DNA of 64,000 nucleotides from Cetorhinus maximus (lineage: Eukaryota). Below the pieces are notes generated by a model. The model was not told the DNA's origin, made no database searches, and saw nothing but the letters and a program-made list of their open reading frames with translations. Position numbers and translations under genes: made by a program. Of the stretch, positions 1-64,000 are shown piece by piece (the stretch's first letter is position 1; every line of letters begins with the position of its first letter). The stretch spans positions 123,132,001 to 123,196,000 of the forward strand of contig NC_135881.1 in assembly GCF_964194155.1 (NCBI RefSeq). The letters run 5' to 3'.

Positions 1-956
1 ATTGCCACACGTGTGCCGTGAAACCAACAGCCCTCTTTGTTTGACTGGCCTCATCGGTGGCAAAATGCATATAAGCAGTGGCCTTGCAAGGGATCTGTGA
101 CCTTGCAATTGCACTGATGGGCAACAAATTGAAAGATCCTTAAGATGTCACCAGCAGATCCCTGGAAGGAGCTGGAGGCGAAGAAATTCAGAACTGCGGT
201 GATCTTGACAGCCACTGGCAACACACGTCCACCTAGTCCTCTTGGAAGGAGGTCTTGCGCCAGAAGGCTGCAGATGTCGGTTACGAAAGCTGAGCCTCCT
301 CAGGCACTGTTGTTCTGTCATGTTGTGATTCTCACTCTCTGTGTACCCTATGATAGGAGTTTCTCCCCCTTAACGCTGCAGCTCTCTGACTATCCCCTAT
401 GACCTGTGGAGTAGCATGTGGCTGCTGCAGCAATTGGTGTGGTTGCTCCTGATCAGAGGTCCAGGCTACTGTTGTATAAGTTGCTCCCATGCTGCAGTGA
501 AGGCTGACAGCAAGAGAGTTGAAGTGAAGATGAGTATACCCCAAGGCAGTTGAAAGTATTCCCAAAAGGCTGAAACTGATCCACAAAGTAGTGATTTCAG
601 GCTCGCCCAAAAGTGTTTCAATTTCACTGTTTAAAAGCTTCTCAGCACATCAATTTCATGAAACAATCATTCCCCGCTGTGATCTCTCCTCAGGAAGCTG
701 GCAAGTTGCAGCGGTCATGGAAAAGCAATGCACTTACTGTTAAAGCAGAGTTCATGATTAGTTTCAAAGCTAATTCCCTCTTTGCATATTAAAATGACTT
801 TCCCAACAGTTGCACATGAATTCCCCGCTTGCCTACAAACCTACCTGGGTGAAGCCCAGAAGCGGGAACGATCACATCATGTTCCCAGCCTAGTGCCATC
901 TTCAGGGATTAAACCCCATGCCTGCACCCAAGCCCTTGGCAATTAAAATTCTGCAC
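1..956 (-). mobile_element. PIF/Harbinger autonomous element remnant (transposase 5' part plus terminus)
   Basis: Minus strand encodes degraded [24 protein letters not shown] (HARBI1-like); homologous to 44200-45300; ends in AAAATTCTGC. Confidence 0.75.
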
Positions 957-1689
957 AGAATCTCAGCATTAAGGCAAAAGAGAATAAGTTGCCAGATCAA
1001 GTCGGAAATGATAGACCTATAAAATACTCGTTTCTTAGCGAGAATACTATGTTGAGACATAGCCTGCATCTACAAGTCTTGCAAAGAGTAGACAATCATT
1101 TTGAATTTCCAACCAGATGCACAACCAATTATCCTGTCAGTAGCCTTGCAAGAAACATGCCAAAAGTTATTTTTTCATTTACCTCTGAACTTTTCCAACA
1201 GTAAGATGACAAGAGCTATCCATAGTGGAACAAGCAGATTTGCCATTCCCTTATCAAGCTACCTTCCTCCAACTGATCTCCTCTACTCATTTCCCAATTT
1301 CAGATTTAGTTTGAAAATAAATACAGAACTTGCAAGGTCAACTGGTCAAACACTAGCAGTTCATGCTGTCATTTCCACAAGAGTCTCACTCCAGACATGG
1401 ATGTTTTGGCAGCAACTTTGAGATAGATTGTTCGTATACCTGGGGCAGCTCAGGTTTAGGAAATTCCGAATGTAAAGTAAAATCCCAGTCCCCAAAGAAT
1501 ACTTAAACACTTTATTATCCACTGGTATAAATATTTAGCACCAGGAGTCCTGACAGTGAAAACTGCAACTTATCAACCTTTCCTCCTAAACTGAGGAATT
1601 CCTTTTTCAGTTTGCAGACAGAAGGAATGGACATTCTCATACCTTATGACATTGGGCTGCACGTTCCTGCTCTGCCTACTGCTTCACAA

Positions 1690-2800
1690 GCAAAATTATT
1701 AGAAATTATATCAGTAAACAGGCTTTCCTCAGAATAGGACCAAAAACAATTAACACAAATAATGAAAGGATAGTCAAAGTGTGGGGCGGGGGGAGATGTG
1801 GTGGCAATTAAGGACCAAAAAGATCTTCTTGTGGAGGCAAAAGGCATGGCTGAAATACTAAATAAGTATTTTGTATTACTCTTCACAAGAGAAGCAGGTG
1901 CTGCTAATACAGTTGTAAAGGGGGAAGTAGTAGCAATATTGGATTAAATAAAAATAATGAGGCAATACTTGTTCTCAAAGAAATGTCCTCCACTCCAGAT
2001 GGGATGCATTATAGCTTGAGGGAAGCTCTGCTACAACCTTCCAATAGTCCTTGGATATGGGGGTGGTACCAGTGGACGGGAGGGTTGCAAATGTTATACC
2101 CCTGTTCAAAAAATGAGAGGGGGATAAACCCAACAACTACAGGCCAGTCAACCTGACATTAGCAGTGGGTAAACTTGTTGAGATAATACACACAAAGTTA
2201 ATTGGCATTTAGAAAAGCATGGGCTAATAAATGAAAGTCAGTATGGATTTGTTAGAGGCAAATAGCACTTGATTAACATGTTTGAATTATTTGATTAAAT
2301 AATGGAGACGGTTGATGAAGTGGGTATACAGATCTTAACAAAGCATTTGACAAAGTACTGCATAATAGAATTGTCGTCTCCGAAGGCACCGAAGCGGTCA
2401 CCAAATACACCAACTCCGTTTAGGAAGACAATTCTAAAGATTATAATAGAATTGTCAACAAAACTAAAGCCCACGGGATTAAAAGGACTGTAGCAGAATG
2501 GATACAAAATTGGCCATTGGGACAGAAAACAGAGAGCGGTAGTGATTAGTTGCTTTTCAGACTGGAGGGGAATAACAGTGGCATTCGCCAAGATTCAGTG
2601 TTAGGACCAGTGAATCTTTTTGATCTAAATTAATGACCTAGACTTAGCTATAGATGGCATAATTTCAAAGCTGAAGATGATACAAAACTTGGAATTGTAT
2701 CGATAGTAAGTAACAAGGTCCATAGTAACAGGGTTCAGGGGGCCATAGACAGTTGGCAAAATAGGCGATGCATGGCAGATAAAATTTAATGCAGTGTGAA
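1690..2800 (+). mobile_element. CR1-type LINE ORF2 (RT) remnant
   Basis: Degraded NYRPVNLT, KAFDKV, SVLGP, DDTKLG motifs. Confidence 0.8.
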
Positions 2801-4340
2801 CATAAGAACATAAATAGGTGGAATCCATACTGCTCGTGAGCCTGCTTTGCCAGTCAATATGATCACGACTGATCTTCCACCTCAACTCAACTTCCCTGCC
2901 CATTCCCCATGTCCCTTGAAGCTCTGATTGACCAAAATCTGTCTATCTCAGTCTTATGCAGCATCCATATCACCGGGGTAGGGAATTCCAAAGATTCGCA
3001 ACCCTCCAAGTGAAGAAATTTTTCATCTCAGTACTAAATGATCGACCCCTTATCATGAGACTGTTGTCAAATGAAACTCCAGAACTTGACTTCTCAAAAT
3101 TGCTCATGACTCAAGATCATAAAAGGAACATCAAAACTTTCCTCAGTGCAAACATTTATGTAATGTCATCCAAGATCAATAGTATGCTTTTCTTTTCTAT
3201 TTATAGCATCTCTTTAGTCATTACATTTGTGTTTTTATTAGAAATTTCTTCACTGTGGATGCACTGTATTTGAATTTTCAAAAACCATTTGATAAGGTAG
3301 CACACAGGGGTTACATTTTCTGGAATTTAGAAGAATGAGGGATGATCTAATCGAAGCATGTAACATTATTAAGGGGTTTGATAGAGTAGACGCTGGGAAG
3401 GTGTTTATCCTAACTGAAGAATCTAGAGCTAAAAGTCATAGTTTCAGAATAAGGGGTAAGCCATTTAGAACAGGGGTAAAGGGGAGATAATTAATACGGA
3501 GGACGACATGAACAAATTACATGATGTCATTAATAAACTTGAAGAATGGACATTTAATTGGCAAATTAATTTTAACACAGATATTACATTTTGGTACAAA
3601 AAGTAAGCTGCCACTTCTTACATGGAATATAATTTTATAACTGGGATAGAGAAACAAAGAGATCTTTGGGGAAGGGGGTATATAAATAGACAAATCACTA
3701 AAATAAGCCATATAGATTAATAAAACAATAGCAAATCAAGCACTGTGGTTTATTATTAGATGAACAGAATTGAAAAGTAGAGCAGTTATTCTAAACTTGT
3801 ATCAAACTTTGATGAGATCACACTTGCAGCACTGTGTACAATTCTGGCCACCATTTTGTTAAAAAGTTGGGAGGCGCACTGGAGAGGATGCAAAAAAGAT
3901 TTACAAGGTGAAACCAGAACTGCGTGATTATACTTATCAGGAGAGAATGAACAGACTGGGTCTCTTTTCTCTTGAAAAGAGAAGGGTAAGGGGTGACATA
4001 ATAGAGGTCTTTAAAATTATGAAAGGTTTCGATAACAGCAGCCACAGAGGGAACATTTCCACTTGTGGGAAAGAGCAAAAATAGAGGCCATGAATATAAG
4101 ATAGTCACCAAGAAATAGGGAATTCAGAAGGAATTTCTTCACCTAGAGTGTGGTAATGTGAAACTCCCTACCATCAGGAGTGATTGAGTAGCATAGATGC
4201 ATTTAAGGGAAGGTTGGTAAGCATTTGAGGGAGAAAGAAATAGAGGGTTATGCTGATAGAGTTAGATGAGCAAGGATGGGGGAGGCAGGGGGAGGGTCCA
4301 TAAACAGCAGCATGTACTGGTTGGGCTGGATGGCCTGTTT
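2800..4340. mobile_element. Cluster of CR1 3'-end fragments in both orientations
   Basis: RGDLIE/RGDIIEVFKIMKGFD-type C-terminal motifs at about 3330 and 3990; reverse CR1 tail at 2800-3060. Confidence 0.7.
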
Positions 4341-4344
4341 CTAT

Positions 4345-4530
4345 CCATCATCCTGACTTGGAAATATATCACCATTCCTTCATTGTCACTGGATCAACAT
4401 CCTTGCACTCCCTCTCTAACAGCACTGTGGATTGCAGCAGCTCACCATGACCATCTCGAGGGCAATTAGAGATGGACAAGAAATGCTGGCCTTGTCTGCA
4501 ATGTTCACATCCCACAAATGAATAAAAAAA
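4345..4530 (+). mobile_element. LINE/SINE 3' tail (family also at about 50950-51560 and 57670-58370)
   Basis: GGGCAATTAG..ATGCTGGCC..CACATCCCA..AATAAAAAAA tail recurs in reverse near 50950-51000 and 57670-57735. Confidence 0.6.
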
Positions 4531-4713
4531 GACACATTCTCAGAAATTGCACAAGTAGCGCAGAATGACCTCCTCTGAACATTTCACTTCCCCTACCGAA
4601 ACATGGCAAGTCTCTGTCAAGTGATAGGTCATGTGCGAATGAGACGCCTAATTCTGGGAATACAAGAACATGTGTAACCCAGGTCCTGTTTACAGTTGGA
4701 TAAAACAGATGAT

Positions 4714-5256
4714 GCACCTCATCTTCCGACTAGGCACTTGACAGCCTTCCGGACTTAATATTGAGTTCAACAACTTCAGATCATGAACTCTCTCCTCCAT
4801 CCCCACCCCCTTTCCAATTCCCCTTCTTCCAATAATTTATAATTTTTTAAATATATTTTTCTTTTCCCACCTATTTTAAAATTTATTTTGATCTATTGTT
4901 TTATCTCCACCTTTTAGCCCATTTTGATCCCTTCCCCCCCCACCCCACCAGCGCCATCTGCCACTTGCTTGTCCTGGCTGCTAACCTTAATGTCTCCATT
5001 AGCACATTCCTTAGATAATATCACCACCGGCAACACCCCTTTGTCTTTTTGTCTATTACATCTTTGGCAATCTCTTATTTGCCTCCACCTATCACTGGCC
5101 CTCTATCCAGCTCTACCTGTCCCACCCCCCTCTGCCAGCTTATATTTCACCTCATTTCTCTATTTCCTTAGTTCTGATGAAGAGTCATACGGTCTCGAAA
5201 CATCAACTGTGTTCCTCTCCGCAGATGCTGAGTATTTCCAGCTATTTTTGTTTTTG
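4714..5256 (+). mobile_element. Penelope-like element 3' fragment (end of GIY-YIG ORF plus pseudo-LTR)
   Basis: HLIFRLGT.QPSGLNIEFNNFRS* nearly identical to 10975-11048, followed by a similar 3' UTR. Confidence 0.85.
5170..5208 (+). ncRNA. Minimal type I hammerhead ribozyme motif in PLE pseudo-LTR
   Basis: AGTT-CTGATGA-A-GAGTC atacg GTCTC-GAAAC-ATC-AACT: core boxes, stem II (one mismatch), stem I AGTT/AACT. Confidence 0.7.
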
Positions 5257-6129
5257 CTCCTGTTTACAGTTTACTGTCTCAGAACCCTTGAGGTTAAATC
5301 TGTTTTGTTTTAAACTCCCCCTAAAGCATTCACACAGTACACATTTTAGTAACTGCCACATACCCATGATCATACCCTTAGATGAAGTTCCTCAATATAC
5401 TTTAGGAATGCAAAACCACAAATTACACAACAGTGGACAAGGAAACAAGAGGAGAGGATACTCCAATGAGACACTATTAATCACTCGTGTTACAAAATGA
5501 TACTCCAATAAGTAGGGTCATATCTCCCAAGTAATCTAATTGCAGCACATGTGTCTAAAACATCTCATTAGCTCAGAGTCGCACCATTCTCTACTGAACC
5601 AAAGGCACTTGGTGCCCCATTACCATGTTCACATCCATTTGCCAACAAAAATCCCCCACCAAAAAATATGCCAGCTATTCTGGAAAATGCATTGAGAGGG
5701 AAAAGGGTGGATTTTGTGTTCTTTCCATGCTATCATCCATTTTCTACATGTTCTAAGAGAAAGAAAAAAGGTATCGTGGTTTGAAAAAGAATGAATTGAA
5801 AAAAAAGATAAAATTCTGATGTCAAATAGATTCCATTCCAAGAATATTTTTAGTAAGGCTGAGTTTTACTGTACAAGGTAAATATTATCAACAAGTGAAT
5901 TTTTAATCCCTCATTTTATTGCTTATTGTTAAACTTGAACAAAATTGTTAAAAGGAGGTGGAAACAAGAAGAAAGACTCCAAATGGATTCAGCCAGCTAT
6001 GGCTGGAGCTCAAAGTTGCATTGGATGGTAAATTTTCCCAGTTGCAATTACAATATACAAAGACCAAAGCTGGAGACATTAGAAGTTAAAGTCAGTCAAT
6101 TAGAGGTTAATTAAAATAAATCAGGTTTA

Positions 6130-6620
6130 TAGGCATAAGATGCAGAAAAGATTCATGAGAATGGTTCCAGAGATGAGGAACTTCAGTTATGTAGACAGGT
6201 TGAAAAGTAGAGACTGTTCTCCTTAAAGACATGGTTGAGAGGAGATTCAATAGAGGTATTCAAAATCATGAAGGGTCTGGACAGAGCAGAAAGGGAGAAA
6301 CTGTTCCCGTGGTAAAAGGATCGAGAACCAGAGGGCACAAATTTAAGTTAATTGGCAAAAGAAGCATGGTGACATGAGGAAAAGCCTATTCACACAGCAA
6401 GCAGTTAGGATCAGGAATGCATTGCCTGAGACTGTGGTGGAAGCAGGGTCAACTGATGCTTTCAAAAGGGAATTGGATCATTATATGAAAAGGAAAAAAA
6501 TAGAGGGCTATGCAGAAAAGGCAGGGGGAGTGACACTAGGTGAATTGCTCCTTCAGAGTTTCAGTACAGGTATGGTGGACCAAATGGCCTCCTTTTGTGC
6601 TACCATTCTATGATTCTAAG
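6130..6620 (+). mobile_element. CR1 LINE 3' fragment
   Basis: LRGDSIEVFKIMKGLDR motif and TTCTATGATTCTA tail. Confidence 0.8.
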
Positions 6621-6629
6621 AAAAACAGA

Positions 6630-6747
6630 GGGGTAGAATTTTTCCAAGGATTCTCCTGATCTCCTGCTAGTCATTTATATAATTTCTCCAAATTTTCATT
6701 GATGTTATAGTGGGGGATTGAGAGAATTCACATGGAAATTCTACCCC
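6630..6747. mobile_element. About 118-bp mini-MITE with Harbinger-like TIRs
   Basis: GGGGTAGAATTT ... AAATTCTACCCC perfect 12-bp terminal inverted repeat. Confidence 0.6.
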
Positions 6748-7972
6748 TGTAATTTCAAGTGTAACAAAAAATATTTTAGGCAGTCATGATGGAAAAAGCA
6801 CAATGCAATAAAAGTTAGTGTTATAGAAAGTGACAGCTACATGAGATTTATTAGACTGAATTTTGCCCACAGGCTATGGGGTTTTTACATTAGAACTTAC
6901 TGTATAAGAATGAATTAGTCCACCCTAACCAGTCAAACTGAGGAATTGCCAATAAATAGCTCAGAGTCTGAACCAGGAATTGCCAGTTAGAATGGTGAAT
7001 TCTATGTCAAATTAGACATTGAAAGCAAAATAAAGAGAAAGAAAAATTGACTTGAGAAATAAAATATGCGGAATGAAGAAGTTATAAATGTTATTTTTTG
7101 GAAAACCTCCATTAATACTTAAACTCTCAAGAAATGCAATTCCACACTTGTAGATAGTAATTGTCAGTGCCACAGAGCTTGTTTGGCAGTAATTAAGGTT
7201 TACCACACTATTGAAAATTCACTTGCATCAAAATGGACAACTATAACTTTTTTCTGGCCAGTTCATTGGGAATCTATCATGCTAGTACAGCAACTTCTTC
7301 CTGTTCCGTGTATTTCAATGCTGAGTCTCTGCAAGATACCAGTATAGCCCAGCTTTTGGAGCAGCAGGCTATCTTGGGGCAACATCATCACAATTTCCAC
7401 ATTCAACTATACATGTGGCAGAAGGGTCTGTCCAATTTACACTTTTAGTAACCGTGAGTACTGTTATGCTGTTACTTCTACAGCAAAATCCAACTTGATA
7501 TATTGCTATATTTTCCATGGCATTGTTCTTGGTGATTTGGAGTAGATTCTGTACCTGTGACCATGCACACCGTTTGCCATAGTGGATCTTGTTGAACCAT
7601 GCATGCTGACATTTAAGGCAATATTATTTCTTAAAAATCATCTAATTTTTGAGCTAAAAAGAGAGGTTTTGTAGGCAAGGCCAAGTGTTAACAGTATATA
7701 CTTGTTAAGTGTGCATTCCAACCCAAACCCCACCAGAGGATTTTGTTATACTATTTATGCAACAGTTAAAGAAACTAATAACTGAGCAAAACAAACACCT
7801 TAATTTGCTAAAGCATTAAAGATGACAACTTGCATTCATAAAGCTTCTCTAGAGTAGAAGAAAATCCCAAGATGCTCCACAGAGGTGTGATCAGAGAAAA
7901 GTGCGCACCAAATCAAAGAAGCAAATAGTCGTTTGGTGGTACAGAGCTTGAGTATCACTGAAAAATGACATG

Positions 7973-8010
7973 TTGTTGAAGCTTTTCATCTTGCACTCAT
8001 CAGGACAATT
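7973..8010 (-). ncRNA. Hammerhead-like motif of a second PLE-associated family
   Basis: Minus strand TTGTC-CTGATGA-GTGCAAGAT-GAAA-AGCTTC-AACAA; second copy at 22061-22100. Confidence 0.55.
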
Positions 8011-8109
8011 CACAAGAATATCAATTGGGTATACGTACAAATTGTCTTGATGGGTGCAAGATTAAAAGCTTTGACAACACGAATCTTTTTCAGAAATAAA
8101 AAGCATATA

Positions 8110-8630
8110 TTAAATAGGATGATGCAAAGCTTGGTCAAAGTGGTGCTTTTAAGTGACACAGGAAAATGGAAAGGCAAAAGGTTAGAAAGGGACTTCCAGA
8201 GTATAGGGTCTTGATGGCTGAACACACAGCTGCTGATGGTTGGGTGAAAGGAGAGAGGATGCATAAAAGCCAGAGTTGGAGGTATAGTGAGGGAACTGTA
8301 GGTTAGAGAGATGGACAGAGGTGAGGCCGCAAAGATGTTTTAAATATAAGATTTTTAAATTGGAGGTACTGGGAGAGCCAGAGGGAAATAATTGGTGAGC
8401 TGGCCAATGCTGGATAAGATACGGATTGAGGAGTTTCAGATAAGCTGAAGTTTACAGGACGTGGAATATTAAAATAGTCAATTGTGGAAGCGAAATAGGC
8501 ACGGACAAGTTTCAGTAACAGACGTGGCGGAGGAGCACAGCAAAAGATGTAGATCTTTGTGAAAGATGGAGTATGGGGATGGAAACTCAATTCAGGGTTT
8601 ACACGATGCCAAGGGTCCGAACAGTCTGAT
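8110..8630 (-). mobile_element. Degraded L2-like LINE 3' fragment
   Basis: RAYFASTIDYFN / HQDPILWKSL resemble the L2 ORF2 C-terminus; similar piece at 56680-56885 (+). Confidence 0.5.
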
Positions 8631-9652
8631 TGTGGACAAAGGAGCTGAGTTTAGAGGCTCAGGGTTAATTCAGGGGAAAGTCTTGCACCATCCAGCCTGA
8701 ATGCCCAAGCACGTGACCGAACCCGCCTCCCACCCTCTCCCATCACTCAAACTGACCCAGGTACAGGATGGTCGGGATAAATCCCCAGCGGATGGCGAAC
8801 TGTCCACAGCGGAAGACCTGCTGCAGCCGTTGTTTGGACTCTTTACTCATTTTGACCATCTTTTGCGCGGCTCCCTCAGCACACTGCCAGCACCAGGAAA
8901 TGCCTCACCGGAAAGAGAATCACAACCGGAAACGCTCCGCCGCTCACAGCGCCACCTCGAGCCGGGCAGAGGCCGTCTCCACCTGGGGGGTCACAGCGCC
9001 ACCTAGAGCCCAGTCACTGCAGCACCACCTGGGGGACACAACTCCAATGATCGCGCGCGAGCTAGTGAGGGAGGGGTGACAATCTGATATCGCTGATCTG
9101 CACTGAAGTGTTCTCCAGCACAATGGTGGTAGTGATGCAGCTGGGCCAAGAGGGGTGATGCAAAAGGGGCCATATGGAAGTGGAGGTCCACTCAAAACCC
9201 TTTTACTTGCCACCTGTTTCCCCTCCCCTTCAGCCAGTGCTCAACAGAGTTGCCAACTATTATGAAATAAAATAAGGGGCACTTCTACTGTAAGACCATT
9301 GAGAGGAGAGGGATGCTGGTGACCTTGAGAGCGGGAGGGGATCATGAGAATGGGAGCAGGTTGGTAAGCATTTGGGGGGGTTGCAGTTTAAACATGAGGA
9401 GTGCGAGACCATGATATGGGGGGGTTGTTAAAATCAATTACAACTTAGAATTATCTTGTTGAGTCACAACATGATCATCTCTCTGCTAGTCAACTCAGTT
9501 GAAGCCCCGCTCAAGTCACTCAAACTCACCTTGGATACTCCCAGAGATAAAAACAAAAAGCTAAAAGCTACTGCGGATGCTGGAAATCCAAAACAAAAAC
9601 AGAATTACCTGGAAAAACTCAGCAGGTCTGGCAGCATCGGTGGAGAAGAAAT

Positions 9653-9693
9653 CAGTTAACGTTTCGAGCCTTCACGACCCTTCAGCAGAACTG
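9653..9693 (-). ncRNA. Hammerhead ribozyme motif (CUGCUGA variant) in left PLE arm
   Basis: CAGTT-CTGCTGA-A-GGGTC gtgaa GGCTC-GAAAC-GTT-AACTG. Confidence 0.55.
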
Positions 9694-11419
9694 AAGCATA
9701 GTTAGGAGAAAGGAGAAATATAAGCTGGTTTAAGGTGGGGGGGCGGGGGGAGAGAGAAGTTGAGGGTGTGGTGATTGTGGAGATAAGCAAGCAGTGATAG
9801 GAGCAGATAATCAAAAGATGTTACAGACAAAAGGATCAAAGAGGTGTTGAAGGTGGTGATATTTGTCTAAGAAAAGTGCTAATTAAGAATGGAAGACAGG
9901 ACACTCAAAGTACAGCTCTAGTGGGGGTGGGGTGGAAAGACTAACAAGGTTTTAGTTTTAGATTTAAAAATAATGGAAATAGGTGGGGAAAGAAGAATCT
10001 ATATAAATTATTGAAAAAAAAGGGGAGAGGGGAGAAACGGGGTGGGGATGGGGGGAGGGGGAGTTTAAGATCTAAAGTTGTTGAATTCAATATTCAGCCC
10101 GGAAGGCTGTAAAGTGCCTAGTCGGAAGATGAGGTGCTGTTCCTCCAGTTTGCGTTGGGCTTCACTGGAACAATGCAGCAAGCCAAGGACAGACAGCTCC
10201 TCACACCCCCGCTTCCTGTAAAGACTCCATCCCATTCTCTCAGTTCCTTCGCCTCCGTCACATCTGTTCTGATGACGCTACCTTCAAAAACAGCTCCTCT
10301 GACATGTCCTCCTTCTTCCCTAACCGAGGTTTTCCATCCACGGTCGTTGACAGGGCCCTCAACCGTGTCCGGCCCATATCCCGCGCATCCTCCCTCACGC
10401 CTTCTCCTCCTTCCCGGAAACATGATAGGGTCCCCCTTGTCCTCACTTATCACCCCACCAGCCTCCGCATTCAAAGGATCATCCTCTGCCATTTCCGCCA
10501 ACTCCAGCATGATGCCACCACCAAACACATCTTCCCTTCACCCCCCGACGGCATTCCGTAGGGATCATTCCCTCCGGGACACCCTGGTCCACTCCTCCAT
10601 CACCCCCTACTCCTCAACCCCCACCTATGGCACCTCCCCATGCCCACACAGAAGATGCAACACCTGCCCCTTCACTTCCTCTCTCCTCACCGTCCAAGGG
10701 CCCAAACACTCCTTTCAAGTGAAGCAGCATTTCACTTGCATTTCCCCTAACTTAGTCTACTGCATTCGTTGCTCCCAATGCGGTCTCCTCTACATTGGAG
10801 AGACCAAACGCAAACTGGGCGACCGCTTTGCAGAACACCTGCGGTCTGTCCGCAAGAAAGACCCAAACCTCCCTGTCGCTTGCCATTTTAACATTCCACC
10901 CTGTTCTCTTGCCCACATGTCTGTCCTTGGCTTGCTGCATTGTTCCAGTGAAGCCCAACGCAAACTGGAGGAACAGCACCTCATCTTCCGACTAGGCACT
11001 TTACAGCCTTCCGGGCTGAATATTGAATTCAACAACTTTAGATCTTAAACTCCCCCTCCCCCCATCCCCACCCCGTTTCTCCCCTCTCCCCTTTTTTTTC
11101 AATAATTTATATAGATTCTTCTTTCCCCATCTATTTCCATTATTTTTAAATCTAAAACTAAAACCTTGTTAGTCTTTCCACCCCACCCCCACTAGAGCTG
11201 TACTTTGAGTGTCCTGTCTTCCATTCTTAATTAGCACTTTTCTTAGACAAATATCACCACCTTCAACACCTCTTTGATCCTTCTGTCTGTAACATCTTTT
11301 GATTATCTGCTCCTATCACTGCTTGCTTATCTCCACAATCACCACACCCTCAACTTCTCTCTACCCCCGCCCCCCCACCTTAAACCAGCTTATATTTCTC
11401 CTTTCTCCTAACTATGCTT

Positions 11420-11460
11420 CAGTTCTGCTGAAGGGTCGTGAAGGCTCAAAACGTTAACTG
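11420..11460 (+). ncRNA. Hammerhead motif in right PLE arm, GAAA box mutated to AAAA
   Basis: CAGTT-CTGCTGA-A-GGGTC gtgaa GGCTC-AAAAC-GTT-AACTG. Confidence 0.45.
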
Positions 11461-11947
11461 ATTTCTTCTCCACCGATGCTGCCAGACCTGCTGAGTTTTT
11501 CCAGGTAATTCTGTTTTTGTTTTGGATACTCCCAGGATCAGTCTCCCACAGGTTGTCCTAGAAATATAGGACAAAAGGTGTCCCTTACACGTGACGAACA
11601 GCCAGAATCAGGGACAATCCCTTAATATAAAGGACACTTGGTCACCTTGATACCCAAAATGCTGCCATAACTCTAATACCCAAGTCTACCTCTACACAGG
11701 TGAAGCAGGTTTCCATAGACCAGAAGTCATCAACCAAGAAAATCTCAGCAGTCAGAGCAGGGTTGTAAGCAGCCTACCTCTACCTCTTTTTGTGGTAGAA
11801 AAAAGAGAAATAAAACTTTGTAGTTACACAAGGGTATGCACAGGAATGTATGTTAAAATGTAATGTTATTAACTTTTTGTTAAATCACTTTTTTTGCATC
11901 ACTTTTCCATCTAGCCCATTCTTGATTACTATGTGAGAAGAAACCTT

Positions 11948-12595
11948 GGGCAGCCTTTTCCCCCGGTTAGGGTGGATGCGCGGGAGCAGGCATGGGAAGG
12001 CGGGTTCCCAATCAGCACCCCCAGTCGGGGGCACACTGCCATTTTAAGTGGGCAGGCCAATTAAGGCCCACCCAGCACGACATCTGCTTTAAAGCACTGT
12101 GCGCTCCCTGTGCGGGCGGGCGGGGGGCGGGGGGATTACTGAGCCGGGAGTGCGCTTTTCGCGCATGCATGCAGAAGAGCACTCAGATCTCCCTGAGGCA
12201 AAGTTCTGCCTCAGGGAGGTCAATAAAAGTTATGAAAATTTTTTTGAAGGGTAGAAAAAAATTTCCTGACATGTCCCCTCACGTGACACTGTCAATTTCT
12301 TTTATTTAAACATTTTATAAAAATTTTGATACCCTCATGAAACCTCATCCTACCCGTGGATGAGGTTTCATGTTTTTTCTGAAGGCCGCCTGGGCTCTTT
12401 GCAGATCTATTAATCATTTTAATCATTTTTTTAATGGCCTTAATAGGCCGTTGGCAGTTCGGCTGCGTGCATGCCGAACTGAAAATCTAAATGACACGGG
12501 ATGATGTTGGAACGCATGCCCAGCGTCACCCCACGTCATTTTACGCGTTGGTGAGCGGGCCCTGCCCCCTGCTCACCGACCGGAAGATGCAGCCC
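11948..12595 (+). mobile_element. Harbinger-type MITE copy 1
   Basis: Family homology, internal palindromes, CTT 3-bp TSD. Confidence 0.8.
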
Positions 12596-12599
12596 CTTG

Positions 12600-13680
12600 T
12601 TTTGAGCAGGAAGACATGACTTGGCGAGACCATTGGGAGGATATGGAAGAGGTGGCTGGTTGTTTGCAGGACTGCTTTCTCTCACTGGCATTGAAGTGGA
12701 GGGGGTGGTGATGGGAAGAGTGGCTGTTGGATGTGCCGGTGACATGGATCCATTGATACAACTTAAATGAACCTCGCATTAATAAGGGTATCTCTGGCAT
12801 CTCAAGCAGCAATGTGAGCAGCTGGTGCTGTATTATCCTCATCACATTCCTCTACCTTGTGTTCCTCCTCTTCCACGGAATCATCTGAAATGAATCTGAG
12901 CACTATGCCTTGTTCCTCCTGCAGGTCCAAACCTTGCTGCTGCACAATACTTAAGAGTGCAGCACAGTATACTTAGCAGCCATCGCACTCTTTACAGGAT
13001 TGCAGTCCTTTTGGCAAGCAGCCACAGTGACCCCAAGTTTGCAATGGGCTCCTGTACCCAGTTTCGCTGGGTAGTAACTTCCTCAGTTTCCAGAGAATTT
13101 CTTAAATCCACCACCAGCATTAAAGCCTGGTCCAAAGCCCACCCTACCCCCTCTTTGCCCCGCTGCTCCCTACCATCCCCTGCCTCCCCTGCATCCCCCC
13201 CACCCCCAAACAGGGTGCGAGATCCATTCCCTCTCTGGGACTTAACTCACTGCGGTGGCAATTCACCTTCACCGCCATAAAATGCTGGGACGTGGCAGGT
13301 GGAGCTGAGTTTTTAAAACTGCTTTTCTGAAAAGGTGTTAAGGATAGGGGCACATCAATCGGAGGCAGACCCTGCGTACATTGTGCCCCCCCCAGGATGT
13401 CACTCCCCGCTTTGTCCGTCCCTACCTAGTCTCAGTTATGGTTTTTGATGGGGCTTGAACGAACACTCCCCCTGCTGCTGGTGGCCTGGCGCACAAGGAA
13501 ACTACAAAATATTTAAAGAAATCTACTTTTCTGGGCCTCTTCTGGCTCCAGCTCCTGATTTCATCAAGTCCTAACCTGCATGTTTAAATAAAGGCTGCTG
13601 GCTTCATACAAGTATCTGCCAGGAGGATCAGAGTGAGAAGCCAACAGATTAGTCTCCAGTTCCATTTAAAATTCCCCTCA
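12600..13680 (-). mobile_element. Internally deleted Harbinger-like remnant
   Basis: Minus strand DARDTLINARFI* resembles a Harbinger transposase C-terminus; TTAAAATTC end near 13666. Confidence 0.4.
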
Positions 13681-14348
13681 TAGAATGTACAGAATATTGT
13701 TAAAAATTAGGCACTGCGAATTATATTTTTGATTCAAAATGCCCAAAATGACAATTTCCAATATAAATGGAACAAGGCAAATTTTCCAGGAAGCCGTTGA
13801 GAGTTGCTGCAATTACTATTTCTTTCTGTCCCACCAACAGTGCCTTTGACCATAAATGTAAAAAATCTCAGGGTTTGATAAAATTACCAGAAAAAGGACT
13901 TTTTTCTTTACCTTTATGTAAACTGGTTACAAGACAATACTTATGCGACTTAAGAAAGCACAACTTGCATTCAACATGACCGATTAATGTATCTTCCTGA
14001 TAAGCTGGAACAATTGAGCTTTTGAAGTGCCATATAGTTTTCTTTTCTACATAGTTCCGTATCCATATGTAAAGTTTCTTCCGTCTCTACAGGCTGATTT
14101 ATAAAGATTTAAATAATTAATTATTTTAGAGTCTGCTGAAAATGCTTTTATACATAAACTTTTGTTAGACACAGTAAAATATTTGCATTTATACTTCTAC
14201 ATGAGTGGAGGAAGTCAGGCTGAAGTTGAATACCTCAGAAACTGCTGTGTCACAATAGGAGGTAGAATGAATTTGCATTATCTTCTGGGAAAGTTTCACA
14301 AATATTCACAAAGAAGTTTCATGTTCTAGATTGGTCACTAGTGAAGTC

Positions 14349-14701
14349 TCAGATGAGTCCTGCTTCAGTATTGTATGCATCCTGTGACCCTTGGGGGAAT
14401 TCAGTTTTTTCCATTTTACTAGTAGTCCTTTTCACTTTTCTAACTTGCTCCAAAACCACCTGGGCATTACTTCTTTTTGCGTATATGAAATACACTGTGT
14501 GTCCAGCTATTACAAAAGTGACTGAGATAATAACCAACAGCCCGAAATATTGAGGGTTAGGAGTTGCCATAACCATAATGAAATGAAGCAGATCCATCAA
14601 ATAGTTCATTGAACTCTGCACACCATTTACAATTCCTCGCTGGAATTCTGGAATATTCTCCTGCAGAAGTTGTGTTACTGTCAGGTCAAAAGTCCATAGA
14701 C
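14349..14701 (-). CDS. SLC40A1: Ferroportin-like exon 8 coding part ([15 protein letters not shown]...EAGLI*)
   Basis: CCCTTTTAG acceptor; D504/H507 motif DLLHF; TGA stop at 14349-14351. Confidence 0.96.
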
Positions 14702-17700
14702 CTAAAAGGGAAACACAGTTTTGTAATCATGTTCTTGGTAAACTGATTGTTATGAATTGGCAGAACAGGTAGCTTGCATGATCTGATATTTTACTCTTGC
14801 TGAGAACAAATCAATTAAATATATAATCCCATGTTTAGTGTAAATCAGTTCAACTAAGAATGTGACTCTGATAATTTCACTTTTATTTTACCCACGCATT
14901 ATTAGAACACAACTGTGAAGCAAATTATAGCAACAGGAATCGTTGCCTTTGGCAGCCATGCAGTTCCTCTACAATTCCATGATAGCAAACATAATTGAAA
15001 TACATCATTCAACTATTTTCATTCACGCAATCTATCTTCCTAAAAATCTATGTATAGCTTCAAGTTATGGCTGATAGAAATGTAATATGCAAGGAGGTTA
15101 GGGGTCATTCCATTGAAAATGTGTCTCTCATGGAAATTGACAAAAATATTCGTGAGAGCTGAGGCTAGAGGGGATCCCAAGGCAACACCATCTATTTGGG
15201 TGTACATGGGGCGGAATTTTACTCATGTCGGGCGGGCTCGGCAACGATCGAGGCCGGAAGGCGATTTCACACTGGCGGGCTAATTAAGGCCCACCCAGCG
15301 TGAAAAGCAAGCGTTGCGCTCAGCACTGCCTGTATGGGCAGTGAGGGCAGCAGTGCAAGTGGGGCGAGTGTGAAATTCTTGCATGCGCGCTTCATAATCT
15401 CCCTGAGGCACAGAGCTGCCTCAAGGGAAATGAAGGGTTATAGAGAAAAAAACTAAAGAAAATAAAAATGTCATGAAACATGTCCCCTCATGTGACTCTG
15501 TCACATGAGCAGGGGCATGTTATTAACTAGGTTTTCAAATTTTTATTTTATTTTTATTTACTTTAGGAAACCTCATCCTGCCTGTGCATGAGGTTTTCTT
15601 AAAAAGTGCAAAGGCCGCTTGGCCTTTTCGCCTGCCCGCCTACTGTAAGGTTGGACGGGCAGCGAAAAATTTAAGTTAATTGCTCCTTTAATGGCCTTAA
15701 CAGGCCTTTTAATTGTCTGCCGACTCTGGCACGCGCCTGTCGACCAAACCATTGAGCGACTGCACGTTGACGTTGGCATACTCGGCCGATGTTAATGTGC
15801 ATCATTTCACGCTCGAGCGGGTTGGGCGCACACTCACCCGGTGAGATAAAAATTTTGCCCATTGTGTCACTGAAGCTGAACTCAACTGCGTGAGTTAAGT
15901 TCGCAAGTTCATTGAATATAGATTCAGAAAATGGCAATATATGTAGATTGCCATGATATAGTGACACGGCACAAATGTCTATGGAATCTGTTACAAATAG
16001 GGGAGAGTTAGGAGATAATTTCCCCTTCTTCCCACTTCTCTGTTGACCGCAACAAGATGTATATCTGAGGAGTGTGTTTTTTTGCCCCCCTTTCAGTGCT
16101 GTGACTTTGAAAAACAGACACAAAACAGGCTTTCTTGTAAATTTAAAAATCAAAAAGAAAAGATGAACATTTAGTAATCACAAAACCCGAAATGCAAAAT
16201 GCAACAAACACTCACTCCCCAAACTCACAGACACACACACATAAGAAATGTGATTTCTAGAAAACCAACATGCACTTAGATTACCAGAAGGGTAGGGCAG
16301 AAACAGGTCACTTCTTTACTGTCGTTAAGATGGTGGATGAAAATGTTGCAGTCCTCAAGGATTCTCTCCTGGTTTCTTGATGGCAAATAGAGGTTGGAAG
16401 TTTCTAGTTTTTAGTCTAAATCATAGTCCAGCCTCTGTAGTGAAGAAATGTAATAGCAGGTAAAACGTATTAACCCCTTTTAATGCCCGAGGTGACTTCT
16501 AAACAGGGTTTGTTTTTTGCTGGACCTGGATCTCTTCCCTTGGAGTCTTTTTCCTTTCTTCGATCAACTGACTTTCCACCATTCAAAAAAAATGTCAGTT
16601 ATAGAATGTTTCGTAAATGTCACAATCGGTTTCCCTGTCATGTGACCATGGCGTTAGCTTTCCATTGTCCACATATCAACATTCTGGACCAGAATAACAT
16701 CTGATGCAATTGTAATATCTCCTCGCCAGAGAAAAGAATGAAATTCCCTGACATTCCATTTTTGTTACATCACAGAACTTTAAAAAATAGTGTAAAACAC
16801 AAAATAGTAATCATTCAAACACATTCATTCCCATGCACTCCTCACGGTCATAGTCACTGAACTTTTCGCAACATGCTTGTAACATGTTGTTCATTTTAGA
16901 CAAACAGAAGATTCTTTTTGCTATACAAGAATCCATAAAGCAAACACTAAGGGCAGAATTTTGCTCTTGGCAGGTGGGCTTGGCAGGTGCGGTCAATCGG
17001 GAGTGGACCATGATTTCAATTAAGGCCCACCCAGCGTGAAACGCAAGTGGCAGTGCTCAGCACATGCCTGTGCAGGGTGGGGGAGGAGTGCCAAGCACAA
17101 GCTTTGCACATGCGTGCGTGCGAGCGCTTCATAATCCCCCTGAGGCACAGAACTGCCTCAGGGAGATAAAAGAGTTGTTAAAAAAGGAAAATGAAGAGAA
17201 TAAAAATGCAATAAAACATGTCCCCTCATGTGACTCTGTTATTAATTCAATTTTAAAACTTTTATTTTATCTTTATTTGCTTTTGGAAACCTCATCCCGC
17301 CCATGGATGAGATTTCCAAAAAATGCAAAGGCAGCTTGGCCTTTTCGCCTGCCCGCTAAACCGTTAGGTTGGATGGGTACCAAAAAATTTAAGTTAATTG
17401 ATTACTTAATGGCCTTAACAGGCCTTTTAATTGTGGGCAGGTGCGCTGCCAGCTCCGGTGTGTGCCCGCTGCCCGAACTATCGTGCGACTGCGCGTTGAT
17501 GTCGACAAACTCAGCCGACGTCAACGTGCGTCATTTCACACTCGAGTGGGTCGGGCGCATGCCCGCCCAGTGAGTGAAAATTTCTGCCCTAAATACTATC
17601 CAACAATTTATCAGAATTAACGTGAGATAAACATGAATTAACAGGCAAACTGTGGTTACTACCAAGTGGCAGATAAAGCCAAAACAGAACCCACAAATTC

Positions 17701-20700
17701 TCTCAGCAACCCACCCCAGACCTCAGTGATCACTTCACTTTGTAGTCACAAAAATCCTTCAGGCATTGTTTTTCTCACAAAGGACCTCAGCTTCTCTCCT
17801 TTAGAGATTTAGCCACAGATTTTATCCTCCCAAAAAGGCACACTATTCCGATCCCTCTCAGACCTGCTCCAAGGTTCAGCCTTCTTGGCTCTTCTTTTCA
17901 GCTGCACTGATCAACCACTGCCTATCAATTGCTATTCACTGACCTCTGGCCTCCTTGAGACCCAGATTCCACCACTACACTGAGTTATTACTGCTCACTA
18001 GGGGATTCCCTAAGCCCCAAATTCTCAGCAGCACTGAGCAATTACTGCTCCTGGGCCTCTCTAAGCCACAACTGTAGGGAGCTAACCACAGCACTTCAGC
18101 TGAATGCAGCTGGCAACCTTCTGCTGCCCCTCCAGCTCCAGACTATTAAATCTTACAACAGAGTCAGCCCCTGTTTTGGGCCATTGTTGAATGTATCAAA
18201 TTTAGTACTTCAAATGTTACAATCTCCAGTCAACCACCCCTCAAGTGCTAATTTAAAAAAAACATGCAGACAAAAATCAAAAAAATATAGATTCGCTCAG
18301 ACTTCTCACCTTGGGAAAAAGAAAGCTTCATCATAGTGACAGTTTCTTTGCAATAGCTTTGAAAATACAAGTTCTTAGCACCATAAACTTTTAACAAATA
18401 GCTTATTACTTACTGTACAGATAACCTTTTCATTTTTCACAATTTCATATTCAGAACTTAGCCAAAACAAAAGCAAGTACATGTCACAAGTAGGATTAGC
18501 AGAATTTGAACATCATAGAATTATCATAACACAAACCTCTGTTTTCTCCAATGCCTTTTCTTTAACTCTGCAAAGAACTTTAAGCCCACAAATTGTCACC
18601 CTCTTCTTTAGCTGTAGGCGTATCTCCGTTTTTAACTTCGTTTTCTAAACTCAAAAGTTGTAAATTCTCTTTTTAAGACAATTAGTTCAAAATGGCTTCT
18701 TTGTGAACCAACAACTCATTCCTTCTTTGAACAAAATCTATTTAGGCTGTTCAAAGAATCTCATTGAGGTGCTTTTTATATTCAAACAAAAGGGTTTGAT
18801 GTTCCAGTTTGTTTTGATCTTGGAACATTTTAACATCTTTCAGTTTCTCCTAATCCCATTCAGAACCTGTCTTACTTAATTCTTTTCAAGCAATGTCAAT
18901 AGCTTCCTCAATTTGGACTTTTATTTTATTTTCTAACATTTGAAATCTTCCACACAATTCACAAACCACATTTTCCAATCTTTAGGGTTTTAAATGTTTT
19001 TTTTTCCTGAACTGTCCACTTGCCTGGATTCCTGCTGCTGTATTCTGTGTCTCACTGGCTAATTTGGTAGTCACTTTTAGTCTTTCCTGTTGGAAATTTT
19101 TATTTTGAAATCCTGCAAGTACTTTTACAGTCTCTGTATTGTCCATTACTGAGGTGGACACATCAGTATTTTCACTTGAATCAATTCTTTGCTCAACTGG
19201 ATCACAAATAGGTAAGGAGTTTTTACTCACAGGAACAAACTTGGAACTGTGGCACCACATCCCAGATGGTGGAAAAACTATTTTGCCCCTATATCATTTC
19301 CCAATATAAAATCGACAGTTTAACTGTAATTTAGAAACAATTCCAACTGCACAAGTCTCCTTATCAGAGGACAATTTAATTTTGCTCTACACGATGGGAT
19401 AGACACACACTTGCTAACAACACCCTGTATTATGTGAGAAATTGATTTATATTTTTGGGGAATCTTATATTATTCAGTGGGAAAGGCTGTATGTGCATGT
19501 GTATGACTTAACTAAGCTAGGCAGAGGTTAATAGGAGATAGATTGTCTGGGGCGGTTTAAAACATGAAAATGAGGTACCAGTGAATAGGTTAGATCTAAC
19601 ATTTGAATTTTTAGAAAAGTTCAGTTTGTTTGAATATCAAAAGGAAATCAGAGGTCACAAGAAACATGTTTGCATCTTGCAGGAGTTCCATAGGTAATTA
19701 GGAGGGTAATATTATATCTTATTGACCCAAAAGCAAAGATAAGATGGAAAAATGAAAGATATTATATTTGGAAGGATTTGAGTTTCAAAGAGGAGTGAGA
19801 ACAATGGAACTGGAGATGAAAGGGAAAAAAGGTATTTTGTGGAGGGCTGTTTGAGCTGTAAGCTGAGAGATGTAGCAGCTGGAGCTGTGGGCTGGGAGAG
19901 GATGCAGTTTGAATCAACCATCCAGTCAAGCCAGAACAGTCTAGGGCTGCAAGGAGTAGTTTTATTCTGAAGTTTGGTTTTCCACAGCAGAGTGGAAAAC
20001 AGTTACAGGTCACGTGTTATGCCTTTATTAAAGCATTAGCAGTTTGCCTTGGGTAATATATCTGGATTTGTTAATAGTTAAACATCTATAAGGGAGTGTC
20101 ACCTGGAAAATCTTTACTTGTGGGTCTGACCAAGTAGAGAGTTTTTCTGGGGAAAAATGTTATAAGACTAAGTTTAACTGTGTAACTGTAATCTTGTGTG
20201 CTTAAGTTTTCTTTTATTCTTGTTAATAAAACTTCTACTTTTAATTTTTAAAATCCCAGACGTGTTACTGGACTTCTTGCTGCTGAGATCAGTATGACTT
20301 CTTCTCATTTTCAGAATACAAAAAAAAGGGTATGGCCCTTAAGCCAAGTTTCCTTCTGGGATTTGGTTTGCGAGCAATTAACACCAGCTGTAGTCATAAC
20401 AAAGTATACATTTTTATTCAGCAAACTTCTGAAGAAAGGTCGAAATCCTTTGCTAACAATAAACTCTGAGCCAAATCAGTATCTCTCAGAGTAACAATTT
20501 TTCTAGGCTCTTTCTTGGACAAAAATGGAGTGACTTCCCCTTCAAATATAAACCCCTTATAATCCTTTGTCTATCTATATCCACTGTAAAAACTTTAGAA
20601 GCAATGCATTTCCCAGAAGCTTCATTTTCTGGTGCAGCTTTCGCTGTGAAAATTCCTGCTATTTGCACAAGTGCCAATGATTTAGACTTTAAGCTCCAAT

Positions 20701-23700
20701 AATTTGCCATTTTATGACAGTGAAACCATGCCAGTCTTCTATGCTATCTTTTTGACCACCTTGGAGAGAATCAGCTTTTTCCTTCTTGCTATCCCCTTCA
20801 CTATCATTTGAAGCCTGTTCTTTTGCATTTAGCCTACTTTTCCAACTCCTGTGTGGATTTACAAATGGAGATCTATTTCCCCCTAGCTGCCTATGTGATA
20901 TGTCATACCTATCTGCCAGAATTGCCATTTCCCTTATTTTAGAAATCTTGCTGTCTTCCAGGTATGACCTGATGGCTGTTGGGATGTTTGTAAATTTCTC
21001 TACCTCCCATAAGATGGGTCTAATTTTATAGACCTCATCCAGCGATCAAAACCATGGGGCGAATTTTCTCCCTGTTGGGTGGGCCATTCAGGGGGGGAGG
21101 GGGGAGTGGAGCCGATTGCCGGTTGCACACCGCCATTTGTCGTGAGCAGGCTAATTAAGGCCCACCCAGCCTGACACTTGCCCAGTAGCGCTCAGCGCTA
21201 CCTGTGCGGGCGGGGGGAGGAGGGAGAGTCGGGGCCTGCACTCTTTCGTGCATATGCACGAAAGAGCACAGAAATCTCCCAGAGGCACGGAGCGGCCTCA
21301 GGGAGATTAAGTCCAAATGGAAAAAGTTTTCAATAAAGACAGATAGAAATTATTTAGACATGTCCCTTCATGTGACAGTGTCACATGAGTTGGGATATGT
21401 TTATCAATTGCGGAAAAAATATTTAATTATTAAATCCTTCATGAAACCTTATCCCGCCCGTGGATGAGGTTTCATAAAAAACGCAAAGGCCGCTTGGGCT
21501 CTTCACCTGCCCACCAACCTTAAGGTTGTACGGACAGCCCCGTTAATTATGGAAATAGGTTTTTAAATGGCCTTAACAAACCCCAATTTTCTTACCAAAG
21601 CCTCTCCAGTAAAACTTATTCCATGTGAATGAGACAAAATGTATTCCACCAGAGGTTTCTTACTGCTGTAATATGGAACACTCCCCTCTAATGTACCCAA
21701 TATTTCATCAATTACCTAGCGCACAAATGGAAGGAATTAGCACTCACATTTCAATTTTGTTAGTTAGGAAATTGATGGTAAGCATTATACTGTGTTCTTG
21801 CCAATGCTGGCCTCTAGCGCAGGCTTATTGCTGCCATAAACCTTCATGCTGACAAAAACATCTTGACTTTTAACTTATTTTTTCTGACATCCACTGAATC
21901 ATCAACAGCCAAAAAAATCTTTCAAAAGTATTTTGATACTTGTTACTAAGACTGAACCAAACTACTTTGCACATCAGAGAACATCTCCAAAAATTAGCAT
22001 TAGATGTTTTCAATACAGTTGCTTGGTAGTACAGAACTTGAATATTGCTGAAAAGAAGCATGTTGCCAAAGCTTTCCATCTTGCACTCATCAGGACAAAT
22101 GCAAGAATGCCAAATTTCAAACAAACAATCACAACAATTTATATCACAGGAGAAAAGGGGTACATTGGCAAGTCAACTCCAATTGGCCAAGGTGTTGCCA
22201 TGGAGAAAGCAACAGAGAGCTATAGGGTCCCCATGTTTCTGGATAATGAAAAACGTACAACATATTCCTTTTGTTTGCAGAGAATGGGTCCCTACGTACG
22301 AATAAATGTTGCTTCTAGCAAGGGTAAAATAAACCATGGGCAGGATTTTACCCTTGGCGGAGGTTCTCAGCTGGGGCAGGCGGGGGCGGTTGGTACCGCA
22401 CCATCATTTTACGCGGGCGAGCCAATTAAGGCCCGCCCAGCATGCTATGCAAGTGGCAGCGCTGCCTGTGCGGGTGGGAGGAGGGGGGGCCTAGCGTGAA
22501 CTTCGTGCATGCGCATGAAAGAGCACTTCAATCTCCCTGAGGCACGGAGCTGCCTCAGGAAGACGAAGAGTCGTTTAAAAAAAAAACTTAAGTGAACAGA
22601 ATTAAAATGTCATAAAACAAGTCCCCTCATGTGACACTTTTGTTTGATTCAATCAGCTAATCGTTGGGAAGTATGGCCTACATACCTGGCATCATAAATG
22701 ATGTTGCTGAATTGTGTGCTTTGGCAACATGTCTCTCTTTTCAGCAGTCTTCAAGTTTTCATAATTAGTATTAATGAACATAATTGTTTTAATATAATTT
22801 CCTGGAATGTGAATGCAGGGTCATATGATAGTACATCAAATTATCCATACTTATGTGTACTTAGAAATTATATTTAAAATGTCAGATCAGTCTGAAAAAA
22901 ATAAAATTGATCCAACTGAAAAGTATTTTTCCATAGATTAATCCAATGTGATCTATTAATATTGTCACTATGAGGGATCTTCAGTAGGTGCATAGCTGTT
23001 CTTCACCCAATTTGATTTTAGTCAGGCCAAGTAGTACCAAGATATTTTCCCACAGGGAGAGAAAATCAGACATGGAGTCAATTTGTACACTTTCTACTAG
23101 CCAGATAGCACCAGTGATAAGATGCATTGAGCCATTTCAATGTACTCTATCATGAAGTGATTAGATACTAATTTGTTCACTTCTTCTCCCATTTCCCTAT
23201 CTCAGCTATGCCACAATTGAATGGTATGCAGCAGAAGCATGGCAATCCGATACAAGGAGGGAAGCAAGCTGGAAAGTCATCACTTATCAGTTCCTGCAAA
23301 CCTTCCTATGGCAAATGTCTATAGTTTCCATGTAAGAAAACAGCAAAATTGCGTTTTTATGTAGATATACTGGATAATTGGTTACTCGTATCTCTACAGC
23401 CTGAGTTGCAGAACCACTGGAGGTAAAAAAGACAGAATATCCAAAAAGAGTTGGAAATTTGAAGCACCAAGACCAAAGGAGAATTTGCAACTCTGGAATG
23501 AAGAAGAACTCAGGCCTAGACTGAGAGGGGAGAGGCCCTTATAGGGAAAGTTACTTGCAGAGATTTTTCACGTTGGATTATTTAGATTTTAATGCACAAT
23601 AGTTAATTTATGATATAAACATGGTTACATAGCCAGCTGAAATAAAAATCAAGTTGGTAGTTGTAATCACTTTAGAAATAAAATTAAGGAATGTAATTCA

Positions 23701-26700
23701 TTCAAATTGCAGCATTTCCATTTGTTCCTTTTCCTTGGGATCTTTCCTGATCTCTCTTTCAGTATTTCAGTACGGTTAAGATTAAAAGATCACAAGAAAT
23801 AGGAGAGGGGTAAGCTATTCGGCCCCTCTAACCTGCTCGGCAATTTAATAAAATCAGGGCTGACTGGACTGTGCCCTTAAGTCCACACTCCTGCCTGCCT
23901 CCCTTAATCCTGGACTTCCTTGTAGATAAAAAAAATGTCTAACTCAATCTTGAATATATTCAATGACCCAGCTTCCACTGCACTCTTGGGAAGAGAAATC
24001 CAAAGAATAATGGCCATGTGAGAAAATAAAAAAATTAAAGGGAGACCTCTTATTTTTAAAACTGTGCCTTCTAATTCAGATTCCCCCACGAGGGGAACCA
24101 TCCTCTCAGCATTTAACCTGTCAAGCCCCCTCAGAATCTTATATCTTTCAATAAGATCACCTCTCATTCTTCTAAACTCCATTGAGGATAGACCCAATCT
24201 ACTCAATCGTTCCTCATAAGACAACCCCTTCATCCCAGGAATCAGCCTAGTGAACCTTCCCTGAACTGCTTCCAACGTAGACATATCCCTCCTTAAGTAA
24301 AGAGACCAAAACTCTACGCAGTGGTGTAGGTGCAGTTCCATCAGTGTCCTGTACAGTTGTAGCAAGACTTCCCTACTTTTATACTCCATCCTTCTTGTGA
24401 TAAAGGCCAACATCCCATGTGCCTTCCTAATTACTTGCTGTACTTGCATGCTAACATTTTGTGTTCATGTACGAGGACATCCAGATCCCTCTATGTCGCA
24501 GCATTTTGTAGTCTCTATTTAAATAATATTATGCTTTTCTATTCTTCCCACCAAAGTGGACAATTCATATTTTCCCACATTGTACACCAGCTGCCAAATT
24601 TTTGACCACTCACTTAACCTATCTTCAGCCCTCCTCACAACTTCCTTTCCCACCTATCTTCATATTATCAGCAAATTTGGCTATAATACATTCAGTTCTT
24701 TCATCCTAGTAATTAATATATTGATTGTAAATAGTTGAGGGCCCAGCACTGAGCGCTATGGCAATCCATAAGTTACAGCTTGCCAACCTGAAAACTACCC
24801 ATTTATCCAGACTCTCTCTGAAGGATTTTCCCCTCAGCGGTTTGGGGGTGGGGCCCATTCGCCGAGGGGAAAATGACGCGGGATGACGTCAGGAGGAACC
24901 CCCGACGTCATCTTGATCCATTTAAATCTTCAGGAAGGCGGGCGGACAGCGAAATCAGCTGTTTAATTAAGGTATTAATTAATTAAGGCCAATTAAGGCC
25001 ATTGACAGGCTAATTAACCTTGTTAAAGACCCTGCCGGTCCAAGCTTAAGACTGGCGGACAGGCCAGGAGCCCCAGCGGGCTCCAGATTATTCATGAAGC
25101 TTCATCCACTGGCGGGATGAAGTTTCATGTCCGTTTTTTAAAAATTTAATAAACTATATGTGTTTCTTATTAACATGTCCCATCTCATGTGACATTGTCA
25201 CATGAGGGGGACATGTTAATAATTTTAATAGTTCTCTATTTTTTGACTTTTCTTACCTGTCAGTAAACTTCCTGAGACAGCACTTTGCCTCAGGGAGCAG
25301 TGCCCTCTTTTGCGCACATGCGCGAAAGAGCACACTTTGACAGTTGGGGGTTTCCCCCCCACCCCCCGCACAGGAAGCGCATAGCAGGCCGCTGGGCAGG
25401 CCTTAATTGGCCTGCCCACTCAAAATGCAGCGGGCCCCGTTTCGGTGGCGGGGGTTGGCTGCCCGCCTGCCGCCGAGCCGGTGGGGCCCGCTCGCCCATC
25501 AAGGGCTAAATTCTGCCCTCTGTTTCCTGTTGGTTAGCCAATCCTCTATCCATGCTAATATATTATCTGCAACACCATGAGCTCTTACTTGTGTAATAAC
25601 CTTTTAAGTGGCACATTATCAAATGCCTTTTGGAAATCTAAATACACTGTATCCACTGGTTCCTCTTTATCCACCAGTTCTCCTTTATCCACCCTGTTTG
25701 TTACACCCTCAAAGAACTCAAATAAAGTTGTCAAACACCATTTCCCTTTCATAAAACTATGTTGATTTTGCCCAATTGTATTACGATTTTGTAGAAGTTC
25801 TGTTACTGCTTAATAATTGATTCTGGCATTTTCCCAATGACAGATATAGACTATTTGGCATAATTTTCTGCTTTCTGTCTTTGTTCTTGAATAGGGGTGC
25901 TGCGTTTGCGGTTTTCCAATCCACTGGGGCCTTTCCAGAACCTAAGGAACTTTGGAAGATTACAACCAACGCATCCACTATCTCTAGAGCCTAGATACAG
26001 GCCATCAGGTCCCGGGGACTTGCCTGTCTTCAGTCCCATTAGTTTTCCTAGTACTATTTCTTTAGTGATCGTGATTGTTTTAAGTTCTTCCTTTCCTTTT
26101 GCCTCCTGATTTTCTACTATTCTTGGGATGCTTTTCGTGTCTTCTACTGTAAAGATGGATACAAATTACTTGTTCAAAGTCTCTGCCATTTTCTCGTTTC
26201 CCATTATTGATTCCAAGTCTAATGATCTGAGCAATCAATGCTTACTTTAGCTACTCTTTTTTCATTGTATGTACTTGTAGAAGCGTTTACTGCCACTGCC
26301 TGTTTTTATATTTCTAGCTAGTTTAATCCCATACTCTAATTTCCCCCTTTACTTTAGTCACCCTTTTCTGGCTTCTAAAATCCCAATATTCTGGCCTACC
26401 ACTAATCTTCACATAATTATATGCCTTTTCTTTCAATTTGATACCATCCTTAACTTCCTTTGTTAGCCATGGCTGGTGCATCCTTCTCACAGAGTCTTTC
26501 TTTCTCAATGGAATATATCTTTCTTAAGAGTTATGAAATATCTCCTTAAAGGTCTGATATTCATTCTCTAGCATCTTACCTTTTAACCTATTTTTCCAGT
26601 CCATTTTAGCCAACTCTGTCTACTAAATAACCCTGTCTCATTAAACATTGCCAAGTCTAAAAGACCTTTTAACCTATTTTCCCAGTCCATTTTAGCCAAG

Positions 26701-29700
26701 TCTAAAATACCTTTTAACCTATTTTCTCAGTCCATTTTAGCCAACTCTGTCTTTATGCACTTGGAAATCACCTTTATTTAAGTTTAAGGCCTTGGTTCAG
26801 GCTCAAATTTCTCACCCTCAAACAGAATGTGAAATTCTATCATGTTATGATCATTCTTGATCAGAGGATTCTTCACTATAAGGTTACTTAATAACCCTGT
26901 CTCATTACACATTGCCAAGTCTAAAATAGCTTGCTCCCTGGCTGGTTCCAGGTCATATTGTTCGAAGGAACTTTCCTAAATACACTCTATGCACTCATCT
27001 TCCATCCTACCTTTGGCAATTTGATTCCTCCAATCTATATGAAAATTAAAATTGCCCACAATTGTTGCAGCACCTTTCTTATTAGCCCCCATTATTTATT
27101 GTTTTACATGCTGTCCTACATTGTTTCTGCAGTATTAAGTTTCTTACTTAATCAGAAAAGCACAATATTTAATTATTTTCCTTTGTGGACAGGTTGAATG
27201 TGGTATCCTAACGCATATAATGTGCCACATGCCACATCCAAGTTTTTAATCATATACACTGCTGCATACTAGTATGTATATCATACCCAAGCACAGATTT
27301 ATGTGCATTATGGAAAAATAGATACTGCTGTCAATAACTGTGCAGGAAGAAGAGATATAGACACCAGTAGAACATTAAAGTAGCAAGGCGTCAAGTGTGG
27401 TCGGGGGCGGAGAAGGCAGGTGAGAAGGAGAGAACATTGGCAAAAGAATGGCAAAGCTTGAGAGCATGGTTTCATAACTGCAATTTCCCACATTCTGACT
27501 TTTGCCGGCTGGAGCTGGCGAGTATGGACCAGTCATTTATATGCGTAGGTCGAGGAAATAATAGACTAGTTCAAACTATCAGATCAGGTGGCTTTTGCAT
27601 ATCACACTGCAACCTGTTGGAAAGTGGCAGGAAAAGGAGGACAAAAACAGAACAGAAAATATTTTCTTTTTTTAAAAAAAAGCACTAATTGCTTAATAAA
27701 CAGATGGTGAATTCATTATAAACTCACCTATTCTTGCAGATATAACACCAGAGAAAAGTAAACTAATGGAGACATAGGAGTCTGGATAATTCCCAGCCGG
27801 GAGACTGTCATACAGCAAGGTGTTATTTGTCCAGTGAATAGAAGAACGGTCTGACAGCAAAGGCTGATTCATATTTGAGCTAGGCAGGTAGGAATGCAAT
27901 TGATTCATCTCTGTGTCTGGAACAGTCTGGTTCATTAGTGAAACATTAGTATGTGGAGACATTGGGTTGCTGCTCAAATCAAAGGGACTGCCAGGTGCAA
28001 AAACTGAAAACACACAAAGTAACAAGCAACCTAAGTGCAGACAACTGGATATGATTCCCGTAGATACCAGGCCATAATATTTCCGTAACATAGTGAACAA
28101 AACTGTGCCCATTAGTCCAGTGATGGTAGAAATGCCCATGAGGAGGCTAAGTAGTGAGCCACTAATGCCTTGTGTGAAAGCATAACCTGTGGTGATACAG
28201 TCAAATGCCAAAACTGTGGTGTACAGAAACGCTAAACTCATTCCAGCGAGGAAGACTGATTGCTGGTAGTATACATTCCAACCGGTTTTGCTGATGTACA
28301 GCATCCTCTGTATCCATTGTTGCACAGTATAAATCCCCAGAAAGTTTTGCTGAACTGGTAACCTGGCATTCTTGTCCAAATCTGTCGTGGAGTTTGGGGT
28401 TGTTTCTGATCTGCTGTTACATCCATGCATGGGGTATTGCTGCTGAGCATCTATTAACAACATAATATTAAACAAGCTAACATACAGTTATGACAAACTT
28501 TCCATTGCTTTCAAGCTATCTTTCTCTACAATATATATTAACAATTGGGACAGAAATATTCTTAATACAATTAAACAGCAATCTCATGAGATTTGTTTTG
28601 AACAATTGTCAGGACGATATAATTCTCATAATGTTATTGGAATTTATTGTAAAGTAGAGTAATAGTAGGGCCTGTGTCTATGGGTCCATGTCTGTGTGTG
28701 GGTGTGTGAGACTTAATTGAATTAAAGGCAGCTGGTCTGAAGGCTTTGATGTATTAGAAGATAAGCTAGGTTTGAAATGTAGAGTAGGTAAACATAAGGG
28801 TAAGGGAACATTTGCATTTTAAAATAAACCAGACCAGATTGATTTCAAAGGAGGGGTGAAATGTGTCACCTAGCCAGGAGAAGTAAGAAACAGTGTGTTT
28901 ATTTTTCTCAAAGATTACTGGTAAAATTGGTACTATGAGAGATTTTTATTATCAGAGAGGTGAAGTCCAAAGACATAGTAAAACAATGGGAATTGCATTC
29001 AATGGGGAAAATATGTATAAAGGAGCAAAGGTTGTGTGGAAGGGAAGGTATTCTAAGATCTAACAAGTGTGAAATGCCTTCAGCATCTAAGCTTCAAGCT
29101 ACTGTCTGCAAAGAACTGAAGTTAAGAAAACTCACTTTGAATTGGATTGTTTAGGGTATCATGTTTCTTCGCCTGGGTCTTTTAAAATCTATGGGCAGAA
29201 ATTTGCAGTGAGCGGGCGGGTGCGCGCCTGACCCACTCGAGCGTAAAATGACGCACGATGATGTTGGACAAGCGTTCCGACATCATCGCACACTCACGCG
29301 ATATTTTGGTTGATGGGTGCACGCGTGAGTCAGCTGCGCGCCTGCCGACAATTAACAGGCCATTAAAGTTATAATTGAATGAAATTTTTTGCTGCCTGTC
29401 CAACCTAATGGTTGGCGGGTAGGTGAAAAGGCCAAGTGGCCTTTGGATTTTTTAGGAAACCACATCTTCCGGGGGGGGGGGGGGTGAGGTTTCCAACAGC
29501 AAATAAAAATTAAATAAAAATGTTTAAATTTTATTTATAACACGTCCCTGCTCATGTGACAAAGTCACATGAGGGGACATGTTTTTAACATTGCTAAGTT
29601 TTTTATTTCTGATTTTTTAAAATCCAGCTTCCTGAGGCAGCTCTGTGCCTCAGGAAGCTTTCACTGTACGCACTCACAAACTTATGCGCTCACTCTCCTC

Positions 29701-32700
29701 CCACCCCTACCCCTCAACACTGAGTGCTACAGCGCACATTTCATGCTGGCTGGCCGTTAATTGGCCAGCCAGGGTGAAACCAATGTCGGGGCCCGATCGT
29801 GGGCAGCAGTCGGTCTCGCAGCCGCTCCCGGCCAACCCAACGAGGGGAAAATCCTGCCCTACGTGTCTTATCGTTGCCTTAACGAAAGTGTAACTGGGAG
29901 TTAGATTAGTTAGGGGATTTAGAAGTTATCATTGTAGTAATTTGTAGATCTATGTGTGTACTCAAAATGATTTCTATTAATAAAGATTTAATTTAGTTTT
30001 GTAAAAAACCTATAAGACTCGGTGGTCTTATTACTACTGAATTCAATGCACACATCTCAATATTTATACAAATTGCAAAACAGATGTGGCATTTGTTTCA
30101 AGTTTCCCTCTGGGATTTGAGCAGCTCAGATTTACTATTGGCTGTGCCATAACAAGGATGGGGGCTCATCCGGGATATATTTAAGATTCCTTGATTGGTT
30201 TGGAGTTGGTGAATCTTAAGGTTATGAGTACAAGAAGCACTTTGAATTCAGGAGTTGGTGTGAGGTTTTTTTTTAAGTGCTGAGACTGCAATATGGCTTT
30301 GGCAGTTGCTAAGACTTGTCTAGAGTTGAAGTTATAACTTTGGCTGGTTACAAACAGTAAATGAAGTTAAGTTAATGGAATTGGCGGATCAGTTACAATT
30401 GGGATTACCTGTAGGGGCCAGGAAAGCATTGAAGGTACAGCATAGCATTTAAAGTTGGAAGTGACATCTGACACTAGTGAGTCACAGCTGGAGGTAGTGA
30501 GTCTTCAGTTAGAAATGAAGATGATTCAACTTGAACAAGCAAAGGAAATGAAAAAACTTGAGCTAGAGGCAGCAGAAAAGGAAAGGGCAGAAAAAGAAAA
30601 AGAAAGAGCATTTCAAAGGGAGCAAGCAGAAAGGCAGGAGAAAGAAAGGAAGTTGGAACTGGAATTCCAGTCAAGAAAGAAGGATAAAGAAAGAGAGGCA
30701 AGGGAAAGAGAGAAGGAAAGAGCAAGAATAAACCAGCTTAAAAGGCTGAAAGTTAAAAAACAGTTCTCAGGTTCTGAAGAAAGTTCTGATGATGAAAAAA
30801 CCTTTAATCTAAACCCAGTGGGGAGATATTTAAATTTGTACATGCTCTTCCAAAGTTTGAGGAAAGGGATGTGGAAGCGTTCTTCCTTTCATTTGAGAAG
30901 ATAGCTAAACAAATGAAATGGCCGCAGGAAAACTGGACATTGTTGTTACAATCCAGGTTGGAGTGTAGAGCACATGAGGTTTATGCTTCACTGTCAGAAG
31001 AAATGTTGGTGAACTATGATGTGGTAAAAAAGGCTATTTTGAATGCATACAAGTTGGTTCCTGAGACATGCAGTTAGAAATTTAGGAGTATGAGAAAACA
31101 GCCTGGGCAAACTTATATTGAGTTTGAGAGAATAAAACAAAGTAATTTTGACCGGTGGATACAGGCATTAAAGATAGAGACAATAAATGCAACACTTAGA
31201 GGGGTTATTCTTTTGAAAGAATTTAAAGATTCAGTCCCTTCGATAGTGAAAACTCGTGTGGAAGAACAGAGGGTTGATTCTGTAGGACAAGCAGCAGAGA
31301 TAGCTGATGATTATGAGTTGGTTCATAGAGCTAAACCTTTTTTCCGTCAGCCTTTCAGATTAGAAAAGGATAAAAAGTGCGAAGGCGAAAGGAAGGCAGG
31401 TAGTCAGGGAAGAGGAGGTGTAGCTGGAAGTTCCCAGGAAGTTTTTTCTCAGAAATTGAAGTGTTTTCATTGTAATAAAGTTGGACATGTGAAATCAGTG
31501 TGCTGGAAATTGCAGGGAAAATCTGTTGGAATTATAGGGTTACAGAAAAGTACTTGAAATAAAATTACTGTGGGTTCTGAGGTTCAGGCATAGGAAAAAC
31601 CAGTGGCTTGTGTGCAGGTAAACAGAAAAAAATCAGTGGAAGGTAAAGAACTGGGAATGTGTTCACAATTTACCCAAGAGAATTCAGAGGAGCAGGTTGC
31701 AGAAATGTTTGAAGATTTTGTGTGTGAAGGATAAGTCTTTCCATGTGTACAGGGTGGAGTAGGTAAAGGTGTTAAAATTATAAGAGACACAGGGGCTAGT
31801 CAATTCTTAATGTTGTGGGATAGTGACATTTGTTGTTCAGAGGGAGTACTGCAGGAACAGGTGGTAATAAGTGGGGTTCATGGAAATGCTAAAGATATTC
31901 CATTATGGAAGGTACGTTTAAAGAGTAAGTGGAAAACAGGTGAGGTGATTGTTGGAGTAGTGGAAAAATTACCCATTGAAGGGGTTCAATTTATTCTGGG
32001 TAATGAAATAGTTGAATCACAGATGTGGGCAATACCTATGGTAGTTGAGCAGCCTGTAGAAGTGTTCTCAACAGAAGTGTTGCAGAGAGAGCATCCTGGA
32101 TTGTTTCCAGATTATGTGATAACAAGATCACAGGCTCATAGGTTGAAACAAGAACAGGAAGCTCAAAGACAGAGAGAAAGTGTGGAAGACCAATTAGCTG
32201 ACACTATGTTTGATATGCTTTTTCAGGAGGAAAGACCAGAGGACAATTCAGCTGAAGTGTTTAACTCAAAGCAATTAGTGGAGTTACAGAAAAGACCTAT
32301 AGCAAACTGATAGGCAAGTGAATTTAGAGTGACCTAAAATGCATTGAATATTAATCTTTGTTTTACAGTAAGTACTCCTCCAATTGCTCAGTTCAGATGT
32401 ATTGTGCCTGGAGTGAAACCAAACAGACCAAGAAAGTTCCAGGTTCAATATGCATTCAATCCCCTCAATGTCTCTGGGCTAAGGAGAGACAATGTCCTGA
32501 TGAGGAATTCCAACCTTGTGGCGCCCATTCTGTACCCCAAACATGTAAGAAATGCACTGCAATTTCTACCACATTGTATGTCCACAACAAGCCATAACAG
32601 ATCACTCAGTGAAAAAAAGTGGTTCCGATTGACCAATTGATCAAGAAATAATAAACTTATTTTTCTTTATGGTGCTTTTCACATCTTCAAGATACCCCAA

Positions 32701-35700
32701 AGCACATCACTCTTTGAATTACTTCTGAAGTGCAGTCACCTGTTGTTTTGTAGCAGCCAATTTGCACACAGCAAGGTCACATAAATAGCAAATGAGATAA
32801 GTGACCTTTTTACCTTTTCTGCTTGTAGTCGCTCTTGTTCTTTCAAAGTAGTTAAGCTGGTCTTCATACCAGCCTGGTCCAGCCTTAAATGCAAGTGCAG
32901 GGACCATTCTATAAACTCTTGACAGACAAATAAATTCAACCAGCAGTGAAACTAAGGTCCAGCCAAGAATGAAGACACAGCCAATTACATTCGATGCTGA
33001 ATACATGATCTGGCCCACAGTCATTGCAGCCAGAACATTGACAACTTGGTCTATTCTTCTCATAACAGCATTCACATCTGTAATTAAGATATTAAATTAG
33101 TGTCGGATAATAATATTAGCCTTATGTTTAGGTTACATCAGGTTGTCAAACTAAATGAACGGCTTACACTCTGTGCATGGTGATAGGAAATCCTCATAGG
33201 ATCTATTTCTTAGAGGTTCATAACAGGTTTTTCTGCAATCAAATTCTTATTTCATAATTCATGATCCTTCAGTACTATTAAAACATTTCAAGTTCTAATC
33301 AAAAATACCAAATAAAGCTTGGAGTTAATATCCAGCAACATAATGGTCTGGATTTTGCTCTCTGTGGCTTTCACCATTCATCATGTACAATTAACTTGTG
33401 ACAGACCTGTCAGTGAACAATTTCCACTAATCTGGCAACTGTTTCAGTAGGGGATCTATGAACCAGGCAAGCAACAGCAAGGCTTCATATCCAATCATAT
33501 TGAAGTACCTATCCTGAGCAAAATAGACTGCAATCCAGGAAGTAAAAGGAGGAAATATAAATCATATTTAAATTGTGTACAAAGAAAAAATACATAAAAA
33601 TTAGGAAATACAAATGGAATTAAGGGGAGAGAGAAAAGAGGGAAAAACATAAAAAGTAAAAAGGAAACCTGCAACATTACTTTTGGGGAAATGGGACTCC
33701 ACACTTGTAACATTAACATTTCAGGGCCAGAGAGGTTTTCAGCACTAATTATCAATTATCATGTCATAAAAACCCACTTACCCCTAAATGCACTAGTCCT
33801 AATGTTTTCAGCCATCTTTAATGTGGAACTAGTGGGTACATAATTTAAGTTTATACATTACAATATGAAGCCAATTGGTGAGGACAACAGCAGTGCGTCC
33901 TATGGAGGAGCAGGGCATAAATTTTCCTCTTTAGCTCTGAAGAAGAGCTAACATTAACTCTGTTTCTCTTTCCCAGATGCTGCCTGACCTGCTTAGTTTT
34001 ACCAGCATTTTCCATTTTTATTTCATAAATTTTCTGATTTTAACTGTGGATCTGCAGAAACCAGATATTGCTGTCAGATTCACCCTGTAATAATGGTGAG
34101 TGTTGATAGCTTCATTGTTATCATCACAACAATGTCAGGGCCAATATTTTAATAGCTAGTCCCAAGCAGTGTTTATCACACCAAGGAAAAATAAATTCAA
34201 GAGAAATAAATGATTTAGGCGAAAGTTTTTTTCGGAGGGTCAAGGACATGTATTTGCAAGTAGGTAGGGAGATGCTGATGGTGACTGATACAAAGAAGTG
34301 ATCAGATAAGCTTTTGTCTGTAATCAAGGCAATGGAAATTTTGAAGCCACATGAGGTGATCGCGGATTGATGGGGTGGATGCCTGCGTACATGGGTAGGA
34401 GAGTTTATATGGAGGTTGAGATGAGGAGAGGACGGGAGTGCACTGAAATCAGAGGACGGGGGAAAGTTGAATTGAAGGGGGGAGTTTGAAATCATTGAGA
34501 TGAGGAGTTGCTCAACACACAGGCTAAAGAGGAGTAAGGATAATTCTAAGAATCCCAGGAAAGGATTTCAGGGCAAGGCACAGGAGAGAACAAGGACTAT
34601 GATGAAGAAGAAGCAAAAATGAATAGAACATGAAGATTTGCTTGCCCAAGGACAAGGTGCCATAGGAGTTGGTGGGCGAGGGGGAGAACAGACCAAGGTG
34701 TGTTTTGCAGGGCAAGTGTGAAAGTATAACCAGTCCAGGAGGACTTAGTAAGAAGTCTAATACTAGCCATGTGCCAAGTTTTTGTCAAAGCCAGAATATC
34801 AATGTAATTATCCACAATATGGATGTCAAGGTCCTGTTCCTGATCTAACAGGCATCCTGGAGGCAAATGCAGAGAGCGGTTTATTAGTCTGTGGCACAGT
34901 TAAAGAGGAAAGCAGCAAATGGGAGGATTGGGAAGTGAAGGGGATTATCCCATAGCACTTGAGCTGGGCAGGAAGATCAGTAAGACAGAAAGATGGAACA
35001 ATTGGAGTTACTGTGCCCAAGATGATAGCATCAGCTGCCTTGATATGCTGATTAACAAATGCTGAGAGATGCACAGGGCTGCCAGCTTATTCAAGGGGCT
35101 GCAACCCATTAACATTAAGATGTAGTGTTTAATGTCATTCAATATCTTTCATTCACAAAGATTACAGAATCATGAGAACATGATTTTCCATGAACAAAAT
35201 CCAGAGGCATTATGTCAATGTTGAAAATTTAGTTAAGATTAATTTGTAACAAAATACTCTTTATTTCCCATCACTTTTATAACACATAGCCTATTTCAGG
35301 AACAACCATCTTGTTAAAAATTAATTCATTAATAGCAGCTCCTTCATCCAAAATGGTCCTTATTATGTACATAACATTAACATAATTAGTCAGTTGGACC
35401 ATTTACCTATGAATGTGGGAAAGGGTCATAATTATCACCAACTATGTATTTTGCATAACCAAATTTCAGATGAAGAAAATTAGGATTTATCTCAGGAGAC
35501 AAACCACAATTATCCACCCACAATAGTATCAACTGCAATTTGATAAATGGGTGCAGCAAATTTTTCCCCTTAGGAGATTTTAAAGAAAGCTTTAGTCAGA
35601 ACTGAAACTTAAAGGTAGAAAATTATAGATTTTACAATCACTGCGTATGTATGGCCTAAGTATAGTGAATGCACAATGTTCCATAAACCAAAATATTTTT

Positions 35701-38700
35701 GTTCTGCAAATCTAGTTAGATGAGCATGATATAAATGCATAGACATAAACAGTGAACTTGAAGCATGGACCTAAACTGGACCAAGTGGAGTCTCTTCAGA
35801 ATAGCTTGCAAGTATCCAAATTTCTGTCCTTTCAAACAATTAGCTCATTCTGCAGAGGAAACATCATTTCGATATCCTACACAAAAAAGTTTGTCTCTTC
35901 CATACATCTACCAAAGAAAATTGATGAAACAAAGCTACATTTTTTCATTAGTGCTACTGTAGCTCAAGCCACAGTAACATCATTTTAATTCTAAATTTAA
36001 CGTTTGACCGAGGGCAATTTAATGTAGAAAGGATGGAGGCCTCATTGTGTAAGTTGCACCATACTTTTTCCTGCAGTTTAATGGGTAAGCCTTCAAATAG
36101 TCTTAAACTTCCATACCATTTCCACGCTCACCTTAGTCCACCCGCTATTAGAACCCTTATATGAACAGGAATAGGCTATTCAGCCCCTTGAACCTGTTTC
36201 ATCAATCAATTAAATCATGCTAAACTAGCTAAACCTCAATTTAGTCACTTTTGACCCATAAAATTGATTGTTTCAGTCATGAAAGCTTCAGTTGACCACA
36301 TCCACAGCCTTTTAGGGAGATAGTTCCAGATTGATATTACTCTTTCGCTGAAGAGCTGCTTCCAGATTTCAGCATGTGGGGCAATCTCTTGGAGGTGGGA
36401 TTTGACAAGGGATGAAAAGTGTGAACTCCTTGAAAAGAGCCCCAATGTTCTGTGTCCCTTCTCTTCACTCTCATGGTAATTTTTCCTGATTTGATGTCTC
36501 AGAATTATGTTTTCAGTCCTTGTCTTTGAATCCCTCTATGGCCTTGACCCTTCCTATCTCTAAACTCCTACAGTTCAATTATTCATCATGTGCACCTCCA
36601 CCAATGCCCCCACACCATCCCTTTCCCCACCCCCACCCAAACCCCTTCACACTATCACTGGAAGCTGTACACTTCCATTTTCAGGATGACCTATCCTAAA
36701 CCTTTCCAACTCCCTCTCCTCAGGCTGTAAATAGAAGCAATAGATTACAACGTTACTCCCAAGTTAGTTGATAGCTACTTGAACTTGCTTTTCACCATTT
36801 ACTAACACCTTTGTTTGAAGAACAAAATTTGCTCTCATGTTAATCATTTGTCAATCCAAATGAATTCAAGGGTCACATGAAGAGTTTTTTTCTACATCGT
36901 AATATACAAACAAGGTTTACACACATGGTTCTTTGTAGATGTCTTACCTGCAAGTCCATCCCTGTTGCATCCTGTGATTACAATAATCCAGTCCCTCTGA
37001 ATGGCAATTGTCAAAGCTGTGCTTGCAAGGTTTGCTGCATCTGCTAGACTGATGACCACCATGTAACAGACCACCTTGTGTGAGTTACATTAAACAAACG
37101 GACAATAGATAACAAAAAAGCTACTCATCTAGTTACACATGCAATAACTAAAACATCTTTATGGGATTTAATTCTTAGCTTTTACTTTAAAAAAAATTGT
37201 AACTTATCTAATCTTTTGAGTTCTTCAACATAATTACCAATTTAAAATAGACATTGTGAAATTTGAACATTCATACTGTTATGAAGCTATTAATCTATAT
37301 AATATCTTGGAAAATATTTTTCTTTTAAAATTGAGGTTCGGTCTGTGGGTACGTCTTAATGTGATTAAAGCCAGCTAGTCTGGGTGCTTTGATGTGTACT
37401 AGTTTGAGATGTAAACAGAGAGATAGCGTTCATTTGCATTTTTTTGAATAGAGCATTCAAGAAGCGGGGTGAAAACTGACGCCTTTCTAACAGCTATCAA
37501 GCAATATGTTTATATTACTAATAAAATTGGTATTATGAAAGGGGTTTCATTGTTAAAAGGTAAAGTTCAAAGAGGTTGTTGATACAATGAGAATTTACAT
37601 TCAATGGGGCTGGTAGGTATAACTTCAGTAGTTTTTCAGGTGTGCAGGCAAAGGCAATGTAAGATCCAAAGGCAGCTGCAAGCCTCCCACTGGCTCCACA
37701 GTGGAAAGAACCTCATTTTGAATTCGTAAGGTGAAAATGCTTTGCCTGGTTAAGTCTATGGGTTGTTGCCTTAATGGAGATTAGTTTGGGAATTTGTTAA
37801 AAGTTATGATAGTAGTGATTTGTAGCCATGTGTACATATATTTTAACCTGTGTAAATTAATAAAATGTTTCAATTAGTTAATGTAAAGCCTCGAGAACTA
37901 GTGGTCTGATTCATGAGTTTAGAGTCGCATCTCAAACGTAACACTTAAAATTATAGGTTATGACAGTTGTTTAAAGTTTCCCTCTGGGATTTTTAAATAA
38001 CTCCACTTTACCATCTGCATCGATCATAACAATATGTAGTTTGCAAATTTATTACTGAGCTTCTCTATCAACATCAAACCAATGTGCTCGACCGTAATCG
38101 GTGTTCAGTTTTTTACTGTTTGGTTGCTAAATCCAGTCATAAAATCTGACGACAAAATGTATTTTCAATCATCTGCTCAGCCAGTGAAAAGTCCTTCTAG
38201 TTAAATGGATCTGTTCCAAAATATTACTGCTGTTAGCTGCCAATTAATTAATATAAATAACCCTCAGCTGGTCTGCCAACTCTCACTTACACACTTCTAC
38301 GCTATTTTAAAAAACGATTATGGATAGAATGCTATCATAACAGACCTACATGCAGCGGGAAGGTCAGGAGCGGGTCGGGAGTCAATTTGTTCTGCCATGG
38401 CTTTAACCCAGCTACGACATTAGCACTGTGGTTCCGTCATTCCTGACCAATCAGAGAGGCTGGGTGGGATGATGGCCTATACTCTGTATGATGGCTCTCC
38501 AAAGAGACTCAAATAGGGGTCAGAATGACTGCAGGAAGCGTTGCTTGTAAAGGCTACTAGAGGCAAGGACATTGAAGGAAGATGTGGGAAAGTTTCCCCC
38601 ATTCTCTGACTCTTTCTTGGAGGTTATGCTAGAGATGGTGAGAGCCAGAAGGACGTGTTCTTTCCTCTGGATGGAAGGAAGAATCAAGCCATCCAAACGC

Positions 38701-41700
38701 AGTAGGCATGGCTGGAGGTTGGGCAGGCTGTGAGCAGCAGAAGCGTGGTGACCAGGACCTAGAAACAGCATAGGAAAAAGTTTACTGACCTCATTAGGTC
38801 AGGAAAGGTGAGTGTCATACCACTCTCAGGTGGCACCCATTACACTCTGACCTCCATAGCATCCTCCTCTGACCACAGCTTGCAGTCCCATCATACATTC
38901 CTTTCTCTCCAGAGATCTCCTCAAATTTCCAGCTGAACAGCCAACCTCATCCTATTGCCATCTCATTTCAATTATCTTGTAAATGTTCTCATTTCATCTT
39001 TACCATTCCACTCACTGTCCGCGTTCTGTCCTTGCGGGAAAATGGAGTGCACAACTCCAGTGCGAGGCAAAGAACCATAGCTAAACCTGCAGCTATAGCC
39101 ACCCTGACTGCATGGCGGGGAGGCCCCGGAGATCAGCAGACTGGCACACACACACACTAGGGGCCATCAATTACAACTATAGTCGGAAAGTGCTGACCCG
39201 CAGAAACTAGAAGAAACAAATACCTACTTATCTGGTCTTGAAAATTATGTTGCCACTTCCATTCGCCGGAGCTGCTTGGGGCCTGCATCAAAAGACTCCT
39301 CGCAGGCCCCAGCGAAGTGTAGCTCCAGCATATTCAAGGAGGCCACACCGCCTTTATTTAAAGCACTAGCTGCCGTAAAGCAAGTAAGTTTAAAGGGCCA
39401 GGGAAATGGACAGGCCAGGGAGAAGGTAAATGTCTAAGGTAAGTGAATAGGGTCTGGGGGTTAGGGGTGTCCGGGGGTGGTCAGAGGCCCAGGAAGGTGG
39501 CGGTGAGGTGGGGGGGGGGGGGTCGGCCAATCGGAGGCCCAGGTGGGGTTGGGGGGTGTCAGTTGGAGGCCCAGGTAGCAGGGGTTCCGAGATTGAGGGC
39601 GGGGGGGGCGGGTATTGGGAGTTGGAGGTCGGGGTGCCGGAGTTCAGGGGGTGGATTGAGGGCGGGGGGGGGGAGGAATCCCATGGGGGGCAGTCAGAGT
39701 TGTGGGGGAGTCCCATGGGGTCGGTAGGGGTCTTTACAATAGTTACTCTTCTAACTTCTAATTCTTTCTGGCTAACTATTGGTATAACCTTGGCAGAACT
39801 ATCCGAAGTTTGTGATTTAAACCGCATTTTCAGATGGTTCCCAGCGCAGTGCAATTGTCCGGTGGAAGTGTGCATTTCTGGGCAATTGCTGTGAAACCCT
39901 TACTGGGAATTTCCCAGAGGGATTCCCCAGCACATGTTTGGGGTATCCTCCCAAATCCGACGCTGGGGAGCTCGGAAGTTACGGGCCTATGTGTCAACAA
40001 TGGAGAGATAAGGGTGTCCCACAAACCTGGTAATAGCATTAGATGATGCACTGCCACGTGGCACTTAACACTCCCTCATGTTGAATTGATGCCATCATTA
40101 ACTGAAATGCCATGGTATGCTCTGGAGAAGAGTCATACGAACTGGAAACGTTAACTGTTTCTCTCCCCACAGACGCTGTCAGACCTGCTGAATTTTTCCA
40201 GCATTTTCTGTTTTTATTTCAGATTTCCAGCATCGGCAGTATTTTGCTTTCATCATGGCATGAGTTTGTACCATTTCTCAATGTCAGCACTAGTTCATAT
40301 CTTTCATCTCCAAAGGGCCTCCAAGGGTGACGGAGAATCTGCTTCAGGAGGAGGCTGAGCACTCAAGGATGCACCATAACATGACTCTTGCACATCAGCC
40401 CAAATACACACAACACTCTGGGTATTGAAGTAAAGATAACTAGATTACCACATGGTGAAGTGCCAATTACATGAATATGAGTAGGGGCAGGGGTCAGGGG
40501 CAGCAGTGGAGAGCCCTGTCAGAGGGCACAGGACACTCCAACCTCTGCTAAGTTGGATGTAGATGCTAAGACTTGGGGATCGTCTACAAAAAGGAAACTT
40601 GTGGAGCAACAACTGGAAATGTGTGAGGTTCGGTCCTCCTTTCAAGAGACAGTGCAGATCCTTGGATAGAGATTGGAGGAGCTCATCCCTGGCATGAGTG
40701 CTATGATATCCCAGGCATCTGTGCTGATGTTCACATCCATTGAAAGAGTGGCCACTTGCATGGAGAATCAGACACAGGCAACCAAGTGCATGCTGGCCCT
40801 GACCAATGGCCTGCTCAGTCTGCTAGTTTAAATAGGATGGAGAAAAACTTGCCTTGGCCATTCAGCACCTCACTGAAGTGGAGCAAAGTGCTTTCCAGCT
40901 CTTGGTTAGCAGGAAGTACAGGTGGACCATGAGAGTGAAGGTCGACAAAGGACACATGGCGGGGGACTCTTTTCAAGGAGCTCCCAATTCTCATCCCTTG
41001 CCAATATCCATCTCCCAGAGACTGACCCACTTGCTGCCTCCTGATGATCACAGGTGCAGGAGAAGCAATTTTTGGTGGGGTTCTTACAGGCTCCGAAACC
41101 TACAGCACATCCGCCACAGGAATCTCAGCTGTCAGACCATAGGAATGAACAATCTGCCCCCTGTTCTGCTGAAGCCACAGGGTTTGCAAAATGTAGGAGC
41201 AATGGGAAGTGGATAAAAAAAGATATATTATTTGCACAAGGGATTCACTCATTTGACAATGTTAATGGTGTTATGTCAATGTTTATTTCAATGAATCAAA
41301 CACTTAATTAAAACTCCTCGTTCTGCTAGACTCCACTTTGTTGCATTCCCCATTCACCCTGAGCTGTAGCCTTCAGATGAATGATCGTCATCATTTTCCC
41401 TTCATTATTGAACATGGCATTTCTTGCCTGCGTAGAGTCACCTGTTATGTGTTCTATCATGGCTGTGGAACTTAATTGTGAACCTGCTTGGCTTTCCACA
41501 GTGCGGGCAAAGATGAATTGTCTGATTTTGTTGGGACTGCCCTGTCTTTCTAGCTTGTCTTTTGTCCTTAGCTGCCTGAATTCTGTGCTGTTCAAAGAAA
41601 ACAATGCTGCTAGTTGAGACCACTCCCCAGTAGTTCTTTCTTATGCATGCTTCTCCTAGTCCATGGTGAACATGCCACATTTCCTGAGATTCATCTTCAA

Positions 41701-44700
41701 GTAGTCCTTGAAACATAATCTTCACCTAACTCGCAGGCAGTGTTCAAGTTTAAGTTATGAATACATGACTGCCTTAGAGATTCTATTATCAATCATACAT
41801 ACTACATATCACTCCATTTGAACTGGGTCTGATGATGGTGCTTCAATTCCAGACATTTCTGTTCTTTGAAGTACCGCAATGTTGGGCACGTTTTCCTCCA
41901 ATTTGATACCCACGATGTTCTGAATGCATCTCATGTAGAACTTGTCCAACTACTTCATATTTCTGGAGTAGATAGTTCCATGACTCACAGGCAAATAGGA
42001 GGGTAGGTATTATCACAGCTTTGTACATCGTAAATTTTATTGCAAGTTTGATAGCTGTCTTATGCGTATGCAGACAAATGCTGACCTTGCTCTGGTAATT
42101 CTATTTGTTACCTCACTGTCAATGCAAACATTTCTGGAGATGGTGCTTCCAAGATAGCACAGCTGCCCTGGCCCTTCATCCCAGATGTGAGAATTTCACA
42201 CCTTTCAGCAAGTTCCTTGACTTGGGCCTTTTATTCTCATAGCAACTAAACCAGGCTTGTTATCAAGCATCTTTTGGAACAGGTCACATAACCCCCTTTT
42301 TTACTCTGGGGAGAATTTTCTGAACATCGGGCAGGCTGGTTGGGAGCAGGAGCGGGGCTGATCAATTAAAGCCCGCCCAGCGTGACGCATGGCCGGTAGT
42401 ACTCAGTACTACCTGTGCGGGTGGGGGGAAGAGGGAGAGTCGGAGCCTGCGCTCTTTCGCGCATGCACGCGAAAGAGCGCAGAAATCTCCTGGAGGCATG
42501 GAGCTGCCTCAGGAAGACTAAGCATATATTGAAATTTTTTAATAAAGATAAAAATTATTTACACATGTCCCCTCATGTGACAGTGTCACATGAGCTGGGA
42601 CATGTTTGTCAATTTAGCAGAATTTATTTATTGATTTTATTAAACCTTCAGGAAACCTCATCCCGCCCGTGGATGAGGTTTCCTGAAAAACGCGAAGGCC
42701 ACTTGGGCTCTTTGCCTGCCTGCCAACATTAAGCATGGACGGGCAGCATTGATGACTACTTTAATTGTTTTTTTAATGGCCTTAATAGGCCGTTGACAGT
42801 TCGGCGGATATGCAGCCACCTTTGGTGCGCACCCGCCTAATGTAATATCTAAATGACGTGCATTGACGTCGGGACGCACACCCGACGTCACCGCATGTCA
42901 TTTAACGCATCAGCATGTCGGGCCCACCCCCGCACACCAATGTCAAAATTCTGGCCTCTATTTTGCCTAAAATTAACAGTGTTTCCTGCCAACGCAAAAT
43001 GGCCACATATACCCATCAGCATATGCGCACTGGTCTGCGCATGCGCAGAAAACCAATTACATCACTCTGCTGCACTGTGATTGTTTAACCCTTTAATATT
43101 TTGTTACTTGAAGAGTGTGTGCATTTGATTCATTCAACCACGGCAAGCTAATGATACTGTGCAGATTGTTAACAACAGGACCCTCAGAGAAGCAGCGACT
43201 GAAAATTATTCACTTGAAGATGCTGCTCTAGACACAAGGGGTTATTCGCATATTCCTCCCCATTCATTGTCTATATTTATGTGGCATCTGATAGTCTGCA
43301 ACCTTAATTCCACAGCTGATTCTGACCTGGCAGAACCCGATTTTAATGCCCCACTGCCAATCCAATTTTCAGTATTATGCTGAGAACTCTAGGTTGGGCA
43401 CTTACATCTATAAACGCATCTCCCTTTTCTGCGGGTAGGTTTTAAATGTTTTGGGAGCACCACTAATGAGCTATCAAAACATTTTATGAAACTCTGGATA
43501 AGTTCCTAAAGTATCCAGTAGACCTGGGTGACATGGAATACTAGTCAAAGGAGCAGAAGTTGTAAATACTGCCCTGGAACGCCATTAATTGTTTGATAAG
43601 CATCTCTGCTCCTGGTTGCTGCCTACTCTGTTGCTCGCAATGAGGTAATGGAGTAAAAAACTAGAACTGTGCATTCATGGCATTGGCAACAAACATAGCC
43701 TAAAATTAAACCTACAAGTTAAAACAGAACAATTTTTAAAATCTCAACATTGTAGCAGCTGGGATAGGCAGATTTTTGGTCTCTCTGGGAATTAAGGGAT
43801 ATAGGGAGCAGGCAAGAAAATGGAGTTGAAGCCCAAGATCTGCCATGATTGTACTGAATGGCAGAGCAGGCTTGACAAACCAAATGGTATATTTCTACTC
43901 CTATCTCTTGTGTGATATGGCTCCTGTTATATCTCATCTCTGGCTCACTACGGGGCTCATTCCAGGAGTCATCAGCCAGGTCCGCAGAGGATATTCCATG
44001 TTCCCCAAGGGCGGGGTACTGTTGATGCTGTGTAGAGACATGAAGAGGCGAAGTGTGACTGCCGCAGAAATGAATGAGTCATGGCAGTTCCTGGATAGCT
44101 AGCACAGACCATGCATGATCATATTCTAGTGGTCATATACTAGCTGGATATTGAGGAAGCAATATCTCTGCAATTGATGAAGACTCCACACTGATCTGAG
44201 GAAGCCCTGATTACTACATGTGCACAATCAGTGACTCCCTGAATTTGTGGGAATCTGCTACTGCAGCGAAACCAACAGCCCTCTGTTTGGCTGGCCTCAT
44301 CTGTGGCAAAATGCACACAAGCAGTGGCCTTGGAAAACAAGGCAGCGATGACCTACAAGATACACTTATGGGCAGCAGTTTAAGAGATCCTTGTGAAGTC
44401 ACCAGCAGATCCCTGGAAGGAGCCAGAGGCAAAGAAATTCAGGGCTGTGGTGACCTTAACGGCTACTGGCAAACACATGTCTACTGGCCCTCTAGAAATG
44501 AGATCTTCTTCTAGGAGGCTGCATGTATCAACAATGACATGCCATGAAAGCCTGAGCCTCCTGAAACACCTTAGTTCTATCCTGTCGAGGAAGCTCACCT
44601 TCTGTCTGAGTACCTTGTGTTGGGTGGGGGGTAGTGCCTCCTAGCTGGAGCTCTCTGTCCATTCCTTCTGTCCTGTGGCTGCATGCTGCCGATCTGGTGC

Positions 44701-47700
44701 TGTTGCTCTTGTTGCTACTGTAGCAGTTGGCATGGCTCCTGGTGCTGCTGTATGTGTAGCTCTTCCTGTTGCTCCTGATCAGAGGCCCATGCTATAGCTG
44801 TATAAATTGCTCCCATTTTGCAGTGAACGTTAACAGCAAGGATGTTGAGATGTAATTGAGTACACTCCAGGGTAATTGAAACTACTTCCAATAAGTTGGA
44901 AGTGATCTTTGAAGCATCGAATGCAGGTTCTCAGGGCAAATCCTGTAAGCACCAGCACTGTGCCTGGGCACAGATTTTGTGATTTCACTCTTTCAGCATG
45001 TCAATATAATCCAACAATGAGACCCTGCTGTGCACTCGTCTTGTTGACCCTGGCGAGATACAGAGAGTTTGGGAAACCAGTAACTGGCTGTTAAAACCAG
45101 AGTGCTGAGTTAAATCTTCAGTTAATTGTTGCTTTGAATATTTTGATTACTTTCCAGGCAACTTCGCAGGGTTCCCCACTTGCCTTTGGTTAAACCCACA
45201 AGTGGACAGGATCATATCAGGCTCCTGACCCAAAGTTACCTTTTAGGGCTTTAACTGCCAGCCCCTGAACCTGCCTCCCGTCGGAGTTAAAATTCTGCCT
45301 AAATCTGTGGACACAATCAGATTTATTTTCTTAAAGCCTCTTTTCATTTCTCTGTGCTTAGTTGGAAACCAATCCTATTAAAAGCTGCTTTTAAATGGGT
45401 TAGCTGCAGCAGCGAGTTGCCAAGTGGTGTACAGTTTTATTGCCTATATGACCCTTTTTCTTCCAACAATTTCCAGAATTTCTATTATTGGTCAATGAGA
45501 AATGTTTTCCTTTGCCGAGGGTGAAGGGTGAGGAGGGGAATGAGCGTTGGGGTCATGCCAATCTATTGCTATTATTAACATTGGTGCAGATTTCAAATTA
45601 AACTGCTTTACCAGTGTGACCGAGCATATAGTGGGTTCTGCGTTGTTTTGTCCATGTTGGTGATTTAGCACAACAAGGTCTGTCGATCAAGATCCACATT
45701 CACAAAACAACCAAATATTATTGTGGTTTTCATTCTTTGACAGTATTATGCAAAAGTAAAACCTCAGGCAACATACTGAGTGAAACTTCCTCCACTTCAC
45801 AACCTAAATCCTGTTATGGGTCTTAGGTAATTGTACTTATTTATAACAATGGTATAGAAATTCAGAACAGTTAGCAAATATTTATAATTTCAGTTCTGGC
45901 AAAATTTACACTCTTTAGGTCCTTGTGGTATCTCAATCAATGATTATCATTCCTTGCACTTCAGTGAGGTATGTTTTAACTGCAATTAAAATGGAGAATT
46001 TGCAACAATCCTAATTCTAAAAAAATATCAGCATCAATAACAAGCTCAAATGCAGCAGATCAAGTCGGTCATCAAAATTATGACTTAACATTATTGGTAA
46101 TTACATTCTTCAATTCTAATCTGGTTACATGGTATTAAACGGAAACAATGGTCCTCAGGACCCACTATTGCATTCTGCTACCGAAACAATGGTGGGTTGG
46201 GATTTCCAGAATGCCCATGTAAGAAGTCCCTGACGCTGTTCGATTTTTGGGGTCTGACAATTTACATTTTGTTGACAGGTGTCTGCCTCAGTTTTGGCAT
46301 TGTGAAGGTGATCCTTTGGTGGGGGATCCACAAAATGTGGTGGTGGTCCATTTACTAGGAGCAAGGCTTCAAGGGGGTGGGTTTATGCAACAACTGTCTG
46401 TTCCCAGGAAATCCGTTCAAGCTCAAGTTCCAATTGAGTCAAGACCTGGCATCACCCCAATTTTGGTGTCACCCCAATTTTTGCTGTTGAAGTTATCTGC
46501 CCACACTGAATCTATTAGTAAGCTCACTGATTTTCACAAGTAATATACTTTACATAGATGAGAATTTTTTTAAAATCCTCAACAGATACTCACAGTTAAC
46601 CATCCATCCCAAGTTTGTTCAATCCATTTCTTGTATGAAAATATCAAAATCAGTATGATACTGCAGAGAATGATGGAACCATTCTGAATAAACAGGGATC
46701 CATGAGCAACTAAAATATAATTCATAAGGGATGGGTTAAAATTAAACTATTTGTGCAAAAAGGTCTTATCTGAAATAAATTAACACAGATTTCTGATTTC
46801 TTGTACTCCATCATGACCAGCACCTCTATATCCCCATCAAAAATTAGCATGAACCTATTGTTGAAAACGTTTTGCTACTTCGGTTTGGTTTCTGATAGAA
46901 GTAGAAATTTCAAAAATCAAAACATTCAGATAATTGTTCAACAATTAGGCACTTCCATTGTAAAACAATTTGGAAATTCCAATATTTGACCCAAATTTAG
47001 TTGAATTGAAAAGTACAGTTAGACCAAGAATGGATTGGAACATCCTCAACTTTTCTGAAACTGAGGTTGACAAAAAGCTAATTTTCTTGACACTCATTTC
47101 CAGTGGGCAAGAGCTCAGACACGAGTCCAGTTCCTTGAGCAGCAACAGGCCTTTGGCCATTCACTCAACTGACCATTTGTTTCAGCAAGTCTAAACATTA
47201 TGGCATTGAGATTCTGGAGGGACTCTTGTTATTTACCGTAACATGATGATACAAAATCTACGGGAAAACAGGGGAGAAAGTTGGAATTCATCAAGAGAAC
47301 ATGTGCAGGTGTAAGCACCAGGAACTTGGGTAATCCTGCTCCTATCACTACTTTGTGCAAACCTGATAGCCTCGTCACATCTTAAACATTGTGCAGAGCA
47401 GATTCTGGGATACAGTAAAGCCATTTCATTCAATTTAGTGATCTTACTGACTTCAAACTTTACTGAGAACTGAAGAGAGTGCATTTCGCTGTAACCTGCC
47501 ACACAGGAATGCAATACTGGATGAGTACAGACATTGTGCCAACTGCAACAAGAAATGCAGACTCAATCAAGGAGATGGGAGTTTTATTCAAGGTCTTGAA
47601 TCCTTATAGACAGATAAGCAAATGACATTCTCAAAAGAACTGTTGGTTTTATCAGCAATTAAATACCACATTTTAAGCACACTTCCCTTAAGAATTCCTC

Positions 47701-50700
47701 TCCAGGTATTATGTTAAAACAACAGAGCCCAGATCTTCTGCTCTCCAGATCGTCGGAGACCACATGTATGACCCAGGATGCATGTTGAGACCCTGAGGAA
47801 GTCCCGACGTGTGGACCTTCATGAGAATTGCCTGGAAAGTTTGAACTTTCCCTGATCCCTGGGACCCTCCGAGAACGTTTCCAACTCTGATTTGGTGTCA
47901 GAGACTTTGGACAGTTCCGACTTACTTACCTGAACAGTTACCCAGGAAATGTTAGAAAAATCCTAGTCTGAGTCCTGGATAACTATACAAGTGATCCCCC
48001 AATCACACTCAAACTGACCCCTGGACTCACCCCTTGAATATCTCCAATCCACCAATCCAACCTGATCCGACTACCCCCCTGCCCCCCACCAACTGTCCCC
48101 CGACCCCAACCAACCTGAATACTGCTCTCAACCCCAACCCCGACTATCCCTCTAACCTCCCATCCATCGCCGACTATCCCGACCTGACCCGGCTATCTGC
48201 TGACCCTCTGACTACACCCTTATCCCGTGACTACCTCCCCTGACCCCCTGGCTATCCTCCTGACCCAAACCAACATGAATATCCTCCTCATCCTCCGACT
48301 ATCTCCCTGACCCACCGACTATCCCCTGACCCTCCGCTACCCCTTGACCCCAACCCCATCCCCCCACTGACGACTACTCCCTCCCTGACCCAAGATTCCT
48401 ACCCCACCCCCGTCCACATGGCTAACCCCACGACCTGACCTGACCAGCCCCCGACCCACCTACCACTCTACCCACCTGCTACCCTACCCACTTACCTCAC
48501 CCAACTACCTATTCATCCACTCACCCATTCACTAACATTTACACTGGACAGTTAAACTTACCATACGGCAGCTAATACTGCAAAAGGGGGCGGGTCTTCT
48601 CCTCCCCCACACTACAGCACTGTGATGGAGTTCTCCGAGGGACACAGTGCTCTGTATTTCTGGAGATGTTGGGCCCATAAGGCCCGGCAAGAAATACAGA
48701 GCAGCGTCAAAGCACAGAAAAGTGCGTGCGGAGCGGCATTCTGACGAAGATTGCCACCCCGTGGAAGATCTGGGCCTATATGTCCATTTGTCATGTCAGG
48801 TACTCCCTCTGAGGAAGTTACATGGTATGTTGTTAGCATTTTTAAAATGTACTCAAAAACAGGCTTTTTCACATTTAATATAAATGTCGTAGCAACAGCT
48901 TATGATTTTGGCAGCTACATCAAAACAGTTTTTCTCAATATAATTTTGGATTCGATATTATGCATGTGTTTGTGTAACTACAGATACCGCTGTATTACCT
49001 TTAATTCTTGGATTCCGGTCTACCCAATCTCCAACAATTGCACCAAAAATTACCACAGATCCTGCTACTATCAAACCAACCACAGCAGTGAAAAACAGGT
49101 TATGTCCACACAGCTCAATCAAAAAGACAAATACGGCAAAATGCCACATGCGGTCGCCCTGAAAGATAAAACAAGAAGTGAGATTCTGAATAATTACAGC
49201 TGTGAAAGTGTGAAAGTGCTATCAATGAACAAAAATAGGTGTACACATACTATTAAAGGAGTAGTGTGCTTTCATTTATCTTATTGGTAATGAATTTTTA
49301 ATTTTGTGATTCTAAAATGAGTCATATATAAAGTAGAAAAATGTTAAATGAGTTGCAGGCCTTGAATCCTGCAATCTTGCCACACTTAACTTTTCAACTA
49401 TAGGTGGGATGAGTAGACAAATTACTTGTATCGCGATTTAAATTCCTTTTACTAAATAATACTGTTAGAAAAAGGATGGGTGGGCATTTGAAATGCCCTG
49501 ATTGGTTTGTCTGCCAATTTCCTTCTTGTTATAAATTTGATTTAAACTTGCTCCTTAGAGCAGGTAGCAAAGGCATCCGTGTGAAGCTGGCAGGCATCTT
49601 TAATTACGCAAATTAGAGTCCATATGACATCAAACAGCTCAAGAGCCAAATGGACCACTGGCTTCAGAAGGGTGGTTTGCCTCCACGCATATAGATCAAT
49701 TTATATAAGGAAATATCGCACCAGGGGTAAAGATTAATGATACCTGTACTATTTGTACAAGTGACTGTTGTATCTTTTCATTGAGGGCTTTAAAAATAAT
49801 ATAAAAAGCACTAGCATCTGGAGCAACCAAGGTACATCATACAGTGGTAAAAGATATACATTGTTTCAAATTTTCTACAATCACAAAAAGTACCATTTCG
49901 GATAAGTACTCATAAGTTTGGGACAAGTTTATAACGTTAGAAATTAGAAACACCTCAACACCAAAACTATACCATAAGCTGGATTTTCAATCAGGGGTTG
50001 GGAAGCCAATGTCCAGATCATTTCCAGGTCCCAACCCTGTGTTGCGCAAGTGTCAGTGATGCAACGCAGTCTTGTAATGCAAAGGCCCTAATTGGATGAG
50101 ATTTCCAATTAGGAGCAACTGGCACTGCCTGGAGACGGGAACTTGTTCTGGAGCTCGAATCTCAAAGGCAGATGGCAGTCATGACTGGGCTTAAAGTTGT
50201 CTGGAGGAATGGAGCGGGCAGGAGAGCAGAGGGCCAGTAGCCTCACAGTCCACACAAGTTCCCTAACACTCACTCACAGGGCTCGATTTACAGGGCATCA
50301 TGGTCCCCATTCCTGAGCTAAAAAGTCGGTGGGGAGCCCGGCCACGATTCTGATGGCTGCCCCGCAGCAATTTAACATTGAGACCAGTATTAACTGCTTT
50401 AAGGCGAGACTTCTGCTCCTATCTCAGAAGGAAGTCCTGCATTAGGGAGCTGCCAGCCAATTGGATGATTGGCAGGTCAGTAGTAGAAAGGAGTTCCAGG
50501 TGGGAGCGGTGGCTACAGGTGGTCCTGATAAAGAGGAGCGCAGACTCCAAGGTAAGTCCGAGGTATTGCCTGGGCCCGACTGGCGAGCCCCAGTGACAGG
50601 GTTAACGGGGGTGGTGGCTTGGTTTGAGAGGCAGGGGGAGGGAGTAAGGGGGAAATATGGTCTTGCAGGTGGAGTGCCTCCGATGGGCCCAGGGATCCAC

Positions 50701-53700
50701 AAAGAGGTACTGCCCATGGGAAAAAAAAAGGACACATTAGCAGGGTGCGGGGTGGGTGTGCAGGTGAGACTGTCAACCAGGGGTTGGAGGGGTTGGTTCT
50801 GGCAAGACTATTGACCAGGAGGGATACGTGGTGAATTTGGGCTTGCCAGACTAAACCCCACCCCCCACCACGGACCACCCCCAGGGCTTGCTGTAGTACT
50901 CCCCACCCCGGGCCTGTTGGACAACCCTCTACACCCCTCCTCCCCAGCCATGGGATGTGAGTAACATCAGTATGGCCTGCATTTGTTGTCCTAATTGCTC
51001 TTGTGAAGGCCTTTGTGAACCATTGCTGTCCATGTGGTATAGATACACCCAAAGTGCTATTAGCAAGGGAGTTTGAGGATTTTGACCCAGTGGTAGTGAA
51101 AGGCCAGTGATATAGTTCCAAGTCAGGATGGTGTGTGCTTAGAGGGAAACTTGCAGTGATGTTCCCATATGTCTGCTACCCCTGTCCTTCTAGGTGGAAG
51201 AGGCTGCGGGTCTGGAAGATGTTGCAGTGAATCTTGCGCTGCTGGCAGTGGTGGAGAGAGTGAATGTTTAAGCTGGTGGATGGGGTACTGATCAAGTGGG
51301 CAGCTTTGTCCTGGATGGTGTCAAGTTTCGTGAGTGTTGTTGGAATTGCGCTCATCCAGGCAAGTGGGGAGTATTCCATCACACTCCTGACTTGTGGCTG
51401 GAAAATATTGGACAGGAAAAGGGGGGGGGGGTGGTGGTGGTGGTGGGGCGGTCGGGAGGTGAGTTACTCACCTCAGAATTCCCAGCCTCTGACCTGTTCT
51501 TGTAGCCACAGTATTTATATAGTTGGTCTAGTTAAGTTCTGGTTAATGGTAACTGTCCTGCAGATGTTACAGTGAGAATAGAGGCACTATATCTGTTTGA
51601 AAACCAGTGTACCATTCTTCTGAATTTTAAATGGAAATAGTGTGTTATTGGTTTGTTTATAATGTTTGGTTTCTTGAAATATGTAAAAAGTAGTTTATTT
51701 GAAAAACACTAACACAGCTTGTACTTACTTCAGGATCTTCATGATTGAGCCTTTCCACTGCAGCTAAGGACATGACAAAAACTGCCAGCTGACTGTGAAC
51801 AGTTTTATTTAATTCTCCCTGCAGTCTATTCACACATAAACATAGTAGTCATACTCCAGAATCTTCTCAGCTGGTTTTGGGGTATTTCTGAAGCCCTTTG
51901 CCCATTCACACAAACTGGCTGCTCTGGCTGGGGAACAGGAGCAGTGAGCTCTGCCAGAGCCTTCTCCTGCTCGGCTCTTTAACCCGAGCTTCACTTGTGT
52001 CCTGTCTGCTTGTTGCTAACATTTCCACTGGGGAACAGCTGGAGGGTGTTTGTGGACAGGAGGTGGGCAGTTGTCTATAGTGAGTAGGAGTTATAGCCAG
52101 GGCTTCCAGCCAATGTCTCAGTCAGCAGCCAAACACAGTCAGTCTCATGGTATCAGGGACAGGGAATTCTCAGCACAGTTTAACTGCACCATCTCCGGGG
52201 AAAACAAGCAGCAACTGCAGGAGGCGAGGACAGCTAGCCTCCCTGCAGATCCTTCCCTTGCACTCAATCCTAAGCCAGTCAGCCCCCAACAACACAACTG
52301 TTCACAGAGACTATGACAACCCAGCAACACATTTGTCTCCAATCACAGGCTCTATAGTGACCTGTGGTACTGCATTCACTATCCCAATTCCTCTTTGTGT
52401 GAGTACTTAAATTCATTTGAAATAATTGTTCTAACAATTATAGAGCTGGGTACTTGGGGCAAAACAGGTTTGAAGAGGAATGCTTTCAAAAGTGTCATGA
52501 GAATTATACATTAATCATTGGTTTTGTTTCCTTGTGGAATGGTTAGACTTAGTTTAGTCATATTCACTCCGTTGATTGTTCAGCAAGGAATTGGACAGAT
52601 TTCTGCTTCAGCAGAAGGATACAGGTTTGAGTTAAACAGATAATTAGACTGGGTCTTGAAAGAAGATTTTGGCTGAGAGGTGAAAGGACCACCTATTATT
52701 GGCCTATTGATGGCTGTTTTTCAACCCCGCCAGGATTTTACCAGGATGAAACGGTCCCCTCCACATGGTAAGGCTGCCAGCTATATCAAGGTGGCTTCCA
52801 GGAGATGCCTTCCTTTCCAGAGGTTCCCCGGTTCCAATGGCCACCTAAGGCAGGCCAGTAAAATCCCAGCCTTGCAGTCAGTGTGAGCCAGATAACATTA
52901 CACCACGCACTTCAATGACAGCACATTTACAAAATGTGATACAGATGTTTGCCCCTTTTTATTAGATTCATTGCTTTCTAAGAACATTTTGGTTCTTGTA
53001 TCAGGTTTGCTGTTTTTTAAGCCTTTTCTTTTGCACTTTTATCCAGTATTGTGAACTGTGTCACATCCTGGGCACAGAGGAAAGCAAGGTCAGTGCTACT
53101 TGGTTCTTAGGCATAAAAACAGTTTTGAAAACACTTAGAGGGACAATACTGCTCCTCCTGCTCAGTGCTTACTCCTCTTACTATCCTGCTGCTCCTCATG
53201 ATTGAGTGTGGGCTCGCTGGCCTGCACATGAGCAGCAGTACAGTGTGCATATGTAGACATCACATGTGGAAAGAGGAGACTCTGTGCAATCTCCCAGTCA
53301 CTGCCTGAAGGAATCCGAGACAAGTGGCGTCCCGGGAAGCCCACAAACAGGGCATGGAGTAAGGCAACAGGCAAATTCCGGGACAACCCTGGAAAACAAC
53401 GCGATGATTGGTCACCCTGTCCCCCAGTCACTTGCCCAACACCAGCTAAAGCAGCCGGGCTTCCCGCAAGGTGTGGGCCTCCCCCTGCCGCAGGTAAAAT
53501 ACTGGCAGGGGTGGGATAAGACCCTTACGTGGCCATTAGTTGGCCACACAAGGGCCTCAACAGACCAAAGGGCGGGCGGGCTGCCTAAAGTATCCCCCCC
53601 CAATCAAATTTCAGACAGGTCGGGTAGGCAGCAGAAAGGGTCATCTGTTGGTCGAGCCTACCGACGGGGAAGCGTAAAACCAGCCCATGAGGTTACTTAA

Positions 53701-54440
53701 TCCGCTCTGCTCAATTTTGCGCCACCACATGAACACCACAGTTTAAACAGGCTTTTATCCAGATTTATCAGCAGCAGCAGCCACAGTGAATACTGGCTCC
53801 CCGCTGTGCTCCTGACAGCTGTACATTAACCTCTCCCAGGCAGCTCGCTCTTCCCAATCTCACCCTTGAAAATCAGATTCTCTCGCTCTGCTTCAACGAG
53901 CTTTGCAGCGAGTTAATTGGACGAGTGCAGGTTTGCCCCTCCCTCTCCCTGAAGACTGCAGCCTGTCACGGAGGCGTCGGAAGACACGCCACCCGAGAAT
54001 TTCAAAGCACGCCTGCGCCCGACCTCACAAGCGATTGAAAATCCAGCCCCATATGTCTATTGTTGTGCATTCACATGCCAGACATCAACTCAGATAAAGT
54101 AATGTGAGAGTTATTCTGCTTACCCACATTGACAGCGCACCACTGACATATATCAGACACCTTGGGGTCTTAAGAAAATTCAACACCAGACCTAGTGGGG
54201 GTGGGGAGGGGGGAAAGAACCAAGTCTTAAACCACAAGTAAAGCAATTAACTACTGGAGACTTAAAATTCCCCAAAGTCCACCAAACTAATGATCAACAT
54301 GTGGCTGGTCTTGTTAACAAATCTTAAATTGCTTGTAAGAATACTTGTGAAAACTACTCACCAAAAAGCCTTATTTGCAGATATTTTTTCCCCCTCCATT
54401 TATCTTCTTGACCAACACGGGTCCTTTTGCAGTCTGGCAT
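14349..54440 (-). CDS. SLC40A1: Ferroportin-family iron exporter (SLC40A1-like, probably a divergent paralog), 8 coding exons, 629 aa
   Basis: Spliced translation gives ferroportin motifs [71 protein letters not shown]. All introns are GT-AG. Exon sizes 79/68/160/116/127/264/723/353 sum to 1890 nt; exons 2-5 match the human SLC40A1 sizes I recall. Confidence 0.93.
15209..15860 (+). mobile_element. Harbinger-type MITE copy 2
   Basis: GGGCGGAATTTT...AAAATTTTGCCC TIRs; family homology. Confidence 0.85.
16951..17589 (+). mobile_element. Harbinger-type MITE copy 3
   Basis: GGGCAGAA TIRs, TAA TSD on both sides. Confidence 0.88.
19426..20401 (+). mobile_element. Solo-LTR-like sequence
   Basis: Ends CAAGTTTCC..CTGGGATTT...CATAACA like the LTRs ending at 30154 and 38031; AATAAA near 20225; 5' boundary uncertain. 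Confidence 0.6.
21057..21580 (+). mobile_element. Harbinger-type MITE copy 4 (3'-truncated)
   Basis: Family homology and 5' TIR. Confidence 0.8.
22030..22760. mobile_element. PLE-like remnant with short inverted ends and a hammerhead-like motif (22061-22100, minus strand)
   Basis: AACTTGAA..TGCTGAAAAG..CATGTTGCCAAAGC at 22035-22072 is the reverse complement of about 22718-22757. Confidence 0.55.
22338..22637 (+). mobile_element. Harbinger-type MITE copy 5 (truncated, nested)
   Basis: GGGCAGGATTTT terminus; family homology. Confidence 0.78.
23790..27120 (-). mobile_element. CR1 LINE ORF2 remnant interrupted by a MITE
   Basis: [31 protein letters not shown] motifs. Confidence 0.9.
24820..25518 (-). 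mobile_element. Harbinger-type MITE copy 6 nested in CR1
   Basis: Reverse family homology, AAATTCTGCCC end, TCT TSD. Confidence 0.85.
27728..28450 (-). CDS. SLC40A1: Ferroportin-like exon 7 (DAQQQ...AFDCITTGY...GVISARI)
   Basis: 723 nt open frame; TAG acceptor; AG|GTGAGT donor; D325/C326 region. Confidence 0.95.
28607..30154 (+). mobile_element. Gypsy 5' LTR (with nested MITE)
   Basis: TGT...CATAACA termini, homology to solo LTR 37277-38031, PBS immediately downstream. Confidence 0.8.
29193..29859 (-). mobile_element. Harbinger-type MITE copy 7 nested in LTR
   Basis: GGGCAGAAATTT...AAAATCCTGCCC; flanks TAT/TAC. Confidence 0.85.
30159..30176 (+). promoter_or_regulatory. Primer-binding site complementary to tRNA-Pro
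   Basis: TGGGGGCTCATCCGGGAT, 17/18 match to the canonical tRNA-Pro PBS TGGGGGCTCGTCCGGGAT, 4 nt after the LTR end. Confidence 0.88.
30290..32310 (+). pseudogene. Gypsy gag-protease remnant, frameshifted and truncated before RT/IN
   Basis: Coiled-coil E/K/R tract, [11 protein letters not shown] capsid-like motif, CCHC knuckle [14 protein letters not shown], protease IRDTGASQ and ILGN. Confidence 0.9.
32814..33077 (-). CDS. SLC40A1: Ferroportin-like exon 6 ([11 protein letters not shown]...PALAFKAG...TTSRK)
   Basis: 264 nt; TACAG acceptor; AAG|GTAAAA donor; RRIDQ motif. Confidence 0.94.
33930..34026 (+). mobile_element. Short PLE pseudo-LTR-derived fragment
   Basis: CTGAAGAAGAG..TTAACTCTGTTTCT..CAGATGCTGCCTGACCTGCT matches 11425-11520. 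Confidence 0.6.
34300..34830 (-). mobile_element. Degraded L2-like LINE endonuclease fragment
   Basis: [13 protein letters not shown]-like motif and LSDHF. Confidence 0.55.
36948..37074 (-). CDS. SLC40A1: Ferroportin-like exon 5 ([42 protein letters not shown])
   Basis: 127 nt; AG acceptor; CAG|GTAAGA donor; N144 and D157 motifs. Confidence 0.96.
37277..38031 (+). mobile_element. Solo LTR (Gypsy family)
   Basis: TGTTATGA...TCATAACA perfect terminal inverted ends, ATAC/ATAT 4-bp flanks, AATAAA near 37859. Confidence 0.85.
38530..38807 (+). pseudogene. Harbinger Myb/SANT-like DNA-binding protein exon remnant
   Basis: [19 protein letters not shown]...[33 protein letters not shown] followed by a GTGAGT donor. 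Confidence 0.75.
39195..39987 (-). mobile_element. Non-autonomous TIR element with G-rich core (relative of 47726-48777)
   Basis: Reverse similarity to 47880-48560; ends in AGTTACGGGCC. Confidence 0.5.
40121..40250 (+). mobile_element. Short PLE pseudo-LTR fragment with degenerate hammerhead
   Basis: CTGGAGAAGAGTCATACGAACTGGAAACGTTAACTG...AGACCTGCTGA. Confidence 0.7.
41730..42160 (-). mobile_element. RTE-type LINE remnant
   Basis: YLGS and [17 protein letters not shown] motifs. Confidence 0.6.
42308..42956 (+). mobile_element. Harbinger-type MITE copy 8
   Basis: TIRs, TCT TSD, family homology. Confidence 0.85.
43940..45299 (-). mobile_element. PIF/Harbinger element with degraded DDE transposase (about 43950-44820)
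   Basis: [45 protein letters not shown]-like (PG..HD) motifs; AAAATTCTGCC terminus shared with the MITEs. Confidence 0.85.
46594..46709 (-). CDS. SLC40A1: Ferroportin-like exon 4 ([39 protein letters not shown])
   Basis: 116 nt, absent from the ORF track; TTTTAG acceptor; GTGAGT donor; aligns to human VAQTSLVVQNVSVILCG...GWVLT. Confidence 0.95.
47726..48776 (+). mobile_element. Non-autonomous TIR element with C-rich degenerate tandem core
   Basis: GCCCAGATCTTC ... GAAGATCTGGGC TIR; CCGACTATCCC-like repeats at 47990-48540. Confidence 0.7.
48999..49158 (-). CDS. SLC40A1: Ferroportin-like exon 3 ([16 protein letters not shown]...[11 protein letters not shown])
   Basis: 160 nt; TTTCAG acceptor; AAG|GTAATA donor; D39/H43 motif. 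Confidence 0.96.
50950..51560 (-). mobile_element. LINE 3' fragment
   Basis: [28 protein letters not shown]. Confidence 0.8.
54124..54191 (-). CDS. SLC40A1: Ferroportin-like exon 2 ([23 protein letters not shown])
   Basis: 68 nt; pyrimidine tract plus CTAG acceptor; TGG|GTAAGC donor; aligns to human ...KFLLYLGHSLSTW. Confidence 0.9.
54362..54440 (-). CDS. SLC40A1: Ferroportin-like exon 1 coding part ([26 protein letters not shown]+G)
   Basis: ATG at 54440 with A at -3 and an in-frame TAA upstream; donor TTG|GTGAGT; phase 1 matches exon 2; 170-nt intron. No protein similarity supports it, so it is less certain than the other exons. Confidence 0.7.
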
Positions 54441-54706
54441 TCTGCAATGTAGTGCAGATTAGATCAGTCTGTAGCTTCTTGCACTGTGATAACCAAGCGG
54501 GACAGTTAGATGATCGGGACTTCTGTGAGGATGTAGGACTTTTGAATATACATTTGTGCAAATTATAAAACACAGTCCTCTGAAGCAATACGTTTAATAT
54601 CGGTTTGTTTCTTTGTAAAATGAAAATATTCTTACTCTTGTAGCCGAAGAATATTCCACACACTTATGCTTGTATTTTTCTTGGTTTTGCGCGTTGCGTT
54701 TCCTGA

Positions 54707-54780
54707 TGTGCACGTTTGTTAATTCACAGCAATTGACATAAATAACATAGATGCGACAGACCTGTAGTCAAGTGACGTGA
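54707..54780. promoter_or_regulatory. Candidate proximal promoter motifs: two ACGTG (HRE-core) sites, one within a CRE-like TGACGTGA
   Basis: CACGT at 54711-54715 and TGACGTGA at 54773-54780, in a locally CpG-retaining non-repeat stretch about 270-340 bp upstream of the ATG. Short motifs only. Confidence 0.25.
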
Positions 54781-57669
54781 TGTTGCTAAGACTTGCTTTA
54801 AAAGCAGAAAATCCCTATTGTTGTCGATGACACGAGACTAACACACTGGAAATCATATGACAGAACCAGTACAATCAGCCTCGAGAGCCCAGGGGGACAG
54901 TGAAGGGGGACAGTGAAGGGAATGCAGCTGAACATAGCAGTCACCCAGCATTTGACAAACTTAACAGTATTTGCATTCACCGTTATTTGTTATTACAAAA
55001 GGACAGACCAGTCCAGTACGAAAAACAATAAATGAAGAATGTTATAGAACATGCAGCAGTCAATCAAAAACGTGTTCAACCTTATTCTGAGTTGTAATTA
55101 ACCTTGGCTGAGTTGTAGCATTCTGACCTCTGAGGCAGAAGGTTGATATTTAAGCACCACTTGCGAACACCTTTTGATCACATCACTTTCCAGGGTGTGT
55201 TTATATCGTGATGTACATATTGCACTTGTGTGGGACAGGCTGGACAGACCAGTAAATATTTTCCTGTCTTTCATTACCTGTTATTTAAGTTGTTGTGCGA
55301 GATTAGGGAAATAAAATCCCCAACTCACACAAGCCTGCACACCATCTCATTCATAAATTAAGAGACAAACTCTTAAAAAATCAAGAGGTTTGGTATAAAA
55401 ATCACAGTTGCTATTTTGCCAAGCATAAACCAATATAGATTGATAGTTGGTTTATAAACGTCATTAGTGGCTTACTTAATCTTTAACTATTCAGAATGCC
55501 TTACAAAAACTATGGACTGGATTTAATTCAGCCTGTCATGGTGGGAAAAATGGCAGCTGGAACCACTTAATTGTGGGAGAGGCCCTGTTTCAGTCTTCTG
55601 GTGGAGGCAAAACCTCTCCTTCATTAAGTCAGACCATGGAAGAGACTGACATGAAATTCCCAGCCGCTGCCATCTGAATGTTAATTATGCTCATTAATGA
55701 GCCAACTCACATCCATTATTCCTGAGTCCGCAGCAATTTAATGGTGACTCAGGGGTTAAATGGAGGCCGCATAGCTTTCCGCTCCCTCAGAAGGTCACAA
55801 ACAGTGACCTCCTGGGGGCTCCCTCATAGTTAGGCACTCTGTGCCTAATCGAGGGACCCAGCATTGGGCAGGGGGGGGCCGATGAAAGCCATTCTTTCAT
55901 GAAAGCCCTTGCCTCCGATCATCCCCACTCCCACCTTCCCACAATCTCCAACTGCCTTCACTCACCTTTGGTCTGGGGTATCATGATGATCCTGGGTGTC
56001 TGGTGGGTGCATTGCCATCAGAAGCCACTGCTGTCGCGGGCCTCTGATTGGGAAGCAGTTTTCAACGTGTGGGACTCCCAACACCAGGGATCTCAATCAC
56101 AGAGAAGGCCCAATGGTGACCCCTTAAGGGCACTTGATTCCGTCAGACCTCCCCCATGGAACTGATCGTGGTTGCATCTGAAAACAAAAATTCTTTCAAA
56201 AAATCCTCACCATTTGTGCATTCTGACTCAACGTATTTGCTGGCTTAGTTTCTCTGTTTTATGGAGTTGGTAAATGGGGTGGATATATTGATAAATTGAG
56301 GCTGTTCTGCCTACAGTTTTACATCTGTTCTAGACAAAATATGCTTGCAAACAGTCAATTACAAATTACAACACCTCTAGAGGTATTGTATTTTGATTGA
56401 AGTTTTGTAGCCAAAAACTTCCAAAAATAAGGTAAGATGTGCTTTTCCTTGTTCACTAAATCTCTTTTCACGGTACTGCTATAGGTTCATTAATGTACTT
56501 TGGGTAGACTGTAAATAAAAGAGCAGATCTCATCTGACCTGACATTACACTCAGAACATAAATTATCTGAAACCCCAACTCCAGTGGGCTGGGCACTCAA
56601 ATTTGGCATATTTCCTTTATAATGCACTGTCAGCCCTCGAACACTCTGTAACTCACTCTTATCCCTCCAATAATCTGCACATGCCTTTCTTTGTTACCTC
56701 TAGACATGACTATTCCAATGCATTCCTGACTAGCCTCCCACATTCTACCCTCCATAAACTTGAGGTCATTCGAAACTCTATCACCTGTGTACTCTCAATT
56801 ACTCACACCAAGCCCCATTCTCCCATCACCCCTGTGCTTGCTGACTTATACTACTGTCAGTTAAGCAGTGCCTCAATTTTAAATTGGGAGGCAAGCCCAA
56901 ATATTGTATAACTCACTGCCAGCCCTCTATTACTCTCAATGTTGCAACTTACTGCTAGCACTCTATTACTCTATAACTCGCTCCCGGCCCTCTATGTGTA
57001 TGTGTGTAATAAATTCCCAAAATGAATTGAAATTCGATTCTTTCTATAGTGACTTCTTCTCCAGATTATTAGCACTTAATTCTGTGCACTCTTGGTACAA
57101 TTGCATTTCCAGAGTATGTGCTGCATTTTACAGATATACATAAAGAGCTTAAATAATGTCCCAGCAATGCTTATAACCCCTTACCTTAACCTGGTCCTGA
57201 ATGGAGGTGTCCAGGCTCTTCACTGCTGAGGAAGGGTATTGCGACCTGGAAAATGGGGACACAAGGTCCCAAATCTTTTAAGGGCTATAAAGTTTAGTGA
57301 AAGCAATTTACAGTGTTGCGTTCCTCTGCCACAAACACACTAGGGCAAAGTGCACTGAATATCATCACTTATCAATGTAATTGGCCAACACGTGCTGCAC
57401 AGAGATTGTTGCTGAGAGCAGCAGCACATGTTGCCTGATTATGGGGTCTTTGCAGGACATAGCAATCTATGAAAGGGGTATTTTTAGAATGCCTGTTCAA
57501 AACCCTGAGATTTCAGAGCCCTTCGTGAGATTGTAAGTGTCCCTTAATTTTACCCAGAAACCTATAGATAGCTCCAGCAATGCCCATTACAATCCATGTT
57601 TAATGCTGGAAAATAGTTAATAGCATAGGCAAGATAGAGAAATAAAACTAAATGAGTATGGGGTAACTT

Positions 57670-58370
57670 TTTTATTCATTCATCATGTGGATGTCGCTGG
57701 CAAGGTCAGAATTTATTGGCCATCCCTAATTGCCCTTTGTACGGTGATGGTGAGTGACCTTCTTGAACTGCTGCAGTCCATCTGGTGTAGATACACCTGC
57801 AGTGCTGTTAGGAAGGGAGTTCCAGGTTTTTGACCCAGAAGCAGTGAAGGAATGGCAATATAGTTCAAAGTCAGGATGGTGTGTTACTTGGATGGGAACT
57901 TACATGTTGGTGTTCCAATGCGTCTTTTTCACCTGTCAATCTAGGTGATAGAGGTCATTATGTGGAAGGTGCTGTCGAATGACCCTTGGCAAGTTGTTGC
58001 AATGCATCTTGCATTTGGTGCACACTGCAGCCAGTGTGTGTCAGTGGTGGAGGAGTGAATGTTTGAGGTGGTATATGGAGTGGTTCTTGAGTGTTGGAGC
58101 TATACTCATCCAGGCAACCAGACAGTGTTCCATCATACTTCTGACTTGTGCCTTGTAGATAGTGGGCAGACTTTGGGAAGTTAGGAGAGGAGTTACTCGC
58201 CGCAAGTTTCTGGTCAGTGATAATGGGGGATTCAGCAATGATAATGCCATTGAATGTCAAGAGGCAATGGTTAGATTCACTCTTGCTCAAGATGGTCATT
58301 GCCTGGCACTTCTGTGGCATATATGTTACTTGTCAGCCCAAGCCTGAATGTTATCCATGTCTTGCTGTGT
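57670..58370 (-). mobile_element. LINE 3' fragment (same family)
   Basis: TIYKAQVRSMMEHCLVAWMS; shared 3' tail. Confidence 0.8.
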
Positions 58371-58429
58371 GGGGGCTCCAAATGGTTTTGATTTTAGGCA
58401 TTTAAAAAAAAATGCTTTTCAAGTTAAAA

Positions 58430-59330
58430 AAACAGGTTAGTGATCCCTGCGCTTGGAGAATGAGTCAAACAATAGTAAATGGTATTTAACCTAGACATAT
58501 GCAGTGTGATGAACATAGATAGGACCAACAAAGAACATACTTAGCATTCTTACAGGGAGCATATTGAAAATAATTGCGAGAGAAAAGGATCTAGATATTG
58601 TGTACAGATCAGTCAAGGCTCACAACTAATGCACAGAAGCTATAACCAAATTGAATTGTATTAATAGATCTATTCAATACAAATTAAAGGACACAATTCT
58701 GTCCTTATGCAGGTCCTTAGATATACTGCACCTACTACTGCACCAATTTTTGAGCCCCTCACATGGTAGGTGATATTATGGCCATGTAAGAGGTTAAGAG
58801 AAGGGTTGCAATAATTATTCCTAGTTTAAGGAACCTTAGTTGTTCCGAAAGACTTAAAAAGCTGGGTCTATTTTAGAGAAGTGCAGATTCAGAAGAGACA
58901 TGACAGAGGTGTAGAAAATATTGATATGTTATTTTAGTTTGATGGACTGGGGAAGGCTTGTTCGTGCATTTGGATCTAAGACAATTTTTCTTTTCCCAGA
59001 GTAGTGAGACTCTCCAGCATCTTGCTGGCATGTGCAGTGACTTTTTGCAACTTCAAAAGGGAGCTGGACTACTTTTTGATTGAGACAGAGATCATATAAT
59101 TTAAAAGATAAGTAGATTAACAAACCAATGTGATTTCCTGAATTGGCTTGAATCGCAGGGTGGGGGAGGATGTTGTGAGAGAAGCGTAAAAAGGAATTTT
59201 CCATATTTTCTTTCCCTTATTGGTTCTGTTTATTTTCCCTTTTCCAGGACATTGTTTGGCTGCTGGGGTGGGGGTGGGGCATGTAAAATTGATGGATCAG
59301 CTGAGTCTTTTTTTATGCCCATTATTTCCA
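58430..59330 (+). mobile_element. Old CR1-like fragments
   Basis: EKDL..., ERLKKLGLF, RRDMTEV motifs. Confidence 0.5.
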
Positions 59331-60339
59331 TATATTCATCAAAAATGTAAAGCTTACACATATAGAGAAACATTCAATGGTAATTCACAAAAAATGCTAG
59401 AAGTAATAGATTTGTTTCAAGATCCATCAAATAGATATTCCACTTTATTAAGATCCACGCTGGTCACCATAGCATTCTGTTTCTTCAGACTTGGTCAAGA
59501 ACAAACAACAGGATTACTCACTATTGTTTGCTCTCATGTTAAGTCCACGCTAGCTACTTTTTGTCCTGTCAATGGTGAGGTAACCAAGCAATAGAGGAAA
59601 ACATACTGCATATTACCACCAAAGCACTGAATTCAGACAATTTCTTCTCCTAAATTGAAATTGGTACAAAGCAGCAATGTTAGGCAACAAAATCAAATTA
59701 TACCAACACACAGGATATGGCTATCAAGGAATTCTTATTTTAATGAAAAGCAGGAACATGCCTGTTTTCTCACCCAGCAATTGATGACTGATTAAAATTG
59801 TGGCTGTTAAATATAATTTCTGAGAGTGCATTTGTTAGGTTAATTAGAGAAAAGCAGACAATATCTTGTTTATTAGAAGAGCAGTTACACCCCCACAATC
59901 TTGTTACTTGTCAAGTGAATAGGACAGGTGTTTGTGAGCCTAGTGTTCTTGGGAACAAGTACTTGTTTTATGTGGATGGTACTAGGAATGATTAAACTTA
60001 TGCTACAATGGTTCAATCACAGTGAATCACAGAGAATTGTAGGCTTCCAAGCGTAGAGGTAATAGAACAATCTGCTGAAGAAGAGGAGGTACTTCACTAC
60101 ACTTACTGGATGTGTTTTCTATCCAAGGGACAAGTACTGGTAGTGTTATGGCCTTTTGTGCACAGTTTTTCAGAATGATCTCTATCCACGATATTAAATT
60201 GTTGTCTTTTGCAGATGTTGACACGCTACCACTTTTTAAATTGTGAATTTCTAGTGGTTATAGGTATACTATAACTTTTTATAATTATTCACATGTCCAC
60301 CATTTCCTCATTTTCATTGACAATATCACTGTTGCAAGT

Positions 60340-61940
60340 TTCCAAGGGGCAGGCATTGCCTCTGACCACCCTCTTTTTCCTTATGTAATTATAAAGCTGA
60401 TTTTGATGTCCCTTACACATTTCTCATCATATTCCCTTTTTGTAGCTCTAACTTTGTCACCCTTTGCTGTTCTTTGTATCTCACCCCTTTGCCTGGATCT
60501 GTGCTATTTATTGCATGCTGTTTCTTTTAGGTTTTCTCTTTAGTCATCCAAGACAGTCCCTTTTTTAAGCAAGTAGATCTCTTGCCCATTTGCGATATAA
60601 ACTGGCTCGAAATCACAATTTTTTTTTGCACTTCCCACTGATCTTCTGTCATTTTACCCAAATTTACCACAGGCAGTTTCTATCTCATGCCATTGAATCA
60701 GCCTTACCTAAACCTAGAATCTTCTAATATTTTGTGTTTTTCCTTTTCAAACACTGCATTAAACTTGAGCATATTATGATTGCTATTAGATAAATATTCA
60801 TGCACCAGTAAGCGGTTATTCATAATTAAGTTTAATATGGCATGGTCCCTTGTTGGTTCTAAGGCATACGGGAGAATTTTCTCCCCGTTAGGGGGGTTGT
60901 GTGGGGGCAGGCACGCAGCCGATCGGTGCCCTCGATTGGCTGGGTGCTGCCATTTTACGTGGGCGGGCCAATTAAGGCCCGTCCAGCGTGACGTGCGCCC
61001 GGAAGTGCTGAGCGCACCCTGTGTGCACGGGGGGCCTGCGCTCTTTCACGCATGCACAGAGCTGCCTCAGGGAGATTAGTTTCATGTATAAAACATTGAA
61101 TAAAGGGAGAAAAAAATTTTAAGGACATGTCCCCTCATGTGAAACTGTCAGATGAGCTGGGACATGTCTACTAAACGTTAATAAAAATTTTTCCAACACT
61201 TTAAAAACATTCACGAAACCTCATCCTGCCCGTGGATGAGGTTCCATGATAAATGCGAAGGCCGCCTGGGCTCTTCGCCTGCCCGCCAACCTTAAGGTTG
61301 GACGGGCAGCTCAGGTCAATGATTTAATTGATTGTTAAATGGCCTTATTGGCCTTTGACAGTTCGGCCAGCGGGCGCACAGCCGAGTTGGCTGCGCGCCC
61401 ATCAAACTGAAAATCTGAATGACATGCGGTGACGTCGGGACGCATGCCCGACGTCACCCCATGCCATTTTATGCCTCGGCAAGCGAGCCCCGGTCCCGCT
61501 TGCCGAGCCAAAAATTCTACCCATAATATAGCAGAAAACCTCTAGCCTAATCTCTGCTTTAATACATTCTGCCAATTCACAGCTGCTATGAAGGGGCCTA
61601 TACACAACTCCTACTATACAGTCTTAAATCCTTTTCTATTCTGTTATTCTACCCATAACATCTCATTTTATCCTCTCTTAACATTGAAGTGATTTCATCC
61701 TTAATCATTGAAGCTACTCCCCTTCCCTCAACCATTTTTCCTAACCATCTTGTAGACCTTATAACCTGGTACATTTCGTTTCCAGTCCTGACCATCTTGC
61801 AGCCATATCACAGTAATGGCTACCATGTCATACCCTCCAAATTAAATTTGGGCCTGCAATTCATTCAATTGGTTTCTTATACTCTGTGCATTTGGGACAC
61901 AGACCTTCACCTGGGCTGCTGCTCTAATGTTTTACGCAAA
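60340..61940 (-). mobile_element. Degraded CR1 endonuclease-region remnant interrupted by a MITE
   Basis: GVVYRPLHS and LRTNKGPCH/HNMLKF-like APE motifs on either side of the MITE. Confidence 0.5.
60869..61522 (+). mobile_element. Harbinger-type MITE copy 9
   Basis: TIRs, ATA TSD, family homology. Confidence 0.85.
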
Positions 61941-62156
61941 TGTTTTTTTTTTCTCTCCTGGTTTAATTACTTGACTTTTTAAAAAAAAATTTCTTCACCT
62001 GTGGTGTCTAAAGTACAACTCCTGACTGTTACTCGATTCGCTTCCCTTTCATTTGAATAGAAGCTTTTATTAATACTGCCTTTTCCACTTGATCCTAAGG
62101 TTCTAAAAGAGATAGCTGCAGAGACTGGATGAGAGAGACCGCAAGAGCAAAAGAGT

Positions 62157-62158
<2 letters not shown>

Positions 62159-62188
<30 letters not shown>
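62159..62188 (+). repeat. (GA)n microsatellite
   Basis: About 14 GA units. Confidence 0.9.
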
Positions 62189-62266
62189 ACACGAATGAGA
62201 ACTACTTGTCAGTTACTCTAAGAATCCTGACCAATCACTACATCATGTTACTTGCTAATTAATGAA

Positions 62267-64000
62267 GGGCGACGTGGTGGTGATGTCACTGGACTAGTAA
62301 TCCTGAGCCCCAGGCTAATGCTTTAGGGACATGGGTTCAAATCCCACAACGACAGCTGGTGCAATTTAAAGCTATTATAATGGCGACCATGAAACCATTG
62401 TTGATTGTTGTAAAAACCCTAAAAATGAACTAATGCCCTTTAGGGAAGGAAATCTGTTGTCCTTACCTGGTCTGGCCTACATGTGATTCCAGCCCCACAG
62501 CAATGTGGTTGCTTCTTAAATGGCCCTCTGATATGGCCTAGGAAGCCACTCAGTTATATAAAACCACTACAAAGCCTAAGAAAAAAAGGAATGAAACCAG
62601 ACAGACCATTCAATAATGACCTAAGCACAGGAAATGACAACAGCAAACCCAGCCCTGTTGACCCCGCAAAGACCTCCTTACTAACATATAGGAGCTTGTG
62701 TCAAAATTGGGATAGCTGACCCATAGACTACTCAAGCAACAGCCTGACATAGTCATACTCAAGGAATCATACCTTACAGACCATGTCCCAGACACCACCA
62801 TCACCACCCCTGGGTATGTCCTGTCCCACCAACAGGACAGATCCACCAGAGGTGGTGGCACAGTGGTATACAGTTGGGAGGGAGTTGCCCTGGAAGTCCT
62901 CAACATCAGCTCCGGAACCCATGACGTCTCATGGCATCAGGTCAAACATGGGCAAGGAAGCCTCCTGCTCATTACCACCCCACCTCCCCGCCCTCCCTTG
63001 GCTGCTGAATCTGTACTCCCTATGTTTAATACCAATTGGAAGAAGCACCGAGGATGGCAAGGGCACAGAATGTATTCTGGGTGGGGGACTTGGATATCCA
63101 TAGCCAAGGGTGGCTTGTTAGCACCTCTACTGACCGAGTTGGCCAAGTTCTAAATGACATAGCTGCTAGACTGGGTCTGTGGCAGATGATGAGGGAACCA
63201 ACAAGAGGGAAAAACCAACTTGACCTCATCCTCACCAAGCTACATGTCGCAAATGCATCTGTTGATGACAGTATTGCTAGAATTGACCAGCATCCCCTTC
63301 GGAGATGAAGCCTCGCCTTCACATTGAGGCAATCCTCCATCACGTTGTGTGACACTCACCATGCTAACTGAGACAGATTGGGCATCCATGAGGCTTTGAA
63401 GGTCAACAGCAGCAGCAGAATTGTACTCAACCACAATCTGTAACTCATGGCCCAGCATATTCCCCACTTTATCATTATCATCAAGCCAGGGGATCAACCC
63501 TGATTCAATGAAGAGTACAGGAGGGCATGCCAGGAGCAGCACGAGGCATCCCTAAAAATGAGGTGTCAACCTGGTGAAACTACAACACAGGGCTACTTAC
63601 GTGAACAGCGGAAGCAGCATGCGATAGACAGAGCTAAGCGATCCCACAACCAGCAGATCAGATCTAAGCTCTGCAGTCCTGCCACATCCAGTCATGAATG
63701 GTGGCGGACAATTAAACAACTAACCAGAGGAGGCGGCTCCACAAATATCCCCATCCTCAATGATGGGGGAAGCATAGGACATCAGTGCAAATGACATTTT
63801 CAACCATCTTTAGCCAGAAGTGCCATGTGATCCATCTTGGCCTCCTCTGGAGGTCCCCAGCATCACAGATGCCAGTCTTCAGCCAATTCGATTCTCTCCA
63901 CATGATAACAAGAAATGGCCAAAGGCAGTGAATACTGCAAAGGCTATGGGTCCTGACAACATCCTGATAATAGTATTGAAGACTTGTGCTTCAGAACTAG
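62267..64000 (+). mobile_element. Non-LTR retrotransposon with tRNA-like 5' head and degraded APE-RT ORF, running off the window
   Basis: B-box GGTTCAAATCC at about 62333; PDIVILKESYL, PGY, DRSTRGGG, VGDLDIH, EPTRGKNQLDLILT, KAMGPDNI motifs. Confidence 0.85.

Follow-up and report, generated by a model that had tools for sequence, protein, structure and literature searches.

Introduction

Ferroportin (SLC40A1; FPN1) has been described as the sole route by which cells export iron. Mammals also make FPN1B, an alternative transcript for the same protein that has no iron-responsive element (IRE) and escapes IRP repression. The FPN1 gene lies in a block with the order COL3A1/COL5A2, WDR75, ASNSD1, ORMDL1.

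Several human residues have been linked to control by hepcidin. Y64N is described as hepcidin-resistant via impaired ubiquitination, and K229, K253 and K269 are said to take part in ferroportin degradation (PMC6789780); K240E is listed as hepcidin-resistant (PMC13702422). Y64 lines the pocket that receives the hepcidin N-terminus, and changes at V68, R466, Y501 and D504 weaken or abolish hepcidin binding (PMC10030120). C326 and H507 double as ligands of metal site S2 (PMC9883014). A sea bass study describes fish with two hepcidin types as having a single ferroportin gene (PMC5665920).

The window analyzed here is a 64,000-nucleotide stretch of the Cetorhinus maximus genome. A first-pass annotation, made from its sequence alone, had proposed that it carries a second iron exporter outside both IRE/IRP and hepcidin control.

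Results

The window gene lies on the minus strand and comprises eight coding exons, which join into 1890 nt encoding 629 amino acids and a stop codon, with no internal stop. All seven introns are GT-AG. The uninterrupted 629-aa SLC40 ORF with canonical exons described in the first-pass annotation was borne out. The span given there ended at 54800, which sits upstream of the ATG (54440).

Exon 1 (54362..54440, minus strand as for all that follow; 79 nt) carries the ATG at 54440 and the same N-terminus as shark records P0005 and P0360. TM1 begins in exon 2 (54124..54191; 68 nt), where Gly44 occupies the FPN1 His32 position. Exon 3 (48999..49158; 160 nt) supplies metal site S1, D51/H55 (human D39/H43), and has Val76 at the Tyr64 position and Phe59 at the Ser47 position. 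Exon 4 (46594..46709; 116 nt) holds Q111/N112, corresponding to the human Ca2+ ligands Q99/N100, and exon 5 (36948..37074; 127 nt) holds N156 (N144), D169 (D157) and a clade-typical Asp153 (human N141). N186, R190, D193 and the start of a lysine-poor cytoplasmic loop fall in exon 6 (32814..33077; 264 nt). The remainder of this central loop, D355-C356 (site S2 and the hepcidin pocket) and a long external loop are encoded by exon 7 (27728..28450; 723 nt), and R511, R534, Y546, D549, H552, F553, the C-tail and the TGA stop by exon 8 (14349..14701; 353 nt). Within exon 7, 27825..27869 encodes a clade-specific external-loop motif of 15 residues (466-480) with an N-glycosylation sequon (N480) at its end.

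Exons 6 and 7 are joined at the predicted bases (28450/32814) in a contig from one relative, which also spans exon 6 end to end. For exons 1-2, no contig cover was found in the four sequencing runs compared. A database record labelled Cetorhinus maximus (P0001, 577 aa) has an identical exon 7 but lacks exons 1-2, its first residue being Met53. The ATG at 54440 is supported as the probable start rather than Met53, since P0005 and P0360, from other shark entries, open with the longer N-terminus.

Upstream of the ATG, 54441..54737 is probably 5' untranslated and shows no IRE. Contigs from two sequencing runs on one sample of another organism span 54544-54737 of it; another run compared gave no match to the 5' region. 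This leader contains one short upstream ORF (ATG 54553, 15 aa), and further upstream ATGs lie just past 54737, at 54739 and 54748.

The search for an IRE covered the Cetorhinus maximus genome only. As a positive control, the FPN1 copy at C11:45.6 Mb gave an Rfam IRE match (RF02253, 36.9 bits) about 180 nt upstream. For the window gene no IRE was found at the Rfam gathering score, either in the window or in the 30 kb beyond, to the last matched exon of the next gene. Relaxing the threshold to an E-value of 10 over 53800-57000 gave only two chance matches. A scan upstream of the ATG for the pattern C-N5-CAGWGH-N5 returned 23 candidates, none with five of five pairs; of the CAGTG loops, the pair closest to the start, at 54854 and 54492, form two of five pairs each. 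Escape from IRE control, as first proposed, is thus the prediction from the genomic sequence.

A profile search found three SLC40 loci in this genome. The window gene is on C3, between TOMM7 and a hyccin gene, whereas the true FPN1 is the copy at C11:45.6 Mb, flanked by ORMDL and two tail-to-tail collagens. The third copy, at C11:62 Mb, has lost C326, N144, Y501 and H507. There is therefore a more FPN1-like locus elsewhere in the genome, outside whose neighborhood the window gene lies, and the proposed "second" exporter is additional to FPN1 but is one of three copies. No ORMDL locus was found on C3, and a PF00733 search of the genome gave no match for ASNSD1.

Phylogenetic analysis separated the three copies. 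In a quick tree of 61 proteins, SH-aLRT support was 100 for the window clade, 99 for the FPN1 clade, which contains the C11:45.6 Mb copy, and 99 for the third clade with lamprey; a tree of 24 proteins supported the window clade at 100/100. FPN1 as the sister of the window clade received 73 in one tree and 89.5/90 in the 24-protein tree, and an AU test (5000 replicates) rejected neither of the alternative branching orders among the three clades (p 0.12 and 0.18). Trees, loci and neighbors agree that the window gene is a paralog of FPN1. FPN1 orthology was ruled out by the three SLC40 loci, the IRE-bearing FPN1 on C11 and the separate clade. The split between the window clade and FPN1 clearly predates the parting of sharks and bony vertebrates.

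The protein sets were taken from lists of the top 120 matches, isoforms included, and sample species unevenly; clade counts are therefore given among the matches listed. The window clade includes sharks, ray-finned fish, amphibians and turtles, and also three mammal records (platypus, Antechinus and mouse lemur), all of which look incomplete or frameshifted. The first-pass description of a paralog retained in non-mammalian vertebrates is therefore not supported as worded. The end branch of the window gene is short (0.012), which fits continued selection.

Paralogous segments of C3 and C11 carry the window gene and FPN1, respectively: four families (Hox13, fibrillar collagen, HECW and hyccin) are represented by a locus group on both contigs. 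We infer HoxA and HoxD labels for the C3 and C11 Hox13 genes; PDB matching discriminated weakly on C3 (HOXA13 8.5e-36, HOXB13 5.4e-35), and no HOXD13 chain was among the matches listed for C11. The window gene probably arose when the genome was duplicated early in vertebrate history. An ohnolog database publication (PMC13450315) has no SLC40A1 entry in one of its supplements.

Five exons of the window gene match PF06963 above the cut-off (best E 3.9e-41). The protein is 48.8% identical to orangutan FPN1 (P0203), which served as the ruler for human numbering and was checked against PDB 8dl6. Alignment in this numbering confirmed that both metal sites and the gate are retained: human D39, H43, D325, C326, D504 and H507 correspond to window D51, H55, D355, C356, D549 and H552, and R88, D157, N174, R178, D181 and R489 to R100, D169, N186, R190, D193 and R534. 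It also agreed that the N-terminus, central loop (87 versus 69 aa), external loop and C-tail are unlike FPN1. Structure was compared through a model of the ortholog P0005 (84% identical to the window protein; pLDDT 76), which superimposed on human ferroportin with an rmsd of 1.9 A and an E-value of 2.2e-31; its top eight PDB matches were all mammalian ferroportin. The external-loop motif region of this model has a pLDDT below 50.

The window gene resembles ferroportin/SLC40A1 (FPN1; PF06963; PDB 8dl6-8, 6w4s, 6wbv, 8bzy, 6vyh) in its eight coding exons, in the 12-helix MFS fold of the P0005 model, and in its S1/S2 metal ligands, gate residues and main hepcidin contacts. It differs in its approximately 49% identity, separate clade, undetected IRE, longer N-terminus, external loop with its own motif, and the loss of Y64, H32 and most loop lysines. 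FPN1B of mammals also escapes IRP repression, as is predicted here, but in that case the protein is unchanged, whereas the window locus is a separate gene for a different protein. Its closest described counterparts are database "ferroportin-like" records, which are orthologs sharing the clade, the motif and the Y64 and lysine pattern; they are automatic annotations, often given the same name as FPN1. A literature search found no description of the clade as a distinct gene.

The features used by hepcidin divide into two groups. The window protein retains each of the nine docking residues compared (C326, F324, N144, V68, R466, Y501, D504, H507 and F508). Among the 147 listed window-clade proteins, C326 is kept in 146 (one gap), N144 in 146, Y501 in 144, D504 in 143 and H507 in 143, the rest being gaps. 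Retention of C326 and H507 need not reflect hepcidin binding, because both serve metal site S2. In contrast, Y64 is present in none of the 147 listed window-clade proteins versus 191 of 209 listed FPN1 proteins (16 gaps), and the 30 residues from position 229 hold a median of one lysine (n=145) versus six in FPN1 (n=202). The central loop of the window protein has three lysines in 87 residues and that of Cetorhinus maximus FPN1 12 in 76, although this loop aligns poorly and matches of single lysines are unsure. The proposal that the protein lies outside hepcidin control is thus supported only for the degradation arm, since docking residues are kept clade-wide. The genome itself encodes two hepcidins, mature shark hepcidins being 28-29 residues long.

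Discussion

The reading that we favor, with about even confidence and from sequence comparison, is an intact ferroportin paralog on a separate branch, likely 2R-born, that would likely export Fe2+, be free of IRE/IRP control, and be plugged by hepcidin rather than efficiently degraded. Export would proceed by alternating access via S1 (D39/H43) and S2 (D325/C326/D504/H507), and translation would be independent of cell iron. Hepcidin would still dock, because the main contacts are kept, but docking may be poorly coupled to ubiquitination, since human Y64N blocks ubiquitination and few of the target lysines remain. The tightly regulated FPN1 would then be accompanied by a second export route that is stable and can be blocked reversibly. 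Compared with the human hepcidin-resistant variants Y64N/H and K240E, position 64 and the lysine region are altered across the whole window clade; the human variants carry Asn or His at 64, whereas the window clade has Val or Phe.

Alternatively, the protein could be an iron exporter under normal hepcidin regulation, set apart from FPN1 chiefly by its tissue and its missing IRE. All main docking residues are kept, Phe at position 64 (140 of the 147 listed clade proteins) preserves the aromatic ring in bony vertebrates, and K236 is almost invariant (145 of 147 listed). The window protein also has the Y333F state, which in human ferroportin is reported to be hepcidin-sensitive (PMC6789780). However, position 64 is Val in all six sharks and Tyr in no listed clade protein, and loop lysine density is 0.044 in the window clade compared with 0.114 in FPN1. 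We consider normal regulation unlikely.

A shift to another metal (Zn, Co or Mn) or another job, with iron export a minor activity, is also unlikely, and a little more so. The stem branch of the window clade is long (0.74), and 41 positions fixed at more than 90% among the listed proteins differ between the window and FPN1 clades, including N141D, Q93H and M319T; Q380H occurs in 146 of the 147 listed window-clade proteins. The external motif has no FPN1 counterpart: its strict 15-residue form is present in 142 of 147 listed window-clade proteins, and its IHW core in none of the 225 listed FPN1 and third-clade proteins. The three damaged-looking mammal records would also fit a changed role. Against this, S1, S2 and the gate residues are all kept. 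D325 is found in 146 of 147 listed clade proteins (one gap), and H43 in all 147, making it better conserved than in FPN1 (132 H and 60 N of 209 listed).

The complete hepcidin blindness first proposed could arise if the pocket is closed by the long external loop or by Y64 loss, or if the protein acts on an inner membrane. Y64 does line the pocket for the hepcidin N-terminus, the external loop is both longer and conserved, and His32 is lost. The mouse H32R change mislocalises FPN1. However, the binding-critical V68, R466, Y501 and D504 noted above are kept, and a truly lost pocket is exemplified by the third clade, in which all 16 listed proteins carry C326G. Complete blindness is improbable. 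That the gene is simply the ortholog of FPN1, a recently duplicated copy or a pseudogene is very improbable: the window copy has two rare substitutions, but a separate FPN1 with an IRE and the expected neighbors exists, the protein is 48.6% identical to that FPN1 but shares 60-62% identity with the frog and perch members of its clade, and its reading frame is uninterrupted, with splicing seen in a relative.

The window clade is of interest as a set of natural variants for a live question, namely how hepcidin binding outside the cell is coupled to ubiquitination inside. With its pocket kept and Y64 and lysines dropped, the window paralog would separate the two steps. Perch, striped bass, salmon, carp, Xenopus and turtles have a second gene, and database entries for it frequently bear the name of FPN1. 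Such a gene would alter how work on iron and infection in fish is interpreted, and measurements of expression could be confounded by it. As its sequences have already been deposited, what is gained is recognition of the gene and a mechanism that can be tested rather than a new fold or chemistry.

More tentatively, and at somewhat below even confidence, jawed vertebrates may have had a trio of ferroportin genes from a time before sharks diverged from bony fish, marking steps of control: a pocketless third copy, an IRE-less window copy that is plugged but not destroyed, and a fully controlled FPN1. If so, many fish, amphibians and turtles would hold an unrecognised iron exit that persists through inflammation, and the window-clade gene would be on its way out in mammals.

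The two rare substitutions of the window copy are S47F, with Phe in two of the 147 listed clade proteins, and G323A, found in one of 147. Their codons are at 49131-49129 for Phe59 and 28208-28206 for Ala353. S47F is listed as a human ferroportin-disease variant. The pair could weaken the protein or be assembly errors.

Y64F is a conservative change, and no published assay of it was found in the literature. The window protein retains all but one of the five Ca2+ ligands. The exception, N212, is Thr in all six shark proteins; sharks thus combine Val64 with Thr212, whereas bony vertebrates mostly have Phe and Asn at these positions.

Gene structure and 5' region

The minus-strand SLC40 (ferroportin) gene at 14349..54440 is intact, as the first-pass annotation had recognized. 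Its eight coding exons (exons 1-8: 54440-54362, 54191-54124, 49158-48999, 46709-46594, 37074-36948, 33077-32814, 28450-27728 and 14701-14349) are separated by GT-AG introns and, when the window is spliced and translated, give 629 codons and a stop, with no internal stop. PF06963 was matched above cut-off by five of these exons in a profile search. The 629-aa length is supported by the long N-terminus shared with the shark orthologs P0005 and P0360. P0001, a record labelled Cetorhinus maximus, is identical across exon 7 and begins at Met53, and therefore lacks most of the first helix. Contigs from two sequencing runs of one sample from another organism also align to the gene. One contig from run X1, putatively RNA, spans 28106-28450 and then 32814-33077, the predicted edges of exons 7 and 6, and contigs from X1 and X2 span 54544-54737, 5' of the ATG.

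No IRE was found in the window or across the adjoining 30 kb, up to the last matched hyccin exon, which agrees with the earlier claim. The FPN1 (SLC40A1) copy of the same genome served as positive control, with a match to RF02253 at 36.9 bits (cut-off 30) about 180 nt 5' of its ATG. Three upstream ATGs are present on the minus strand of the window (54553, 54739 and 54748), opening short frames of 15, 6 and 9 aa. They lie within or just past the probable 5' UTR and could damp translation in lieu of an IRE.

Predicted hepcidin response and transport

Residues, in human numbering, were compared across 382 proteins (400-700 aa, from top-hit lists including isoforms, plus three mammal records), classed by best match to nine references as 147 window-clade, 209 FPN1, 16 third-clade and 10 lamprey-like. 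The window protein keeps C326, Y501, D504, V68 and R466, changes to which weaken hepcidin binding in human FPN1 according to PMC6789780 and PMC10030120. Y64 is kept in none of the 147 window-clade proteins (Val in six sharks, Phe in 140), and loop lysines, counted in a poorly aligned loop, number a median of 1 per 30 residues compared to 6 in FPN1. PMC6789780 attributes a failure of ubiquitination to Y64N and implicates K229, K253 and K269 in degradation. With binding residues kept and Y64 and loop lysines lost, window-clade proteins seem to have an intact hepcidin pocket and a weak degradation arm. The first-pass annotation, which proposed a candidate outside hepcidin control, was too strong on this point. 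Against a weak degradation arm, K236 is kept, the loop alignment is poor and no test of Y64F was found in the literature; against the pocket reading, C326 and H507 double as metal ligands (PMC9883014).

A ligand exists, since the genome carries a pair of almost identical hepcidin genes separated by 35 kb (L053 and L054; C34:12748944 and 12714339, i.e. 12.75 and 12.71 Mb). Their predicted mature peptides differ by His versus Asn at position 3, near the N-terminus, and in the loop, which in both is longer than in human hepcidin. With moderate confidence, we propose that the window protein would export Fe2+, would be made without IRP repression, and would be plugged by hepcidin but only weakly sent to degradation. 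Normal hepcidin control exercised in other tissues would suit the kept binding residues and K236, fits poorly with the absence of Y64, and is unlikely.

The metal and gate residues listed by the first-pass annotation are all present. Across the window clade, H43 is found in 147/147 proteins, D325 and C326 in 146/147, and D504 and H507 in 143/147, the remainder being gaps. An AlphaFold model of P0005 (mean pLDDT 76) matched human ferroportin at 1.9 A. This resemblance and the residues kept across the clade point to iron export by the window protein. Another metal or another job is a slightly weaker prospect than normal control: the clade-wide substitutions N141D, Q93H, M319T and Q380H could alter selectivity, and the kept metal sites favor Fe2+ export. 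At H43 (metal site S1), FPN1-class proteins carry Asn in 60/209 cases, and the three teleosts checked all have Asn.

A 15-residue external motif, unstructured in the P0005 model, occurs in 142 of 147 window-clade proteins and its core in 0/225 FPN1 or third-clade proteins. The white-shark record P0360 lacks 17 residues, among them most of this motif, possibly a gene-model error. The window copy itself carries S47F and G323A, substitutions seldom seen elsewhere in the clade (2/147 and 1/147), which may be genuine or assembly errors; PMC13702422 lists S47F as a human disease variant.

A fully hepcidin-blind window protein, which the lost Y64 might suggest, is improbable given the kept binding residues. 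The lost-pocket signature (C326G, N144D, Y501S, H507R) is found instead in the third copy, at C11:61962644-62022400 (pieces L003, L006, L007, L011 and L014; protein P0240), which also has Q182L and N185K and no IRE match in the 52 kb upstream. As a hepcidin-blind or non-iron transporter, this copy is the stronger candidate. In P0390, an additional axolotl ferroportin within the FPN1 clade, C326 is replaced by Ser, Y64 by Phe and H507 by Arg; this protein may have escaped hepcidin control independently. The frog records P0091 and P0122 (1159-1199 aa) may be fused tandem copies.

Three SLC40 loci and their neighbors

A family search of the genome returned 15 matching exons, which fall into three groups: the window, C11:61.96-62.02 Mb and C11:45.63-45.66 Mb. 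The last copy, 71.5% identical to orangutan FPN1, has an ORMDL gene on one side (45.11 Mb) and, on the other, a pair of fibrillar collagen genes arranged tail to tail (46.45 and 46.63 Mb). These flanks match the human SLC40A1 neighborhood, which identifies it as FPN1. Identity between this FPN1 and the window gene is 48.6%, and the window gene is a real, conserved paralog within the family, as had been claimed; that it is an FPN1 ortholog or a pseudogene is barely credible beside a separate IRE-bearing FPN1 and an open frame.

The window gene has other neighbors. Exon 1 of TOMM7 (8859-8757, minus strand), the sole Tom7 match in the genome, lies 5.5 kb downstream of the ferroportin stop, and a hyccin gene lies at C3:123.22-123.25 Mb. 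About 55 kb from the gene is a weak IL-6-family-like exon (L077:8745-8891 = C3:123090745-123090891, plus strand; Pfam E 0.0032, under cut-off). On human 7p15.3 the gene order is IL6-TOMM7-HYCC1. Hepcidin is induced by IL-6 in mammals, and the nearness of this exon to the ferroportin gene may be chance.

Phylogeny and origin

A tree of 61 proteins, including eight invertebrate outgroups (quick search, SH-aLRT), resolved the vertebrate sequences into three groups: the window clade (25 rows, support 100), FPN1 (99) and the third-copy group (99), in which coelacanth, lungfish, chimaera and lamprey sequences fall. By source labels, window-clade rows comprise six sharks, nine ray-finned fish, five amphibians, two turtles, platypus, Antechinus and mouse lemur. 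Birds, squamates, rays and chimaeras contributed no clade member to the named hits, which give the best 120 per list; the clade may still occur in these groups. The mammal records P0387, P0389 and P0409 (mouse lemur, Antechinus, platypus) all have a large segment missing or the frame lost: one is without the exon-6 region, one is off-frame in the external loop and one is without exon 7. These defects may reflect decay of the gene in mammals or faulty gene models.

Four families are common to C3, the window's contig, and C11 (Hox13, fibrillar collagen, HECW and hyccin), with no ORMDL locus on C3. A 24-protein tree placed FPN1 sister to the window clade (support 89.5/90), yet an AU test retained both alternative arrangements of the three clades (p 0.12, 0.18). 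A genome-duplication origin is thus likely, not proven. One supplement of an ohnolog database (PMC13450315) contained no match, and the FPN1/window pair may be listed in that database.

Window-clade proteins are named 'ferroportin', 'ferroportin-like' or 'SLC40 member 1(-like)' in databases. Among the matches listed in full-text literature, with subscription journals mostly outside, no title or abstract described a second vertebrate ferroportin. According to PMC5665920, many fish carry a single ferroportin gene; contrary to this, records from perch, striped bass and tuna belong to the window clade or group alongside it.

Mobile elements

Within intron 6, disrupted gag/protease-like reading frames from an LTR retroelement were recognized by eye at 30446-32307 (plus strand), and many related copies occur among contigs aligned to the window. 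An open frame of 308 residues occupies 10122-11045 (plus strand), with inverted segments at its flanks near 10068-10277 and 10755-11044. It ends in a GIY-YIG-like endonuclease motif, which is typical of Penelope-like elements.
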